This document shows positions 1 through 64,000 of a stretch of DNA of 64,000 bases, one piece after another. The stretch is taken from the NCBI GenBank assembly GCA_951406725.2, contig OX597836.1, positions 28,272,001 to 28,336,000 on the forward strand, given 5' to 3'. Numbering within the stretch: the stretch's first letter is position 1; each line of letters starts with the position of its first letter. The stretch comes from Octopus vulgaris (Eukaryota). The notes below the pieces were generated by a model. That model was not told the DNA's origin. It saw nothing but the letters and a program-made list of their open reading frames with translations, and searched no databases. The position numbers and the translations under genes are program-made.

Positions 1-336
1 CAGAGCATCTCAACAGAAATACGGTAACAAAAGGGTTAAAATAACTTAGTTATCACTCAGCTAGTGTTAGGAACATAAATTGTGACTAAGGTTTGGTGGA
101 AGATTTTAATTCAAAACTTACGAAAACAAGACATTTGTACTACAGAGCCAGTTTCAGCCGGGCTGGTATCAAAAGGGTTAACAGAAATATGGCAACAAAA
201 GGCTTAAAAGAGGGAGGACATAATAGTTAACTCTTTAACTGTGAGATTAAATTTCATGGTCGTTATTCCAGTAAAATCTACCAAAAGTAGAATTGTTATT
301 TTCTGCAAGTCACATTGCCTCTATAAACTTGACATA

Positions 337-860
337 CATCATTATCGTTTAACGTCTGCTTTCCATGCTAGAATAGGTTGGGCAATTTGACTGAGAAATG
401 GCGAACCAGATGGCTGCACCAGGCTCCAATGTTGATCTGGCAGAGTTTCTACAGCTGGATGCCCTTCCTAATGCCAACCACTCCGAGAGTGTAGTGGGTG
501 CTTTTACATGCCACCGGCACGAGGGCCTGTCAGGCAGTACTGGCAACGTCCTCGCTCGAATGTTTTTACACGTGCTACCGGCACAAGTGCCAGTAAGGCG
601 ACATTGGTAACAATCACGCTCGAATGGTACCTTTCACATGCTACCGGCACGGAAGCCAGTTAGCCGCTCTGGCAACGATCACGCTAGGATGGTGCTCTTA
701 GCACCCTACTAGCACAGGGCACAAGTGCCCATAAGGCGACTCTGGTAAAGATCACACTCGAATGGTGCCTTTTTTGTGCCACTGGCATGGAAGCCGGTTA
801 GCCGCTCTGTCAACGATCACTCGTATGGTGCTCTTTGCACCCCGCTAACACGGATACCTC
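337..860 (-). mobile_element. Meta-domain-like SINE with (ATG)n tail and internal ~75-bp tandem repeats (other copies include 21652-21830, 42140-42428, 54343-54630)
   Basis: Recurrent GTTGGC.TTAGGAAGGGCATCCAGCTGTAGAAA core with a GATGATG tail; many dispersed copies in the window. Confidence 0.7.
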
Positions 861-1787
861 AGCAGAAAATAGTTTCAAATATGACATTCTTCAACAAAAT
901 TTAGATTGATATATAAAGCTGCTTCCTGCAGTTAAGGATAATTAAATTTTGGGTGGAGATATCTGCTTTCCACAGTAAAAGGGTTAAGGTAGTCTTAGAC
1001 ACTTTATATCAGAAGGCAAGGCACCATAATCATGGCCAGAATATCACTTAAGGATCGTGTTCTGATTACTAAAGACAAATATGTTATGATATTTACACGG
1101 AAGGGTCACTGAGTGATCAGAAGTTTGCTTCTCACATGCTTCTGACTTCAGTCTCACTGAAGTGACACCTTGAACAAGTGTTTTCTAATATAGCCCTAGG
1201 CCAACCAAAGCTTTCTGAGTGGATTACATCAACATCATCATCATCATCACCATTATCATCACCATCATCATCAACATCATCATCATCGTTTAATGTCAGT
1301 TTTCCATGTTGGCCTGAGTTGGACAGTTTGACAGAAGCTGGCCAGTTGAAGGGCTGTTCAGGCCCCCCCCCTGTCTGTTTTGGTATGGTTTCTATGGCTG
1401 GATGCCCTTCCTAGCGCCAACCCCCTTACAAAGTGTACTGGGTGCTTTTACACAGCTCACCATCACACACACACCATCAACATCATCATCATCATCATCG
1501 TCATTTTAATGTCTGTTCTCCATGATGATGGGGGTGGGGTGCATGCATTGCTGTATCCTCACCTTGACATCATGTGATTGTTGTAAACAAGTGTCAGCAT
1601 AGAGGTCTACTTTCAGTTTCCCTCTACCAAATCTATTCACAAGGCTTTGGTCAGCCCAGGGACTATTGTACAAGACACTTGCCTCAAAATACCATGAAGT
1701 GGGGGGAAGCAAACTTCTTACCACACAGCCATGCCTGCACCTAAATATTTAAATCAACAGTTTTCAATCACAGCTGACAAAGGTGCA

Positions 1788-2160
1788 TATGGCCCTAAAG
1801 CAACCTTTTCATGGCCCTCAAGCAACCTTTTCATGGCCCTCAAGTAACCTTTTCATAACCCTCAAGCATCCTTTTCGTGGCCCTCAAGCATCCTTTTCAT
1901 GGCTCCCAAGCATCCTTTTCATGGCCCTCAAGCAACCTTTTCATGGCCCTTAAACATCCTTTTTGTGGTCCTTAGCAGCCATTTCGTGGCCCTCAAGCAT
2001 CCTTTTCATGGCCCTCAAGCAACCTTTTCATGGCCCTCAAGCAACCTTTTCATGGCCCTCTAGCAGCCATTTCATGGCCATCAAGCAACCTTTTCATGGC
2101 CCTCAAGCAACCTTTTCATGGCTCTCAAGCAACCTTTTCATGGCTCTCAAGCAACCTTTT
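1788..2160. repeat. 21-bp minisatellite (CATGGCCCTCAAGCAACCTTT-type unit), about 17 copies
   Basis: Direct tandem repeat read from the sequence. Confidence 0.95.
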
Positions 2161-2358
2161 CTTTGACTTGTGTCTTACATTTTTTGGTGCAGCCCCCTAA
2201 AAAAAAAAATTCCAGGTTTTGGACCTGGCCTGGCCTGGATATTAAAAAGGTTGAAAACAACTGATGTAAATATTTCATATTCAAAATGATTATGGACAAG
2301 GAGAGCTGCATCAAAAAGTGCCAATCACTAATTGTGTGGGGAACCTGTGGAAGGGGTA

Positions 2359-2593
2359 CAGTAATCCCTCACCATATCACGGTTCACCTATAGCACACTC
2401 AGTACATCGCAGTTCACCTATCATGCCCTCAGTACATCATGGATTTTTCTAGTCAATATATGTGAATTTATATCACAGGCTCCTCAGTATATCCAGGTTT
2501 CTGTGGCCAATAGGTATTTATAGTTTTTTTAATTTTAATTACTTCTGTGGGAGGTTTTGGAATGTAACACCACCGATAGTTGAGGGATGACTG
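2359..2593. mobile_element. Tc1/mariner/pogo-type MITE
   Basis: TA|CAGTAATCCCTC...GAGGGATGACTG|TA. Confidence 0.75.
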
Positions 2594-3115
2594 TAGACCC
2601 GGAAAAACATGGGACAAAGTGGTGAAGCATGACCTTCAGATGTTAGGTCCCACAGAGGCAATGACAAATGATCAAGACCTCTGGCGGTTTGCTGTGCTTC
2701 AGAAGATTTGTCAGGCCAAGTGAAATTGTTGTCATGGACAGCGCCAATGACACGTAAAAGGCACTTGTGACAGTGACACATAAAAGGTATTCATTACATT
2801 CTTGGAGTGGTTGGTGTTAGGAAGGGCATCCAGCCATAGAAACCATGCCAAATCAGACTGGAGGCTGGTGCAACTCTTTGGCATACCAGTTCCAGCCAAA
2901 CCATCTAACCTATGCCAGCTTGGAAAGCAATTGCTAAATGATGATGATGGTTAAGAAAATAAAATGGAGTTGACATAGACCAGAAAGAGTCAAAGCCCCA
3001 AAAAACTGCCTCAACATCTGTGATCTATAATTCTTTAAATATAAACACCAATTTATATTGCCAGTTTGTAAGGAAATTTCACACGCACTCTTTGTGTGTG
3101 TGTGTGTGTGTGTGT

Positions 3116-3150
<35 letters not shown>

Positions 3151-4209
3151 TGTGTGTGTGTGATCATGTATCATTAAGCCATGACTGTTGGTAGCAGTGT
3201 TTGGTGTAGCTTACTGCCAAATGTCGTTATAATTAATTTTTTATTAATTACATATGCTATTAAACAGTTCCACAATATACTCACTGTAATTTGCAAATCT
3301 CCCTTGCCAAAATCTCACCCTGTTGGATGTTTTTGTCATTTGTTTTCTCTTTTGTATGTTTTCATAACCCCCATACACTCACACACAAAAACTCATTTGT
3401 TTATCAAGTGATTTACTTAATATAACAACAAAACTCTCTCACCAAACTCCATCTAGTTTCTTTTCAAAAGAAGATCCATACCAGCCTATAAAAAAGTTTC
3501 ATCTAAAAAGGATCAAAAGCAAAGTCAACCTCAGTGGAAATTGAACTCAGAACATAAAGAAAAATGAAATACCTATTTCTTTATTACCCACAAGGGGCTA
3601 AACATAGAGGAGACAAACATGGACAGACATAGGTATTAAGTCGATTATATCGACTCAGTACGTAACTGGTACTTAATTTATCGACCCCGAAAGGATGAAA
3701 GGCAAAGTCGACCTCGGCGGAATTTGAACTCACAACGTAACGGCAGCCGAAATACCGCTAAGCATTTCGCCCGACGTACTAACAATTCTGCCAGCTCGCT
3801 GCCTTTAAAATATACAGGGAGGACAAGATCCAATTGATCGAAATTGCAAGAGACAGGCCTACAATTCCAGTCTGTTATATATTTTGAGTATTGTTATCAC
3901 TAGCGATATCAAGATATAACTTTGTATTTTGTATTTTATGTGTAGATGTATATATATAGTTGTACATGTAATATGTACACATATATACATGCATAATATA
4001 TCTACCCATACGCACACACACACACACATACATAGGGGCAGGTGTGGCTGTGTGGTAACAAACTACGTTCCAAACACATGGTCCTGGGTTCAGTCCCACT
4101 GTGTGGTGACTTGGCATATGTCTTCTGCTGTAGCTTCAGACCAACAAAAGCCTTCTCAGTGGATTTTGTACATATATACAGGCATACATACATATATATA
4201 CATGCATGT

Positions 4210-4632
4210 TCTATATTTTATAAATTACCCATATTTACTTACCCATGCTTCATTCCCCTCTTGCCTACATAGGGCATCCATTCTCTTTTAACACAGCATG
4301 AAGTTTTGTAACAGCACATCCACTGCCGTTTGTGGAAAATGAAGAGACCCTATTCACCTGCGAACGTTTTACACCGCCTTCCACGACTATCAAATTCTTA
4401 CAATTATGAGAACAATAACATGGCTCTTTTCAGGGCAACCTCGCATTCAATTCTTACACCATTCTACGAGGGGGTAGGAACCCCTTTACATGGCTTTCTA
4501 TACACTTACAAATACATTCATTCGCCGTAAACTTATATCAATATTTGCCTGAATAATCATCATAATTCAGTGCAATCATTAACAGTACTTTCAAGCAATT
4601 CAGCCCCGAGCATCGCCGGGCAATTCTGCTAG
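4210..4632 (+). mobile_element. Helitron-like element
   Basis: 3' CCCGAGCATCGCCGGG hairpin + CTAG|T; the 5' TC boundary is approximate. Confidence 0.6.
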
Positions 4633-5881
4633 TATATATATAAAACTGTGTGTGTATATGTGCATATATCTACATGTTGTTTGTGTGTGTGTGTTTCTGT
4701 TTTGTTTTTGTTGTGTGTGTCCCTTAAAGATGCATGCTTCTCATTACCCTGCTGTCTGTCTACATGTGTTTTGGTGCCTTTTGATGACTCCTGCTTCTGA
4801 GGTACAGCTGAATACACACTGACCCACACATGTTTGTGTGTATAGTGTGTACATTTTGATTGATCTCTATCTTACACATTTATTATGTATATTTTTATAT
4901 ATATATATTTATATTTATATTTATATTCATATATATATATATATTTATATATATATATATTTATATATTCATATATATATATATATTTATATTTATATAT
5001 ATATATATAAAGAGAGAGAGAAAAAGAGAGAGATGGTTAGATATATATCACCATGGGGTTAATTAATTATACATAAGGCTATAAGTCTCTCTCTCTCTCT
5101 CTCTTTCTAAGTGTCTGTGTTTGTGGATGCTTGTATGTCTGTCTGTCTGTCAATGTGTCTGTCTGTTGCCCACAGTTCTTGGTGAACTAAGCCTGTTGTC
5201 CAGTTTCTAGTTGGTATCACATTTCAGTAATATCACTAATACTCTAAAAAGAGGCATGAGCATCGCAACATCTCATCTGTCTACACCTTAGACAAATGAT
5301 ATGGCATTTTAGATTCTGCACATTCAAAACAACACATGTACATCATCATCATTATCATCGTCATCAGGAATCAACAACAAACAAGATGAGGACAAATATT
5401 CAGCGAATGTAAATAATGTACATAATTCCTCATCTCTTATATATAGAACTTTACATATTCTTTATTAAGAATAATGAATTTGTGCTCAACAAAAGTATAG
5501 AGTAACCCATTAGATTAATGTGAAATTGTTTTTATTATAACTGAACATAAAAGCAGGCATGTTTGTGTTTGTGTGTGTGTTTGTATACAAGGAACCTTCT
5601 TTCTATTTGCTTCTATCAAATCTTGTGTCACAAAGCTTTGGTCAGCTTCAGGCTGTTGTGGAAGACACAGCATTTCTTCTGGCTTTTTATGTTCTCAGTT
5701 CAAATCCTGCCAAGATCAACTTCGCTTTTTTTTTTTTTTCAGGGTCATTAAAATAAGTACCAGTTGAGCATTGGGGGAGGTCAATGTTATTGACTGTCCC
5801 TTGCCCCCTTTCCCCCAAAACTGCTAGCTTTGTGCCAAAATTTGAAACCATTCTTATTGTTATTATTATTATTATTTGCAG

Positions 5882-6065
5882 TGCACAAAATCCATTTCCT
5901 TCGCCATGAAAGGGACCGAACCTTCTTCTTTGACTTTGGAGAAGTGTCCCCACAAGAGACAGTGACAGGGGCCGAACTGAGGTTGTACAAAGCCAAGGAT
6001 AGGCGTGGTCGCCATACAACTTATCATATTGAGGTGTTTACCATCCAACAGGGAGTTGATGAACA
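5882..6065 (+). CDS. BMP5-8: BMP5-8/Gbb-like ligand, copy A, prodomain exon (first exon visible; the 5' part of the gene lies outside the window or was not found)
   Basis: tttgcAG acceptor and GTaagt donor. Encodes HKIHFLRHERDRTFFFDFGEVSPQETVTGAELRLYK..., the TGF-beta propeptide F.FD....E.V..AELRLYK motif. Ends in phase 2, matching the next exon. Confidence 0.9.
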
Positions 6066-7444
6066 GTAAGTATTGACATCGGTTCTACACCCATCATCTT
6101 TTGAACTGGATTCATGTCACCACTTTTATATACACTCACTCGTGTGGAAGCAATCCTCTAATTTACATCAGGAGGGAAGGTCATTAAAATTTGATACCAC
6201 CTCCTACAAATAGTAGTGGGTGGTGTCAAAATTTTCATAATGTGGTGTGAATAACTATGACTCCTCCAACTAAAATTCTTCATGGTGGTATCCCAGCATG
6301 GCCACAGCCTAATGCCCAAAACAGGCAAAAGATGAAAGATGAAAGGTGAGAAAACAGAGAGATCGTGTTGCTAATTTCAGTCGCGTGTCTAGCTTCTGTG
6401 TTGCACTGTAGGTTGTACATAAGAGGGTTGTGGCTCAGCTGGCGAATCGACAATGTTTTGAGAAAAGGGGACAAGTACTTAAACCGTTTTGCAGATCCCT
6501 TCCAGCAATTAATCAGTGAACCAAGACACATTAATTGGTAATATTTGGAAAATGCGATAAATCACACAGTTGACGTATCGAGGAATGAGCCATCAAATGT
6601 AGAGAAAGTATATTGGTGGCAACCGGGCAAGTCACAGGTAGAAAGGTCCCAGGAAGGGACAAAATACTTGCAGAAGTGTGGGGAGAAAATGGAGGAAATA
6701 AACCCATTAGATACCTATTTCTTTATTACCCACAAGGGGCTAAACACAGAGGGGACTAACAAGGACAGTCATAGGTATTAAGTCGATTACATCGACCCCA
6801 GTGCGTAACTGGTACTTAATTTATCGACCCCGAAAGGATGAAAGGCAAAGTCGACCTCGGCAGAATTTGAACTCACAACGTAACGCAGATGAAATACCGC
6901 AAGGCATTTCGCCCGGCGTGCTAACGTTTCTGCCAGCTCGCCACCTTATATATAAGTGAAATCCAAATACAACAAATTCCATTAGATACCTTCACCTGTT
7001 GATGCTAGAATCATGAGAGGCTGGTGATAACTTGAAAGGTTGGGAAGATGCTAATATTATTCATAAGCTGACAGAATTGGGCAAATTGCTGAGCAGTATT
7101 TCATCCATTTCATCTGAGTTCAAATTCCGCTAAGGTTGACTTCACCTTTCATTTTTTTTTAGTGTCAATAAAATAAGTACCAGTTGAGTACTGGGGTTGA
7201 TGTAATCAATTTACCCCCTCCTCCAAAATTGCTGGCCTTCTACCAGAATTTGAAATCTGCAAACTGGCAAAATTGTTGGCATGCTGGGCAAAAGGCTTAG
7301 AGGCATTCTGTCCGTCTTTAATGTTCTGAGTTCAAATTCCACCAAGGTCAACTTTGCCCTTCATCCGTTCAGGTTTGATAAAATAAGTACCAGCTGAACA
7401 CTGGGGTCAATGTAAATGATTTTAAGCCATTAGCCATTGACAGG

Positions 7445-7830
7445 CAAGGGCTTTGTCAACATCGGTATTATTCACTTTCTTTGGGTACTTGTCATTGAGA
7501 GGTTTTTCTTGCCATTTATCAGTAAGACTGTCTTAGGCAGCAGTTATAGCACAGGTTTTCATGCACTTAACTTTTTCTGTGCTTGTTTCTAGTACGTCTA
7601 CTTATGGAATTTGTTGTATTTGGATTTCACTTATATATTCCTTTGCCTGTTTTGTTACTGAGTATGATGCTTTCTTGTTTTCATGTTTTGAGAAAAGATT
7701 TAACTTCCAGTCCTCAGAGTTTTTCAGGTAGGTGTCAAGACTAGCTGTGGCAGTCTTCATCGTTATTGCCAGTTGTAAAACTCCATGGTCTCCTACTTTT
7801 CTTAGCAGATAAAGTCGTTCTGTATTTGCC
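7445..7830 (-). mobile_element. R4/Dong-like LINE ORF fragment
   Basis: Minus-strand translation ANTERLYLLRKVGDHGVLQL... resembles the ERLY.PR..GGRGL post-RT motif. Abuts a (TAA)n tract. Confidence 0.6.
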
Positions 7831-7971
7831 TTCTATGCATTGTCAACAACTTCCGTATTATTATTATTATCATCGTCATCATTATCATAATTATTATTAT
7901 TATCATTATTATTATCATCATTATTATCATTATTGTTATTATTGCTAATATTGTTGTTGTTGTTGTTGTTG

Positions 7972-8021
<50 letters not shown>

Positions 8022-8791
8022 GTCTTTGTATTGTCCCCCTCGTCTTTCACCCTGGTGGCAAATAAAAGAAATCATCATCATCATCATCATCATTATTATC
8101 ATTATTATTGTTATTAGTATTGTTATTATTGTTTCATAATGCTAATATTGTCATTACTATTATCATCATCATCATCATCATCATTATTATTATTATTATT
8201 CAAGGATGCTAGAAATAAATGTATTAAGTATTTAGGGGTTTCTCTACCTGCTTCAGTCAGGGAGACCTTTGCAAGTATATTTCTCAATAAACTGAATTCA
8301 GCAATATAAGTTTCTTATTTTGGCACAAAACCAACAATTTTGAGGGGAGGGGGGTCAGCTGATTACATTGTACCCCAGTACTTGAGAGGTTCTTTATTTC
8401 CTCATTTCATCGCAAGAGAAATTTGATTACTGTTTTGGGCAGATCTAGAAGCCACAAAGAAGCTCCTTCATAGGCATTCCAGTTGTGACCATCTTACCTT
8501 AAAACAGGATGGTCACAGCAGGAAAGCCTATGATCATTGGTTTGCTCCACCAGTATCAACCTAGGGTTAAACAACAACAACAATAACATTTGATTTATTG
8601 ATTCAAGACTTGTCAAAAATTTGCTCTTATTCAGCAACTTTGACAGTCACACACATATACACACACATGCATATTCAGCAGTTTTAGTTGGTTTCCTTCC
8701 TTCTCTGACATCCTCCACCATCCTCACCACACCCCACCATCTTTACCCCCTCTGAGCCTCTTTTTGTGGATTTCATTGATTTCTATTGGAG

Positions 8792-9458
<667 letters not shown>

Positions 9459-11086
9459 ACCCTCCCTCCCTCCCTTCTCTTCCCTCTCGTCTTCTTGCAG
9501 CACCCATCTTTTACTCTTTGATCTGTCACAATTCATTAACTAACTTCACATGATGTCAGCAATGAACATTTTCAAGCTTCTGAACTCTTCCCTGACCCCG
9601 ACCACGACCTACTTTGGGTTTTTTTTCTTTTTCTTTTTGGTTTTGTTTTTTTTTTTACTCTTGATTTTATTCCCCCCCCTTTTTTTTTTCTTTTTTGCTT
9701 GGCATTTTTAGGCTTCCTTTTTTTTTTTTCTGATTTAGTAATTTCTTCACCACACTTCACTTTGGGCAAATGTCTTCTATTATAGATGCAGGCCAACCAA
9801 AAGCCTTGTGAGTGTATTTACTGGGATGGAAATTGAAGAAGCCTGCCATCATCATCATCATTATCATCATCATCAATAAGCGTCCGTTGTCCATGCTGGC
9901 ATGGGTTGGACGATTTGACCAGGGCTTGTAAACTGAAGGGGCTGCACCAGACTCCAGTCTGATTTGGCATGGTTTCCACAGCTGGAAATCCTTCCCAATA
10001 CCAACCACTCCAAGAGCGTAATGGGTACTTTTACATGCCAGTCGCATAACACCAGTGTCTGCCACAACTACAATTTCATTTGGCTTGATGTTGGTGTGTT
10101 TACATTTTCAAGTTTCACTTGAAATGGAAAGTGTAGGTGGAGAAGGAGATGCTGTCCTGGAAGGAATTTTGTGTAAGGTGGGTGAGAAAGTTGTGAAAAT
10201 GTTAAGAGTGGATGGTGCCACTCTAAGTGTAAACCTGTGAGTCAGAGGAAAGGAATTCAAGAGGGCACCTGCCCTTAGTGTTCAGGAAAATCTTGGACAA
10301 TGGGGATTCCTCAATTATCCTTAAAGGTCTTCCTGTATCAAAAGGACCAGATCACTATCATCCCCTTTTCTCCTTTTTTTTTCTTTTTACTGCTGTATAC
10401 TATGTATACTTACTTTCTTTGTTTTATTGTATACCATGTATAGATCCTTTCTTTTTTTTTTTTCCTTAATCATTTCATTATATATAAACCCCCGCATTTT
10501 ACATGTGTCATTATATTGTCCCCTTCATCCTTCGCAAATAAAAGAAATTATGATTATTCTCATTATTATTATTTTAATTAATATTTTATTACGCAGTTTT
10601 GAATTTATTAATTAGGACCATTTCCTTCCTAATATTGCTGGGATTAAGAACGGTCTCCACAACATGCAAGTTTTCGTTTCTTCTTGTGTCTAAAAATATC
10701 TCTGCCTTCCTCGCAGCACCACAAACAAATCCTTTCCAATTATTTATGACTTCAAAGTTTTAAAATACTTTTTCACATATGCTAATGTGATTAAAATTTG
10801 TAATATTTCTCTCTAATTTTGGCACAAAGCCAGCAATTTGGGGGGGAGGGGTAAGTCGAATACATCGATGCCCCCCACCCTCCAACGCTTGACTTGTACT
10901 TATTTTATCAAGCCTTAGCAAAATTTGAACCCTGAACATAAAAAGACAGAAGAAATACCACTAAGCATTCTATCCGATGCTCTAACAATTCTGCTAGCTC
11001 ACTGCCTTAAAATTTTTAATATTGGTTTCAGATTCTGAGTTCAAATTCCACTGAGGTTGACTTTGCCTTTCGTCCTTTCAGAGTCA

Positions 11087-11136
<50 letters not shown>

Positions 11137-11146
11137 CAACAATAAC

Positions 11147-11181
<35 letters not shown>

Positions 11182-11221
11182 TAATATAATAATAATAATA
11201 ACAATAATGATAATAATGATG

Positions 11222-11255
<34 letters not shown>

Positions 11256-11487
11256 TGATGATGGTGACAAGCTGGCAGAATTGTTAGCACACTGAGAAAA
11301 ATGCTTAGTGGCATTCCGTCCATCTTTTTGTTCTGAGTTCAAATTTGGCTGTGGTCGACTTTGCTGTTCATCCTTTCAGGGTCGATAAAATATGTACCTG
11401 TTAAGCTCTGAGGTCAATGTAATTGACTCATCCCCTCCCCTAAAATTGCTGGCCTGGTGCCAATATTTGAAACCAATGATGATGATG

Positions 11488-11520
<33 letters not shown>

Positions 11521-12385
11521 GCTTTATTTATTTGGCACCAGGGTGGAGGGTGAGGGGGACAATACAAAACAAAGTGTGGGGGGGAATCACTATTTTTAGA
11601 TCTCACAATGTAAGATATTCAGCAACAGTACTTTGGAGTAAAGATTGTTTGCCAGCATAACATAGCAGTCCTGATTTAGGATGAATGTTGCTGTAATTTA
11701 GTTCCAGGAGACATCGTCACTGGCTGGCTATATGACACGATCTGTGTCCTATCTTAGGCGGCGAGCTGGCAGAAACGTTAGCACGCCGGGCGAAATGCAT
11801 AGCTGTATTTCGTCTGTCGTTACATTATGAGTTCAAATTCCGCCAAGGTCGACTTTGCCTTTCATCCTTTCGGGGTCGATGTAATTGACTTAATCCCTTT
11901 GTCTATCCTTGTTTGTCCCCTCTATGTCTAGCCCCTTGTGGGCAATAAAGAAATAGATCTGTGTCTTTATCTGTTCAAAAATATAAGGACACAGATCGTG
12001 TTGTATAGCCAGCTGGAGACGATGTCTCCTGGGGCTAAATTACACCAACATTAGTCCTAAACCAGGACTGCCATGTTATGTTGGCAAACAATCTTTACTC
12101 CAAAGTGCGTGGGGTTAACATTTAATGAAATGATAAAATAAATAAATAAGCAAAACAAAAAAGAGTAAGTATACCCAGTACACAATGAAAAGGAAGGGAA
12201 ATATACCTGTTATACAAAGGTTAACAAAAAAAAGCGGGGCAATAATAGAGATGTAGTTCTCCTGATACAGGATGACTCCTAGGGATAATCAAGGAACCCC
12301 ACTGTCGATGATCTCCCTGAACACCAAAGGTAATAATAATAATGTTATTTTATCAAACATCCTCAAATTCTTAATTATTTTCTAA

Positions 12386-12550
12386 CAGGTGCAGGAGTGG
12401 CTGTGTGGTAAGTAGCTTGCTAACCAACCACATGGTTCCGGGTTCAGTCCCACTGCATGGCATCTTGGGCAAGTGTCTTCTGCTATAGCCTCAGGCCGAC
12501 CAAAGCCTTGTGAGTGGATTTGGTAGACAGAAATTGAAAGAAGCCTGTCG

Positions 12551-12593
<43 letters not shown>

Positions 12594-12805
12594 GTGTGTG
12601 TATATGTTTGTCTGTGTTTGTCCCCCTAGCATTGCTTGACAACCGATGCTGGTGTGTTTACGTCCCCGTCACTTAGTGGTTCAGCAAATGAGACCGATAG
12701 AATAAGTACTGGGCTTACAATGAATAAGTCCTGGGGTCGATTTGCTCGACTAAAGGCGGTGGTCCAGCATGGCCGCAGTCAAATGACTGAAACCAGTAAA
12801 AGAGT
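12386..12805 (+). mobile_element. tRNA-derived SINE family 1, full length (copies at 20733-21145, 25570-25940, 29911-30292, 40275-40655 on -, and many fragments)
   Basis: A-box-like TGGCTGTGTGGT and B-box-like GGTTCAGTCCC, central (TA/TG)n, conserved 3' end ...GACTGAAACAAGTAAAAGA. Confidence 0.85.
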
Positions 12806-13094
12806 AACTAAAATGTATAAAAAGTAAATTAGAAATATGGCTTTGGAAGACAGACAGCTGCCACCCATCCTCTGTCCCTCCCTCGCTCTTCTTTTCTCAT
12901 TTTCCACTAAGTCTTGTGGAATGGTGTGTCTTGGGAAGTTTGGTACATTCCAGAAGTAACCTGGATATTGTTTTTATAAGTGAGTGTAGACAGTGGTGTT
13001 GGCGACAGCGCTTCATGCTGTTGTAGTTCCATCTGTAAAAGTATGTCTATGTTAATTAATAAGACATGTCTGAAATTATAATTGGAAAACATAG

Positions 13095-13700
13095 AGTGTG
13101 TGTGTGTGTGTAGCTTTGTGTATCTGTGTGGGTGTGTAGTTTTGTTTGTATGTGCGTAGGAGTGTATGTATGTGTGTAAAGATTTTTGTATTGGTGTATG
13201 TAGCTTTGTGTATCTGTGTGTGTATATGTGTAGCTTTGTGTATCTGTATGAGTGTGTAGTTTTGTATGTGTGGGGGGGTGTATGTAGCTTTGTGTATCTA
13301 TGTGTTTGTGTAGCTTTGTGTATCTGTGTGAGTGTGTAGTTTTGTTTGTATGTGCGTAGGAGTGTATGTATGTGTGTAAAGCTTTTTGTATCTGTGTGTG
13401 TGTGTGTGTAGTTTTGTTTGTATATGTGTGGGGGGTGTATGTGTATAGCTTTTTGTATCTGTGTGGGTGTGTAGTTTTGTTTGTATGGGTGTAGGGGTGT
13501 ATGTATGTGTGTGTGTAGCTTTGTGTATCTGTGTGAGTGTGTAGTTTTGTTTGCATGGGTGTGGCGGGTGTATGTATGTGTGTAGCTTTGTGTATCTGTG
13601 TGAGTGTATAGTTTTGTTTGTATGTGTGTAGGGGTGTATGCATGTGTGTATAGCTTTGTGTATCTGTGTGAGTGTGTAGTTTTGTTTATCTGTGTAGGGG
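13095..13700. repeat. degenerate TG-rich satellite with ~70-bp units
   Basis: Recurring GTAGCTTTGTGTATCTGTGTGAGTGTGTAGTTTTGTTTG. Confidence 0.85.
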
Positions 13701-14044
13701 TGGCTGGCTACATTTATTTATGTTTGTGTGTAACTGTGTGAAAGAGAGAGACTGAAGTAGTTTCTATATCATGGCCTGTGGCTCCTGTGATTCCTTAGAA
13801 GACAAGGAATGGGATGGGTGCAGTGGAGCCTTATCATCTAAAGGAAGGGTAGTATTAGTGTATGTATGTGGCTGTGTGTATTTGGGATAATGTGGTAGGT
13901 CTGTATGATAGCAGTGTATGAGTGTGTATGTTGGTTCTCCTTTAACCTTTTCTTTACCATATTTATTTTGAGATGCTCTGAGTTTCAGTTAATTTTAAAG
14001 AAGCTTGTTGTATATATATGTATATGCTTACGCTAGTTCCCTTA

Positions 14045-14531
14045 TGAAATTATTGTATACAGTGCTCAGGTGCACCACAACTTGTCAGAAAGTGCGTATA
14101 AAGCATATGCAGTAATGTACAAATGTCTGGAAAGCAAACAGTGTATGAGTCAGATACATGCCTCTGTGTGTATGGAGGGGAGAAAATCAGGTGTAGTGTT
14201 GGCGAATCTCAGAAAGCATGGAAGTTTTGAAGGATGCAGTGCTCCGACAACTAACAACTGATGCCGGCAGTTTGTTCCATGCTTCAGCAACTCTCAGCGT
14301 GAAAAAATGTTTCCTAAAGTCATGGGAGCTGTGCTGTTTTCTGACTTTGTAAATATGTCCACGGGTGTTAGATGGGTGGAGTTCAAAAAGGTGCTCAGAG
14401 TTATTGTTTGTAAGATGGTTGATAATTTTATGGGTGTCTGCCAAGTTAGCTGCCAGATGTTGGAGTTTCAATGTGTCCATGCCCAGGGAAGTAAGGCATT
14501 CAGAATATGGCAAATGCCTGATGGAGGGTAT
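14045..14531 (-). mobile_element. CR1/L2-group LINE 3' fragment
   Basis: ORF2 C-terminus ...TRGHIYKVRK...RKHFFTLRVAEAWNKLP plus 3' UTR; near-identical to 36743-37243. Confidence 0.85.
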
Positions 14532-14685
14532 TGTCGCTGAACGGCTTCCAGACGATTGATATCCTTATGTTACTAATACTGTTCATTAGAAGAAAGGCAT
14601 GAACATCACAGCATCTCATTTGTTCTTCCTTTAAAACGTTGCTTCCAACCATTTGTGTTTAGTAAAGAATTTTATTTTGTTTCAG

Positions 14686-14837
14686 AGACAAGATTTTGGT
14701 TCCTGAAACCAATCATTTGGTGTCTTCTGACTTTGAAGGTTGGATCTTAATGAATGTTACCAATGCTGCAGACTCTTGGACCATCATGCCAGCTTCAAAT
14801 ATGGGTCTTTTTCTCAGAATCACTGACATGAGCACAG
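14686..14837 (+). CDS. BMP5-8: BMP5-8 copy A, prodomain exon
   Basis: tttcAG acceptor and GTggga donor. DKILVPETNHLVSSDFEGWILMNVTNAADSWTIMPASNMGLFLRI matches the EGW..F.VT.A...W...P..N.GL propeptide motif. Phases 2/1 are consistent. Confidence 0.9.
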
Positions 14838-16057
14838 GTGGGATTTTCATAAATTTTTTTTTGCGGGGTGGGGGTCTTTTATTTATTCATCTTTTTATTT
14901 TTTAGGTTTCAGTCTTTCAACTGCTGCTCAGGTGGGGCCACCACCTTGAAGAGTTTCAGCCATACAAATCAACCCCAACACTTATGATTTTTTAAGCCTG
15001 GTACTTACTCTATCATTCTCTTTTTGTTGAACCACCAAGTCACAGGGTCATAAACAAATTAACACCAATTGTAAAGTGATGGGAAACAAACAAGTACACA
15101 TACAATGGGCTTCTTTCATCTACCAAATCCATTCGCATGGCTTTGGTTGGCTCAGGGCTATAGTAGAAAACACTTGCCCAAGGTACCATGCTGTGGGACT
15201 GAACCTGGAAACATGTGTTTGAGAAGCAAATTTCTTGCCACACAGCCACTTCTAAATTTAGAGGCAGTTAATGCTTTCTTTTATTTTGAAAATCTATCTG
15301 CATAGACAGAGAGTGAGAGAGAAACCGAGGTAAACATGTGCATGAAGGGGGAGACACACACGCGCACGCATGCACACACGACACACACACACAGCCTTTT
15401 CATTTGTCCATAAAAGCCAATGATCAAGCTTATATATGGTCTCTCAACTTGCTTGAAATAGTAACCAAATTTCCCTCAGATAACACCTTCCTATCTTACC
15501 AAGAAAAAAAAGATACATTGGATAACACTGTACTAAATACAAAATCTCTTATTATAAAAGGCAGATTTTATCTGCCTCCCTTTGGGAGTTATACAAATCT
15601 ACAATATAGGATTTCTTCAATTACAATTTACCTGGCATTTTTGAGAGTACAATGCATCGCGTCATGCCAGGTCCAGTTTTTAAAATTTAAACTCCAATTA
15701 AGCAAAATTTACAGAAAACTCACATTCTGGTGTGTGTGTCAAATGCTTTTCTTAGTCTGGTTTACACCACACGCAAACGCACACACACAGTGGGCAACGA
15801 ATAAAATGAAAGTAAATAGCGACAGTGATTTGAGGAAGACTAAAGTGAAAGTATTCTGTCTATGACGCTGATAGATACATGAGTAAAATGTATGGGAAGC
15901 TAAGAGCTAAGAGTGAGTGAAAATGTTCTTGGAAGAGAGTAATTAGTAATAAAGTAAACATACACTCATCATACATACATACATACATACATACATACAT
16001 ACATACACATACACACACACATACATACACACACACATACATACATACACACATACA

Positions 16058-16089
<32 letters not shown>

Positions 16090-16299
16090 CATACATACAT
16101 ACACACACACAAAAACACACACACAGTATTGAAGCTTGAGAACAATCAGATACATTTGCAACACATCTGTTGAAAATATTATTGTTCACACACATACATA
16201 TACATATATACATACAGACAGACAGACAGATAGACACACACACACACACACACACACATGATCCAGCATGGCCACAACCTCAAGGCTGAAACATATAAA

Positions 16300-16680
16300 A
16301 GAATAACAGAATATAAATGTGTGCAAAGTACAAGAAATATTAATGCAGTATATGGGGATTGGACAATAAGCGTAAGGCAGTGTCAATGGTGGTTCCAGAA
16401 ATCCCGAGCCATAAACTACAGCCTAGAAGACGAGCCTCATCCTGAAAGATCTGTAGAACTCGACAAGGACATCCTGAAAACCCTGGTGGAACAAAATATC
16501 ATCGTAACTGTTGAGGAACTAGCAGAGAAGCTTGGATTTGGTCATTCAACCATTCATTGACACCTGTGTGCTATCGGAAAAGTCAGCAAATTGGGTCAAT
16601 GGGTTCCTCACGAACTTTCCGAGTCTAATTGCATGCAGAGAGTGAATGTATGCTTTTCTTTGCTGTCACATCTCACCACT
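16300..16680 (+). mobile_element. mariner transposase N-terminal fragment
   Basis: ISVRQCQWWFQK...LEDEPH..R...D.D.LK.LVEQN...TVEELAEKLG is a mariner double HTH; stop codons follow. Confidence 0.8.
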
Positions 16681-16695
16681 ACTGCGCTATGTATA

Positions 16696-17331
16696 TCTAT
16701 ATATATAAAACTGTAGTTGTGTGAGTGTCTGTCCCCTTCGATTTAGATTCCTAACTACTCCCACATTTTGCGGTACAGTTTAACCAAATTCGGGTAGCTT
16801 ATAGTCGTGATTCATATCGAGCCCGTCTGAATATTAGCGCGCGTCTACGATGAGTCTACGATTTAAAAAATAATTGAACATCATTTTTTATTCCATTTTA
16901 ATGCATAATTTTTCGTGTGTCGATGGCGGCGGAGTTGGCGTCCACGCTCACACCTGCACCTGTGGGGAAGGGAGTGTAAGGAAATCAACGTCGTAATGCG
17001 TTGTCAAGGAGACCAGTGTTCTTTTAGAACAACGACTTCATGGCTTGAAGACACCAAAACAGAAATGGCTAAGAAAGCGTCTACATGAGTCTACGATTTT
17101 AAAAAAATTTACCATCGTTTTTTTTCCATTTTAATGCATTTTTTCGCTATTATATAAGGGAAGTAACTCTCTAAAAATGTCTACGATGAGTCAACGATTT
17201 TCAAAAAAATTTACCATCATATTTTTTCCATTTTTAATGCATTTTTTGCTATTTTTTGGCTATAACTCTCTAAAAATGCTTATATAGTTATTTCCCTTAC
17301 AAACCCGAGCAACGCCGGGCGATACTGCTAG
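16696..17331 (+). mobile_element. non-autonomous Helitron
   Basis: A|TC start, subterminal CCCGAGCAACGCCGGG hairpin, CTAG|T end, no TSD. Confidence 0.85.
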
Positions 17332-17892
17332 TATCAGAGAAAAAGACAGAATGGTCATGAGTGGAATGTCTTTAATCAAAGGTGAACTTTATTTATTTTT
17401 GTTTTCAATTTCTAAACATGTGTGGAAGTTTGTTAAAAATAATTGTACACTCCTTTATATTTCTAAATTGTTCGTTTAAATCTTTATCTTTTCTTGTTTC
17501 AAATATAATTTTCCCAGAGCTTATATTGAATGTGTTGGCATTCAGATTTCTCTGTCAAATCTAATGCTTATTTATTCTCATCATTTTGTATTAATCCTGC
17601 ATTATCTCATAGCTTCGAAATTCCTATGATGTGATTGTTTATCTTTAGAATGACATTGTAGAGTAGGTGTGAGAGACCAGATCTGGTTGGGATGGATGTA
17701 AAACAGACAGAATATTTAGGCCATCCATGACCAGTTTAAATGCTAAAGTGTTGAGCTTTAAAAGTCCTTAACTGCAGTTAAGGACTTTAAAAGTCCTTAA
17801 CTTTTTCTCTTACCCTTTATTTCTCCTTTTGATTTACTGTTCCATTTATTGACCCATATTTACTTTCTTCTCTTTTCTTTCCATTGTTGTAG

Positions 17893-18087
17893 GTCAAGAA
17901 TTAAGACCCAACCATATCGGTATTGTAGGACATAGAGGAGACCCCGATAAGCAGGCGTTTTTGGTCTGCTTTTTCAAGATGAGTCGACAGCTTCATGTAC
18001 GACGAACACGTTCTGCACGGCGGCAAATGGATACTCGTACAGCAGTTTCACGTCGCGATGATTCTCAATCAACATGGAGACGGACAC
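17893..18087 (+). CDS. BMP5-8: BMP5-8 copy A, exon with furin site
   Basis: ttgtAG/GTtagt. GQELRPNHIGIVGHRGDPDKQAFLVCFFKMSRQLHVRRTRSARRQ...WRRT contains the KQ.F.V.FFK motif and an RRTR/S cleavage site. Confidence 0.92.
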
Positions 18088-18315
18088 GTTAGTTATTTAT
18101 TTTCTTTTGCTGTTCTGCTTTGCGGTTACAATCATGTCACAAAAGTCAGGTGGCGGCCCAATGATAACATGTACTACAGTGGAACTAAAAATATTCTGCA
18201 GTCACTAATAATCATTATGTACCAAAGGTTTCATTCAAAGATTGATTGCAATATGTAATAATGTTAATAATAATAATAATAATAATAATAATGATGATGA
18301 TGATGATGATGACGA

Positions 18316-18362
<47 letters not shown>

Positions 18363-18863
18363 ACGGCGACGACGACGACGACAATAAGGCGAGCTGGCAG
18401 AAACGTTTACACACCAGGCGAAATGCTTAGCAGTATTTCATCTGTCTTTACATTCTGAGTTCAAATTTCACCAAGGTCGAATTTGCCTTTCATCCTTTCA
18501 GGGTCGATAAATTAAGTACCAGTTGCATACTGGAGTCAATCTAATCAACTGGCCCCCTTCCCGAAAATTTCAGGCCTTGTGCCTAGAGTAAACGAAAGCA
18601 GCGAACTGGCAGAAATGTTAATTACGCTGGGTGAAATGCTTAGCAGTATTTCGTCTGTCTTTACGTTCTGAGTTCAAATTCCACCGAGGTCGACTTTACC
18701 TTTCATTCTTTCGGGGTTGATAAATTAAGTACCAGTTGCATACCAGGGTCGATGTAATCGACTGACCCCCACTTGCCAAAAATTTCAGGCCTTGTACTTA
18801 GAGTAGAAAAGAATATTGATGTTTTGTTCTACATGCTTCACTCTCTCTGTTCTCTTCTTCTAG

Positions 18864-18931
18864 GACGTTATGTACGACCAGTCTGCCAAAGAAACACAAT
18901 GTATGTTGACTTTGAAGCTTTAGGTTGGCAG
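18864..18931 (+). CDS. BMP5-8: BMP5-8 copy A, start of mature cystine-knot domain
   Basis: ttctAG/GTaagt. RYVRPVCQRNTMYVDFEALGWQ matches the C....LYV.F..LGWQ motif. Confidence 0.93.
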
Positions 18932-20057
18932 GTAAGTCTTTTGTTTCTCTCTGCATTTTGGGTCTGTGTAGGGAAGGAACAATGTCCCTCACCATTTTCG
19001 TTTCTCTTGTTTCTGTCACGTCTCCTCCCTGCCTGAATTAGTGGGAGAGATACTTTAGGTAATGTTGTAAATTAGGAATGTTTCAGTTCAGGTAAGATAT
19101 ATGTTTTTCTACTCTAGGCACAAGGCCCAAAATTTTGGGGGAGGGGGCCAGTTGATTAGATTTATCCCAATACGCCACTGGTACTTAATTTATCAACCCC
19201 AAAAAGATGAAAGGCAAAGTCAACCTCAGCAGAATTTGAACTCAGAACGTAAAGACAGATGAAATATTGCTAAGCATTTTGCCTGGCATGTTAACATTTC
19301 TGCCAGCTCACCCGCTTTACATTGACAAGACTCTAAGCAGAAGGCCCAAAATTTTGGGGGAGGGGCCCAGTTGATTAGATCAACCCTATTATGCAACTGG
19401 TACTTAATTTATCGACCCCAAAAGGATGAAAGGCAAAGTCAACCTCGACAGAATTTAACTCAGAACATAAAAACAGACGAAATACCGCGAAGCATTTCGC
19501 CCGGCATGTTAACATTTCTGCCAGCTTGCCACATTTCATATAAGATATACTGTGTAAGTCCTTGTCTGGTTAAGAATTTTGCTTTGGAACCATGTGGTTT
19601 AGGGGTTCAGTCCTACCATATGGATGCTGTCAAGTTGGCATCCTGAACCGTAACCATGGGTTGAGCAATATTTTGTGAGTGAAATTGGTCGACAGAAACT
19701 AAACGAGTCCATCATATGTATATGCACGTATCTGTGTGTGTGTGTGTGCATGTCTGTATGTGTATGTATCTGTGTTTGTACATGTATGCATCTGCATGTA
19801 TATGTGTACATATCTGTATGCATGTGTATCTATGTATCTGTGTGCGTGTGTGTTTGTGTTTGCATCTATGCATGTCTGTATTTGTGTGTGTATATGTGGC
19901 TGTGTGCATCTATGTAGCTATGTGTGTATCTGAGTGTACACGAATCTGTGTGTCTCACAAATTTATAACCCCTTTCCTATGTAAGTAATCAATTAAAAGA
20001 CGTAATTATTTCTTCATTTGCTTTTTTCTTTATTTTCTCCTTTTTTTTCCCCCGCAG

Positions 20058-20318
20058 AGTTGGATCATTGCACCTGAGGGTTACTCTGCATTCTACTGCG
20101 ACGGCGACTGCATATTTCCTCTCGGTCTGAACATGAACGCCACAAATCATGCCATTGTACAACTTCTGCTTCATACAGTGAAATCTCAGACAATGCCTAA
20201 GCCCTGCTGTTCCCCTACCAAACTGAGTGCCATCTCTGTGCTCTACTTTGATGATAATTCCAATGTCATTCTCAAGAAATATCGAAGTATGAAGGTGAAG
20301 GCTTGTGGCTGTCACTAG
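20058..20318 (+). CDS. BMP5-8: BMP5-8 copy A, terminal exon (mature domain)
   Basis: ccgcAG acceptor. [22 protein letters not shown]...[10 protein letters not shown]...[40 protein letters not shown]; the [17 protein letters not shown] segment is typical of BMP5/6/7/8/Gbb. Confidence 0.96.
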
Positions 20319-20704
20319 TGTTCACCTCATACCTCTACGTCTTGTAAGACTGTATTGCACACACACACATTCATTGGACTCCTGCTAGCCGAAAGACATT
20401 GATGCATGTGTGCATGGGACGGCTGAGTGCACTTGCAATGCCACTGTCCTGTTTTTTATTTTTCTTTTGCGTTTTCAATTTGGGTGTGCAACAAATATTG
20501 CACATTTGCAGGTATCAGGATTTAGTATTTTTTTATGTACAGTCTCTATGGACATATGATGAATGAACGTGTATGGCTGTGTGTGTGAGTATGGCTCTGT
20601 GTGTGAGTGTGTGTATGCTTGTATATATCTGTATACCTCTTTCAATTCATGTTACAGTTGGTGAGGTCCTCAAGAATACTGCTGAAAACAGTAAAATGCA
20701 AAAA

Positions 20705-20710
20705 AATAAA
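20705..20710 (+). promoter_or_regulatory. candidate polyadenylation signal of BMP copy A
   Basis: AATAAA about 390 nt after the stop codon, just past the end of homology with copy B. A-rich context, so the call is weak. Confidence 0.35.
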
Positions 20711-20896
20711 CTATACACATGCCTATACTCATAGGCGCAGGAGTGGCTATGTGGTAAGTAGCTTGCTTATGAACCACATGGTTCCGGGTTCAGTCCCACT
20801 GCGTAGCACCTTGGGCAAGTGTCTTCTACTATACCCTCGGGCCAACCAAAGCCTTGTGAGTGGATTTGGTAGACAGAAATTGAAAGAAGCCAGTCG

Positions 20897-20941
<45 letters not shown>

Positions 20942-21852
20942 ATGTTTGTGTATTTGTGTTTGTACCCCCAACATTGCTTGACAACCGATGCTGGTGTGTT
21001 TACATCCCCGTAACTTAATGGTTCGGCAAAAGAGACCGATAGAATAAGTACTAGGCTTACAAAGAATAAGTCCTGGGGTCGATTTGCTCGACTAGAGGCG
21101 ATGCTCCAGCATGGCCACAATCAAATGACTGAAACAAGTAGAAGAGATACCACACACTCACACTACACATATACACTCTCACACCTTCATACACACATGT
21201 ATATACATACCATATGGACTTACATTTTCTGGTCACAAAAACAGGGTTTAACTGCTGTAAAGAACATCAAGAACAAAAACAAGTCTGCCTCAAAATAAGA
21301 AAAACAAACCTTTTTTATTTGTAAATAATTAAATAATTAATTACCTTCCCTGCCACTTCACCACCTCAACCTCTTTGTTTTTATTTCTGTATCATCTTAA
21401 TTGTTTAATTGCTAAAAACTTTGTAATATTAAAGTCTTTAACAAACAGAAGACCTTAGACATGAGGGACAGATATGGCTAATTAAATCAGCCTCCAATAT
21501 TCAAGTATTAGCTAAAGATAACCCCATACACAATAGACGAACTTTTGATCACCTGGTCTTTCAAACAGGTTGTGGAAATTTTAGGAACACTACAAAATGT
21601 GGCTATGTAGTAGGAATACAGTTCTATATCTAAGAGATGAGGAATTATGTACATCATCATCGTTTAACTGTTTTCCATGCTAGCATGGGTTGGACGGTTT
21701 GACCGGGGTCTGGGAAGCCAGGGGGCTGCACCAGGCTCCAGTCTGATCTGGCAGTGTTGTTACAGCTGGATGCCCTACCTAATGCCAACCACTCCATGAG
21801 TGTAGTGGGTGCTTTTTACGTGCCACCGGCAGTCCTCATCTTGTTTGTTGTT

Positions 21853-21895
21853 AACACGTTTTGGCTGATATACCCTCCAGCTTTCATCAGGTGTC
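21853..21895 (-). ncRNA. decayed Penelope-type hammerhead motif
   Basis: Minus strand reads gacac-CTGATGA-aagctgg agggtata tcagcc-AAAAC-gtgtt, with the GAAAC box mutated. Confidence 0.4.
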
Positions 21896-24800
21896 ATGGG
21901 GAAATTTCGAACTTGGGTTCTCATTCTTAAGGTATTTTTCAGGTCACTGCTTGAAATCGAACTCAGAATCTTGGGGGTTAGTAGCTCGTGCTCTTAACAT
22001 GGGCATATGGCATAGTGGTTAAGAGCATGGGCTACTAACCCCAAGATTCCGAATTCGATTCCAAGCAGTGACCTGAATAATAATAATAATAATAATAATA
22101 TATTTCTTTATTGCCCACAAGGGGCTAAACAGAGAGGGGACAAACAAGGACAGACAAAGGGATTAAGTCGATTACATCAACCCCAGTGCGAAACTGGTAC
22201 TTTATTTATCGACCTCAAAAGGATGACGGGCAAAGTCAACCTCGGCGGAATTTGAACTGAATAATAATAATAATAGTAACATAGAAAAATACCTTAGGAA
22301 TGAGAACCCAGGTTTGAAATTTCCCCAAGACACTTGGTGAAGGCTGGAGATGAGGACAAATATCCGTCAAATGTAAATAATATAAATAATGTGTAGTAGG
22401 AAGTTTGCTTCCCAACCACAAGGTATACATATATCATCATCGTTATCATCTAATGCCTGCTTTCCATGCTGGCATGGGTTGGACGGTTTGACTGAAAACT
22501 GGTAAGCTGGGAACTGCACCAGGTTCCAATCTGATTTGGCAAGGTTTCTACTTCTGAATGCCCCTTTTCTACAGCTAGGAAGGGCATCCAGCTGTAGAAA
22601 CCATGCCAAATCACATTGGAACCTGGTGATCTGTGCATGCATGTCTTTGTGTCTGTCCCCCACCACCACCTCTACCTATTTCTTTATTACCCACAAGGGG
22701 CTAAACAAGGACAGACATAGGTATTAAGTCAATTACATAAACCCCAGTGCGTAACTGGTACTTAATTTATCGACCCCGAAAGGATGAAAGGCAAAGTCGA
22801 CCTCGGCAGAATTTGAACTCAGAACGTAACAGCAGATGAAATACCGCTAAGCATTTCGCCCAGCGAGCTAACGATTCTACCAGCCCACCACCACCTCTAC
22901 CGCTTGACAACCATTGTTGGTGTGTTTATGTCCCCTTAATTTAGTGGTTCAGCAAAAGATTTCAATAGAATAAGTACCAGGCTTTAAAAAATATAAGCCG
23001 CGGGGTCAATTTGTTCGACCAATACCCTTCAAGGCAGTGCCCCAGCATGGCCACTGAAATATGTAAAAGGTAAAAGAATAAACCTGTGGGAGATTTTACT
23101 GCATTGTTCTTGGAGGTGAATGGCTTAGTGGTTCCAGTGTTGGACTCATGAGTGTAAGATTGTGGTTTCAATTCCTGGACTGGGCAATGCATTGTGTTCT
23201 TGAGCAAAACACTTCATTTCACACTGCTCCTGTCCACTCAGCTGGGAAAATTGAGTAATCCTGTGATGAACTTGTGAAGATATATGCCACAGAATCCAGG
23301 AAACCAATTCTATGAATCTGTATGACTCAGGAAATACCTTTTTTTTTGGCCTTGTAATATACCATTGCTGCAACTTTACAAAATCAATTTACTGCTGCTA
23401 CCTTTATCTGCCAAGTAATTTTTCAGCATGCCAGGCGAAATGCTTAACGGTATTTCGTCTGCCACTACATTCTGAGTTCAAATTCCACCAAGGTCAACTT
23501 TGCCTTTCATCCTTTCAGGGTCGATTAAATAAGTACCAGTTACGCACTGAGGTCGATATAATCGACTTAATCCGTTTGTCTGTCCTCTCCTCTCTGTGTT
23601 TAGCTCCTTATGGGTAGTAAAGAAATAGGTATTTCGTCTGCCGTTATGTTCTGAGTTCAAATTCCACCAAGGTTGACTTTGCCTTTCATCTTTTTGGGGT
23701 CAATTAAATAAGTATCAGTTACGCACTGGGGTTGATGTAATCAACTTAACCCCTTTGTCCTTGTTTGTCCCTCTATGTTTAGCCCCTTGTTGGCAATAAA
23801 GAAATAAGAAGCTTGCTTTCCGACCACATGGTTCTGGGTTCAGTCCCACTGTGTAGGGACTTTGAGCAAGTATCCTCGACTACAGCCTCAGGCTGACCAA
23901 AGCCTTGTGAGTGGATTTGGTAGACAGAAACTGAATCTTTTATGAAAAGAATTTTGGTCTGGGACACCCATCAATTTGACTGGCACTGCAATTGTCTATA
24001 GGACCTGTGACCATTGAGAAAAAAATTAGCAATGAAATGACAAGCAAAAATTAAACAAGTCCAACAGTCAACAAAAATTTATTAAACCAAGTCAATCAAA
24101 AGTTTAAATAAGGAAAGAGCAGAGTAGTTAATCCATTCTCAAGAAAGTGTTCAGGTCATTAGATGTCTTTTATAACTGTTATCCAAGTGTTACTAAAAAA
24201 TGTTCTCCAGATGGAAACAGCAAGCTTATATTTTTCTCATTTTTCTGTTACCACATACATACATATATATATATATGTATATATAAATATAATGTGAGTG
24301 GGTGATTCACAGTTATATAACCTAAAGGCAAAAATATATACATCATTGAACAAGGAGACTAATCAGCACAAATATTGCTAGAAATAAGAGTCGAAACAAC
24401 TCAACAGCACACACACACATACGTATTTACACACACACACACACACATATTAACAGTTGAAAACAAAATAAATATTTGGAATGCTTATAAGTAACAATCT
24501 ATGAAAACTAATCAAAATAGCTTGTAATTTTAAATCATTGGCTACATTTGAAACTCTCTACAGATGAGCTCTAGGGCCATATTAAAGGATTCTTTTTCAG
24601 ATTCCAATGATTTCAGAATCAGAAAGATACATGCTAGTGAAATCACCACCACCATCATTATCATCATCAAGACCAACACAAAATTCAGCATCTTCGCAAT
24701 ATGAGATCCAGAATATTGATGCATCAGCATCATCTCGTTTTAATATCCACTTTTCCATGCTTGCATGGGTCGGACGGAGTTAATTGAGGCAAATCTTTTA

Positions 24801-26269
24801 CAGTAGGATGCCCTTCCTGTCACCAACCATTACCCATTAAACAAGCAAGGTAACATTACCAGTAACACTACTTGTATGACTGTGACTGACAATCATTTAT
24901 AACAGTGATTCTCAACCATTTTTTTACCTATGGACCCCTTTGATTAGTATTTTATTCTGGTGGACCTGCACTCCACTCCCATAGCCATTAGATGTTTTAA
25001 AACTAATTTTATAGATACTCCTTTCAAAATTCCTAATTTGTTATTCACTTGCGTAGGTTGAACGATTTAAAATTTCAGAGGAAAAAATTTATCTGTTTCT
25101 TGCAATAAATTATCTAAAGCAATTTTTTCATGAACCTTTAAAATATTACTGTGGCTCTTCAATTTACTATTTTGCTTGCTTTGACCCCCAAAAATCTTAT
25201 ATGGACCCCTGGTTCAGAACCATTGATTTACAACCATCCCAGAATGTTAAGACAGCAAGACACAAACACACACTATCAAATCCACCGACCTGTTTCAGTC
25301 CTCGGCTGTAACCATTTCATTTATATAGGCTTATTAATGTCATATGTTGTTAAAAATAGAAGGACCACCATTGATTGAGAAAGTGGAATTAAAATAAATT
25401 AATTAGTTTAATTGGTTAAGTTAGCAAATTACAAAGAAATAAAATAGATGTCCAATTATATGTTCTTGGTTCACGACAGATTCAGTCCCACTGCATGGTA
25501 CCTGAGGCATGTGTTGATTACAATAATCTCATGCTGGCCTATGCTTTGTGAGTAGAATGTGTGTATGTGCATAGGCTTGGCTGTGTGATAAGAAGCTTGC
25601 TTCCCAACCACATGGGTCTGGGTTCAGTCCCATTGCGTGGTACCTTGGGCAAGTGTCTTCTACTACAGTCTCGGGTCAACCAAAGCCTCATGAGTGGAGT
25701 TGGTAGACAGAAATTGAAAAAAGGCTCTTTGTAAATATGTGTGTCTGTGTTTGTCCTCCCATCACTACTTGACAACCAGTGTTGGTGTGTTTACATCCCC
25801 ATGGTTCAGTGAAGGAGACCAATAGAAGAATAAGTATTAGGCTTTCAAAACTAAGTCCTGGGGTCGATTTGTACAACTAAAACCCTTCAGGGCAGTGCTC
25901 TAGCATGGCCGCGCTCAGATGACTGATACAAGTAAAAGAATGTGTGTGTGCATACAGAAAAAGAGAGAGATATACATATACACATTTGTGTGTGCCAGCT
26001 TAAAATGGTGTTGTGTTGCAGAATGCTAAAGCATAATTTCATTTGATAAATAGAGAACAGTAAATACCAGGTTGAAATAAGGGCGAGAAGGGGTATGTTC
26101 GTTCTAGTGAAGACTATAATATTTCTACATCTAGAGACATTTACAAAATTTGTACATACATAAGTTAATTTATACATACATCAGCATATATACAACTTGA
26201 TTTGTACAGCTAATCATACAAAATAATGAACTGATTAAAAGTAAAACTACACACATACAGAGAATGTCC

Positions 26270-27553
26270 TCAGTAGTCGTAACTGGCGACGGTTGGCATG
26301 ACACCATAGGCAAGATCAGTCCGTATCTGCCATCGAAGAGAATGTCTCGGGTTTTGTGAGGGTATCACATAATTATTGGGCACGAAAGTTTTCCGTGGAC
26401 GGCTTCCTATGACGTCGTGTTTGGCAATTTTCTCTTTAATGCTCCACCGAAGGGCGTTGTGATTATTTTCACCGGGAGGCTTGTGCAAGTTCCAGTAGTT
26501 CTGAAATTCATGGAACCGACTCACGGGGTCTGTCTTTCTGTTTTTCTTCAACCTCGGCGGTGTCGGAGTGACTATAATCGTGGACTTGGGCCGGCTATCA
26601 CAGGAACTTGGAGATCTCGGATAGAAATAGCCGTCTCTATTTGTTATCTCACTCAGACGATTCTGGTACTCAGCGGGGTCAGCGATACTGCTACAGCAAC
26701 TGCCACAGACACTACTACTACTGCTACTGATACTACACACAGATTCACTTTCGTCGACGTAACGTTTACCATCGGGGCCTTTGCGAGACACCTTCCTTTT
26801 GGTAACAAAAGTGTTTAGCAGTGGAGGTTTTTCGGTGTCGGTGGAGGCAATTTGTGATGGTTTGGAGACCGATACTTGTGATGAGAGGGAGGAGGAAGAT
26901 GACGAAGGTACAACTTGACGAGACCAAGCGTTTTCTTTGTTCTTGGGATGATCAAAACTATTTACCTGGTTTGGCTGCAGAACGTTTGTTCTGGTGAAAG
27001 TTCGAAGGAGATTCTCCTGCTTTTCATATTCCGTTTCCGATTCATTAGTCAGTGGCTGTTGAGTGTATGTGTATTGATGGTTGAGTGTCATACCCGAGTG
27101 ACCATCCACCTTATTGGCACTGTTGAACAATTGACAGCTTCTATAAGCAACGTGTTCGTAACTTTCAACTGTATTCTGGGGCCGATTGTGAGAAACGGTA
27201 ACAGACGACGGCTCCATGGAATTAACAGAACAATAATTACCTGTGTGAGTTAGATATGACTTAGCATCTTCAACGTTCTCGGCAGCTGGTGATGTGAACG
27301 TTGGAGAAGTTATAGAAAAGGGTGCAGGAGGGGACGACGAAGACAAGTTTGGGCAAGTGACCGGTGAGTTACTGGAAGAAGGGGAAATTGTAGTGGATTT
27401 ATCAACATTCTGAAGTGAATTGTAACTACTTTCTTTCATCAAATTTAGAATATCTTCTCGAAATTCACGCAAAGTACTCTGGTCGATATCCTTAATCCCA
27501 AATCGCGCAAGTTCGTTTCTTATTTCTTCTTCTGAAAATTCAAACGAAGCCAT
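26270..27553 (-). CDS. HYLS1: HYLS1 (hydrolethalus syndrome protein 1) homolog, single coding exon, 427 aa
   Basis: ATG at 27553. N-terminal FSEEEIRNELARFG helix, Ser/Pro-rich linker, and a C-terminal HYLS1 box KTDPVSRFHEFQNYW...PGE..H.ALRW.I...PNNYVIP....R.SLRW.IR.DLA matching the known HYLS1_C pattern. Confidence 0.92.
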   Translation of the reverse strand: MASFEFSEEEIRNELARFGIKDIDQSTLREFREDILNLMKESSYNSLQNVDKSTTISPSSSNSPVTCPNLSSSSPPAPFSITSPTFTSPAAENVEDAKSYLTHTGNYCSVNSMEPSSVTVSHNRPQNTVESYEHVAYRSCQLFNSANKVDGHSGMTLNHQYTYTQQPLTNESETEYEKQENLLRTFTRTNVLQPNQVNSFDHPKNKENAWSRQVVPSSSSSSLSSQVSVSKPSQIASTDTEKPPLLNTFVTKRKVSRKGPDGKRYVDESESVCSISSSSSSVCGSCCSSIADPAEYQNRLSEITNRDGYFYPRSPSSCDSRPKSTIIVTPTPPRLKKNRKTDPVSRFHEFQNYWNLHKPPGENNHNALRWSIKEKIAKHDVIGSRPRKTFVPNNYVIPSQNPRHSLRWQIRTDLAYGVMPTVASYDY

Positions 27554-27611
27554 TTTCAAATATTTTTGTTGTTAGTTACTAACGCCACCTGGTGTTAGCA
27601 TCAGTAAGTTA

Positions 27612-27624
27612 GTTTCTAAGCAAC
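27612..27624. promoter_or_regulatory. RFX X-box-like motif upstream of HYLS1
   Basis: GTTTCT-A-AGCAAC fits GTYNCY-N(0-3)-RGYAAC and lies about 60 bp upstream of the HYLS1 ATG. Confidence 0.6.
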
Positions 27625-28575
27625 TGCAAGGGAGGTAACAAACACTTCAGTATTTCGTTTCCAATTTAATTCTTAACAGATCGTCGGGATCATCGTTATG
27701 TTGTCTCCGTTTAATCCTTGATCGACTAGATGTATGGTTAGCGGCCTTCCATCTCTGACCATTCCTTATTTTAGAGGCTTGAAGACCTACATTATCCAAC
27801 ATGTGTCTTTATTTAGACAGTAAATATGATTTGACAGAATTTAGCTATTTCTAACATATCGAGTGACCACTTAGGTTAAACTCAAGTGTTTGACCCAACC
27901 AAAAAAAAAAAAAAAATAGTGCAATAGGTGTAAAACATGTAGTAAACGAATATGAAAAAAAAAGGTTACTGTTTACATCTTGACCTGGAAATGAAAATCC
28001 AAAAAATATACTGGAATGGGTGTAAAACAATGTGTAGGAAACAAATATGTAAAAAAAATAAATATACGCGCAAAGCAACGAGAGGACTTCGGAAAATTCC
28101 CAAGATCCGAGTTTTCCTTCGTAACTTTTAGGAAAAAGAGGTTTTTTTTCAGTGAAATTTTATAGAAATACCATTCAAACGGCATACATTCCGATTATAA
28201 AGAAATTTGTTGGGAAAATCTTTTCAAAGAGGGGGGGGTTAAATTTTATAGAAATACTTTTCGGAAAATTCACAAGATCCGAATTTTCCCTCGTTATATT
28301 CCGAAATCACATTCAACTTTCTACAGGTACCCTAGCGTAGTAGTAGTAGTACTACTACTACACTACGTAGTGTTTTTTCGGTCAGACTAAAGGGTTTGAC
28401 CCGAGCAAAAAAAAAAAGGGTAGTGTTATAGGTGTAAAACAACTTGCTGTAAACGAATATATAAAAAAAAAATGCGCGCTCGCGAACGAGGTGTGGGGAA
28501 GAGGACTCGGAAAATTCACATCGTCAGACCATGACCTTTAAAAGTCTAGTGTTGGACCTGAGCAAAAAAAAATAA

Positions 28576-28968
28576 GGCAATCTTTCGTCTCTACTAGACA
28601 TTTCCGTAAAAAAATTTTTTTTTTTTTACACATGGGCTTACGGGAACTTTTGAAGTAATGAGAGCGAAAGAGACTAAGAGAAAGCGATTGTATGACGAGG
28701 GAAGTTCTTTTGAAGTTACCGTCCAGGGGAAGCATTGATGTACATGTGTGTTGTGTGTTTGATGGGGTGTGGGAGACAGACAGTATGTTGTGTAAGTGAA
28801 GTGCTTCTGTTAGTGTGTGTGAAAGAAAGAGATAACTGACATTTTTTACTCGGTGTATGTGAATATGTATGTATATTACTTCAAAAGTTCCCGCAAGCCC
28901 ATATGTAAAAAAAATAAATTTTCTTTACGGAAATCGACGGAAAGGTCTACTAGAGACGAAAGATCGCC
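28576..28968. mobile_element. MITE with long TIRs and 8-bp TSD
   Basis: GGCAATCTTTCGTCTCTA...TAGAGACGAAAGATCGCC; TSD AAAAATAA. Confidence 0.85.
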
Positions 28969-30650
28969 AAAAATAATAATAGTGTAATAGCTGTACAACA
29001 ACATGTAGTAAACGAATATTTTTTTAAATGCTCGCGAACGGGGGTGTGATGTTTGTTAGTATGTATGTGTGAGAGCCCACCATTTTGTTTTTTTATTTTT
29101 CATATTAAATTCCGATATAATCAGATTCTACACCGCATGAAGGGTATTTGTAGAAAAATTTCATTAAAAAATATCCATTTTACGTAAAGTTATGAGGAAA
29201 CAAAGTGACTCATGTAAATTTTCGAAACTCCTCTCCCCATCCACAGAAAAGCTTTTTCACAAGAAATTCCGATATAATCAGGAACATATCTGTAGAATAT
29301 TTCATTAAAGAATATTCATTTTAGTGGGAGTTATGAGGAAACCAAGTCAATAATAATAATAATAATTTTTTATATTTTTTTTAATTGGTACTTTTGAAAC
29401 CAAGTCGGCAGGGGCACACTTGTGTAGGTATGCCCTCACACACATCGCATCCACGAAATGAAACTTGAAATTTTGAAAAAGAATTATGTGGTGCGTTTTA
29501 ATATGGGGATCTTTTCGGTTTGGCCGGCAGTTTTTTAAAATTAATTTTCACGTAACTAAACACTTTTAAACTTCGTATACTGGTAGAATGTGTTTATAAA
29601 ACATCTTTTTCTCTTGGCTTTATTGAGAAAATTCGATAGTTTGTAAGATATTTGTTGTTTTTTTTTCTTCAATTTCTGCAATTTCAACCAATCAATGACG
29701 TTTATTGAGGTGAAAATATTCTGTGCCGTATGAATACGTCCCTCGTTTAAGAAACAGATTGGGTTTATTTACATTTCTGAAGAAAAGAGATACCCTGATA
29801 AGGTTAAATAATCCTAAGACACAAAAGTAGTTTTTTTTTATTTAACCCTTTAGCTGTCAGTTGTAATATTTATTATTTACCCACATTGTTTTGAATTAAT
29901 CATGCATTAATAGGCGTAGGAGTGGCTGTGTGGTAAATAGCTTGCTTACCAACTACATGGTTCCGGGTTCAGTCCCGCTGCGTGGCACCTTGGGCAAGAG
30001 TCTTCCACTATAGCCTCGGGCCGACCAAAGCCTTGCGAGTGGTTTTGGTAGACGGTAACTGAAGGAAGCCCATCGTATATATGTATATATGTGTGTGTGT
30101 TTGTCCCCCCCCTCCAGCATCGCTTGACAACCGATGCTGGTGTGTTTACGTCCCCGTAACTTAGCGGTTCGGCAAAAGAGACCGATAAAATAAGTACTAG
30201 GCTTACAAAGAATAAATCCTGGGGTCGATTTGCTCAACTAAAGGCGGTGCTCCAGTATGGCCACAGTCAAATGACTGAAACAAGTAAAAGAGTATCATCT
30301 TGTAGATTCAAGACATCAATGATGTAATTGTATATTTTTAGAATGACAATGTAGGGTAGGTATGAAAGGCTGGATCTGACTACTTTGAACATAGAACAGG
30401 CAGAACATTAGAGTTGGATGTGGATGGCCACTTAAAATGCTAGAGTTAAGCCTTCAGCATTCAGATTACTGTCAAATACAACACTTATTTATTCATATTG
30501 TTCTGAATTAATCATGCAATATCTCACAGCTTCAAAATTTCAATGATATGATTGTTTATTGTTAGGGTAGGTGTGAGAGGCTGGATCTGCTTTGAATATA
30601 AAACAGGTAAAACATTGGAGCTGGGTCTAAATGGCCACTTGAAATGTTAA

Positions 30651-30869
30651 CCCTTTCGATACCAACCTGGCTGAAACCGGCTCTGGCTCTGAGTACAAAT
30701 GTCTTGTTTTCATAAGTTTGAATTAAAATCTTCCACCAAACCTTAGTCACAATTTATGTTCCTAACACTAGCTTAATGATAACTAAGTTATTTTACTAAA
30801 TTCTTTGTTATATTTAAAGTAATTGAAAGAAACACAGATCATCTCAAAATAAATACAGTAACGAAAGGG
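30651..30869. mobile_element. piggyBac-type MITE (TTAA TSD, CCCTTT TIR)
   Basis: TTAA|CCCTTTCG...CGAAAGGG|TTAA. Copies at 1-180 and 35380-36519; a second family is at 44558-44778. Confidence 0.85.
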
Positions 30870-33712
30870 TTAAATGGTTAACCTTTTATCATTCAGCTTA
30901 TTCTGTCGAATGTAATGTTTATGTAATTCACATTGTTTTGAATTAATCAATTATGTATTATCTCATAGCTTAGAGATTTCAATGATGTGATAGTTTATTT
31001 TTAAGGCAGGAGTGAGAGGCTGGATCTGACTGCTTCGAACACAAAACAGGCAGGACACTTTGGTTTAAAAGCTAAAAGGTTAATGTCATATAAAGCGAAA
31101 AGTAGCAAGAGATAGGTGTAGAAGCTTTATTAAAAACGATGATTTCTTTATTTCTAGAAAAATATAAATGATACATTGTATGAGACAAGCAAATGAATGT
31201 AACACAGATTTTGATACATATTTATGGAATGTGACACAGGTATAGATTCTATTTAAAGAATGTAACACAGACGGTGATTCATATTTAAGGAATGCAACAC
31301 ACATTTTGATACATACCTGATGAATGTAACACAGATACCAATACATGTTTAAGGGATACTGGTATAAACATAATCCTTTCTATTGAAGGCACAAGGCCTG
31401 AAATTTTGGGGGATGGGGTAAGTTGATTACATCAACCCCAGTGTTTCACTGGTACTTAATTTATCAACCCCCAAAACGATGAAAGGCAAAGTCGACCTCA
31501 ATGAAGTTTGAACTCAGAACACAGGGACAGATGAAATACCTATTTCTTTATTACCCACAAGGGGCTAAACACAGAGGGGACAAACAAGGACAGACATAGG
31601 TATTAAGTTGATTACATTGACCCCAGTGCGTAACTGGTACTTAATTTATCAACCCCCAAAAGGATGAATGGCAAAGTCGACCTCAACGAAGTTTGAACTC
31701 AGAACACAGGGACAGATGAAATACTGCTACACATTTCGTCCAGCATGCTAACAATTCTGCCAGCTCGCCGTCTTTATGCATAAATAAATAATGTAAAACA
31801 TCCTGATACAGTTTAGTAAAAGTAGTAAACAATCTATTAGATAAACAAAGGAATGTAAACAAGTCTTAATACTGGAATGTTTATTTATTTATATTCTATT
31901 TTATAGGCAAACTTATGTAATAGACTTAATCATATTGAGACAGTGTTGAGGCCACAGTGCACTCAAATATCTTCAACTGCAACCAGAAAAGAGTCATCCA
32001 AGTGCTTGGCATAAAAATCACTCATAGATGATATGCCCCCGTTTCTGGCTCACAGACACACTACCTCCTCTTACTGCTTTTTTCTACAACTCTAATGGCC
32101 CCTGCTCCTTAGAGCTAACTGGGACTGTACAATCTCCATTCAGGTACTCCCTTCTTGGGTCTAAATTCCCAGGCCCTACACTAACCACAACACCCTAACC
32201 TTCTTTCCCAGAATACCAACCCTCTCAAATTTCCTCCTTGCAACTGTTAGAGTTAGAAAGGTTCAAAAAAGAACATTAATGGCATTTGTCTTATTGGTCT
32301 AGCAAGGTCTGCAAAAGCTATGGGCAGTGATCCTTCCTCCAAGGCCAACAAGTTTTTTTTTAAAAATCATCTTCGTCACCTAATGCCCATTTTTTCTTTA
32401 CCTGCCTGCATCAGACATAATTTGTTGAAGCAAATTTTCAGGCAAGTATTCATCATCATCATTTAATGTCCACCTTCCATGCCGACATAAATTGAATGGT
32501 TTGACAGCAGCCGGCCATTCTCTTTCATTTGTATACACACACACACACACACATGTGGGTTAAAGTAGTGAGGAAAGGCAATTTCCTCATTGCCTTTTCT
32601 CACTACTTTAGCCTATTCCTTCTGACTCAAAGGGAAACCACCATCAGCTGTTTCTTGAGCAAGACAATCACACAACCACAACTTCAATTGCTGCTCTAAC
32701 TGGAATTTTAGTGCAACACCTATTTGAGCACTCTGAACACATGCCTGTTAGTTTGAGTCATCCTCATGTAAAGTCCTCATATCCTAGATATATGTGTGTG
32801 TGTGTGTAGTTGATGACATAAGAATTTATAATCCGAAGAGTGTGAACTAAGTCTTTTTTGGGAATGGTGAAACACGAAGCTAAGAAAGCTATAAACAACA
32901 TCATATAAATATTCTTTTCTACTCCAGAGGCCCAAAATTTTGGGGGAGGAGGCCAGTCGATTAGATCGACCCCAGTATGCAACTGGTACTTAATTTATCG
33001 ACCCCGAAAAGGATGGAAGGCAAAGTAGACCTCAGTGGAATTTGATCTCAGAATGTAAAGACAGATGAAAAACCACTAAGCATTTCGTCTGGCATGCTAA
33101 CGTTTCTGCCAGCTCACCGCCTTATCTTGGTACCATATATTCTTTTCTACTCTAGGAACAAGGCCCAAAATTTTGGGGGAAGGGGTCAATCAATTAGATC
33201 AACCCCAGTACGCAATTGGTACTTAACTTATCAACCTCGAAAGGATGAAAGGTAAAGTCGACCTCGGCAGAATTTGAACTCAGAGCGTAAAGACAGAGGA
33301 AAGACTGCTAAGCATTTCACCCGGCATGCTAACATTTCTGCCAGCTCACCACCTTACAACATATAAATATTGGGTTAAAAACCTTTCGGATAGAAAAGTT
33401 GGAAGCTGCCCGTGGGGCAGCTTTAGTCTTTTTCTATCCAAGAGGAATTTTCCACCCAATACTTACATGCTTTTATTTATAGCATTATGCGCTTTGAATT
33501 TCACCATCCAAAAAAAAGGATTATATACTGAGAGAGAGAGAGAGAAAGTATATATACATATATACACACACACACAAATTCACTATATATGTATATACAC
33601 ACATTGGTGATATTTACATATCAAATAATCAGTAACATAATTCACAAAGATAACACAGAACTAGTAAGTTCCAATTCTGGCCATCACCTCATACTACAAT
33701 ATCAACAATAGC

Positions 33713-33993
33713 TCATAGTTCTTCTTTCTTGGTTCTGTTGACCTTTACAGTTGCTCTGAGCTGCTTCTTTCCTTGACCCCTTTTTCTAGATCCCTTCGGC
33801 TCCTTTAAATATCTCATTTTGGGGTGTGGGACATTTCCATGGCACCCTTGCATGAGGTGCTCAGCTGCTCGGAGTCCAGATCTAAATGCCCCTTGGATGG
33901 TGCCGAATCTGGTGGAGTCAGTATAGTCATTGGCGAAGTAGATGTGAGGACAGACCGGCTTGGAGACAGCATCCCACTGGGTTTGGGACATAC
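33713..33993 (-). CDS. amine oxidase-fold protein, terminal exon 7, ending KEEL
   Basis: Pyrimidine tract + gaaAG. PV.PHIYFANDYT....GTIQGAFRSGLRAAEHL is equivalent to FAGE.T...GT..GA..SG.R.A. The seven exons sum to 1578 nt = 525 aa + stop. Confidence 0.92.
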
Positions 33994-36096
33994 CTTTCAG
34001 TCGGAGAGAAAAAGATGAAAATGAGAAACAATATTTCTGATACAGAATGCTGAGTGAAAAGGATAAAAAGAAAAAAAAAACCCTGCATCAACAACGTTAT
34101 AACAATCTTTAGTTTTATGTGTTTTTCTTCTTCTGAAGGAGAAAATGAAGAAGACAACGAAGATGACAGCAATGAAGATGACAACGATGAAGAAGAGAAG
34201 GCGACAGCAATGAAGACAGGGTGACAAAGACGACGGCGACAAAGATGACGGAAACATTGACAACAAAGACAATGATGATCATGAAGAAAGAAAGAAAGAA
34301 AGAAAGAAAGGAAGGAAGGAAGGAAAGAAAGACGGAAAGAAAGAAAGAAAAAAAGAAAGAAAGAAAGAAAGGAAGAAAGAAAGAAAGAAAGAAAGACAGA
34401 AGGAAAGAAAGAGAAAGAAAGACGAAGAAGAATGAAGAGAGAATGAAAAGAAGAACAAAGGAAGAATAAAGAAAGAATGAAGAAAGGAACAAAAAAGGAA
34501 GAAGATCGAAGAAGAAATTACTCATTAAGCCCCTAAAGTGTGAAAAGTGAAGTTGACTGGAACAGGATTGAAACTCCCTATGTAAGGGAGGAGGACCTAA
34601 TTAAATATAACATCGTCTCTCCTTGTATATGTTGACCTACATAACAATAATGTAGTTGTTTTGTATAAACATAAGCAGTGAATATGTATTAATGTGATCC
34701 CATACAGGCTTTCTGCTTTGATTTAGGGACTAGGACCTAACTGTGGGTATGTCTCCATAGTTACACAGACAAGGGGTCCAAACAGAATCATTGTCACCTG
34801 AGAAATTTCAAAAAATTATTCTCTGAAATAATAAAAGAAATAGGCACAGGTGTGGCAGTGTGGTAAGAAGTTTACTTCTCAATGACATGGTTCCGAGTTC
34901 AGTTCCACTGTGTGGCACTTTGAGCAAGTGTCTTCTACAACAGTCCCAAAACTTTAACAACAAAAGCTAATATGGGCCCCACTCCAATGGTCATATGGAT
35001 CCTGGTTGAGAACCATCAGACTAAACCTTTGAAGCTGGTGCCCCAGACTGGCCACTTTTCAATGATTGAAACAAGTAAAATATAGAACATAAATTAAAAA
35101 GAAAACTCTGTCTCAAAGGTCTGTGAAATGAGTCAACACCATTAACAGAAGGAGAAGAACGAGGTGGGGTAGGGGTGGTATATATGTTAAATCTTTGGAG
35201 ACAAAACTTAGTGATGTTTCTACACTAAAGCAAACAAACATTTTTACAGATTGGCACCATTTCAACAGAGGCAGCAAAACTTGTAGTCTTATAGTTAAAA
35301 TAGGACCTGACATCTTGCAAAGCTTGTCACTGGTGACCGAGAGAGTGGCAAAAGGGTTGTGCAAGCATTTATCACTTAACCCTTTTGATACAAATCCGGC
35401 TGAAACTGCCTCTGGCTCTGTAGTACAAATGTCTCATTTTCATAAGTTTTGAATTAAAATCTTCCACCAAACCTTTGTCACAATTTATGTTCCTAACACA
35501 AGCTGAATGATAACTAAGTTATTTTACTAAATTCTTTGTTACATTTAAAGTAATTGAAAGAAACACAGAGCATCTCAAAATAAATACAGTAATGAAAGGG
35601 TTAAAAGCACTCATGCTGGTGCCATGTAGAAAGCAGTAGTGATGGTGCCACATTAATCCTTTTGATACCAATCCGGCTGAAACCAGCTCTGGCTCTGTAG
35701 TACAAATGTTTTGTTTCCAAAAGTTCTGAATTAAAATCTTCCACCAAACCTTAGTCACAACTAATGTTCCTAACACTAGCTTAATGATAACTAAGTTATT
35801 TTGCTAAATTCTTTGTTACATTTAAAGTAATTGAAAGAAACACAGAGCATCTCAAAACAAATACAGTAATGAAAAGGTTAAAAGCACTCATGCTGGTGCC
35901 ATGTAGAAAGCAGTAGTGATGGTGCCACATTAATCCTTTTGATACCAATCCGGCTGAAACCAGCTCTGGCTCTGAGTACAAATGCCTTGTTTTCAAAAGT
36001 TCTGAATTAAAATCTTCCACCAAACCTTAGTTGTAATTTACGTTCCTAACACTAGCTTAATGATAACTAAGTTATTTTGCTAAATTCTTTGATATA

Positions 36097-36464
36097 TCTT
36101 TATATATAAAAGTCAAGTTGTGTGTCTGTCTCCTACGATTTAGATTCCTAACTACTCCCAGATTTTGCGGTGCAGTTTAACCAAAACCGGGTATCTTATA
36201 GTCGTGATTCATATCGAGCCCTTCTGGGTATTAGCGCACGTCTACGATTTTTTTTTTCATTTTAATGCATTTTTTTCGCTATTATATAAGGGAAGAAACT
36301 CTCTAAAAATGTCTACAATGAGTCAACGATTTAAAAAAAAATTTACCATCATTTTTTTTCCATTTTTAATGCATCTTTTTGCTATTTTCTGGCTATAACT
36401 CTCTAAAAATGCTTATATAGTTATTTCCCTTACAAACCCGAGCAACGCCGGGCGATACTGCTAG
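36097..36464 (+). mobile_element. non-autonomous Helitron nested in a piggyBac-type MITE
   Basis: Same TC...hairpin-CTAG ends; splits the host MITE at an A|T site. Confidence 0.85.
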
Positions 36465-36742
36465 TTTAAAATAATTGAAAGAAACAGAGCACCTCAAAAT
36501 AAATACAGCAACGAAAGGGTTAAATCCAAAGACATACAGATGTCTCACTATTCATTTCATATCTTGATCCGTTTTGTATTTTATAAACTCCTATGGTGAT
36601 GGCTGCATAGTGACTATTCAGGCACAAGTAATGATGAAAGTAAATTAGACCTTATCAGGTTGAATGTGAAATGGCCATCATATGAGAAGATGAGGCTTTC
36701 ATGTCACACACACACACACACACACACACATCTAGCAAAAGA

Positions 36743-37243
36743 ATACCCTCCATCAGGCATTTGCCATATCCTGAACGCCTTACTTCCCTGGGTATGGACA
36801 CATTGAAACTCCGACGTCTGGCAGCTGACTTGGCAGACACCCATAAAATTATCAACCATCGCACAAACAATAACTCTGAGCACCTCTTCAAACTCCACCC
36901 ATCTAACACCCGTGGACATATTTACAAAGTAAGAAAACAGCACAGCTCCCATGACTTCAGGAAACATTTTTTCACGCTGAGAGTTGCTGAAGCGTGGAAC
37001 AAACTGCCGGCATCGGTTGTTAGTTGTCGGAGCACTGCATCCTTCAAAACTTCCATGCTTCCTGAGATTCGCCAACACTACACCTGATTTTCTCCCCTCC
37101 ATACACACGCAAGCATGTATCTGACTCATACACTGTTCACTTTCCAGACATTTGTACATTACTGCATGTACTTTATATGCACTTTCTGACAAGTTGTGGT
37201 GCACCTGAGCACTGTATACAATAATTTCATTATTATTATTATT
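36743..37243 (+). mobile_element. CR1/L2-group LINE 3' fragment with (ATT)n tail
   Basis: YPERLTSLGMDTLKLRRL..DL...TRGH...FFTLRVAEAWNKLP. Confidence 0.87.
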
Positions 37244-37244
37244 A

Positions 37245-37396
37245 TCTCTCTCTATATATAAACGGCAGTTTGTCTGTGCGTTTTCTGTGTGTCTGTTTTC
37301 TCGTACCCTCACTCTGACCACGGCTTTATAACTCTCTAAAAATGCTTTATAGTTATTTCCCTTACAAACCTGAGCAACGCCGGGCGATACTGCTAG
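37245..37396 (+). mobile_element. mini-Helitron (~150 bp)
   Basis: A|TC...GAGCAACGCCGGGCGATACTGCTAG|T; ends about 30 bp from the exon 6 donor. Confidence 0.75.
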
Positions 37397-37427
37397 TTAT
37401 AACTAAAATTGACATGAGAATACTCAC

Positions 37428-37553
37428 CGACGGTGGGGTAAGAGAGAAGTCCCTGACTGAAAGGATCAGCTGCCCAGTTACTTGTTGTCACACTCAAGAT
37501 GGCATCTTTGGACAGATTCTTCAAATGAAACATTGCTGCTAACCGTTCCAGTG
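37428..37553 (-). CDS. amine oxidase-fold protein, exon 6 (not in the ORF track)
   Basis: ttctAG/GTgagt. ALERLAAMFHLKNLSKDAILSVTTSNWAADPFSQGLLSYPTVG carries the T.W..DP...G..S motif. Phases 1/1. Confidence 0.9.
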
Positions 37554-37959
37554 CTAGAAGAAACAGTCAAGTGTATTGTTAGTTATTGGAGTCTTGTATG
37601 GAAGTTATTGTCTTTCAGACAGTCAGACACACAAACGACATTACTGTTTGACCAACACCTTGAAGCAAACAAAAAAGCCTTTATGTAATCACTCAACCTG
37701 CTAGAAATAGCAGCCAAATCTCCCTTAATCACACTCACAACAATAACAAAAAAAAGACAGGATGAAGTGTCACAAACGGAATACCTCGGATCATGAATCT
37801 ACTCAATCAAGGCTGACCTGGGGTTAAACAAGAACTAATATTCTCTTTATAAAATAGTTAAAATAGTTAAATAAATTTCTTTAAGATTTCCTCAAAATCC
37901 TGTTAATATTGTTTCAGCTTTGATGTGAAAAGAATATGGAATTGTGTAAATATTTGTGA

Positions 37960-38506
37960 GTTAAGTTAAGTTAATTTTTTGGCTCAAAAAGCAAAAAGCA
38001 AGGCCATGTAGGGGGACATGGAGTTAGGTACAGGGAGGGTGTTCATGCAAAGAGTTCAGGCCATTTGTGGTCAAGGGAGACTTTGAACCGAGCGGTCATC
38101 GGCATCTTCACTATCTCGTCCGGCAGCTTATTCCACGGATCCGCAACCCAGACGGAGAAAGCCCCTATCCTTCAATTGAGATGAAATTGTCGCAGATAGA
38201 GCTTTTCGGAGTGACCCCGCAACCGACGCTCTGGAGCAGGAGTGAAGAACAGCTCTTTCGAGAGGTTACACTTTCCGCTTATGATGTTGTGAGCAAGAAT
38301 GAGATCACCACGGCATCGGCGTTTTTCTAGAGAATAAAGGTCGAGCGTCTTCAGCCTTTCTTCATAAGACAAATGCGTGAGACCAAGAACCATGCGGGTA
38401 GCCAGCTTCTGGACTCTTCCGAGATGATGTATGTCTTTGAGGAGATAAGGAGAAGAGGCTTGAATCCCGTACTCCAATATGGGTCTCACCAGCGGGACTT
38501 TATGAT
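37960..38506 (-). mobile_element. CR1 LINE 3' fragment with (TTAAC)n tail
   Basis: RPILEYG...YEERLKTLDLYSLEKRR.RGDLI...LRGH; frameshifted. Confidence 0.87.
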
Positions 38507-39338
38507 TTTCGTGAGAGGAACAGTTAGGCCTCCAATACTGAGGAATCAGGAAACTGGAAACTTCATCTAAACGAACTCCTCTAATACCATCTAAGGGTGA
38601 AAGATTTACAAATGAAGTTTAATAGATAAACATAGAGCACTGACTCAGTTCATTTGACTGTAAATAAATGCTCTAAATAAATGACACAAACTTTAAGGGG
38701 GGATCTTAAGGCAATTGTAGTTTGGAAACTTTAACAAGTAAATCCTTTCACTGGTTCTTGTTTCCAAGAGGGAGATGGATGGTGGGGTGTACTCTTCACC
38801 AAATATGTGATGAAAGACTTAAACTGGATTTGAACTAAAGATCTGTGATTTGGTAGTTCAGATACAATATCTGCTCTGACATGCAGCCCCCATGTGGCTT
38901 ACTGGGTTACCGTATTCAGCTCACAATTGTAAGGTCATGAATTCAATTCCTAACATTGCTAGCATCGAAAAATGGACACTAATTGATGATGATGGTGGTG
39001 GTGATGGTGATGATGATGATGGTGGTGGTGGTGGTAATGCTGATGTTGTTGTTGTTGTCTTCCATACAGCATCAAATTCCTATTATTCCAAGTTTTCTCC
39101 CAGATGTTTTGTACCCCCATAACAAATACCACATATTCAACACAGCAGGCTCACCTCCTGCCAGCCTTTATATGTGCCCCCTACATTCAATCCCCATCTT
39201 TCATTATTCACACAACACAAGGAAATAAGGTTTGAAGTAACAGAGTTACTAGTTACTTATTCGCAAGACGAGGACAATACACAGAAGATCCCATGTCCTT
39301 TGATATTTGATATGAATAAATAGTTTTAAGATACGAAC

Positions 39339-39569
39339 CGATAGTTTTGAGTTGGGTGTCAGAGTAATTTCCAAACTTGGTAGCAGTATTGCCTTGGATA
39401 AAGGTGGTCAAATACGGATCCTTACGACGAGACAACCAGCCAGTGTTTAACCAAGTGGTCATCAATCCGATTTCACTCATATCGGATGCGGCGAAATGGA
39501 AGAGTTCTGTGTCCTTTGGCCAAAATATTGAAGCAAATTTAAAGACAACGCTATTCACACTGCTAACCT
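39339..39569 (-). CDS. amine oxidase-fold protein, exon 5
   Basis: gtacAG/GTtcgt. VNSVVFKFASIFWPKD...YLTTFIQGNTATKFGNYSDTQLK is equivalent to NKV.L.F...FW and SDE. Phases 1/1. Confidence 0.85.
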
Positions 39570-41168
39570 CTGTACGTTGGGTGAAGAAACGGAAGAAAAG
39601 AAAAAAAGAAAGATTACACCAATATATCATGGATGGAAACTAGATGACAGATACAGATTCACATGCACACAAATCATAATTACACTGGTGTGGCTTGTGG
39701 TAAGACATTTGCTTCCTAACCACATGGTTCCAGGTTCAGTCCCACTGTGTGGCATCTTGCGGTCTGATCAAAGCCTTGAGAGAATTTTGTGGACAGAAAC
39801 GGAAAGAAACCAGTCATAAGAGTGCGTATGTGTTAATGTATATATCAATGTGTGTGTCTTAGTGTTGTGTTTGTCCCACATCACAACTGATGATGGTTTG
39901 TTTACATCCCTGTAACTTAGTAGTTCAGCAAGACAGACAATAAAATAGGTACCAGACTTTAAAAAACATGTACTGGTGGGGGGAGGGGGTTCAATCTCTT
40001 TCACAAAACCCTTCAAGGCAGTACCCCAATATGGCCACACCCCACAAACTGAAAGAAGTTAAAGATATAAGATATACATGAAACAAAATCACACACAAGC
40101 ATAGCAAACACATATAAACAAATATAAGTAAACACATAGATGTAAAGATATAGTGGACACTACAGCATAATAGTTAAATGACCACTAATCCCTGTATCTG
40201 GATGGTACCTCAGCTACTCGGTTGGAGAGCCATAAGTGGACTCAGTAACCTAAGAGACTCAGTTTTCTGTCCCTTTACTCTTTTACTTGTTTCAGTCATT
40301 TGACTGCTGCCATGCTGGAGCATCGCCTTTAGTCGAGCAAATCGACCCCAGGACTTATTCTTTGTAAGCCTGGTACTTATTCTATCTCTTTTGCCGAACT
40401 GCTAAGTTACAGGGACGTAAACACACCAGCACCGGTTGTCAAGCGATGGTGGGGGGACAAACACAAACGCACAAACACACATACATATACACAACAGGCT
40501 TCTTTCAGTTTTCGTCTACCAAATCCACTCACAAGGCTATGGTCAGCCTGAGGTTATAATAGAAGACACTTGCCCAATGTTCCACGCAGTGGGACTGAAC
40601 CCAGAACGATCTGGTTGGTAAACAAGCTACTTACCACACAGCCACTCCAGCACCTATAATCTCTACCAAATATTCACATTTTTCACAATATTTCTGAAAA
40701 AGAACGGGAAATACTTGGGGGTTGATAAAATAAGTACCAGTTGATCACTGGGGGTCGATATAATCAAATTCCCTCCTCCCCCTAAATTTGCTGGCCTCAG
40801 GCCAAAATTTGAAAATAATAATAATAATAATAATCCTTTCTACTAAAGGCACAAGTGCCTGAAATATTTAGGGAACGGACTAGTTTATTACATCAGCCCT
40901 ACAGTTTCACTGGTACTTAATTTATCAGCCCCGAAAAGATGAAAGACAATGTCAACCTCGGCTTTCAAATTCTGCCAAGGTCAACTTTGCTTTTCATCCT
41001 TTTGGGGTCGATAAATTAAGTACCAGTGAAACACTGGGGTCGATCTAATCGATTAGCCCCCTCCCCACAAATCTGAGGCCTTGTGCCTCCAGTAGAAAAG
41101 ATTATTATTATTATTAAAGGGTTTGTTTTTTATGAATGAGCTGTTTTGCATCATAAATTTCACCTTAC

Positions 41169-41410
41169 CTAAGGAATTCAAAGCCACACGTTTTTCAACA
41201 GGTAGCATAGGATCAAACGCTATTCGGGAGGCTTTGAGAACCCCTAACGGCACAGCAACAATGACCGCATCTGCTTTCTTCTGACGCCGATCCTTGGTTC
41301 GGACCAAAACCTTACTGGTATTGTCCACTTGGGCTATCTTGATCTGAGAAACCACCTTATTCATCTCCAGATTTAACGGTGCTTCTTCCAGCTCAACACC
41401 ACTGACCAAC
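41169..41410 (-). CDS. amine oxidase-fold protein, exon 4
   Basis: ttttAG/GTaagg. ADAVIVAVPLGVLKASRIAFDPMLPVEKRVAL is the classic PAO/LSD1 motif. Phases 2/1. Confidence 0.93.
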
Positions 41411-41806
41411 CTAAAATGTTTAAACCATGTTTTTCATGAAAAGTAAAAGACAAAAACAGGATTCATCTGTGACATATTTAAAAGAGCAGAGAAAGGGCTA
41501 CCTGGGAATGAGAGAGGAATGAGGATTACGTACAAAAATGATATCTTGGGGGTCAGTAGATGAAAGCTGAAATTTTCGTACAAATAAAATACTTTAGAGA
41601 ATTACTATTGGTAAATCTCACAACGAGAGATATTCAGCATCAGTACTTTGGAGTAAAGATTGTTTGCCAACATAACATGGCAGTCCTAGTTTAAGAGGAA
41701 TGTTGCTGTAATTTAGCCCCAGAAGAAATCGTCTCCAGCTGTGTCATATAGCCAAAAGGGACAGACACACACATACACAGAGAAATGGTGGGAAGGAAGA
41801 TGTTAC

Positions 41807-42054
41807 CTGTCGAGGACTTCCTGGAGCCCTTCTTCAATAACTGTATTAGGGAGCAAGTTAAAGCGAGATTTCAAGGATCTGCAAGAGATTAACTTTGGGG
41901 CCAGATTGTATCTGGCTAAAGTCAAAGTATTGAAGACATTCGGTGGAAGGGTCTCTTTGAAAACCGGTTGCAGTCGATATAAATTGTCAACGGCTTCTTG
42001 CAATGAAACATCCCTGGTTGGTGAACTGGAAGTCTGGACAGCAGCCATTAAAAG
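41807..42054 (-). CDS. amine oxidase-fold protein, exon 3
   Basis: Polypyrimidine tract + caacAG and GTaaca donor. ...RDVSLQEAV...VIEEGLQEVLDR is equivalent to D.SL and G...L. Phases 0/2. Confidence 0.85.
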
Positions 42055-42879
42055 CTGTTGAAGGGGAAAAAAAGAGATAATTATAAGAAATGGATTACAT
42101 TGTGATTATAGTCAGAAATACAAAAAAAAGGGTTAAAAAAGATGATTGTTACAACTGCGTGGCCATTGCCGCTGGACTGGCTCCTGTGCAGGTGGCACAT
42201 AAAAAGCACCATCTGGGCGTGGCTGTTGCCAGTACCACCAAACTGGCCCTCATGCCAGTGGCACGTAAAAGCACCCACTACACTCTCAGAGTGGTTGGCG
42301 TTTGGAAGGGCATCCAGCTGTAGAAACTCTGCCAGATCAGATTGGAGTCTGGCTCGCCAGACCTCAGTCAAATCATCCAACCCATGCTAGCATGGAAAGT
42401 GGACGCTAAATGATGATGATGATGATGAAATGCCAGATTAGGGCTCCCTTGAGGCTTTAGCAACAACAAAGGAAACAAGTTATACAAGAGGGTGCTGAAA
42501 AGTTCCTGGCTTTAAGGGTATTGCGAAAGGCCAAATTGGAAGCTCAACCTTTGAAGTTCTTTCACAGGGCTTAGTAAAACTGAAGGACTGCTGCAATAAG
42601 TGTGTGACTCTGAGAGGGGAATATGCTGAATAAAATCATAATTGATCCTCCTGTATCTTCTTTTACCTAAAACCAAGAAATTTTCAGTACTACCCCATAT
42701 ATGTAACTACTCTTCCCCTCAAAAACACACTGACTGTAGTGAGGTTTGAACTGGCCATGGTGAAGTCTGTAGTCCAACACTTTAACAACAAGACCAATGT
42801 GCCTCTTTTGTTTCTATTTGTAGATTTAAAACTCAATTGTTCTTTAGTTGGATGTAGCCATTCTGGAGCAGCATTAATA

Positions 42880-43190
42880 GGACCCCCTTCGGTCATGAAG
42901 GACCATGGGATTACACCTAGAAAGTTACCCTCTGAGGTTGTTTATGGAAGACCAGCAGTCACTCATGCATACCAGCCTCTACTCTCCACACCACCAATGT
43001 TATCCAAGGGAAAGGCAAAGGGGCCGATACAGCTTGGCACCAGTGACGCCACGACTCATTTCTACAGCTGAGTGAATTGGAGCAACGTGAAATAAAGTGT
43101 CTTGCTCAAGAACACAACACACTGCTTGATCCAGGAATTGAACTCATTACCTCATGATTGTGAGCCTAACGCTCTAACCACTGAGCCATT
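42880..43190 (-). mobile_element. tRNA-headed CORE-like SINE
   Basis: Minus strand reads ATGGCTCAGTGGTTAGAGCG...GAGTTCAATTCC...GTGTTCTTGAGCAAGACACTTT. A related copy is at 23120-23270. Confidence 0.65.
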
Positions 43191-43814
43191 ATTATATCCA
43201 AGACAGGATCATTGAGCCAACGAGGAATCCACTACATCAGTCATTAGCAAACTACAGCCAGTGGGCCACAGGCATGATGTAGTGGATTCCTCTTTGGCTC
43301 AACAATCCTGTTTTGGATATAATAATGCTGCTGCAGCATGGTCACATCCAATTAAATTTTAATTTTAAATTATTTAAAATTTAATTTTAATTCAAATTAT
43401 TTATGCAGCCAGGAGGCCACACACAACCCACAAGGTTTTCTGAATGGCACACATAAGCACGTTTATGTTAATTCAAACATGATTGTTATAAAGACCTAAA
43501 TGTGTCTGCATTTAAATTCTATCTTGTTTTCGTCTGAATGCACCAACCACATGCCATATCATTATTGTTGCCGTGTTGTACATTTCTATCAACCTGCCTG
43601 TCACAGACCCTGATTTTATGACCTAAACTTCCTGCTTTGACGAGATCCTAACTAAAACTGTCAAACAAAATTTTATGTTGATTTTGTTCCAAACATGAGA
43701 TTAAAAACGACAAGGTTATTTTACTGAATTCATCCTTATTTTTAAAATTAACTGAATCAAAAGCAGTGTATTTTAACAGAAATATGGTGATGAAAGGGTT
43801 AAATGGCTGATTTA

Positions 43815-44050
43815 AGGCGGCGAGCTGGCAGAAACCTTAAGCACGCCGGGCGAAATGCTGAGCGGTATTTCGTCTGCCGCTACGTTCTGAGTTCAAATTC
43901 CGCCAAGGCCGACTTAGCCTTTCATCCTTTCGGGGTCGATTAAATAAGTACCAGTTACGCACTGGGGTCGATATAATCGACTTAATCCGTTTGTCTGTCC
44001 TTGTTTGTCCCCTCTGTGCATAGCCCCTTGTGGGTAGTAAAGAAATAAGG
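43815..44050 (+). mobile_element. tRNA-derived SINE family 2 with Nin-like domain (copies at 3572-3805 -, 6712-6947 -, 11756-11956, 53118-53330, and others)
   Basis: GGCGGCGAGCTGGCAGAA...GAGTTCAAATTCC head followed by GTCGACTTTGCCTTTCATCCTTTCGGGGTCGAT..AAGTACCAG; many dispersed copies. Confidence 0.85.
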
Positions 44051-45211
44051 GTTAAATGGCTGATTGTAGATCAGTGGTGCCCAACCAAGGTCTACATGGC
44101 CCTTGGGGGTCCATATAAGATTTTTTGTTGTTAAAATTTATGTGCAATAAATAGTGATCAAAGAAACTTGACTGCTATTTCTAGCAGGTCGAGCAACCAT
44201 AGAGAAGCCCTGTCATTGGTATGTCATGTTATATGTGACAAGGTATGTTAGCCTGACCTTGTTGTGTGGAGTGGGTATAAGACAGCAGAGAGGAGATATG
44301 AAGTATGTAGGAAAATATTTAGGTTGAATGTAACCAGTGAAATAATCACTTTGTTGGTCTATATCTATTTTATTAAATTTGTCATAAAGACAGAACAAAG
44401 ATTAGGTAGCTTTGCGGGCTGGACAAGACGTTAATGAAATGAATGATAAGGATGGGAGAAGACAGAAAGCGCCCACCGACCCTCTGCTTCTCTGTAACAT
44501 TGTTCTTTCACAAACATACATTGAGGTATTAAACCTCTTACATTTTTCAATATTTAACCCTTTAGTGTTTAAACCGGCCAAATCCGACCCAATATATTCT
44601 ACATGTTTTATATTCAAACTGGCGATATCTAGCCTCTCACTCCTAACCTACAATGTCATTCTGAAAATAAACAATCACATCATTGAAACCTCAAAGATAT
44701 AAGATAATGCATGATTAATTCAAAACAATTTGAGTGAAAAGGTATTACATTTAACAGAGTAATCTGAACACTAAAGGGTTAAACATATATTGAGGTATTA
44801 ACCCTCTTACAATTCTTCAATATTAAACATGCAATCTTACGGTTCCAGTACATTTTACGTCAACTGACCACGTGTATTTGTTTATATATGATCGTCAATT
44901 TCCGTAAAAAAACTTTTATTTTTTTACATATGGGGTTGGGGGGAGGGAATGGGATCTTTGGGGTTAGGGTTACGGTTTGGGGTTGGGACCCTAACCCTAA
45001 CCCTATTAAACATATACATTGAGGTGTTAAACCTCTTACAATTTTTCTGCACAAACAATTTATTTGGACTAAAAGGTCCATTACAAATTTAACACATACT
45101 TGAGGCAATAAACCTCTTATACTAATCCCCGCTTAACTCTCTTGCGTTATCAAAGTTGAATATTTTGGTAGTTAGTATATAGAAGATTGTGATTGGTAAT
45201 GAATAACTCAC

Positions 45212-45396
45212 CTGTTGATGGATCTGAGCCAGATTTTCAAACTCCAGATCACGGTAGACTTTGTTTGTGTTACCATCAATCAACTGCTTGAATTCAATAC
45301 GCTTTGGACTCACTTCAAATGGACCCAAAAATTCACTCAACATGTTCTCAGGGTCATCATCATCAAACATGACAATTCCCAGATCAGCTTCAAGAC
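45212..45396 (-). CDS. amine oxidase-fold protein, exon 2
   Basis: aatAG/GTgagt. GLEADLGIVMFDDDDPENML occupies the DLGAxW position. Phases 1/0. Confidence 0.85.
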
Positions 45397-46734
45397 CTAT
45401 TTAAAAAAAAAAAAGGAATATATTTTACCTTGTTAAGTTAGTTGATGATTAACATTTCTTACAGTGAGTTCTTCAGATTTTCTGTGGGGGCAGAAAGAAA
45501 CATGTTTTTACTCTGTGAAACTGAATTTATTTAGTCAGGAATTTGACACTAGAAAATCTAAAGACTTGTTTTTGATTGATGTTCCAAAAAGGAAAAGAAA
45601 ATTTACTCAAGACAACATCATCATTTAACATCCACTTTTCCATTCTTGCATGGGTCAGATGGAAATTGTTGAGGCAAGTTTACTACAGTTGGATGCCCTT
45701 CCTGTCACCAACCTTCACCTGTTTCCAAATATGTTCTTCAGTGTGAAAACTAAAAATGAACAACACTGCTTGTATGATGGTGATGCTCGTTTACAACCAT
45801 AACATGATGTCAAAGCAACCAGACACAAGAAACACACATATATAAACACATACGCACACACACACATAGATCGATAGACAGACAGACAAAACAGATAGAC
45901 ACAACATACAGAAACAATAGGTTTCTTTCAGTTTCCACCTACCAAATCCACTCACATTTCTTTGATCAGCTCGGGGCTATAGTAGAAGACACTTGTTCAA
46001 GGTGCTGCAATGTGGGATTGAACCTGAGGCCACATGGTTGGGAAGTAAACTTCATCACCACACAGCCATGTCTGGACCTTTCAACAACGAAAGAGTATTC
46101 TAAGCTAAACAGGCAAACAGCTTAGGAGTGGCTGTGTGGTTTCAAAACATCTCCCATTAACTCTCTGAATACCAACACTCACAGAAATAAAAAAATACAT
46201 TAGCACAGTGCATCCCAAAATGAAAAATACCCCACTTTAAATATTGGGTAAATTTTTGCACACCTACTTCTTTATTAATGAGAAAACACCCTATCAGCTA
46301 AGGGATCCTGTCTTGCAAATAACTGGTGCAGGTGACATGTAAAAAGCCTCCAGTGTAGTCTGTAAAGTGGTTGGCATTTGGAAGGGGCATCCAACCTTAG
46401 AAATCACATGAAAACAGACTGTAGACCTTGGCACAGTCTTCTGGGTTGCCAGCTAATGTCAAACCCTCCAATCCATGCCAGCAGGGAAGACAGATGTTAA
46501 ATTATGATGATAGTTCTTATGATAATTCCCATTTCTTTGTCAAGATAAGTTTTACTGGTTTAAAATCATATTTATTTTATGAAACAATTTGCCTGCTCCT
46601 TTCCCAACCCCCTGAAGACATACACTGAATTTAGCACATTGTAAATTTTCACTGTTGCATCTCCAACCTTTCTTTCTCCCAGCATGGAAATGGTTGCCAA
46701 GTTAAATGTACCATTCTGAAATTAAACAAATATT

Positions 46735-47124
46735 GGATCTTTACCTTTTGATTGACAGATTTACAAAATAATCTTTTGTAACTAAACACTTTCAAACTTC
46801 GGACACTTGTAGAATGTGTCATACAAAAAAAAAAATCTTTTACTCTTAGCGTTTTTGAGAAAAGCTTATATTTACGAACTTATTTCACGTTAAAGTTGTC
46901 GTATTTCGGTAATTTCAACCAATCAATGACATGTATTCAGCTGAATAAAATTACTGCTATTGTTTGTCAACAAGAAACAGATTCCGGCGGTGTATATTTC
47001 GTTTGTCACTGTTATTTATGACAACCCTAACCCTAAAACCTTAAAGCTAAAACCAGTACAAACGCATGAACGATGTCATACAAAATTTTTTTTTTTAAAT
47101 CTGTCAGTCAAAAGGTAAAGATCC
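46735..47124. mobile_element. sister MITE subfamily (GGATCTTTACCTTTTGA TIR)
   Basis: TSD CAAATATT; shares internal blocks and CCCTAA repeats with the family above. Confidence 0.88.
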
Positions 47125-47630
47125 CAAATATTAAATACATGAAATACAGGTACTTTACAAGAATGACACCTTTATTAATACTGTACAGTGCAAAGTTCTA
47201 CTGAACTAGTCTGGTCATCATCATCACCATTTAACGTCCAATCTCGATGCAGGTATGGGTTGGACCGTTGGACACGGATCTGGCTAGCAGGGAGATGTCC
47301 AGATTCCAACTGTCTGTTGAGGTATGGTTTCTATGGCCAGATGCCCTTCCTAATGCCAACCACTTAACAGAGTCTTTTCGGTTTGAACGGCAGTTTTTAA
47401 CATAATTACTTTTTACGTGTCACCAGCACAGGTACGTTTACACAGCACCAGCACAGGTGCATTAACAAAGCACTGACACAGATGCTTTGTAAGTGGCACC
47501 AGCACCTGGAAGGACAAGCCTGTATGTGTGGAAGACAGCAGTTTTACTTAGCCTGAGATGTCTTATCAAGTACAACAAATTTCCACATCTCCTGGTTCCT
47601 TGTCATTTCCTCTGTAGGAATCTGAAGTTC

Positions 47631-48028
47631 GGCTCTTTTCGGTTTGAACAGCAGTTTTTAACATAATTTCTAGGTAGTTAAAAAGTTTTAAACTTCGTAT
47701 ACTGGTAGAATGTGTTTATAAAACATCTTTTTCTCTTGGCTTTATTGAGAAAATTCTATAGTTTGTAAGATATTTGTTGTTTTTTTTTTCTTCAATTTCT
47801 GCAATTTCAACCAATCAATGACCGTCTATTGAGGTGAAAACATCCCTCATTTAAGAAACAGATTGGGTTTATTTACATTTGGGAAGAAAAAAAGATACCC
47901 TTCCCCCACCCATAACCCTAACCCTAAAACAGATTGAAATGCAATAGATCGATACTAGGGTCATAATTATGGGTGACAATTTCATATGACACCGCTAGAA
48001 AAAACTGCCGTTCAAACCGAAAAGATCC
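47631..48028. mobile_element. MITE with GGATCTTTTCGGTTTGAAC-type TIRs and 8-bp TSD
   Basis: TSD TGAAGTTC on both sides; internal CCCTAA repeats. Confidence 0.9.
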
Positions 48029-49610
48029 TGAAGTTCCTGCTTGTAAATTGGTGTGGATTCTAGGAAATTCCAGACCATTACTGTCAGGAAAGTCAGAGCT
48101 GTATCTGTATTCTGTTCACATCCAGGCTACATTATAATGGTGTTTATCATAAGGAGGACAAGAGCCCTAGGAAAGGTTTGAGAGAACTGAAAAAGGGGAC
48201 AAATAAATTGCAATGTTTAATGAATTTTAAATGACTTTAAACTTTAAAAAAAAAATAGGCATCAGAGTAGCAATGCATACTCTGTGCACAGATAAGTTCT
48301 TTTTGCAAATTATAGTGCAGCTTACAATGTGTTGCTTACCCATGCTTTTTAATTAAACTGAATTATTAATTTTTTTTTTTAAGAAACCAAACATTGGCAA
48401 AGATTATGACTATGCAAAATTAATTTTTTTCTTCTAGAAATTTTCTAGCAAATTACCTGGGCTAGTGAAATAGGATTAAATATTCAATAATTTAAGGCTG
48501 TAGGAGAGAACTGAGCTTTTGACAAGAATTTTTTATTTAAGAGTATTTCCAAGAACAGAACAACCTCACCATGTGAATAAAAGTATTGTGTATTTAATAA
48601 TGAAAATATTCCTGAAAGTTTAGAATAAGTTAATTACAAATATACAAAAAAAAAAAACATCTTTCAAACCGAAATTTGTCACATATTTCTCTTTTACATA
48701 ATTGTAATTTCTCATGCATAAAACACAAGACTACAGGGGAAAAAAAAGTCAAAAAGTTAAAAATGAAAATTGAAAAACACAATCCTATTCAAAACCTGCA
48801 AACTCAAAGGAATAAGCATTTTAGGCAAAACAGAATTTCCGACGTTATTGTATAGGGTTGCCATTATTATTATTTAATCATAGGTCAAACTGGCTCATTA
48901 CCTTTATTTAAAGGTCGTTTTTGTTGTGACATCTCATCACACCTCCCTCCCCCACCCCGAAACAATCTGACATTACAAGGAATCTTTAATTTTAAAGTGA
49001 ATATGGTACGTTAAAATCAAAGATCACCAGGATTATTCAAAGAAACCTTCCTTTTTTTAAGCTAGTAAAATATGATGTGAGAATTTGGCTGTTATTTCTA
49101 GCAAGTTCAGCACTAAGTGATTATTAGATTACTAGCTGGAAAGAAAGTTAATTTTTTTTTTTTTTTTTTGATTTTTCCATATTAAATTCCGATAGAATCG
49201 TAATTCACGCCATCTGAAAGGTATCAGGAGACAATTTCGATTTCATCTAAAAATACCCATTTTTTCAGAAACTTACGGGATGAAAAACAGTAACTGTTTG
49301 TACAATTTGATTTTATTGACTAATTTACTTTTTAGAAAAAGAATACAATAACAAACTTTTTTAAAAAAAAAAAGGTAATTTTCTGGCCGTGACAGAAGAA
49401 AAGCACTTAATAAGGTAACACTTAAGATTTTACGTCGCTAAAATAGGAAGATACTAGAATGGTAGTTTTCCTTAATAGCGATATCTGTTTTACATAAGAA
49501 GACTGTATAGATTTGTTTGTCCGTTGTTATAATTAGTTCACTGTCTTTAATTAAACCTATTAAAATACCAAATGACCAATAAACATGATGCGGAAGCAAT
49601 TTCTTCTTAC

Positions 49611-49875
49611 CTTTTGCACGGTCAAAGTTGATGCGGTCAGTCCACACACGACCCCCGTAGCGCTCCCTTCGTGCTTCTAACACAGTAACATCCCACTGGC
49701 CAGAGTTGGAGAGGGACCTGGCCGCTGCTAATCCAGCCACTCCAGCCCCGACCACCACTACAGAGCCGAGAGACTTAGCAAGCTCCTGTGATTTTTTGCC
49801 GTTGTCTGTTTTCGAACCTTCGACTGCATGTGACCAGACTAAACAGAGTAACAACACAGTAAATGAGACAACCAT
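49611..49875 (-). CDS. flavin amine oxidase-fold protein, exon 1 (signal peptide + FAD Rossmann motif)
   Basis: MVVSFTVLLLCLVWSHAVEG is a hydrophobic leader. VVVVGAGVAGLAAA...VTVLEAR..YGGRVWT gives GxGxxG plus the GG motif. GTaaga donor, phase 1. Confidence 0.92.
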
Positions 49876-50290
49876 TTCGACTGGAGACTCGTGGGGAGTG
49901 ACCGTCTACCTTGAAACGGGAACCAGTGTCAAGATACGTAAAGGTAAACAGGAACAGTGTGTCAAGGTAAACACAAATGTGACACCTGACCAGGTGAAGT
50001 AGTTGTTGGCGGGAGAATTAGTCAGACAACAGTTCACTCCCTTGCATTTCTCAATTTCTCTCTCACTTTGATTTTCTTTACTTCTATTTCCTCGCTCTCT
50101 CTCTCTGTTTATATCTGTTTCTTTTTGCGTCTATATCTGTATTTGTATCTTTCTCTTTACCTACCTCCCCTTCTCTTTATGTTTCTCTTTACCTACATAT
50201 CTCTCTTTCTATCTATCGATCTAGTTCTCTCCCCTCTCACCTCTATCAATGTCTTCTATTCCAGCGCCGAATAATTATACCTCTCTATAC

Positions 50291-50469
50291 CAGTGCTTTT
50301 CAACCTTTTTGCTGGAGCGGAACCCCAAGGAAACATTCCACTGGTTCAAGGAACCCCTGTGCAATAATTTAATAGTCTTATGCACACATATCTGCACAAG
50401 AGAATTTAAAAATACTGCCGATTTTAGCATTTTTGTAACTTCTTGCGGAACCCTGGTTGAAAACCACTG
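50291..50469. mobile_element. hAT-type MITE
   Basis: CAGTG.TTTTCAACC...GGTTGAAAACCACTG; 8-bp TSD CTCTATAC. A similar element is at 24903-25225. Confidence 0.85.
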
Positions 50470-51031
50470 CTCTATACAGTCCCTTCATCACCTAAAAATA
50501 GCAGCCAAATTTTCCCCCAGATCACACTTTGTCATCTTTAAAGAAAGAAAGATACATAGAATAATGCAGACTTTCTTTTGATATTTTATAACTTACCTAG
50601 AGAAAGAAGAACAGTCCTCCTGTCACTGTCAGTACCCCAGAGACTACAGGAAGAATGTCTCGGACTGGAACCATAAATGTTTGCAACGAAGCAAATTTCA
50701 CTAACGACAGCCAAGGGGACTGAATGAAAGTCAGAATGATCGTGGTTTGGACACCTTTACTTATAGACCAAGGCTGACCTGGGGTTAAACAAGAACAGCT
50801 ATTCTTTATCTTTGTTAGTTACATTCTGTTACTCCTTCACTTTTCTGATAATGTTAGTTCGGCCTTATTTGCGGAATTCTTTTATTCTTTCATTTGTTTC
50901 AGTCATTTGACTGGAGCACCGTCTTGAATGGTTTTAAGTTGAACAAATTGATCCAGGACTTATTCTATTGGTTCTCTTTTAACGAAATGCTAAGTTATGG
51001 GGATATGAGCACACCGGATAGGTGAACAAAT

Positions 51032-51072
<41 letters not shown>

Positions 51073-51212
51073 AGAATATTTCGATGGGTGAATGAATTAT
51101 CCTATGTTTACTGTTAACATGGAAAATTCAATGAACCGTTACCAGGGTAGCATATGTCGAAAGTAAAGGAATTTTATTAACCTCTTCGTTCAACTCCATT
51201 TATTTATTCATC

Positions 51213-51255
<43 letters not shown>

Positions 51256-51534
51256 GACAGGCTTCTTTCAGTTCCCCTCTACCAAATCCACTCATAAGAT
51301 TTTGGTCAGCCCAAGGCTATAGTAGAAAACACCTGCCCAAAGTGCCATGCAGTGGAACTGAACCCGGAACTATGGTGTTGGGAAGCAAGCTTTTTACCAC
51401 ACCTGCACCTTATTTGCAGAATTCTTCAAAACTTATCTTCCAAAATGATGATCAAGCAAAGTTAATTCCATAAAAATATCTGACACTGACATCCCAACCT
51501 TCTTTCCTCCATCCTCATCATCATTGTTCAACAT

Positions 51535-51952
51535 TTAAGTTAAGTTAATTTTTTGGTTCAAAAGAGCAAAAAGCAAGGCCATGTAGGGAGACATGGAGTT
51601 ATGTACAGGGAGGGTGTTCATGTAAAGCGTTCAGGCCATTTCTGGTCAAGAGAGACTTTGAACCGAGCGGTCATCGGCATCTTCACTATCTCATCCGGCA
51701 GTTTATTCCACGGATCCGCAACCCGGACAGAGAAAGCCCCTCTCCTTCGATTGAGAAGAAATCGTCGTAGATAGAGCTTTTCGGAGTGACCCCGCAGCTG
51801 ACGCTCTGGATCAGGAATGAAGAACAGCTCTTTCGAGAGGTTACACTTTTCGCTTATGATGTTGTGAGCAAGAATGAGATCACCACAGCGGCGGCAGCGT
51901 TTTTCTAGAGAATAAAGGTCGAGCGTCTTCAGCCTTTCTTCATAAGACAAAT
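51535..51952 (-). mobile_element. CR1 LINE 3' fragment (same family as 37960-38506)
   Basis: SYEERLKTLDLYSLEKR...FSVRVADPWNKLP with the same tail. Confidence 0.87.
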
Positions 51953-52152
51953 GATTTTGTTCTCCATGTTAGTATGGACTGGGTGACTTGACAGGATCTA
52001 ACGTTCCAGTGGACTGTGCCCAATTCTTCTGTCTACTTTGACTTGATTTCTATGGATGGATGTTCTTCTGAATGCCAACCACTTCCCAGAGTGCACTAGG
52101 TGTTTTTTGTTGTTGTTTTTTGTAACAAGACACTGGCACTAGTGAGATCACC

Positions 52153-52569
52153 AGATCTTTTCGGTTTCAATGGCAGTTTTTAACATAATTTCTAGGTAAC
52201 TAAAAAATTTTAAACTTCGTATTCTGGTAGAATGTCTTTATAAAACATCTTTTTATCTTGGCTTTATTGAGAAAATTCTATAGTTTGTAAGATATTTGTT
52301 GTTTTTTTTTCTTCAATTTCTGCAATTTCAACCAATCACTGTCATCTATTGAGGTAAAAAATATTGTGTTGTATGAATATGTCCCTCGTTTAAGAATCAC
52401 ATTGGGTTTATTTACATTTGTGAAGAAAAAAAGATACCCTTCCCCACACCCCTAACCCTAACCCTAAAACAGATTGAAATGCAATAGAATGATACTAGGG
52501 TCATAATTATGGGTGACAATTTCATATGACGCCGCTAGAAAAAACTGCCGTTCAAACCCGAAAAGATCC
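52153..52569. mobile_element. MITE, same family
   Basis: TIRs as above; TSD AGATCACC/AGGTCACC. Confidence 0.88.
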
Positions 52570-54629
52570 AGGTCACCAGGTAACTTGCAAAACATGACCT
52601 CCTTAACTGAAGGAGGATAGTATTGAGTGAAGTAGCTTTATGCTAAGTGATGAGAGGTTAAAGCTTGATAAAGAGACACAAACTGGTGTCTTGCAGTAGA
52701 GAAGATACACGACTACTCCAGCTGGAAAAGGGGGATAGATGAAGCAAGTCATCATCATCATTTAATGTCTGTTGTCCATGCTAGCATGAGTAGGATGGTC
52801 TGACCAGAGCTGGCAAGCTGTGGGGAGTGGGTGGGAGCTGCACCAGACTCCAATCTGATTTGGCATGGTTTCTACAACTGGATGCTCTTCCTAATGCCCA
52901 CCACTTTAAAGAATGTGGCTGGGTGCTTTGCTTTTATGTGGCACTGCATGGGTGCTTTTACATTGCATTCCATGGGCCCTTTTATGAGGTGCCACACACA
53001 CACATTTATGTGGCACCTTATAGACACTTTTACATGGCACTCACTACACAGACATTTTTATGTGGCACCACACACGCACTTTTATGTGACATCACTACAA
53101 GTGCTTTACCTCACTAGAAGGCGGCGAGCTGGCAGAAACATTAGCACGCCAGATGACATGCTTAGCAATATTTCGTCTGCCATTATGTTCTGAGTTCGAC
53201 TTTGCCTTTCATCCTTTCGGGGTCAATAAATTAAGTACCAGTTACGCACTGGGGTCGATGTAATCGACTTAATCCCTTTGTCTGTCCTTGTTTGTCCCCT
53301 CTATGTTTAGCCCCTTGAGGGCAATAAAAAAATTTTTTTAATAAAAAATAAGAAGAACCAGTCTTAACACTTCTACTGCAGAGTACAGGTCTTCTTGAGT
53401 ACAGCAAGGCATCAGGCATCTTGACCCTTTGTCATCTCACCTAAAAGGTTCAACATCAAGTTACTGGAAGGTGAACAATTAAACAAATGATGACTAGACA
53501 TAGTGAATGAGTAGGTAAGATCATGAGGGCGTGAAAGGAGAGTGGAGGATGGATAGCAGTGAATGGTGAACATGAAATAAAACCATCATATCATTTTTAT
53601 TGTATTTGTGTAACATTGTCCCTTTTTTTCCGTCCTTATTTTTGCATACATTTGCTGCTTTCTTCCAAGGAATCTAATGCTCTTAGCTTAGATTTTCCTT
53701 GGGGCTGGCCAGATTGGAGCAATCTCAGGTATGATCAGCTGAAATAGTGAAGATAATCTGGTACTTGACTGAGGAAAGAAAACTTCAAATGACCTGTCCT
53801 TGTTTTCTTTGTATCGTCTATCTGGATGTTTTGTTGTCCCATTTTTGTATCACCTGTCTGGATGTTTTGCATTCTTGTCTCGTTTTGTATTTTATATATA
53901 TAAATATACACACATATATACACGTATATATATATATATATAAGGTTAATCCAAACGGGAAAACAGAAAAAACAACAACACGTGGAACAATTACAGTATT
54001 ATTATTATTAGGCGCTCAGGAAAATGGAAGAAGGAGGGTATATATATATATATATATGTGGAGGTGCAATGGCCCAGTGCTTAGGGCAGTGGACTTGTGG
54101 CCGGATTGTGGTTTCTATTCCCAGACCGGGCGTTGTGTATGTTTATTGAGCAAAAACACCTAAGGGGTGGTGGCAACTCTTTCGCCCCAACTTTCTCTCA
54201 CTCTTTCTTCCTGTTTCTTGAGTAATGCTGCGATGGACTGGCGTCCCGTCCAGCTGGGGGGGAATACATATGCCATAGAAACCAGGCCCATGAGCCTGGC
54301 TAGGCTTGAAAAGGGCGCAAAAAAAAAATATATATATATATATATCATCATCATCACCGTTTCACGTCCACTTTCTATGCTAGCATGGGTTGGATGATTT
54401 GACTGAGGACTGGTGAACCAGATGGCTGCACTAGGCTCCAATCTTGATCTGGCAGTTTCTACAGCTGGATGCCCTTCCTAATGCCAACCACTCTGAGAGT
54501 GTAGTGGGTGCTTTTACATGCCACCGGCACTAGAGCCAGTCAGGCGGTACTGGCAATGGCCACGCTCAAAAGGTGTCTTTTATGTGCTACCTGCACGGAA
54601 GCCAGTCTGACGGCACTGGCAACGATCAG

Positions 54630-55322
54630 CAAACTCACTCTGCCCATTCTGATAAGAAAAGAACTCCGGAATTTGTTGGTGAGATCCAAGCCAAGATTGA
54701 CAATGATCCCTCCAAGTCAATCAGGTTCATCACCAGGGACATGGAAGTGTCTGAGTTTCTTAGCAGGCAGACACGAAGACATTCAGTATTCCTCATACAA
54801 AATGAGGAAGGGCCAATTTTTACCCCAAGCCGCCAAGGACAAGAGGAAAGACCACACTAAGAAGAATTTGAACAAACTCAAGCATCCCCTCCAACCAAAC
54901 ATGCATTGGCTTTTCTCAGACAAGAAAAATTTCTGCCAGGATCAGATGAACACACAGAACAACCACTGGCACATCACCCCTAACATCTGGCCACCTAACT
55001 CCCCTGACTGCAATACCCTTGATTATTATGTGTGGGATGCAGTTGAGTGAGAGACCAACAAAACTCCTTGTGACACCAAAGATGAACCGAAGGCAAGGAT
55101 TATGGCAGCATTCACCAACTTAAACAAGGAGACTGTCCAGAAGAGTTGCAGGAGATTCGAAAGTTGTCTGGAGGCTGTGGATGAAACCAGTAGTGATTTT
55201 ATTGAATAAATTTACTCTTTAGTATTCCAGATATTCTTATGTAATTTTGGTAGATATATCTGTTAAAATGAGACATCAGTGTTATTTTGCATAATTTAGA
55301 TGACAGTTTATTCACTACACTG
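54630..55322 (+). mobile_element. degenerate Tc1/mariner transposon fragment
   Basis: FSDKK.F and WPPNSPDCNTLDYYVWDAVE (WP..SPDLNP.D motif); frameshifted and internally deleted. Confidence 0.8.
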
Positions 55323-55492
55323 TGTGCCCCAGCATGGCCACAGCCTCAAGGCTGAAGCATAAAAGAATAGAATATATATACATATACACACACACATATG
55401 TATATATATATATACATACACACATATAATTGTTAAACAGGACAGAAAACATCTCAAGACGTATACAATATTATTCTAGGAAGAAATTCAAA

Positions 55493-55548
55493 ATCTTACA
55501 GCTGTTTCTGGGATATCCCCGAGTATGGAATATTCCATCACCAGAGAC
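55493..55548 (-). ncRNA. minimal type-I hammerhead ribozyme relic (Penelope-type)
   Basis: Minus strand reads gtct-CTGGTGA-tggaatattcc atactcg gggatatccca-GAAAC-agct-GTA-agat, with palindromic stem III ACAGCTGT. The core has A6>G. Confidence 0.6.
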
Positions 55549-55973
55549 AAATAAGGGGAAAAAAAAAAGAATTTCTTCCTAGAATAATATTGTATATGAC
55601 TTGAGATCTTTGCCTTGCCTTAATGTTTGTTGCCCTGTTTAACAATTATAATTCCGCAGCATCAAAAATCTGCAATGGCTCCATAACAACCGTCTCGGTT
55701 ATAACCTTGGAGCCCCAGTAATCCGTTACAGCACTTACCTAGCATACCTAATCGTTTAGATCACCTGTGAACTAGACCTCCATACTTTGTACACACGTAT
55801 ACACATATATACAAATACATATATACACACACATACATACATATACACACACATACATAAATACACACATACATATATATATACACACACATACATATAT
55901 ATATACACACACATACATACACACATACATACATATATAACACATACATACACACATACATACACACATACAT

Positions 55974-56028
<55 letters not shown>

Positions 56029-56417
56029 TATACATACATATGTACACATATACTTCCTGTAATATTTCTCTGCAATTTTTTTCCTGTTACCTTTTTTCGC
56101 TCTCTTGGATTCAGCCGTTGTAAGTGAGGAAAAATTGATATTTTTCTTGGATCAATAAAAAGACGCTTTCCAGGAACTGAAAGAAAAAAAAATGCCCCAT
56201 CCCACACCATTAATTACTGCTGAGTTTTGCTTTGATAAGCAAAGCTATAAACCTTTAATGGCACTAAAAGAAGTAAGAGAAATATTTCGCAACAGGCTTT
56301 AGTATTCTCTCTGTCTACAAAGTTATAAGCATTCTTTAGAAATAACAATACAGGGTGTTTCAGAAAATGTGATATCATTTCGCACCACTGAAGCTACAGG
56401 AAGTATATGTGTACAAA

Positions 56418-56464
<47 letters not shown>

Positions 56465-57059
56465 GTGTATATATATATGTATGTATATGTGTATATATAT
56501 ATATATGTATGTATATGTGTATGTATATATGTATGTATATGTGTATATATATGTATGTATATATATATGTATAGGTGTATATATATGTATGTATATGTGT
56601 ATATATATGTGTATTTATGTATGTGTGAATTTATGTATGTATGTATGTGTGTGTATATATGTATGTGTATATGTGTGTACAAGGTATGGAGGTTTAGTTC
56701 ACAGGTGTGATAATAATAATACAGATATATCACTATTAGTGGCTGTATAGAAGTAAATGTATTTATAATCATTATAAACATCATCATCTTTGATTAGTGT
56801 TGTTTGTTTTATTGTTAATATTATACCATAAAAGTTACAAAATATATGAAACAGTTAAGAAGATGAGGAAATAAGAGAGAGAGAGAGAGAGGAGTCATAA
56901 TTATATACAAATCAATATGTTTTGGTATTGCTATTACAATATTGTCATTTGTTTGCGGGGTTTTTTTTTTCTTTTTGGTAGGGTGAGTTTTGCTATTTGT
57001 TTTTAAATGTTTTTGTTTTCTCTCTAGTCCTTTTATGTTCCGTTTGCACTCGTTCTTCA

Positions 57060-57940
57060 ATGTTAGCAACCTTCCAAACATTCTCTGCAGCATTAGCAAC
57101 CTTCCAGATATTATCTGTGGCATTAGCAACCTTCCAGATATTATCTGTGGCATTAGCAACCTTCCAGATATTACCTGTGGCATTAGCAACCTTCCAGATA
57201 TTATCTGCAGCATTAGCAACCTTCCAGATATTATCTGTGACATTAACAACTTTCCAAATATTATCTGCAGCATTAGCAACCTTCCAGATATTATCTGTGG
57301 CATTAGCAACCTTCCAGATATTATCTGTGGCATTAGCTACCTTCCAGATATTACCTGTAGAATTAGCAACCTTCCAGATATTATCTGTGGCATTAACAAC
57401 TTTCCAGATATTATCTGCAGCATTAGCAACCTTCCAGATATTATCTGTGGCATTAGTAACCTTCCAGATATTATCTGTGGCATTAGCAACCTTCCAGATA
57501 TTATCTGTGGCATTAACAACTTTCCAGATATTAACAGCCTTCTAGATATTCTCTGCAGCATTAGCAACTGTCAAGATATTCTCTGTGGCATTAAAAACCT
57601 TCCAGGTATTCTCTGCAGCATTAGCAACCTACCAAACTTTTGTCATAACATTAGCAACCTTTCAAACATTATCTGTGGCATTAACAACCTTACAAACATT
57701 CTCTGCGACATTAGCAACCTTACAAACATTCTCTGTGACATTAGCAACCTTACATTCTCTGTGGCATTAGCAACTTACGGACATTCTCTGCGACATTAAC
57801 AACTTTACAAGCATTCTCTGCGACATCAGCAACCTTACAAACATCCCCTGCAACATTAGCAACCTTAAAAACATTCTCTGCGACATTAGCAACCTTTCAA
57901 ACATTTTCTGTGACATTAGCAACCTTCCAGATATTTTCCC
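57060..57940. repeat. 30-bp minisatellite (CATTAGCAACCTTCCAGATATTATCTGTGG)n, about 29 copies
   Basis: Direct tandem repeat; open in several frames on both strands. Confidence 0.95.
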
Positions 57941-58558
57941 ACAGAACATGACTGACTACCAAACTTCCAAACTATCCTCATAGTGTTAGCAATCTTCCAG
58001 ATGTCCTCACCAGCGCTAGCACTTACCAACATATTCCCCCACAGAATCAGCAATTTCCCACAATACTGGAAATCTCTCAGACAATCCACACATTGTTAGC
58101 AATCTTTCACACATTCTCCTAAATATCCAATTCTGTTATTAATGTTGTTGCTGCTGCTGTTGCTGCTGTTCAGCGTTGCTATTGTTGTTACTACTGTTAC
58201 TACTACTACTATTACTACTACTGCTACTACTACTACTATTGTTGTTGTTGTAATTGTTGCAGTTCATGTTGCAGTTGTTAATTCACACTACTGACATTGT
58301 TCTGTACAGCAACCGAACACATCTTTATGTGTGTGATAATGTGACAAAGTTCTTATGTTACTGTACGAGGGAATTACAGGTGTGTGCGTGTGAGTGAGTG
58401 AGTGGGAGGGAAGGTATGAGTGTAAATGAAGGTATGTGTGCGTGAGCATTTGAAGAATTCTGGATTAGAAAAGAGAAAGAAGAAATGGCTTTCAGTGGGA
58501 AGATTGTCTGTCTGTGTTATGTATACACGTACACATATATGTATGTATGTATGTGCAC

Positions 58559-58589
<31 letters not shown>

Positions 58590-58802
58590 TATATATATGT
58601 ATGTATGTATACATGTATATATGCATGTATATTTGAAAAAATGAATGGAAATGGTTTGCCTTATAATTTTTCCACTTTAATAATTAGATATAAACACCTA
58701 ATCCCGAAAACGGAAAAATTGCCGAAAAAAGCCTTTTCTATTCATTTTTTCAAATATATAATACTGTACCAACAACGTTCTATTTCTTATTCAACTATAC
58801 AT

Positions 58803-58877
<75 letters not shown>

Positions 58878-58934
58878 CATATATACATACATGTTTGTGT
58901 ATACAATGTGTGATGTGATACATACACGTAATAT

Positions 58935-59695
58935 ATACTGTGGTACATGAAAAAGTCGCCTGGGTTCTGTAGCATAGGGGAAATACAGAAATGAATTTAC
59001 ACACACAGAAAATACCCAGCCTTTCGTTTGCAAGCGTCATTTCAGTTATTTCGACCACTTGTAACTGCTGAACGAAGGAGGTACATTAGTCGATTGTTGG
59101 CTGCATTGCCCTCACCACATTAGTTGATTGTAAGATTGCATTGAGTGAATATCTCTAGTCTTTTCTGCAAGATGATGTACTCAATAATGGAAAGAATGGA
59201 GATGGTGGAAGCATATGTGAGAATGGGTTCTGTTAAGCAAACACATGAAAATTTTGAAGTCAAGTTTCCAGGGAAAGGCTTACCTGCAAAGAGAACAATA
59301 CAAATGTTGGTTAAGAAGTGGCACGCTACGGGATTATTGTGCAATGCCCCAAAACAACGAAACCCTACTGTTTGAATGTCGGAAGTTATTCGGGACATTC
59401 GCAAAAGAATTATTAGAAGTCCAAAAACGTCAATGCGTACATTGACGCAGGAGGTCAAGCCAACAGGTATTGAAAAGTCTAACATTGAAGCCATATTATT
59501 TCACGTGTACAGCAATTAAAAGTGGATGACAAAAGTAAATTACTGCACATGGCTTCTGAATAGCAGTTGCAAGAGCTCAAAATAATTCAATGACACAAAG
59601 AGAAGGCTGGATACTTTTTCGCGCCTGTGTAAATTTATTTCTGTATTTATACTGTGCTATGAAACCTGGGCTACTTCATTATGCATTACCCTGTG
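58935..59695 (+). mobile_element. degenerate Tc1/mariner element with imperfect TIRs
   Basis: YSIMERMEMVEAY...FEVKFPGK.LP.KRTI..LVKKW..TG is an HTH. AAGTCGCCTGGG...AAATACAG is inverted against CTGTATTT...CCTGGGCTACTT. Confidence 0.65.
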
Positions 59696-59699
59696 TGTA

Positions 59700-59730
<31 letters not shown>

Positions 59731-60259
59731 GTATGTAGAGGTTATGAGAGGTAATGGTAATTTTTTTTTATATGTATATATGTATGTATGTATATATATG
59801 TGTGCGTGTGCATGTTGTGCTACAAACACACACTGTATATTTTCTAATTTGTTCTTGCTTTGTTGTTTTCAGCAGTATTCTTGAGGACCTTACCAACTGT
59901 AACATGAATTGAAAGAGATATACAGATATATACAAGCATACACACACTCACACACAGAACCATACTCACACACACAGCCATACACATTCATTCATCATAT
60001 GTCCATAGAGACTGTACATAAAAAAATACTAAATCCTGATACCTGCAAATGTGCAACATTTGTAGCACACCCAAATTGAAAACGCAAAAGAAAAAGAAAA
60101 AACAGGACAGTGGCATTGCAAGTGCACTCAGCCGTCCCATGCACACATGCATCAATGTCTTTCGGCTAGCAGGAGTCCAATGAATGTGTGTGTGTGTGTG
60201 TGTATGTGTGTGTGTGTGCGCAATACAGTGTTACAAGACGTAGAGGTATGAGGTGAACA

Positions 60260-60520
60260 CTAGTGACAGCCACAAGCCTTCACCTTCATACTTCGATATT
60301 TCTTGAGAATGACATTGGAATTATCATCAAAGTAGAGCACAGAGATGGCACTCAGTTTGGTAGGGGAACAGCAGGGCTTAGGCATTGTCTGAGATTTCAC
60401 TGTATGAAGCAGAAGTTGTACAATGGCATGATTTGTGGCGTTCATGTTCAGACCGAGTGGAAATATGCAGTCGCCGTCGCAGTAGAATGCAGAGTAACCC
60501 TCAGGTGCAATGATCCAACT
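60260..60520 (-). CDS. BMP5-8: BMP5-8 copy B, terminal exon
   Basis: Reverse complement of 20058-20318 with one synonymous change (CCT/CCA). Intact ccgcAG acceptor. Confidence 0.95.
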
Positions 60521-60867
60521 CTGCGGGGGAAAAAAAGGAGAGAATAAAGAAAAGAGCAAATGAAGAAATAATTACGTCTTTTAATTGATTCCTTACATAG
60601 GAAAGGGGCCAGAAATGTGTGACACACACAGATTCATGTATACTCAGATACACACATGGATACACAGATGCACACAGCCACATACACACACACAAATACA
60701 GACATGCATAGATGCACACACACAAACACATACATGCGCACACAGATACATAGATACACACGCATACAGATACGTACACATACACATGCAGATACACACA
60801 TGTACAAACACAGATACATACACATACAGACATGCACACACACACAGATATGCGCATTTACACATGA

Positions 60868-60982
60868 TGCAATGATCCAACTCTGAGGGGGGGAAAAAGG
60901 AGAAAATAAAGAAAAAAGCAAATGAAGAAATAATTATGTCTTTTAATTGATTCCTTACATAGGAAATGGGTTATAAATTTGT
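60868..60982 (-). pseudogene. truncated duplicate of the BMP terminal-exon acceptor plus its first 5 codons (SWIIA)
   Basis: About 100 nt of intron end + cctcAG|AGTTGGATCATTGCA, about 360 bp upstream of the functional acceptor of copy B. Confidence 0.85.
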
Positions 60983-62019
60983 AGGGGACAGAGAAGGAAA
61001 GGGAAGAAATACTTGACAAAATCAATCCCTAATATTAATAACAGGTGTATCTTTTTTATCATCATCATCATTTAATGTCCATGTTCCATGCTGGAATGGG
61101 TTGGATGGTTTGACAAAATTCCATGAGTCCAAGGACTGCATCATGCTCTGGTGTCAACACTGGCAAGGTTTCTACGACTGGAAACCCTACCTAACACCAT
61201 CCACTTTACAACATGCATTGAGTGGGTTTTTTTTTTTTTTGTGCCACCAGCACTACTGAGATCACCATGCAGCTCACAAATCTACAAACCCCAGGGGAAA
61301 TTGGGAGGTAGTGGGGTCAGCATTATGCTAGGGGATGAGAGATTAAAGTACACAAGAAGGGAGTCATAGCAGGTTTTTGAAGAAGAGCTGCAGTTACTAA
61401 CATGTAACATGATTACTCACATGTGGCATGGTTACTCATATGTGGTGTGGTTACTCACATGTGGCATGGTTACTCATATGTAGCAGGAGAGAGAGAGAGA
61501 GGTGATCAGTAGGTGTATGATCTTTTACTGATCATAAAGGTATAAAAAAATCAAACTGACCTGATAGTATTTGAACCCCAAATCTACAGACTTGTAACTA
61601 AACTCTACAAGCTATTTTATCAAGTCTTTTACTATTTCTGCCAATTCACAGTTTATTTCTATTACATTTTATTTGTTAAATCAATTATTTCATTTATCAT
61701 ATCATTTCAATTATTAATCTCACTCAGTACATTAAATTATGGAGGACAATTTGACCATGTACTTAAGTCCAGGGCCTTGATATATCTGATGAAGCCATGG
61801 CCTTGACTTCTACATGTCCAAGGTGATGTATAGTAGGACTGAACCAGAAACCAAATGGTTTGGAAGCAAACTTCTTAACCATAAAACCTAAAAGATCATG
61901 ACGCGAAGCTAAAATGGATCGGTATCGCTCCTCTAGGCACCAAATTATCTAGAAGGTTGGATATTTTGAAAGAGAAGACTAATGGTTAATGACAAACACA
62001 CACAAATCTTTAATCTCAC

Positions 62020-62087
62020 CTGCCAGCCTAAATCTTCAAAGTCAACATACATCGTCTTTCTTCGACAGACTGGTCGTACATAACGTC
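62020..62087 (-). CDS. BMP5-8: BMP5-8 copy B, start of mature domain
   Basis: ttctAG/GTgaga. RYVRPVCRRKTMYVDFEDLGWQ. 68 nt, the same length as in copy A. Confidence 0.93.
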
Positions 62088-62155
62088 CTAGAAGAAGAGA
62101 AGAGAGAGAGAGAGAGAATGAAACGTGTAGAACAAGACGTTGATAATCACCAATA

Positions 62156-62186
<31 letters not shown>

Positions 62187-62524
62187 CATCATAGGATGGT
62201 AGGCCCACATAACCAACTGACCAACCCACTTCTGTTGTCCACTGTCAATATGTGAATAGACCATCATCATCATCGTCATTTAATATCCATGTTCTGTACT
62301 GGTATGAATTGGACAGTTTGACAAAGATCTGCTGGGTTCTAGGACTGCATCACACTCCAGTGTCTGCTTTGACATGGTTACTATGGCTTGATGCCCTTCC
62401 TAATACCAACCATTTTACATTGTGTATTTGATTCTTTTTTGGTGCTTCTGGCACTATTGAGAGTGCAATGTAGCTCACAAGATTACAAAACCCAAGGAAG
62501 GTGAAAAGTGAGCATCCTTCTATT

Positions 62525-62681
62525 GCGTCCCCAAAGTCCATCCCCTCCTCACCGTGGTGGGGACGCTGGCAACGGGTAGTGTCAGAGCTATGCCGTCAGG
62601 AACTTCAGTTCCTGGTAGGGCCACCCAAGGCAGATTGGTCTGACACCGAGTGGTATTAGGGCCACAACCCGGCAGACGGGG
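62525..62681 (+). ncRNA. HDV-like self-cleaving ribozyme fold (possibly decayed) at the 5' end of an RTE-derived element
   Basis: P1 GCGTCCCC/GGGGACGC; L3 TCACCGT; P1.1 CA/TG; branched P4 (CGGGT/ACCCG, GTGTCAGA/TCTGACAC, CAGGAAC/GTTCCTG); J4/2 GCAGA; P2 CCCC/GGGG. P3 has a T-T mismatch. Confidence 0.6.
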
Positions 62682-62923
62682 CTCTGGTGAAAATCCTTGG
62701 AGTGTCTACTTCAGCAACCGGCAGCTCCTCGGTCGTTCTGCTCCTGCGTCTGCGGAAAACAAGATGTCTCTACATGCGGGATTGTTGGGGACCGCTTGTC
62801 AAATCCACATATTCCCACGAAACTTCTTCCATGATTTCTCAATGGCGAATACAATGCCTCAAGGGTGGTGGAAGAAGCCGACTCAACCCGCCTCAGGGTG
62901 AATGTCGCCACAAGTAAAGTAAG
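62525..62923 (+). mobile_element. ~400-bp non-autonomous RTE-type retroelement
   Basis: GC-rich island. The GAGCTATGCC...TAGGGCCACCCAAGGCAG segment resembles RTE/BovB/Expander 5' UTRs. Ends in a short AAGTA-type tail. No TSD seen. Confidence 0.55.
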
Positions 62924-63283
62924 ATGGTGATTGAAATATGCAACATGAGGTTCATGTTGTACAGGAGATACAAGGCTACTTACATTTAGGAAAGAGAGTG
63001 AGAATGAATCAGTGATACATAGTGTGAAAGGGATAAATAGCAGTGGAAAAAACCCCTACATGCAATCATTTAGCTCCTTCCAAGATCACAGCTGTTTATG
63101 GGAGGAGCAGATACATATGCAACAGAGTAAACTAAATTCAGAGATATTGACATTGTGGATCTAGACTAGACATCATACTATTTTTAAATCTCACAATGTG
63201 AAATATTCAGCAACAGTACTTTGTAGTAAAGATTGCTTGCCAACATAACATGGCAGTCCTGGGGGTCCACAAGCAAGATATGG

Positions 63284-63682
63284 GGATCTTTTCGGTTTGA
63301 ACAGCAGTTTTTAACATAATTTCTAGGTAAATAAAAAATTTTAAACTTCGTATACTGGTAGAATGTGTTTATAAAACATCTTTTTCTCTTGGCTTTATTG
63401 AGAAAATTCTATAGTTTGTAAGATATTTGTTGTTGTTTTTTCTACAATTTCTGCAATTTCAAACAATCAATGACATGTATTGAGGTAAAAAACATTCTGT
63501 GCCGTATGAATATGTCCCTCGTTTAAGAAACAGATTGGGTTTATTTACATTTGTGAAGAAAAAAAGATACCCTAACCCTAAAACAGATTGAAATGCAATA
63601 GATCGATACTAGGGTCATAATTATGGGTGACAATTTCATATGACACCGCTACTAAAAACTGCCGTTCAAACCGAAAAGATCC
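63284..63682. mobile_element. MITE, same family, in a BMP copy B intron
   Basis: Near-perfect TIRs; TSD AGATATGG on both sides. Confidence 0.92.
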
Positions 63683-63785
63683 AGATATGGTTGGGAACCT
63701 CTGGTCTAAACAATGGGCCACCATATGACTTTGGTCATGACTGTAACCTCAACGGAAAACATGGCATAGAAAATAAATAACTAAC

Positions 63786-63980
63786 GTGTTCGTCTCCACG
63801 TCCAATGAGAATCATCACGATGTGAAACTGCTGTACGAGTATCCATTTGCCGCCGTGCAGAACGTGTTCGTCGTACATGAAGCTGTTGACTCATCTTGAA
63901 AAAGCAGACCAAAAATGCCTGTTTATCGGGGTCTCCTCTATGTCCTACAATACCGATATGGTTGGGTCTTAATTCTTGAC
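63786..63980 (-). CDS. BMP5-8: BMP5-8 copy B, furin-site exon (gene continues beyond the window)
   Basis: ttgtAG/GTtagt, 195 nt. GQELRPNHIG...FFKMSQQLHVRRTRSARRQMDTRTAVSHRDDSHWTWRRT. Confidence 0.93.
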
Positions 63981-64000
63981 CTACAACAATGGAAAGAAAA

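Follow-up and report, generated by a model that had tools for sequence, protein, structure and literature searches.

How did two BMP5-8 genes come to face each other in the Octopus vulgaris genome, and why are they nearly identical at one end and divergent elsewhere? The question arises from a stretch of 64,000 nt (the window), in which copy A lies on the plus strand and copy B, tail-to-tail with it, on the minus strand. A sequence-only reading had described two copies with matching exons of 195, 68 and 261 nt about 40 kb apart, a layout now confirmed by stop codons 39,942 nt apart, canonical splice sites (AG at 6/6 paired acceptors, GT at 4/4 paired donors) and spliced frames that contain no internal stop in either copy. 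Neither 5′ end is visible, because the window stops 20 nt upstream of the 195-nt exon of B and exon 1 of A lies before base 1. The parts of the two genes within the window are as follows.

5882..6065, plus strand: copy A exon 2, prodomain, 184 nt (tblastn with P0001/P0002, AG/GT edges, Pfam TGFb_propeptide, PF00688, E 2e-11)
14686..14837, plus strand: copy A exon 3, prodomain, 152 nt (tblastn, splice edges)
17893..18087, plus strand: copy A exon 4, 195 nt, with the prodomain end, first RXXR site, spacer and 4/7 A-derived residues
18864..18931, plus strand: copy A exon 5, 68 nt, completing the second RXXR site, with the first cysteine and finger 1
20058..20318, plus strand: coding portion of copy A exon 6, 261 nt, with the cystine-knot core and a terminal TAG (Pfam TGF_beta)
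20319..20710, plus strand: part of the copy A 3′ UTR common to B, ending beside AATAAA at 20705
63786..63980, minus strand: copy B exon 4, 195 nt, with further 5′ exons past the window end
62020..62087, minus strand: copy B exon 5, 68 nt, with Argonauta-like residues
60260..60520, minus strand: coding portion of copy B exon 6, 261 nt, differing from A by a single synonymous change
59864..60259, minus strand: part of the copy B 3′ UTR common to A, with the first AATAAA of B farther along, at 59639

The paired exons are of the same size and differ at 10/195 (exon 4), 6/68 (exon 5) and 1/261 (exon 6) nucleotides. Intron 4 measures 776 nt in A vs 1698 nt in B, and intron 5 1126 nt vs 1499 nt. The introns had been described as carrying different insertions and as mostly unalignable away from the exon edges: the first point stands, since sizes and repeats differ, and the second fails for the final ~350 nt of intron 5, which align at 89.5%. 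The pair was also said to bracket HYLS1 and an oxidase-fold gene, as gene models and Pfam now substantiate.

26270..27553, minus strand: HYLS1, single coding exon, 427 aa (Pfam HYLS1_C, E 5.6e-25; named orthologues)
33713..49875, minus strand: intact gene of the flavin amine oxidase fold (polyamine oxidase/LSD1-like), with 7 exons, 525 aa
Oxidase exons, minus strand: 49875-49611, 45396-45212, 42054-41807, 41410-41169, 39569-39339, 37553-37428, 33993-33713

The oxidase protein has a hydrophobic N-terminus and ends in KEEL. No second HYLS1 ORF was found in the window, nor a second oxidase for the 2/7 exon regions tested. Records from three species link BMP5-8 and HYLS1 indirectly, through contigs of equal length for the two genes.

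Assignment to the BMP5-8 family is supported by several features. The last exons of both copies match Pfam TGF_beta (PF00019, E ~1e-28), and a PDB search gave 170-176 bits for BMP6/7 (E ~1e-50) vs 139 bits for BMP2 (1e-39). The specifically named proteins among 27 homologues are BMP7-like, BMP6 or BMP5-8, in a tree that contains no BMP2/4 outgroup. Seven cysteines occur in each of P0002 and P0003, proteins with the same mature domains as window A and B; six of the seven lie in the last exon, which is identical in protein sequence between A and B. The propeptide (PF00688) is found in exon 2 of A and in P0003, window B showing only the propeptide end in exon 4, and the RXXR sites are the same in both types. 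Variant forms of the prodomain landmarks SAPxFLLD and QPFxFF (PMC3285362) can be seen by eye in P0001-P0004 and in window exon 4, and the N-termini of P0001-P0003 appear by eye to be hydrophobic. The single molluscan BMP5-8 or ‘BMP7-like’ proteins (Lottia BMP5-8, Haliotis, Patella, Mytilus) and human BMP6/BMP7 likewise combine a propeptide, RXXR cleavage and a 7-cysteine knot. In the cephalopod-type proteins a further RXXR cluster precedes the first cysteine by five residues (4/4 examined); the lophotrochozoan norm, according to the accessible part of PMC3285362, is a single site.

Divergence between the two proteins is small and one-sided. They differ at 7/173 residues, with 3 differences in the short mature domain of 107 aa, and Argonauta has the B residue at 7/7 sites, all seven changes being derived in copy A. 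Of the 322 columns that lie outside the signal region, 8 are changed only in A and none only in B (p 0.008), and the A-only changes are clustered (7/88 vs 1/234 columns, p 0.0006). With 7 nonsynonymous and 10 synonymous changes (omega 0.19, Fisher p 0.001), the comparison shows that both copies have been conserved since the changes in A. Exon 5 of A carries three of the derived residues, R>Q, K>N and D>A. At the first of these sites Q is the majority residue (18/26 homologues), and at the D>A site S or A occurs in 7/26. The idea that D>A affects an invariant residue was rejected (D 19, S 5, A 2 of 26). A new furin site, a new N-glycan site and a large charge shift were looked for in A and none was found: A and B agree in their furin sites, 7 cysteines and sequon, and the net charge shift is 0-1. 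The replacements in copy A are mild in kind.

Intron 5 preserves traces of rearrangement close to the last exon.

19567..19956, plus strand: SINE-like repeat (a provisional label) in A intron 5, with the body to ~19710 and then a TG/TA-rich tail
60521..60869, minus strand: repeat tail and proximal acceptor in B, 89.5% identical to A 19710-20057
60868..60982, minus strand: in B intron 5, duplicated (decoy) acceptor together with the initial 15 nt of exon 6

The tail of the A repeat recurs in copy B without the body; the body-to-tail junction is natural in A, and the tail starts abruptly in B, at a 2-nt microhomology. The decoy acceptor sits 362 nt upstream of exon 6, and its use would give 82 codons of Cys-rich repeat followed by a stop near 60636. 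The acceptor is present in three copies that relate to one another as a star, with 6, 7 and 11 differences per 100 nt, a pattern that fits more than one direction and order of events.

Whether A and B are separate genes at all, and how old they are, can be judged together. The earlier argument against a haplotype artefact is strengthened: A and B are shown to be true paralogs by a dS of 0.168 in exons 4-5 and by the presence of both types in O. bimaculoides, where window A matches P0002 (A-type) at 282/285 aa and window B matches P0003 (B-type, with its own N-terminus) at 141/141 C-terminal aa. The 7 diagnostic residues of both types are common to O. bimaculoides and O. vulgaris, a tree with duplication inside each species is rejected (p-AU 2.3e-5) and the whole-protein tree groups by paralog. 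The exon 6 protein is identical across all four Octopus copies, in a comparison whose only DNA source is the window. In P0003, repeat-like sequence takes the place of a normal exon 2 and two residues are inserted; the protein homologues found included no distinct B-type entry for O. vulgaris. An uncollapsed haplotype, or a chimeric or polished 3′ end, could be suspected from the 1.4% difference over exon 6 and UTR, which is near the reference heterozygosity of 1.22% reported in the accessible part of 10.1101/2023.05.16.540928. Such an artefact is nevertheless highly improbable given the about ten-fold greater divergence of exons 4-5 and their flanks, the different repeats within the introns, the inverted orientation around single-copy genes and the second species. 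As to age, the phylogeny upholds a lineage-specific BMP5-8 duplication, with copies grouped by paralog within Octopus, and indicates that the term ‘cephalopod-lineage’ was too wide: the two copies fall within Octopus (94/89, not starred) to the exclusion of Argonauta, and a clade of Argonauta and B is weakly rejected (p-AU 0.0375). The duplication would therefore be older than the divergence of O. vulgaris from O. bimaculoides (~34 Mya) and probably younger than the Argonauta split, for which the argonaut and vampire-squid papers, in their accessible parts, provide no usable date. Conversion could hide an older age. A duplication that is octopod- or coleoid-wide, its apparent age reset by repeated conversion as in BMP8A/B and Lefty, would fit the unalignable non-repeat 5′ end of intron 5, which has decayed beyond the expectation from dS 0.17. 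It would also fit paralogs hidden in the Argonauta cluster (2 members) or the P0005 cluster (7), and conversion is described in the accessible part of PMC12344233 as misleading the trees of converted genes. Against this stand the rejected Argonauta and B clade, the occurrence of A-type residues at 0/7 sites in Argonauta and 1/7 in the more distant P0005, and the single non-Octopus octopod cluster among 27 matches, which together leave an older origin quite unlikely.

The near-identity of the 3′ ends calls for a choice between copying and constraint. Divergence is layered: it amounts to 20/123 differences (16%) in the intron-4 flanks, 26/343 (7.6%) over the ~350 nt that close intron 5, and 9/633 (1.4%) in exon 6 and UTR, the 3′ UTR accounting for 8 differences in 372 nt. 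This layering suggests gene conversion at the 3′ end, although selection alone could also produce it. The near-identical tract coincides with exon 6 and UTR, as is also expected under purifying selection. Were the copies true paralogs kept alike solely by purifying selection on the cystine knot and UTR, the tract edges would be expected to match the acceptor and the poly(A) signal of A, as they do, and the exon 6 protein to change little, as seen in the 3/86 columns that differ from Argonauta. The rate in exon 6 relative to the adjacent intron agrees as well, the synonymous deficit (1 change, 4.2 expected, p 0.075) not being significant. Constraint without conversion is nonetheless rather unlikely, since the deficit against exons 4-5 is significant (1/56 vs 9/60 synonymous differences, p 0.017), the intronic repeat tail aligns at 92% vs 84% for the intron-4 flanks, and the junction at the duplicated acceptor is proof of copying at this place. 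The longest run of identical third positions is 65/173 (p 0.037). A further possibility is that copy B is silent or decaying, its splicing diverted by the decoy acceptor, whose upstream CAG and pyrimidine tract are intact and lead to a knot-less reading, or its prodomain exons damaged, as the repeat-like sequence at exon 2 of the O. bimaculoides B model could indicate; the B 5′ exons lie past the window end. Such decay is improbable in view of intact frame and splice sites, identity to O. bimaculoides B over 141 aa and 0 lineage-specific replacements in B exons 4-6, where an assumption-laden estimate predicts ~7.6 in exons 4-5 under neutrality since the junction event (P 5e-4).

The best explanation overall, which can be regarded as reasonably probable, is an inverted octopod duplication beside HYLS1 in which B stayed ancestral, A changed and conversion followed. 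One ancestral octopod BMP5-8 gene adjoining HYLS1 would have undergone inverted duplication, at a time that is itself deduced. Copy B has retained the ancestral protein, and copy A went through a short burst of ~8 replacements, of which 7 lie near the furin-site spacer and where finger 1 begins, before conservation resumed; the sequence comparisons show this much. The facing copies may then have exchanged sequence by non-allelic gene conversion, latest over exon 6 and the proximal 3′ UTR, and an older illegitimate event may have left the duplicated acceptor in B. Family knowledge makes it most likely that each gene encodes a BMP5-8 ligand that is secreted and cleaved by furin, and that the two ligands have a common dimer and receptor-binding core; they would signal via Smad1/5/8 as homodimers or with BMP2/4. 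The homo- and heterodimers of A and B proposed earlier are plausible on the same grounds; because the last exon is identical in protein, pairing A with B would yield a dimer much like either homodimer. Retention probably reflects dosage or divided expression, with fine differences in processing or range at most. A more ambitious reading, rather unlikely as a whole, would see in the pair the invertebrate equivalent of BMP8A/B. The dimer and receptor-binding core would be locked by conversion between the inverted arms. The furin spacer and finger-1 base would escape conversion and be selected in A for different processing or range, and the output of B would be tuned by the decoy acceptor and that of A by exon-5 skipping to a prodomain-only product. 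If all were true, the same architecture would have evolved twice in one BMP subfamily, and the pair could predate the genus Octopus.

In practical terms, last-exon probes, read mapping and knock-outs in Octopus will affect both BMP5-8 genes, which can be told apart by the 16 diagnostic sites of exons 4-5 and by the distal UTRs. Cephalopod BMP signalling has been studied mainly via Bmp2/4, as stated in the accessible part of PMC6581508. No description of two Octopus BMP5-8 genes was encountered in the literature searched, which consisted mostly of listings and abstract starts (the supplements of the 2015 O. bimaculoides genome paper, outside this scope, may list both), and the accessible parts of 10.1101/802215, PMC6581508, PMC11202624 and PMC9635652 make no mention of them. 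The pair belongs to a familiar kind of duplication and has probably gone undescribed. It is useful rather than surprising to the specialist, because lineage-specific BMP5-8 duplicates are known in flies, beetle, wasp and mammals. Alongside BMP8A/B, it also provides a young natural experiment on the way a signalling ligand is partitioned by conversion and asymmetric divergence.

Among insects, Drosophila gbb/screw and Nasonia gbb1/gbb2 are likewise lineage-specific BMP5-8 duplications in which one copy is ancestral and the other faster (accessible parts of PMC3744649 and PMC4218986), and Tribolium also has gbb1/gbb2 (PMC4218986, same part). From what these sources describe, screw and Nv-Gbb2 combine strong divergence with distinct early-embryo roles, whereas the Octopus pair is without deep ligand-domain divergence; the screw/gbb model invoked earlier does not fit two proteins that differ at 7/173 residues and share a protein-identical last exon with 6/7 cysteines. 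Mammalian BMP8A/BMP8B, published as concerted evolution by gene conversion (accessible parts of PMC2720389 and PMC12344233, on which the following mammalian details also rest), similarly comprise two inverted, partly homogenized BMP5-8-class genes with unrelated genes between. Their origin is independent and their spacing ~235 kb vs 40 kb in Octopus, and they have kept >97% identity over consecutive exons and intron for >100 My. The Octopus pair falls short of the >97% over two consecutive exons and intron used in the PMC2720389 screen, with 98.6% in exon 6 and UTR, 91% in exon 5 and most of intron 5 unalignable. In Octopus, unlike BMP8A/B, the grouping of exons 4-5 follows paralog, and the case for conversion comes from one genome. 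Mammalian BMP8A/B is nevertheless the nearer analogue than screw/gbb, because so few residues differ and the last-exon protein is identical.

The BMP5-8 pair of Octopus is real, and its members, copy A on the forward strand and copy B on the reverse strand, are paralogs and not haplotypes. The sequence-only reading had proposed two copies with equal exon sizes about 40 kb apart, bracketing HYLS1 and an oxidase-fold gene, and this arrangement is borne out: both reading frames are open and the stops lie 39,942 nt apart. Exon 1 of copy A and exons 1-3 of copy B fall beyond the ends of the window, which contains the following features.

17893-18087, 18864-18931, 20058-20318 (+): exons 4, 5 and 6 of copy A (195, 68, 261 nt; AG/GT splice sites)
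5882-6065, 14686-14837 (+): prodomain exons of copy A
63980-63786, 62087-62020, 60520-60260 (-): exons 4, 5 and 6 of copy B (195, 68, 261 nt; AG/GT splice sites)
27553-26270 (-): HYLS1, between the copies
49875-33713 (-): flavin amine oxidase-fold gene, 7 exons, 525 aa, between the copies
14187-14564 (-), 36686-37087 (+), 38172-38618 (-), 51618-51968 (-): short ORFs

No second copy of HYLS1, or of the two oxidase exon regions tested, occurs in the window. In O. vulgaris, O. bimaculoides and Argonauta hians the BMP and HYLS1 records come from contigs of equal length, an indirect indication that their linkage is conserved. The coding part of HYLS1 is a single exon, and the gene is fast-evolving (49% identity to the Argonauta protein).

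By every feature tested, the pair belongs to the BMP5-8 family. The last exon of both copies matches TGF_beta (Pfam, E ~1e-28), and the nearest solved structures are BMP6/7 (E ~1e-50), before BMP2 (1e-39). With exon 4 as query, five of nine candidates are recovered: P0001 of O. vulgaris, matched by copy A exons 2-4, P0002 (A type) and P0003 (B type) of O. bimaculoides, P0004 of Argonauta and the more distant P0005. A broader search yields 27 homologues, those specifically named being BMP7-like, BMP6 or BMP5-8. All four cephalopod-type proteins examined have a second RXXR cluster five residues before the first cysteine (exons 4-5, both copies), resembling the insect Main/Shadow arrangement; in finger 1, the position preceding the second Trp holds Ser or Thr in place of Asp.

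The earlier argument against a haplotype artefact is upheld on several grounds. The copies differ at 10/195, 6/68 and 1/261 nucleotides in exons 4, 5 and 6, with dS 0.168 and dN 0.036 in exons 4-5 and an omega of 0.19 across all three exons (Fisher p 0.001), and at 20/123 sites of the intron-4 flanks; heterozygosity of an O. vulgaris reference is reported as 1.22% (10.1101/2023.05.16.540928). Their introns carry different repeats, and both types are encoded in O. bimaculoides, where P0002 agrees with window A at 282/285 aa and P0003 with window B at 141/141 C-terminal aa, its seventh diagnostic residue also aligning as B type. Since P0003 has its own N-terminus, copy B possesses a first exon in that species; in the P0003 model, repeat-like sequence replaces exon 2 and two residues are inserted.

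Exon-2 columns were left out of the phylogeny because P0003 is mis-modelled there. The tree (LG+G4; 13 of the 27 homologues and both window copies) unites the A copies (100/98) and the five Octopus rows (94/89, not starred), with Argonauta as their sister (99/98); grouping the copies by species is rejected (p-AU 2.3e-5). Combined with a split from O. bimaculoides dated to ~34 Mya, this tree places the duplication before that split and probably after that from Argonauta, so that the proposed cephalopod-lineage duplication is real but probably more recent than the Argonauta divergence. A clade of Argonauta and B is weakly rejected (p-AU 0.0375). An older origin could still be masked by gene conversion, which would lower the apparent age of the duplication; between A and B, intron 5 fails to align at all in its 5' part, and paralogs can hide inside 90% clusters.

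Divergence between the copies drops 3'-ward, from 20/123 in the intron-4 flanks to 26/343 over the final 350 nt of intron 5 and then 9/633 in exon 6 plus UTR. The introns had been described as mostly unalignable away from the exon edges, which holds for the 5' part of intron 5 but not for these last 350 nt. Synonymous differences number 1/56 in exon 6 versus 9/60 in exons 4-5 (p 0.017), and the longest run of identical third positions gives p 0.037. The near-identical tract is bounded by the acceptor and the copy A AATAAA at 20705, which selection would also predict. The exon 6 deficit is not significant against the adjacent intron (p 0.075), although it is against exons 4-5. Conversion probably keeps the 3' core of A and B alike. 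In an inverted layout, a crossover flips the spacer instead of deleting it. Gene conversion itself needs no direct orientation of the copies (PMC3966223).

Intron 5 of copy B contains, at 60982-60868 (-), an extra acceptor together with the initial 15 nt of exon 6, and this decoy meets a repeat tail at a 2-nt microhomology; in copy A the same tail follows its own repeat body naturally. Compared with one another, the three acceptor copies show a star-like pattern, with 6, 7 and 11 differences per 100. The decoy is best explained by template switching, with copy A as donor and copy B as recipient, tandem duplication within copy B being a possible alternative. Its use is predicted to yield 82 junk codons without the knot. 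Copy B has no replacements of its own against ~7.6 expected, which suggests that the true acceptor is in use.

At all seven residues where the window copies differ, copy A has the derived state, the B residue being found at 7/7 of these sites in Argonauta and 6/7 in P0005. With gapped columns skipped, 8/322 columns outside the signal region are A-only and none B-only (p 0.008), or 9 versus 1 with that region included (p 0.02). Seven A-only columns cluster in exons 4-5, which span 88 columns (p 0.0006): one is nine residues ahead of the first RXXR site, three occupy the spacer separating the two RXXR clusters and three follow shortly after the first cysteine. As the same seven changes occur in O. 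bimaculoides A, the burst predates the species split and its changes were held thereafter. They are mild. Cleavage sites, cysteines and sequon are the same in both copies; Q occupies the R>Q site in 18/26 homologues and S or A the D>A site in 7/26, only K>N being unique.

BMP5-8 proteins are secreted precursors, cut by furin-type convertases, that signal as dimers. Copies A and B are paralogs with open reading frames that are under constraint and share one knot core. In the fly wing disc the active form is a Dpp/Gbb heterodimer (10.1101/2022.08.04.502599), and by analogy BMP2/4 pairing may outweigh A/B pairing. Both copies are probably retained for dosage or divided expression, perhaps with small processing differences; their distal UTRs differ, the first AATAAA lying at 20705 in copy A and 59639 in copy B. 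The P0001 model (18087-20058, +) skips exon 5, so that exon 4 runs straight into exon 6 and translation stops within this final exon; the predicted product, 324 aa long and consisting of prodomain only, is either a genuine isoform or an error of the model. A 61-nt segment bounded by AG/GT (3268-3328, +) matches an extra exon of P0002 at 16/21 residues, below the neighbouring exons, and is either a weakly constrained exon or a model artefact.

The oxidase (33713-49875, -) is a candidate ER-lumen flavin amine oxidase. Its hydrophobic N-terminus and C-terminal KEEL are kept in a relative, P0034 (362/532 identical); the nearest solved folds, polyamine oxidase and LSD1, reach only E ~1e-25, and in the window copy the C-terminal FAD motif has Asn in place of one glycine. 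A 30-nt minisatellite (57063-57935; ~29 units by length) has long stop-free frames on both strands without sign of coding. The four short ORFs presumably resemble C-terminal fragments of LINE reverse transcriptases, and two of their regions align to one another at 93% across 419 nt.

Both proteins are already present in public annotation, and no published description of the pair was found in the literature searched, the 2015 genome publication and its supplementary files aside. Nearest in working are BMP8A and BMP8B of mammals, which also belong to the BMP5-8 class, lie in inverted orientation and undergo conversion (PMC2720389; PMC12344233), although the Octopus copies are less alike than the identity threshold set in PMC2720389. 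The comparison with Drosophila screw/gbb made from sequence alone is apt for the asymmetric rate (8 A-only versus 0 B-only columns), shared also with Nasonia gbb1/2, but not for depth of divergence, which in both those pairs exceeds that of Octopus (PMC3744649; PMC4218986), and BMP8A/B is the closer parallel.

What the first reader, a model, noticed from the sequence alone, without database searches (positions are those of the whole stretch)
33713..49875. ER-targeted amine-oxidase-fold protein with KEEL and substituted catalytic residues: candidate luminal pseudo-enzyme or new flavoprotein
Seen: the hand-spliced 525-aa protein has an N-terminal hydrophobic leader, four N-glycosylation sequons (NTS, NYS, NLS, NRT) and ends in KEEL. 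The FAD-binding GxGxxG/GG motifs are intact, but several family hallmarks have changed. NKVV becomes NSVV (the Lys equivalent to LSD1 K661/MAO-B K296 that bridges water to flavin N5). GSYS becomes GLLS (aromatic-cage Tyr, LSD1 Y761/MAO-B Y398). DLGAxW becomes DLGIVM, and FAGE becomes FAND. Known: KEEL is a functional KDEL-receptor variant; animal PAO/SMOX/LSD/MAO are peroxisomal, cytosolic, nuclear or mitochondrial, and molluscan LAAOs are secreted rather than retained. Inference: an ER-resident flavoprotein that probably is not a conventional O2-using amine oxidase (a dehydrogenase, ligand sensor or chaperone). All splice sites and frames are intact, so it does not look like a pseudogene.
Basis: partly seen in the sequence, partly recalled or inferred. 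Interest (0 to 1): 0.82.

Follow-up and report, generated by a model that had tools for sequence, protein, structure and literature searches.

The report
Mollusc ER-retained amine-oxidase-fold flavoprotein
This octopus gene belongs to a mollusc-wide branch of the amine-oxidase family with a signal peptide and KDEL-type ends, so it likely stays in the endoplasmic reticulum; the cephalopod copies lack the lysine that normally helps the enzyme react with oxygen, so they likely work as a poorly oxygen-reactive redox enzyme on an unknown substrate.

Summary
The 7-exon gene gives a 525-aa protein identical to an Octopus vulgaris record labelled 'LSD1 homolog'. Four of six introns and the KEEL end are seen in spliced contigs, and 7 of 7 coding differences are silent. 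The model folds as a flavin amine oxidase (pLDDT 90; Z 39.6 to LSD1). Orthologs in cephalopods, gastropods and bivalves form one clade: 14 of 16 end in KEEL/KDEL/RDEL/REEL, against 0 of 149 other family members. The cage tyrosine (LSD1 Y761) is gone in the whole clade (0 of 15). The flavin-N5 lysine (K661) is lost only in cephalopods (0 of 6); gastropods and bivalves keep Lys (7 of 10) or Arg (3 of 10). FAND is Octopus-only, and loss of the Trp is not diagnostic. Best reading: an ER-luminal FAD enzyme with a non-polyamine substrate, likely poorly O2-reactive in cephalopods (0.4). Rivals: pseudo-enzyme (0.3), ordinary oxidase (0.22). No activity was tested. Ten literature searches found no description. 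PCYOX1 (KTEL) and ERFAD (KEEL) are precedents for ER flavoproteins. New variant of a known kind.

The parts
49611..49875 (-). Exon 1: ATG, hydrophobic leader, GxGxxG, E67, GGR
49825..49875 (-). Predicted signal peptide, about residues 1-17 (cleavage judged by eye; no predictor available)
   Evidence: hydropathy; a leader in 14 of 16 clade members
49732..49749 (-). GAGVAG dinucleotide-binding motif, residues 43-48
   Evidence: the three Gly invariant in all full-length rows
45212..45396 (-). Exon 2: DLGIVMFD (family DLGASWIH)
41807..42054 (-). Exon 3: helical substrate-side domain
   Evidence: covered by spliced contigs, 3' junction seen
41169..41410 (-). Exon 4: FAD-domain strands
   Evidence: PF01593 E 7e-12; both junctions seen
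39339..39569 (-). Exon 5: holds the lysine site; a single match in the genome
39550..39552 (-). Codon S320, at the position of LSD1 K661
37428..37553 (-). Exon 6: W417..GLLSY
37444..37446 (-). Codon L427, at the position of LSD1 Y761 (aromatic cage)
33713..33993 (-). Exon 7 coding part: C447, FAND, GTIQGA, C483, basic tail, KEEL, stop
   Evidence: PF01593 E 3e-7; spliced contigs
33926..33931 (-). N454-D455 (family G-E; LSD1 G800-E801); Asn only in Octopus species
33716..33727 (-). KEEL ER-retrieval-type motif
   Evidence: orthologs KEEL/KDEL/RDEL/REEL
33327..33712 (-). 3' UTR, at least this long
   Evidence: spliced contig of run X1
55739..55764 (-). Candidate 26-nt upstream exon with an ATG; spliced to the AG at 49839 it would give the annotated leader-truncated isoform CAI9739531.1 (inferred)
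   Evidence: the only match to that pattern upstream in the window; no RNA test

Best explanation
It is a flavin-amine-oxidase-fold protein of a mollusc-wide clade with a signal peptide and a KDEL-type end; it likely stays in the ER lumen, likely binds FAD and likely oxidises a non-polyamine substrate, and in cephalopods, which lack the flavin-N5 lysine, it likely reacts poorly with O2 (a slow oxidase or a dehydrogenase with a protein acceptor). Shown: gene, splicing of exons 3-7, fold, clade, residue changes, purifying selection. Inferred step 1: a secretory-pathway amine oxidase with canonical active site (the nearest relatives mostly have a leader, five of six have a hydrophobic GPI-like tail, all keep Lys) gained an ER-retrieval tail in a molluscan ancestor. 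Inferred step 2: the polyamine-positioning residues (cage Tyr, His of W-I-H) were replaced while Lys/Arg stayed, so gastropod and bivalve copies are likely still O2-using oxidases with a new substrate. Inferred step 3: on the cephalopod stem the Lys became Asn/Ser together with A96I/T and H466Q near the flavin, while segment 317-412 became tightly conserved as a new substrate or partner site. The substrate and the electron acceptor are unknown.
For: Fold: pLDDT 90.3, pTM 0.88; Z 39.6 LSD1 (rmsd 3.1, 420 aligned), 39.2 LSD2, 38.2 maize PAO; PF01593 E 6e-55 over 46-479. ER: 14 of 16 clade rows have the motif and 14 of 16 a hydrophobic leader, against 0 of 149 background. The motif varies (KEEL, KDEL, RDEL, REEL) while the tail before it is only 10-24% conserved between distant members, which points to selection on the signal. 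KEEL and RDEL are listed as retrieval sequences of PDI-family proteins (PMC12781119). Clade support 100 SH-aLRT, and genes follow the main mollusc classes (quick tree). FAD: GxGxxG, E67, GGR, W330, W417, G472 kept in all full-length clade rows. Selection: 7 of 7 coding differences silent, P about 3e-4. Substrate change: Tyr site 0 of 15 vs 120 of 128; His site N or D in 16 of 16 vs His 99 of 128. Lys site 0 of 6 in cephalopods vs 116 of 128 background; the genome's own LSD1 and PAOX/SMOX-like genes keep it. The lysine is described as strictly conserved in a PAO survey (PMC7576179) and as promoting O2 reaction (10.1101/2025.04.24.649827). Segment 317-412 is 58% identical to the two sister orthologs vs 28% to gastropods/bivalves. 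Precedents: PCYOX1 (ER, KTEL, thioether substrate); NicA2, Pnao and AtPAO5 as dehydrogenases in this fold.
Against: No activity, FAD binding or localisation was measured. Lysine loss does not by itself predict a dehydrogenase: NicA2 and Pnao keep it and LSD1 K661A keeps activity. Continued erosion in octopods (G454N in 3 Octopus species vs Gly in 128 of 128 background; E455D; G314E; long stem 0.51) fits decay of catalysis equally well. Two sister orthologs keep an aromatic Phe at the cage site. No luminal electron acceptor is known for it. Whether another basic residue (cephalopod-invariant H338 or R461) replaces the lysine could not be read from the model. The sister-group link to GPI-like relatives has only 84 support. 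One annotated isoform lacks most of the leader, and one Argopecten locus lacks KDEL.
Confidence: 0.4

Rival explanations
1. In cephalopods, or at least octopods, it is a pseudo-enzyme: an ER-luminal FAD-fold scaffold, chaperone or ligand binder, derived from an ER oxidase that is still active in gastropods and bivalves.
For: Both the Lys and the cage Tyr are gone in octopods, with further changes at family-conserved sites (A96I, P107, G316S, G454N, E455D, H466Q): 14 of 67 family-conserved columns are changed in all four octopods. Long cephalopod and octopod stems. Strong conservation of segment 317-412 could mark a partner surface. ERFAD is a luminal flavoprotein lacking the catalytic cysteines of its relatives.
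Against: All ADP/pyrophosphate-binding motifs are intact. Active family members tolerate loss of single hallmarks: NicA2 has Asn at a cage site, some fungal PAOs have Thr there, LSD1 K661A is active.
Confidence: 0.3
2. It remains an ordinary H2O2-producing oxidase in the ER, with only the substrate changed; another residue or the pocket geometry takes over from the lysine.
For: 10 of 10 gastropod/bivalve orthologs keep Lys or Arg. PCYOX1 is an ER-retained O2-using enzyme of related fold. LSD1 K661A keeps activity. H338 and R461 are invariant basic residues found only in the cephalopod rows.
Against: The lysine is kept in 144 of 149 and 116 of 128 background members (the sets overlap slightly) and called critical for potent oxidase activity. 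No basic residue is conserved near position 320 in cephalopods.
Confidence: 0.22
3. The main product is not ER-luminal: it is secreted, or a leaderless isoform with a basic tail works in the cytosol or nucleus, as the 'LSD1' label would imply.
For: Annotated isoform CAI9739531.1 starts inside the leader. The tail has 13 Lys/Arg in 36 residues. The first two introns were not tested by RNA. In one published table KEEL-bearing FOXRED2 stayed in the ER even without the motif, so that table does not show that KEEL suffices.
Against: Leader and ER motif are conserved across three mollusc classes. There is no SWIRM domain, and the genome's real LSD1 lies on another contig. A clade-wide cysteine pair (C447, C483) and sequons suit a luminal protein (disulfide inferred).
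Confidence: 0.08

Closest known systems
LSD1/LSD2 (KDM1A/B) amine-oxidase domain
   Same: Best sequence and structure matches (E 3e-25; Z 39.6 and 39.2); also lacks the Trp of DLGAxW (LSD2); Thr at the second cage position
   Different: No SWIRM domain; signal peptide and KEEL; K661 and Y761 equivalents replaced; the genome has a separate LSD1. The database label is a best-hit misnomer.
Polyamine oxidases (maize PAO1, SMOX, PAOX, Fms1)
   Same: Same fold (Z 38.2 maize PAO, 32.5 SMOX); maize PAO1-type enzymes also enter the secretory pathway (PMC7576179)
   Different: Lys300, Phe403 and His/Glu62 equivalents are Ser, Leu and Asp here; ER-type tail; the PAO survey names no mollusc or ER form
Prenylcysteine oxidase PCYOX1
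   Same: FAD enzyme of amine-oxidase-like architecture with a KTEL tail, ER-located, non-amine substrate
   Different: Different family (15% identity, Z 22.6); uses O2 efficiently; membrane-associated
ERFAD/FOXRED2
   Same: ER-luminal flavoprotein ending in KEEL, with catalytic residues of its relatives missing
   Different: Glutathione-reductase homologue, not PF01593; an analogy only
NicA2, Pnao (and AtPAO5): dehydrogenases within the flavin amine oxidase family
   Same: Same fold (Pnao Z 33.0); exported enzymes that pass electrons to a protein; NicA2 has a non-aromatic cage residue
   Different: Bacterial periplasm with cytochrome c as acceptor; they keep the lysine
Uncharacterised secretory amine oxidases with hydrophobic C-tails (P0193, Syssomonas P0199, P0210, P0215, P0268; Gordionus P0195/P0349)
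   Same: Next-best hits; leaders; P0193 and P0195 share the one-residue insertion before R-Y-GGR
   Different: Keep Lys (6 of 6) and Tyr/Trp at the cage site; GPI-like tail (5 of 6) instead of KDEL

Membership tests
Flavin amine oxidase superfamily (PF01593) | Profile match over the whole domain | tested here: met
   E 6.2e-55, residues 46-479, profile 1-442/443
Flavin amine oxidase superfamily (PF01593) | Two-domain MAO/PAO/LSD fold | tested here: met
   pLDDT 90 model; Z 39.6, rmsd 3.1, 420 aligned to LSD1
Flavin amine oxidase superfamily (PF01593) | FAD-binding motifs GxGxxG, ribose Glu, GGR, C-terminal G-A-x-x-S-G | tested here: met
Flavin amine oxidase superfamily (PF01593) | FAGE motif | tested here: not met
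   FAND in Octopus; Gly and Glu in 128 of 128 background
Flavin amine oxidase superfamily (PF01593) | Actual FAD binding and amine oxidation | not testable with these tools
   needs protein
Polyamine oxidases (PAO/SMOX/PAOX) | Lys hydrogen-bonded via water to flavin N5 (ZmPAO1 Lys300) | tested here: not met
   Ser320; strictly conserved in PMC7576179 Table 1
Polyamine oxidases (PAO/SMOX/PAOX) | Aromatic residue at ZmPAO1 Phe403 | tested here: not met
   Leu427; Tyr in 0 of 15 clade rows, Phe in 2
Polyamine oxidases (PAO/SMOX/PAOX) | His (or Glu) at ZmPAO1 position 62 | tested here: inconclusive
   Asp100 where the background has His 99 of 128; acidic like maize Glu62, but the register to maize PAO was not checked
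LSD1/LSD2 histone demethylases | SWIRM domain, nuclear protein without a leader | tested here: not met
   no SWIRM hit; leader present; LSD1 encoded elsewhere
KDEL-receptor-retrieved ER-luminal proteins | N-terminal signal peptide | tested here: inconclusive
KDEL-receptor-retrieved ER-luminal proteins | C-terminal [KRHQSA][DENQ]EL (pattern recalled) | tested here: met
   KEEL in spliced contigs; 14 of 16 orthologs
KDEL-receptor-retrieved ER-luminal proteins | ER localisation in cells | not testable with these tools
   needs cell biology
Prenylcysteine oxidases | PF07156 prenylcysteine lyase domain | tested here: not met
   no hit at E 0.001 for the whole protein; exon 4 alone E 0.007, below cut-off
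Pseudogene | Broken frame or splice sites, relaxed selection | tested here: not met

The most novel reading that the evidence does not exclude
Cephalopods turned an ER-retained oxidase into a luminal dehydrogenase of the LSD/PAO type that oxidises a group on secretory proteins or lipids and hands the electrons to an ER protein rather than to O2: an undescribed electron route in the animal ER, with gastropod and bivalve orthologs as the living oxidase 'before' state.
Probability: 0.15. Interest if true: 0.8.

Novelty: new variant of a known kind. Interest (0 to 1): 0.5.

Why it matters
It adds an apparently undescribed compartment, the ER lumen, to the PAO/LSD branch of flavin amine oxidases in animals, in a whole phylum, under records labelled LSD1 homolog or uncharacterised. 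It also offers a natural series for the open question of what makes these flavoenzymes oxidases or dehydrogenases: orthologs with Lys (abalone, scallop, oyster), Arg (limpet), Asn and Ser (cephalopods) at the flavin-N5 site can be compared directly. If the cephalopod form is a dehydrogenase or pseudo-enzyme, it bears on ER redox control.

Tried and rejected
First fold with 7 sequences failed (pLDDT 49.9) and was not used. The Foldseek search of solved structures did not run; the VIA-align search stood in. The careful tree did not finish, so only quick SH-aLRT support is quoted; named PAOX/SMOX/LSD1 sequences were not in the tree. Word-index searches found only 5 orthologs; the HMMER search was needed for the rest, and it shows one protein per 50% cluster, so absence outside molluscs is not shown. 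Run search: no holder is on record as RNA; only the spliced joints are used as evidence. Exon 5 alone finds nothing in Pfam or PDB sequences. Atlas search only confirmed PF01593. Earlier findings: three look-ups returned nothing. Rejected: pseudogene; true LSD1 (no SWIRM, real LSD1 elsewhere); NKVV at 250-253 as the catalytic motif; Trp loss and FAND as proof of inactivity; prenylcysteine oxidase membership. dN/dS could not be computed (no ortholog DNA). No complex prediction was run, as no binding claim is made.


Full report
Observation. Seven minus-strand exons between 49875 and 33713 with GT..AG introns give 525 aa without internal stop, with a hydrophobic leader, four sequons and a KEEL end. 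The protein is identical to P0122, an Octopus vulgaris record (CAI9739532.1) named 'lysine-specific histone demethylase 1 homolog 3'. Contigs of four runs from four studies were laid on 33000-42400. They skip introns 3 and 4 in 3 of 4 runs and introns 5 and 6 in 4 of 4, exactly at the modelled sites, and continue past the stop codon. The runs are only guessed to be RNA, but the joints show splicing. Introns 1 and 2 were not tested; the 498 unlaid letters of the X1 contig fit exons 1-2 plus about 55 nt of leader. All 7 coding differences listed are silent; the chance from codon composition is about 3e-4. These cover exons 3-7 only, and some may be between species.

Fold and residues. Pfam PF01593 covers residues 46-479 (E 6e-55) with no SWIRM domain. 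A model built on 150 sequences has pLDDT 90.3. It matches LSD1 (Z 39.6, rmsd 3.1, 420 residues), LSD2 (39.2) and maize PAO (38.2) best; PCYOX1 scores 22.6. Alignment to LSD1 places S320 on K661, L427 on Y761 and N454-D455 on G800-E801. K661 and Y761 are described as the water-flavin lysine and the cage tyrosine (PMC3184146, passages). The genome's own LSD1 (contig C2) and a PAOX/SMOX-like gene (C14; family assigned from recalled motifs) both keep the lysine, and exon 5 has one match in the genome. So the database name is a best-hit label, and the changes are specific to this gene.

The clade. Searches found orthologs in O. bimaculoides, O. sinensis, Argonauta, Patella (two species), Haliotis, Bulinus, Sinanodonta, Ylistrum, Argopecten and Ostrea, plus four unnamed proteins. 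In a quick tree of 57 rows the 14 clade rows included form one group (SH-aLRT 100), split into a cephalopod branch (100; the unnamed P0003 and P0004 are placed there by the tree only) and a gastropod/bivalve branch (99) (the careful search did not finish). Of 16 clade rows, 14 end in KEEL, KDEL, RDEL or REEL; the exceptions are a fragment (P0250) and one Argopecten model, while 8 other Argopecten models end in KDEL. 14 of 16 have a hydrophobic leader; the Bulinus row that lacks one has a cluster-mate with a leader-like stretch before the same domain. None of 149 background family members has the motif; among 321 other held proteins over 380 aa, the 24 that have it are all cluster-mates of clade members. 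The tail before the motif is only 10-24% identical between distant members. A cysteine at 447 is in 15 of 15 clade rows with letters and absent from the background, with a second near 483; a disulfide is inferred, not measured.

Three layers of change. (a) Whole clade: the cage tyrosine is Tyr in 0 of 15 rows (Leu, Phe twice, Ser, Gly, Val, Asn) against 120 of 128 background; the His of W-I-H is Asn in 10 of 10 gastropods/bivalves and Asp in 6 of 6 cephalopods. (b) Cephalopods only: the lysine is Ser (4 octopods) or Asn (2), while gastropods and bivalves have Lys in 7 of 10 and Arg in 3 of 10; A96, P107 and H466 change on the same branch. (c) Octopods or Octopus only: E455D in 4 of 4, G454N in the 3 Octopus species. 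Of 67 family-conserved columns, 14 are changed in all four octopods. The dinucleotide-binding motifs stay invariant. Segment 317-412 is 58% identical between the window protein and P0003/P0004, against 28% to gastropods/bivalves and 38% among those.

Origin. The next-best hits (P0193, Syssomonas P0199, P0210, P0215, P0268, Gordionus P0195) keep Lys in 6 of 6 and Tyr/Trp at the cage site. Five have a leader and a hydrophobic C-tail that looks like a GPI signal (recalled pattern), and one Gordionus isoform has a leader. P0193, P0195, P0203 and one unrelated row share the clade's one-residue insertion before R-Y/F-GGR (12 of 294 proteins scanned, 8 of them clade members). The tree joins P0193, P0195 and P0203 to the clade at only 84, and the other GPI-like rows fall elsewhere. 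A secretory, canonical ancestor is therefore likely but not shown.

Mechanism. Most likely (0.4) the protein is an ER-luminal FAD enzyme whose pocket no longer suits polyamines and whose cephalopod form reacts poorly with O2. In favour: the lysine is called strictly conserved across PAOs (PMC7576179, section 11 and Table 1) and its placement tunes O2 reactivity (10.1101/2025.04.24.649827, passages); dehydrogenases exist in this fold (PMC9396064, passages; AtPAO5). Against: those dehydrogenases keep the lysine, LSD1 K661A keeps significant activity on nucleosomes (PMC11377572, passages), and octopod erosion fits a pseudo-enzyme (0.3). An ordinary oxidase with a new substrate (0.22) is open because H338 or R461, invariant only in cephalopods, might supply the charge; the model's coordinates could not be read to test this. 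A non-ER main product is unlikely (0.08), although record CAI9739531.1 starts inside the leader, which a 26-nt upstream exon at 55739-55764 spliced to the AG at 49839 would explain (inferred). ER residence as such I put near 0.9.

What is known. ER flavoproteins have precedents. PCYOX1 has an amine-oxidase-like architecture, ends in KTEL, is ER-located and oxidises a thioether with O2 (PMC11530802, passages; PMC2140024, one table passage). ERFAD/FOXRED2 ends in KEEL and lacks its relatives' catalytic cysteines (PMC12781119 and PMC3040216, passages). Neither is this family. Of ten searches of the open library, those aimed at this protein found no description: six accessions, 0 papers; amine oxidase + KDEL + endoplasmic reticulum + mollusc, 0; KDEL + amine oxidase + flavin + luminal, 0; two searches listed only unrelated papers (listings seen). 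The PAO survey has no mention of molluscs, octopus or the ER in its text and no hit for six mollusc terms in four supplement files held as text (I read part 1 of 7, section 11 and passages). Subscription journals, figures and preprint supplements were not visible and could mention these genes.

Verdict. A real, expressed, conserved gene that defines an apparently undescribed ER-retained molluscan branch of the flavin amine oxidase superfamily. It fails the residue tests for PAO and LSD membership. It is a new variant of a known kind; the catalytic state is untested. Interest 0.5.

Noticed in passing
window 19710-20690 (+) and 59864-60869 (-): About 1 kb inverted repeat at 93% identity holding two copies of a TGF-beta-domain last exon (19989-20315 +, 60263-60571 -; PF00019; BMP5-8/gbb-like by recall) with apparently the same peptide. 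The two converging BMP copies flank this gene and HYLS1: a recent inverted duplication or an assembly artefact.
   Followed up: partly
window 26273-27571 (-): 433-codon open frame with a HYLS1 C-terminal domain (PF15311, E 6e-25).
   Followed up: partly
window 55739-55764 (-) and 49839: Candidate upstream micro-exon with an ATG and an internal acceptor that would explain the leader-truncated annotated isoform; spliced to the AG just before the main ATG it would instead add four residues.
   Followed up: partly
proteins P0193, P0199, P0210, P0215, P0223, P0268: A set of uncharacterised amine oxidases with leader, canonical active site and GPI-like tail, one from the unicellular holozoan Syssomonas: possible cell-surface polyamine oxidases.
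   Followed up: no
proteins P0334-P0347 (Argopecten irradians): Several loci or models of the ortholog, with and without KDEL.
   Followed up: no
window 36686-37087, 38172-38618, 14190-14564, 51618-51968: Intronic and intergenic open frames that look like LINE reverse-transcriptase tails (recalled resemblance), deeply covered by repeats in the laid contigs.
   Followed up: no
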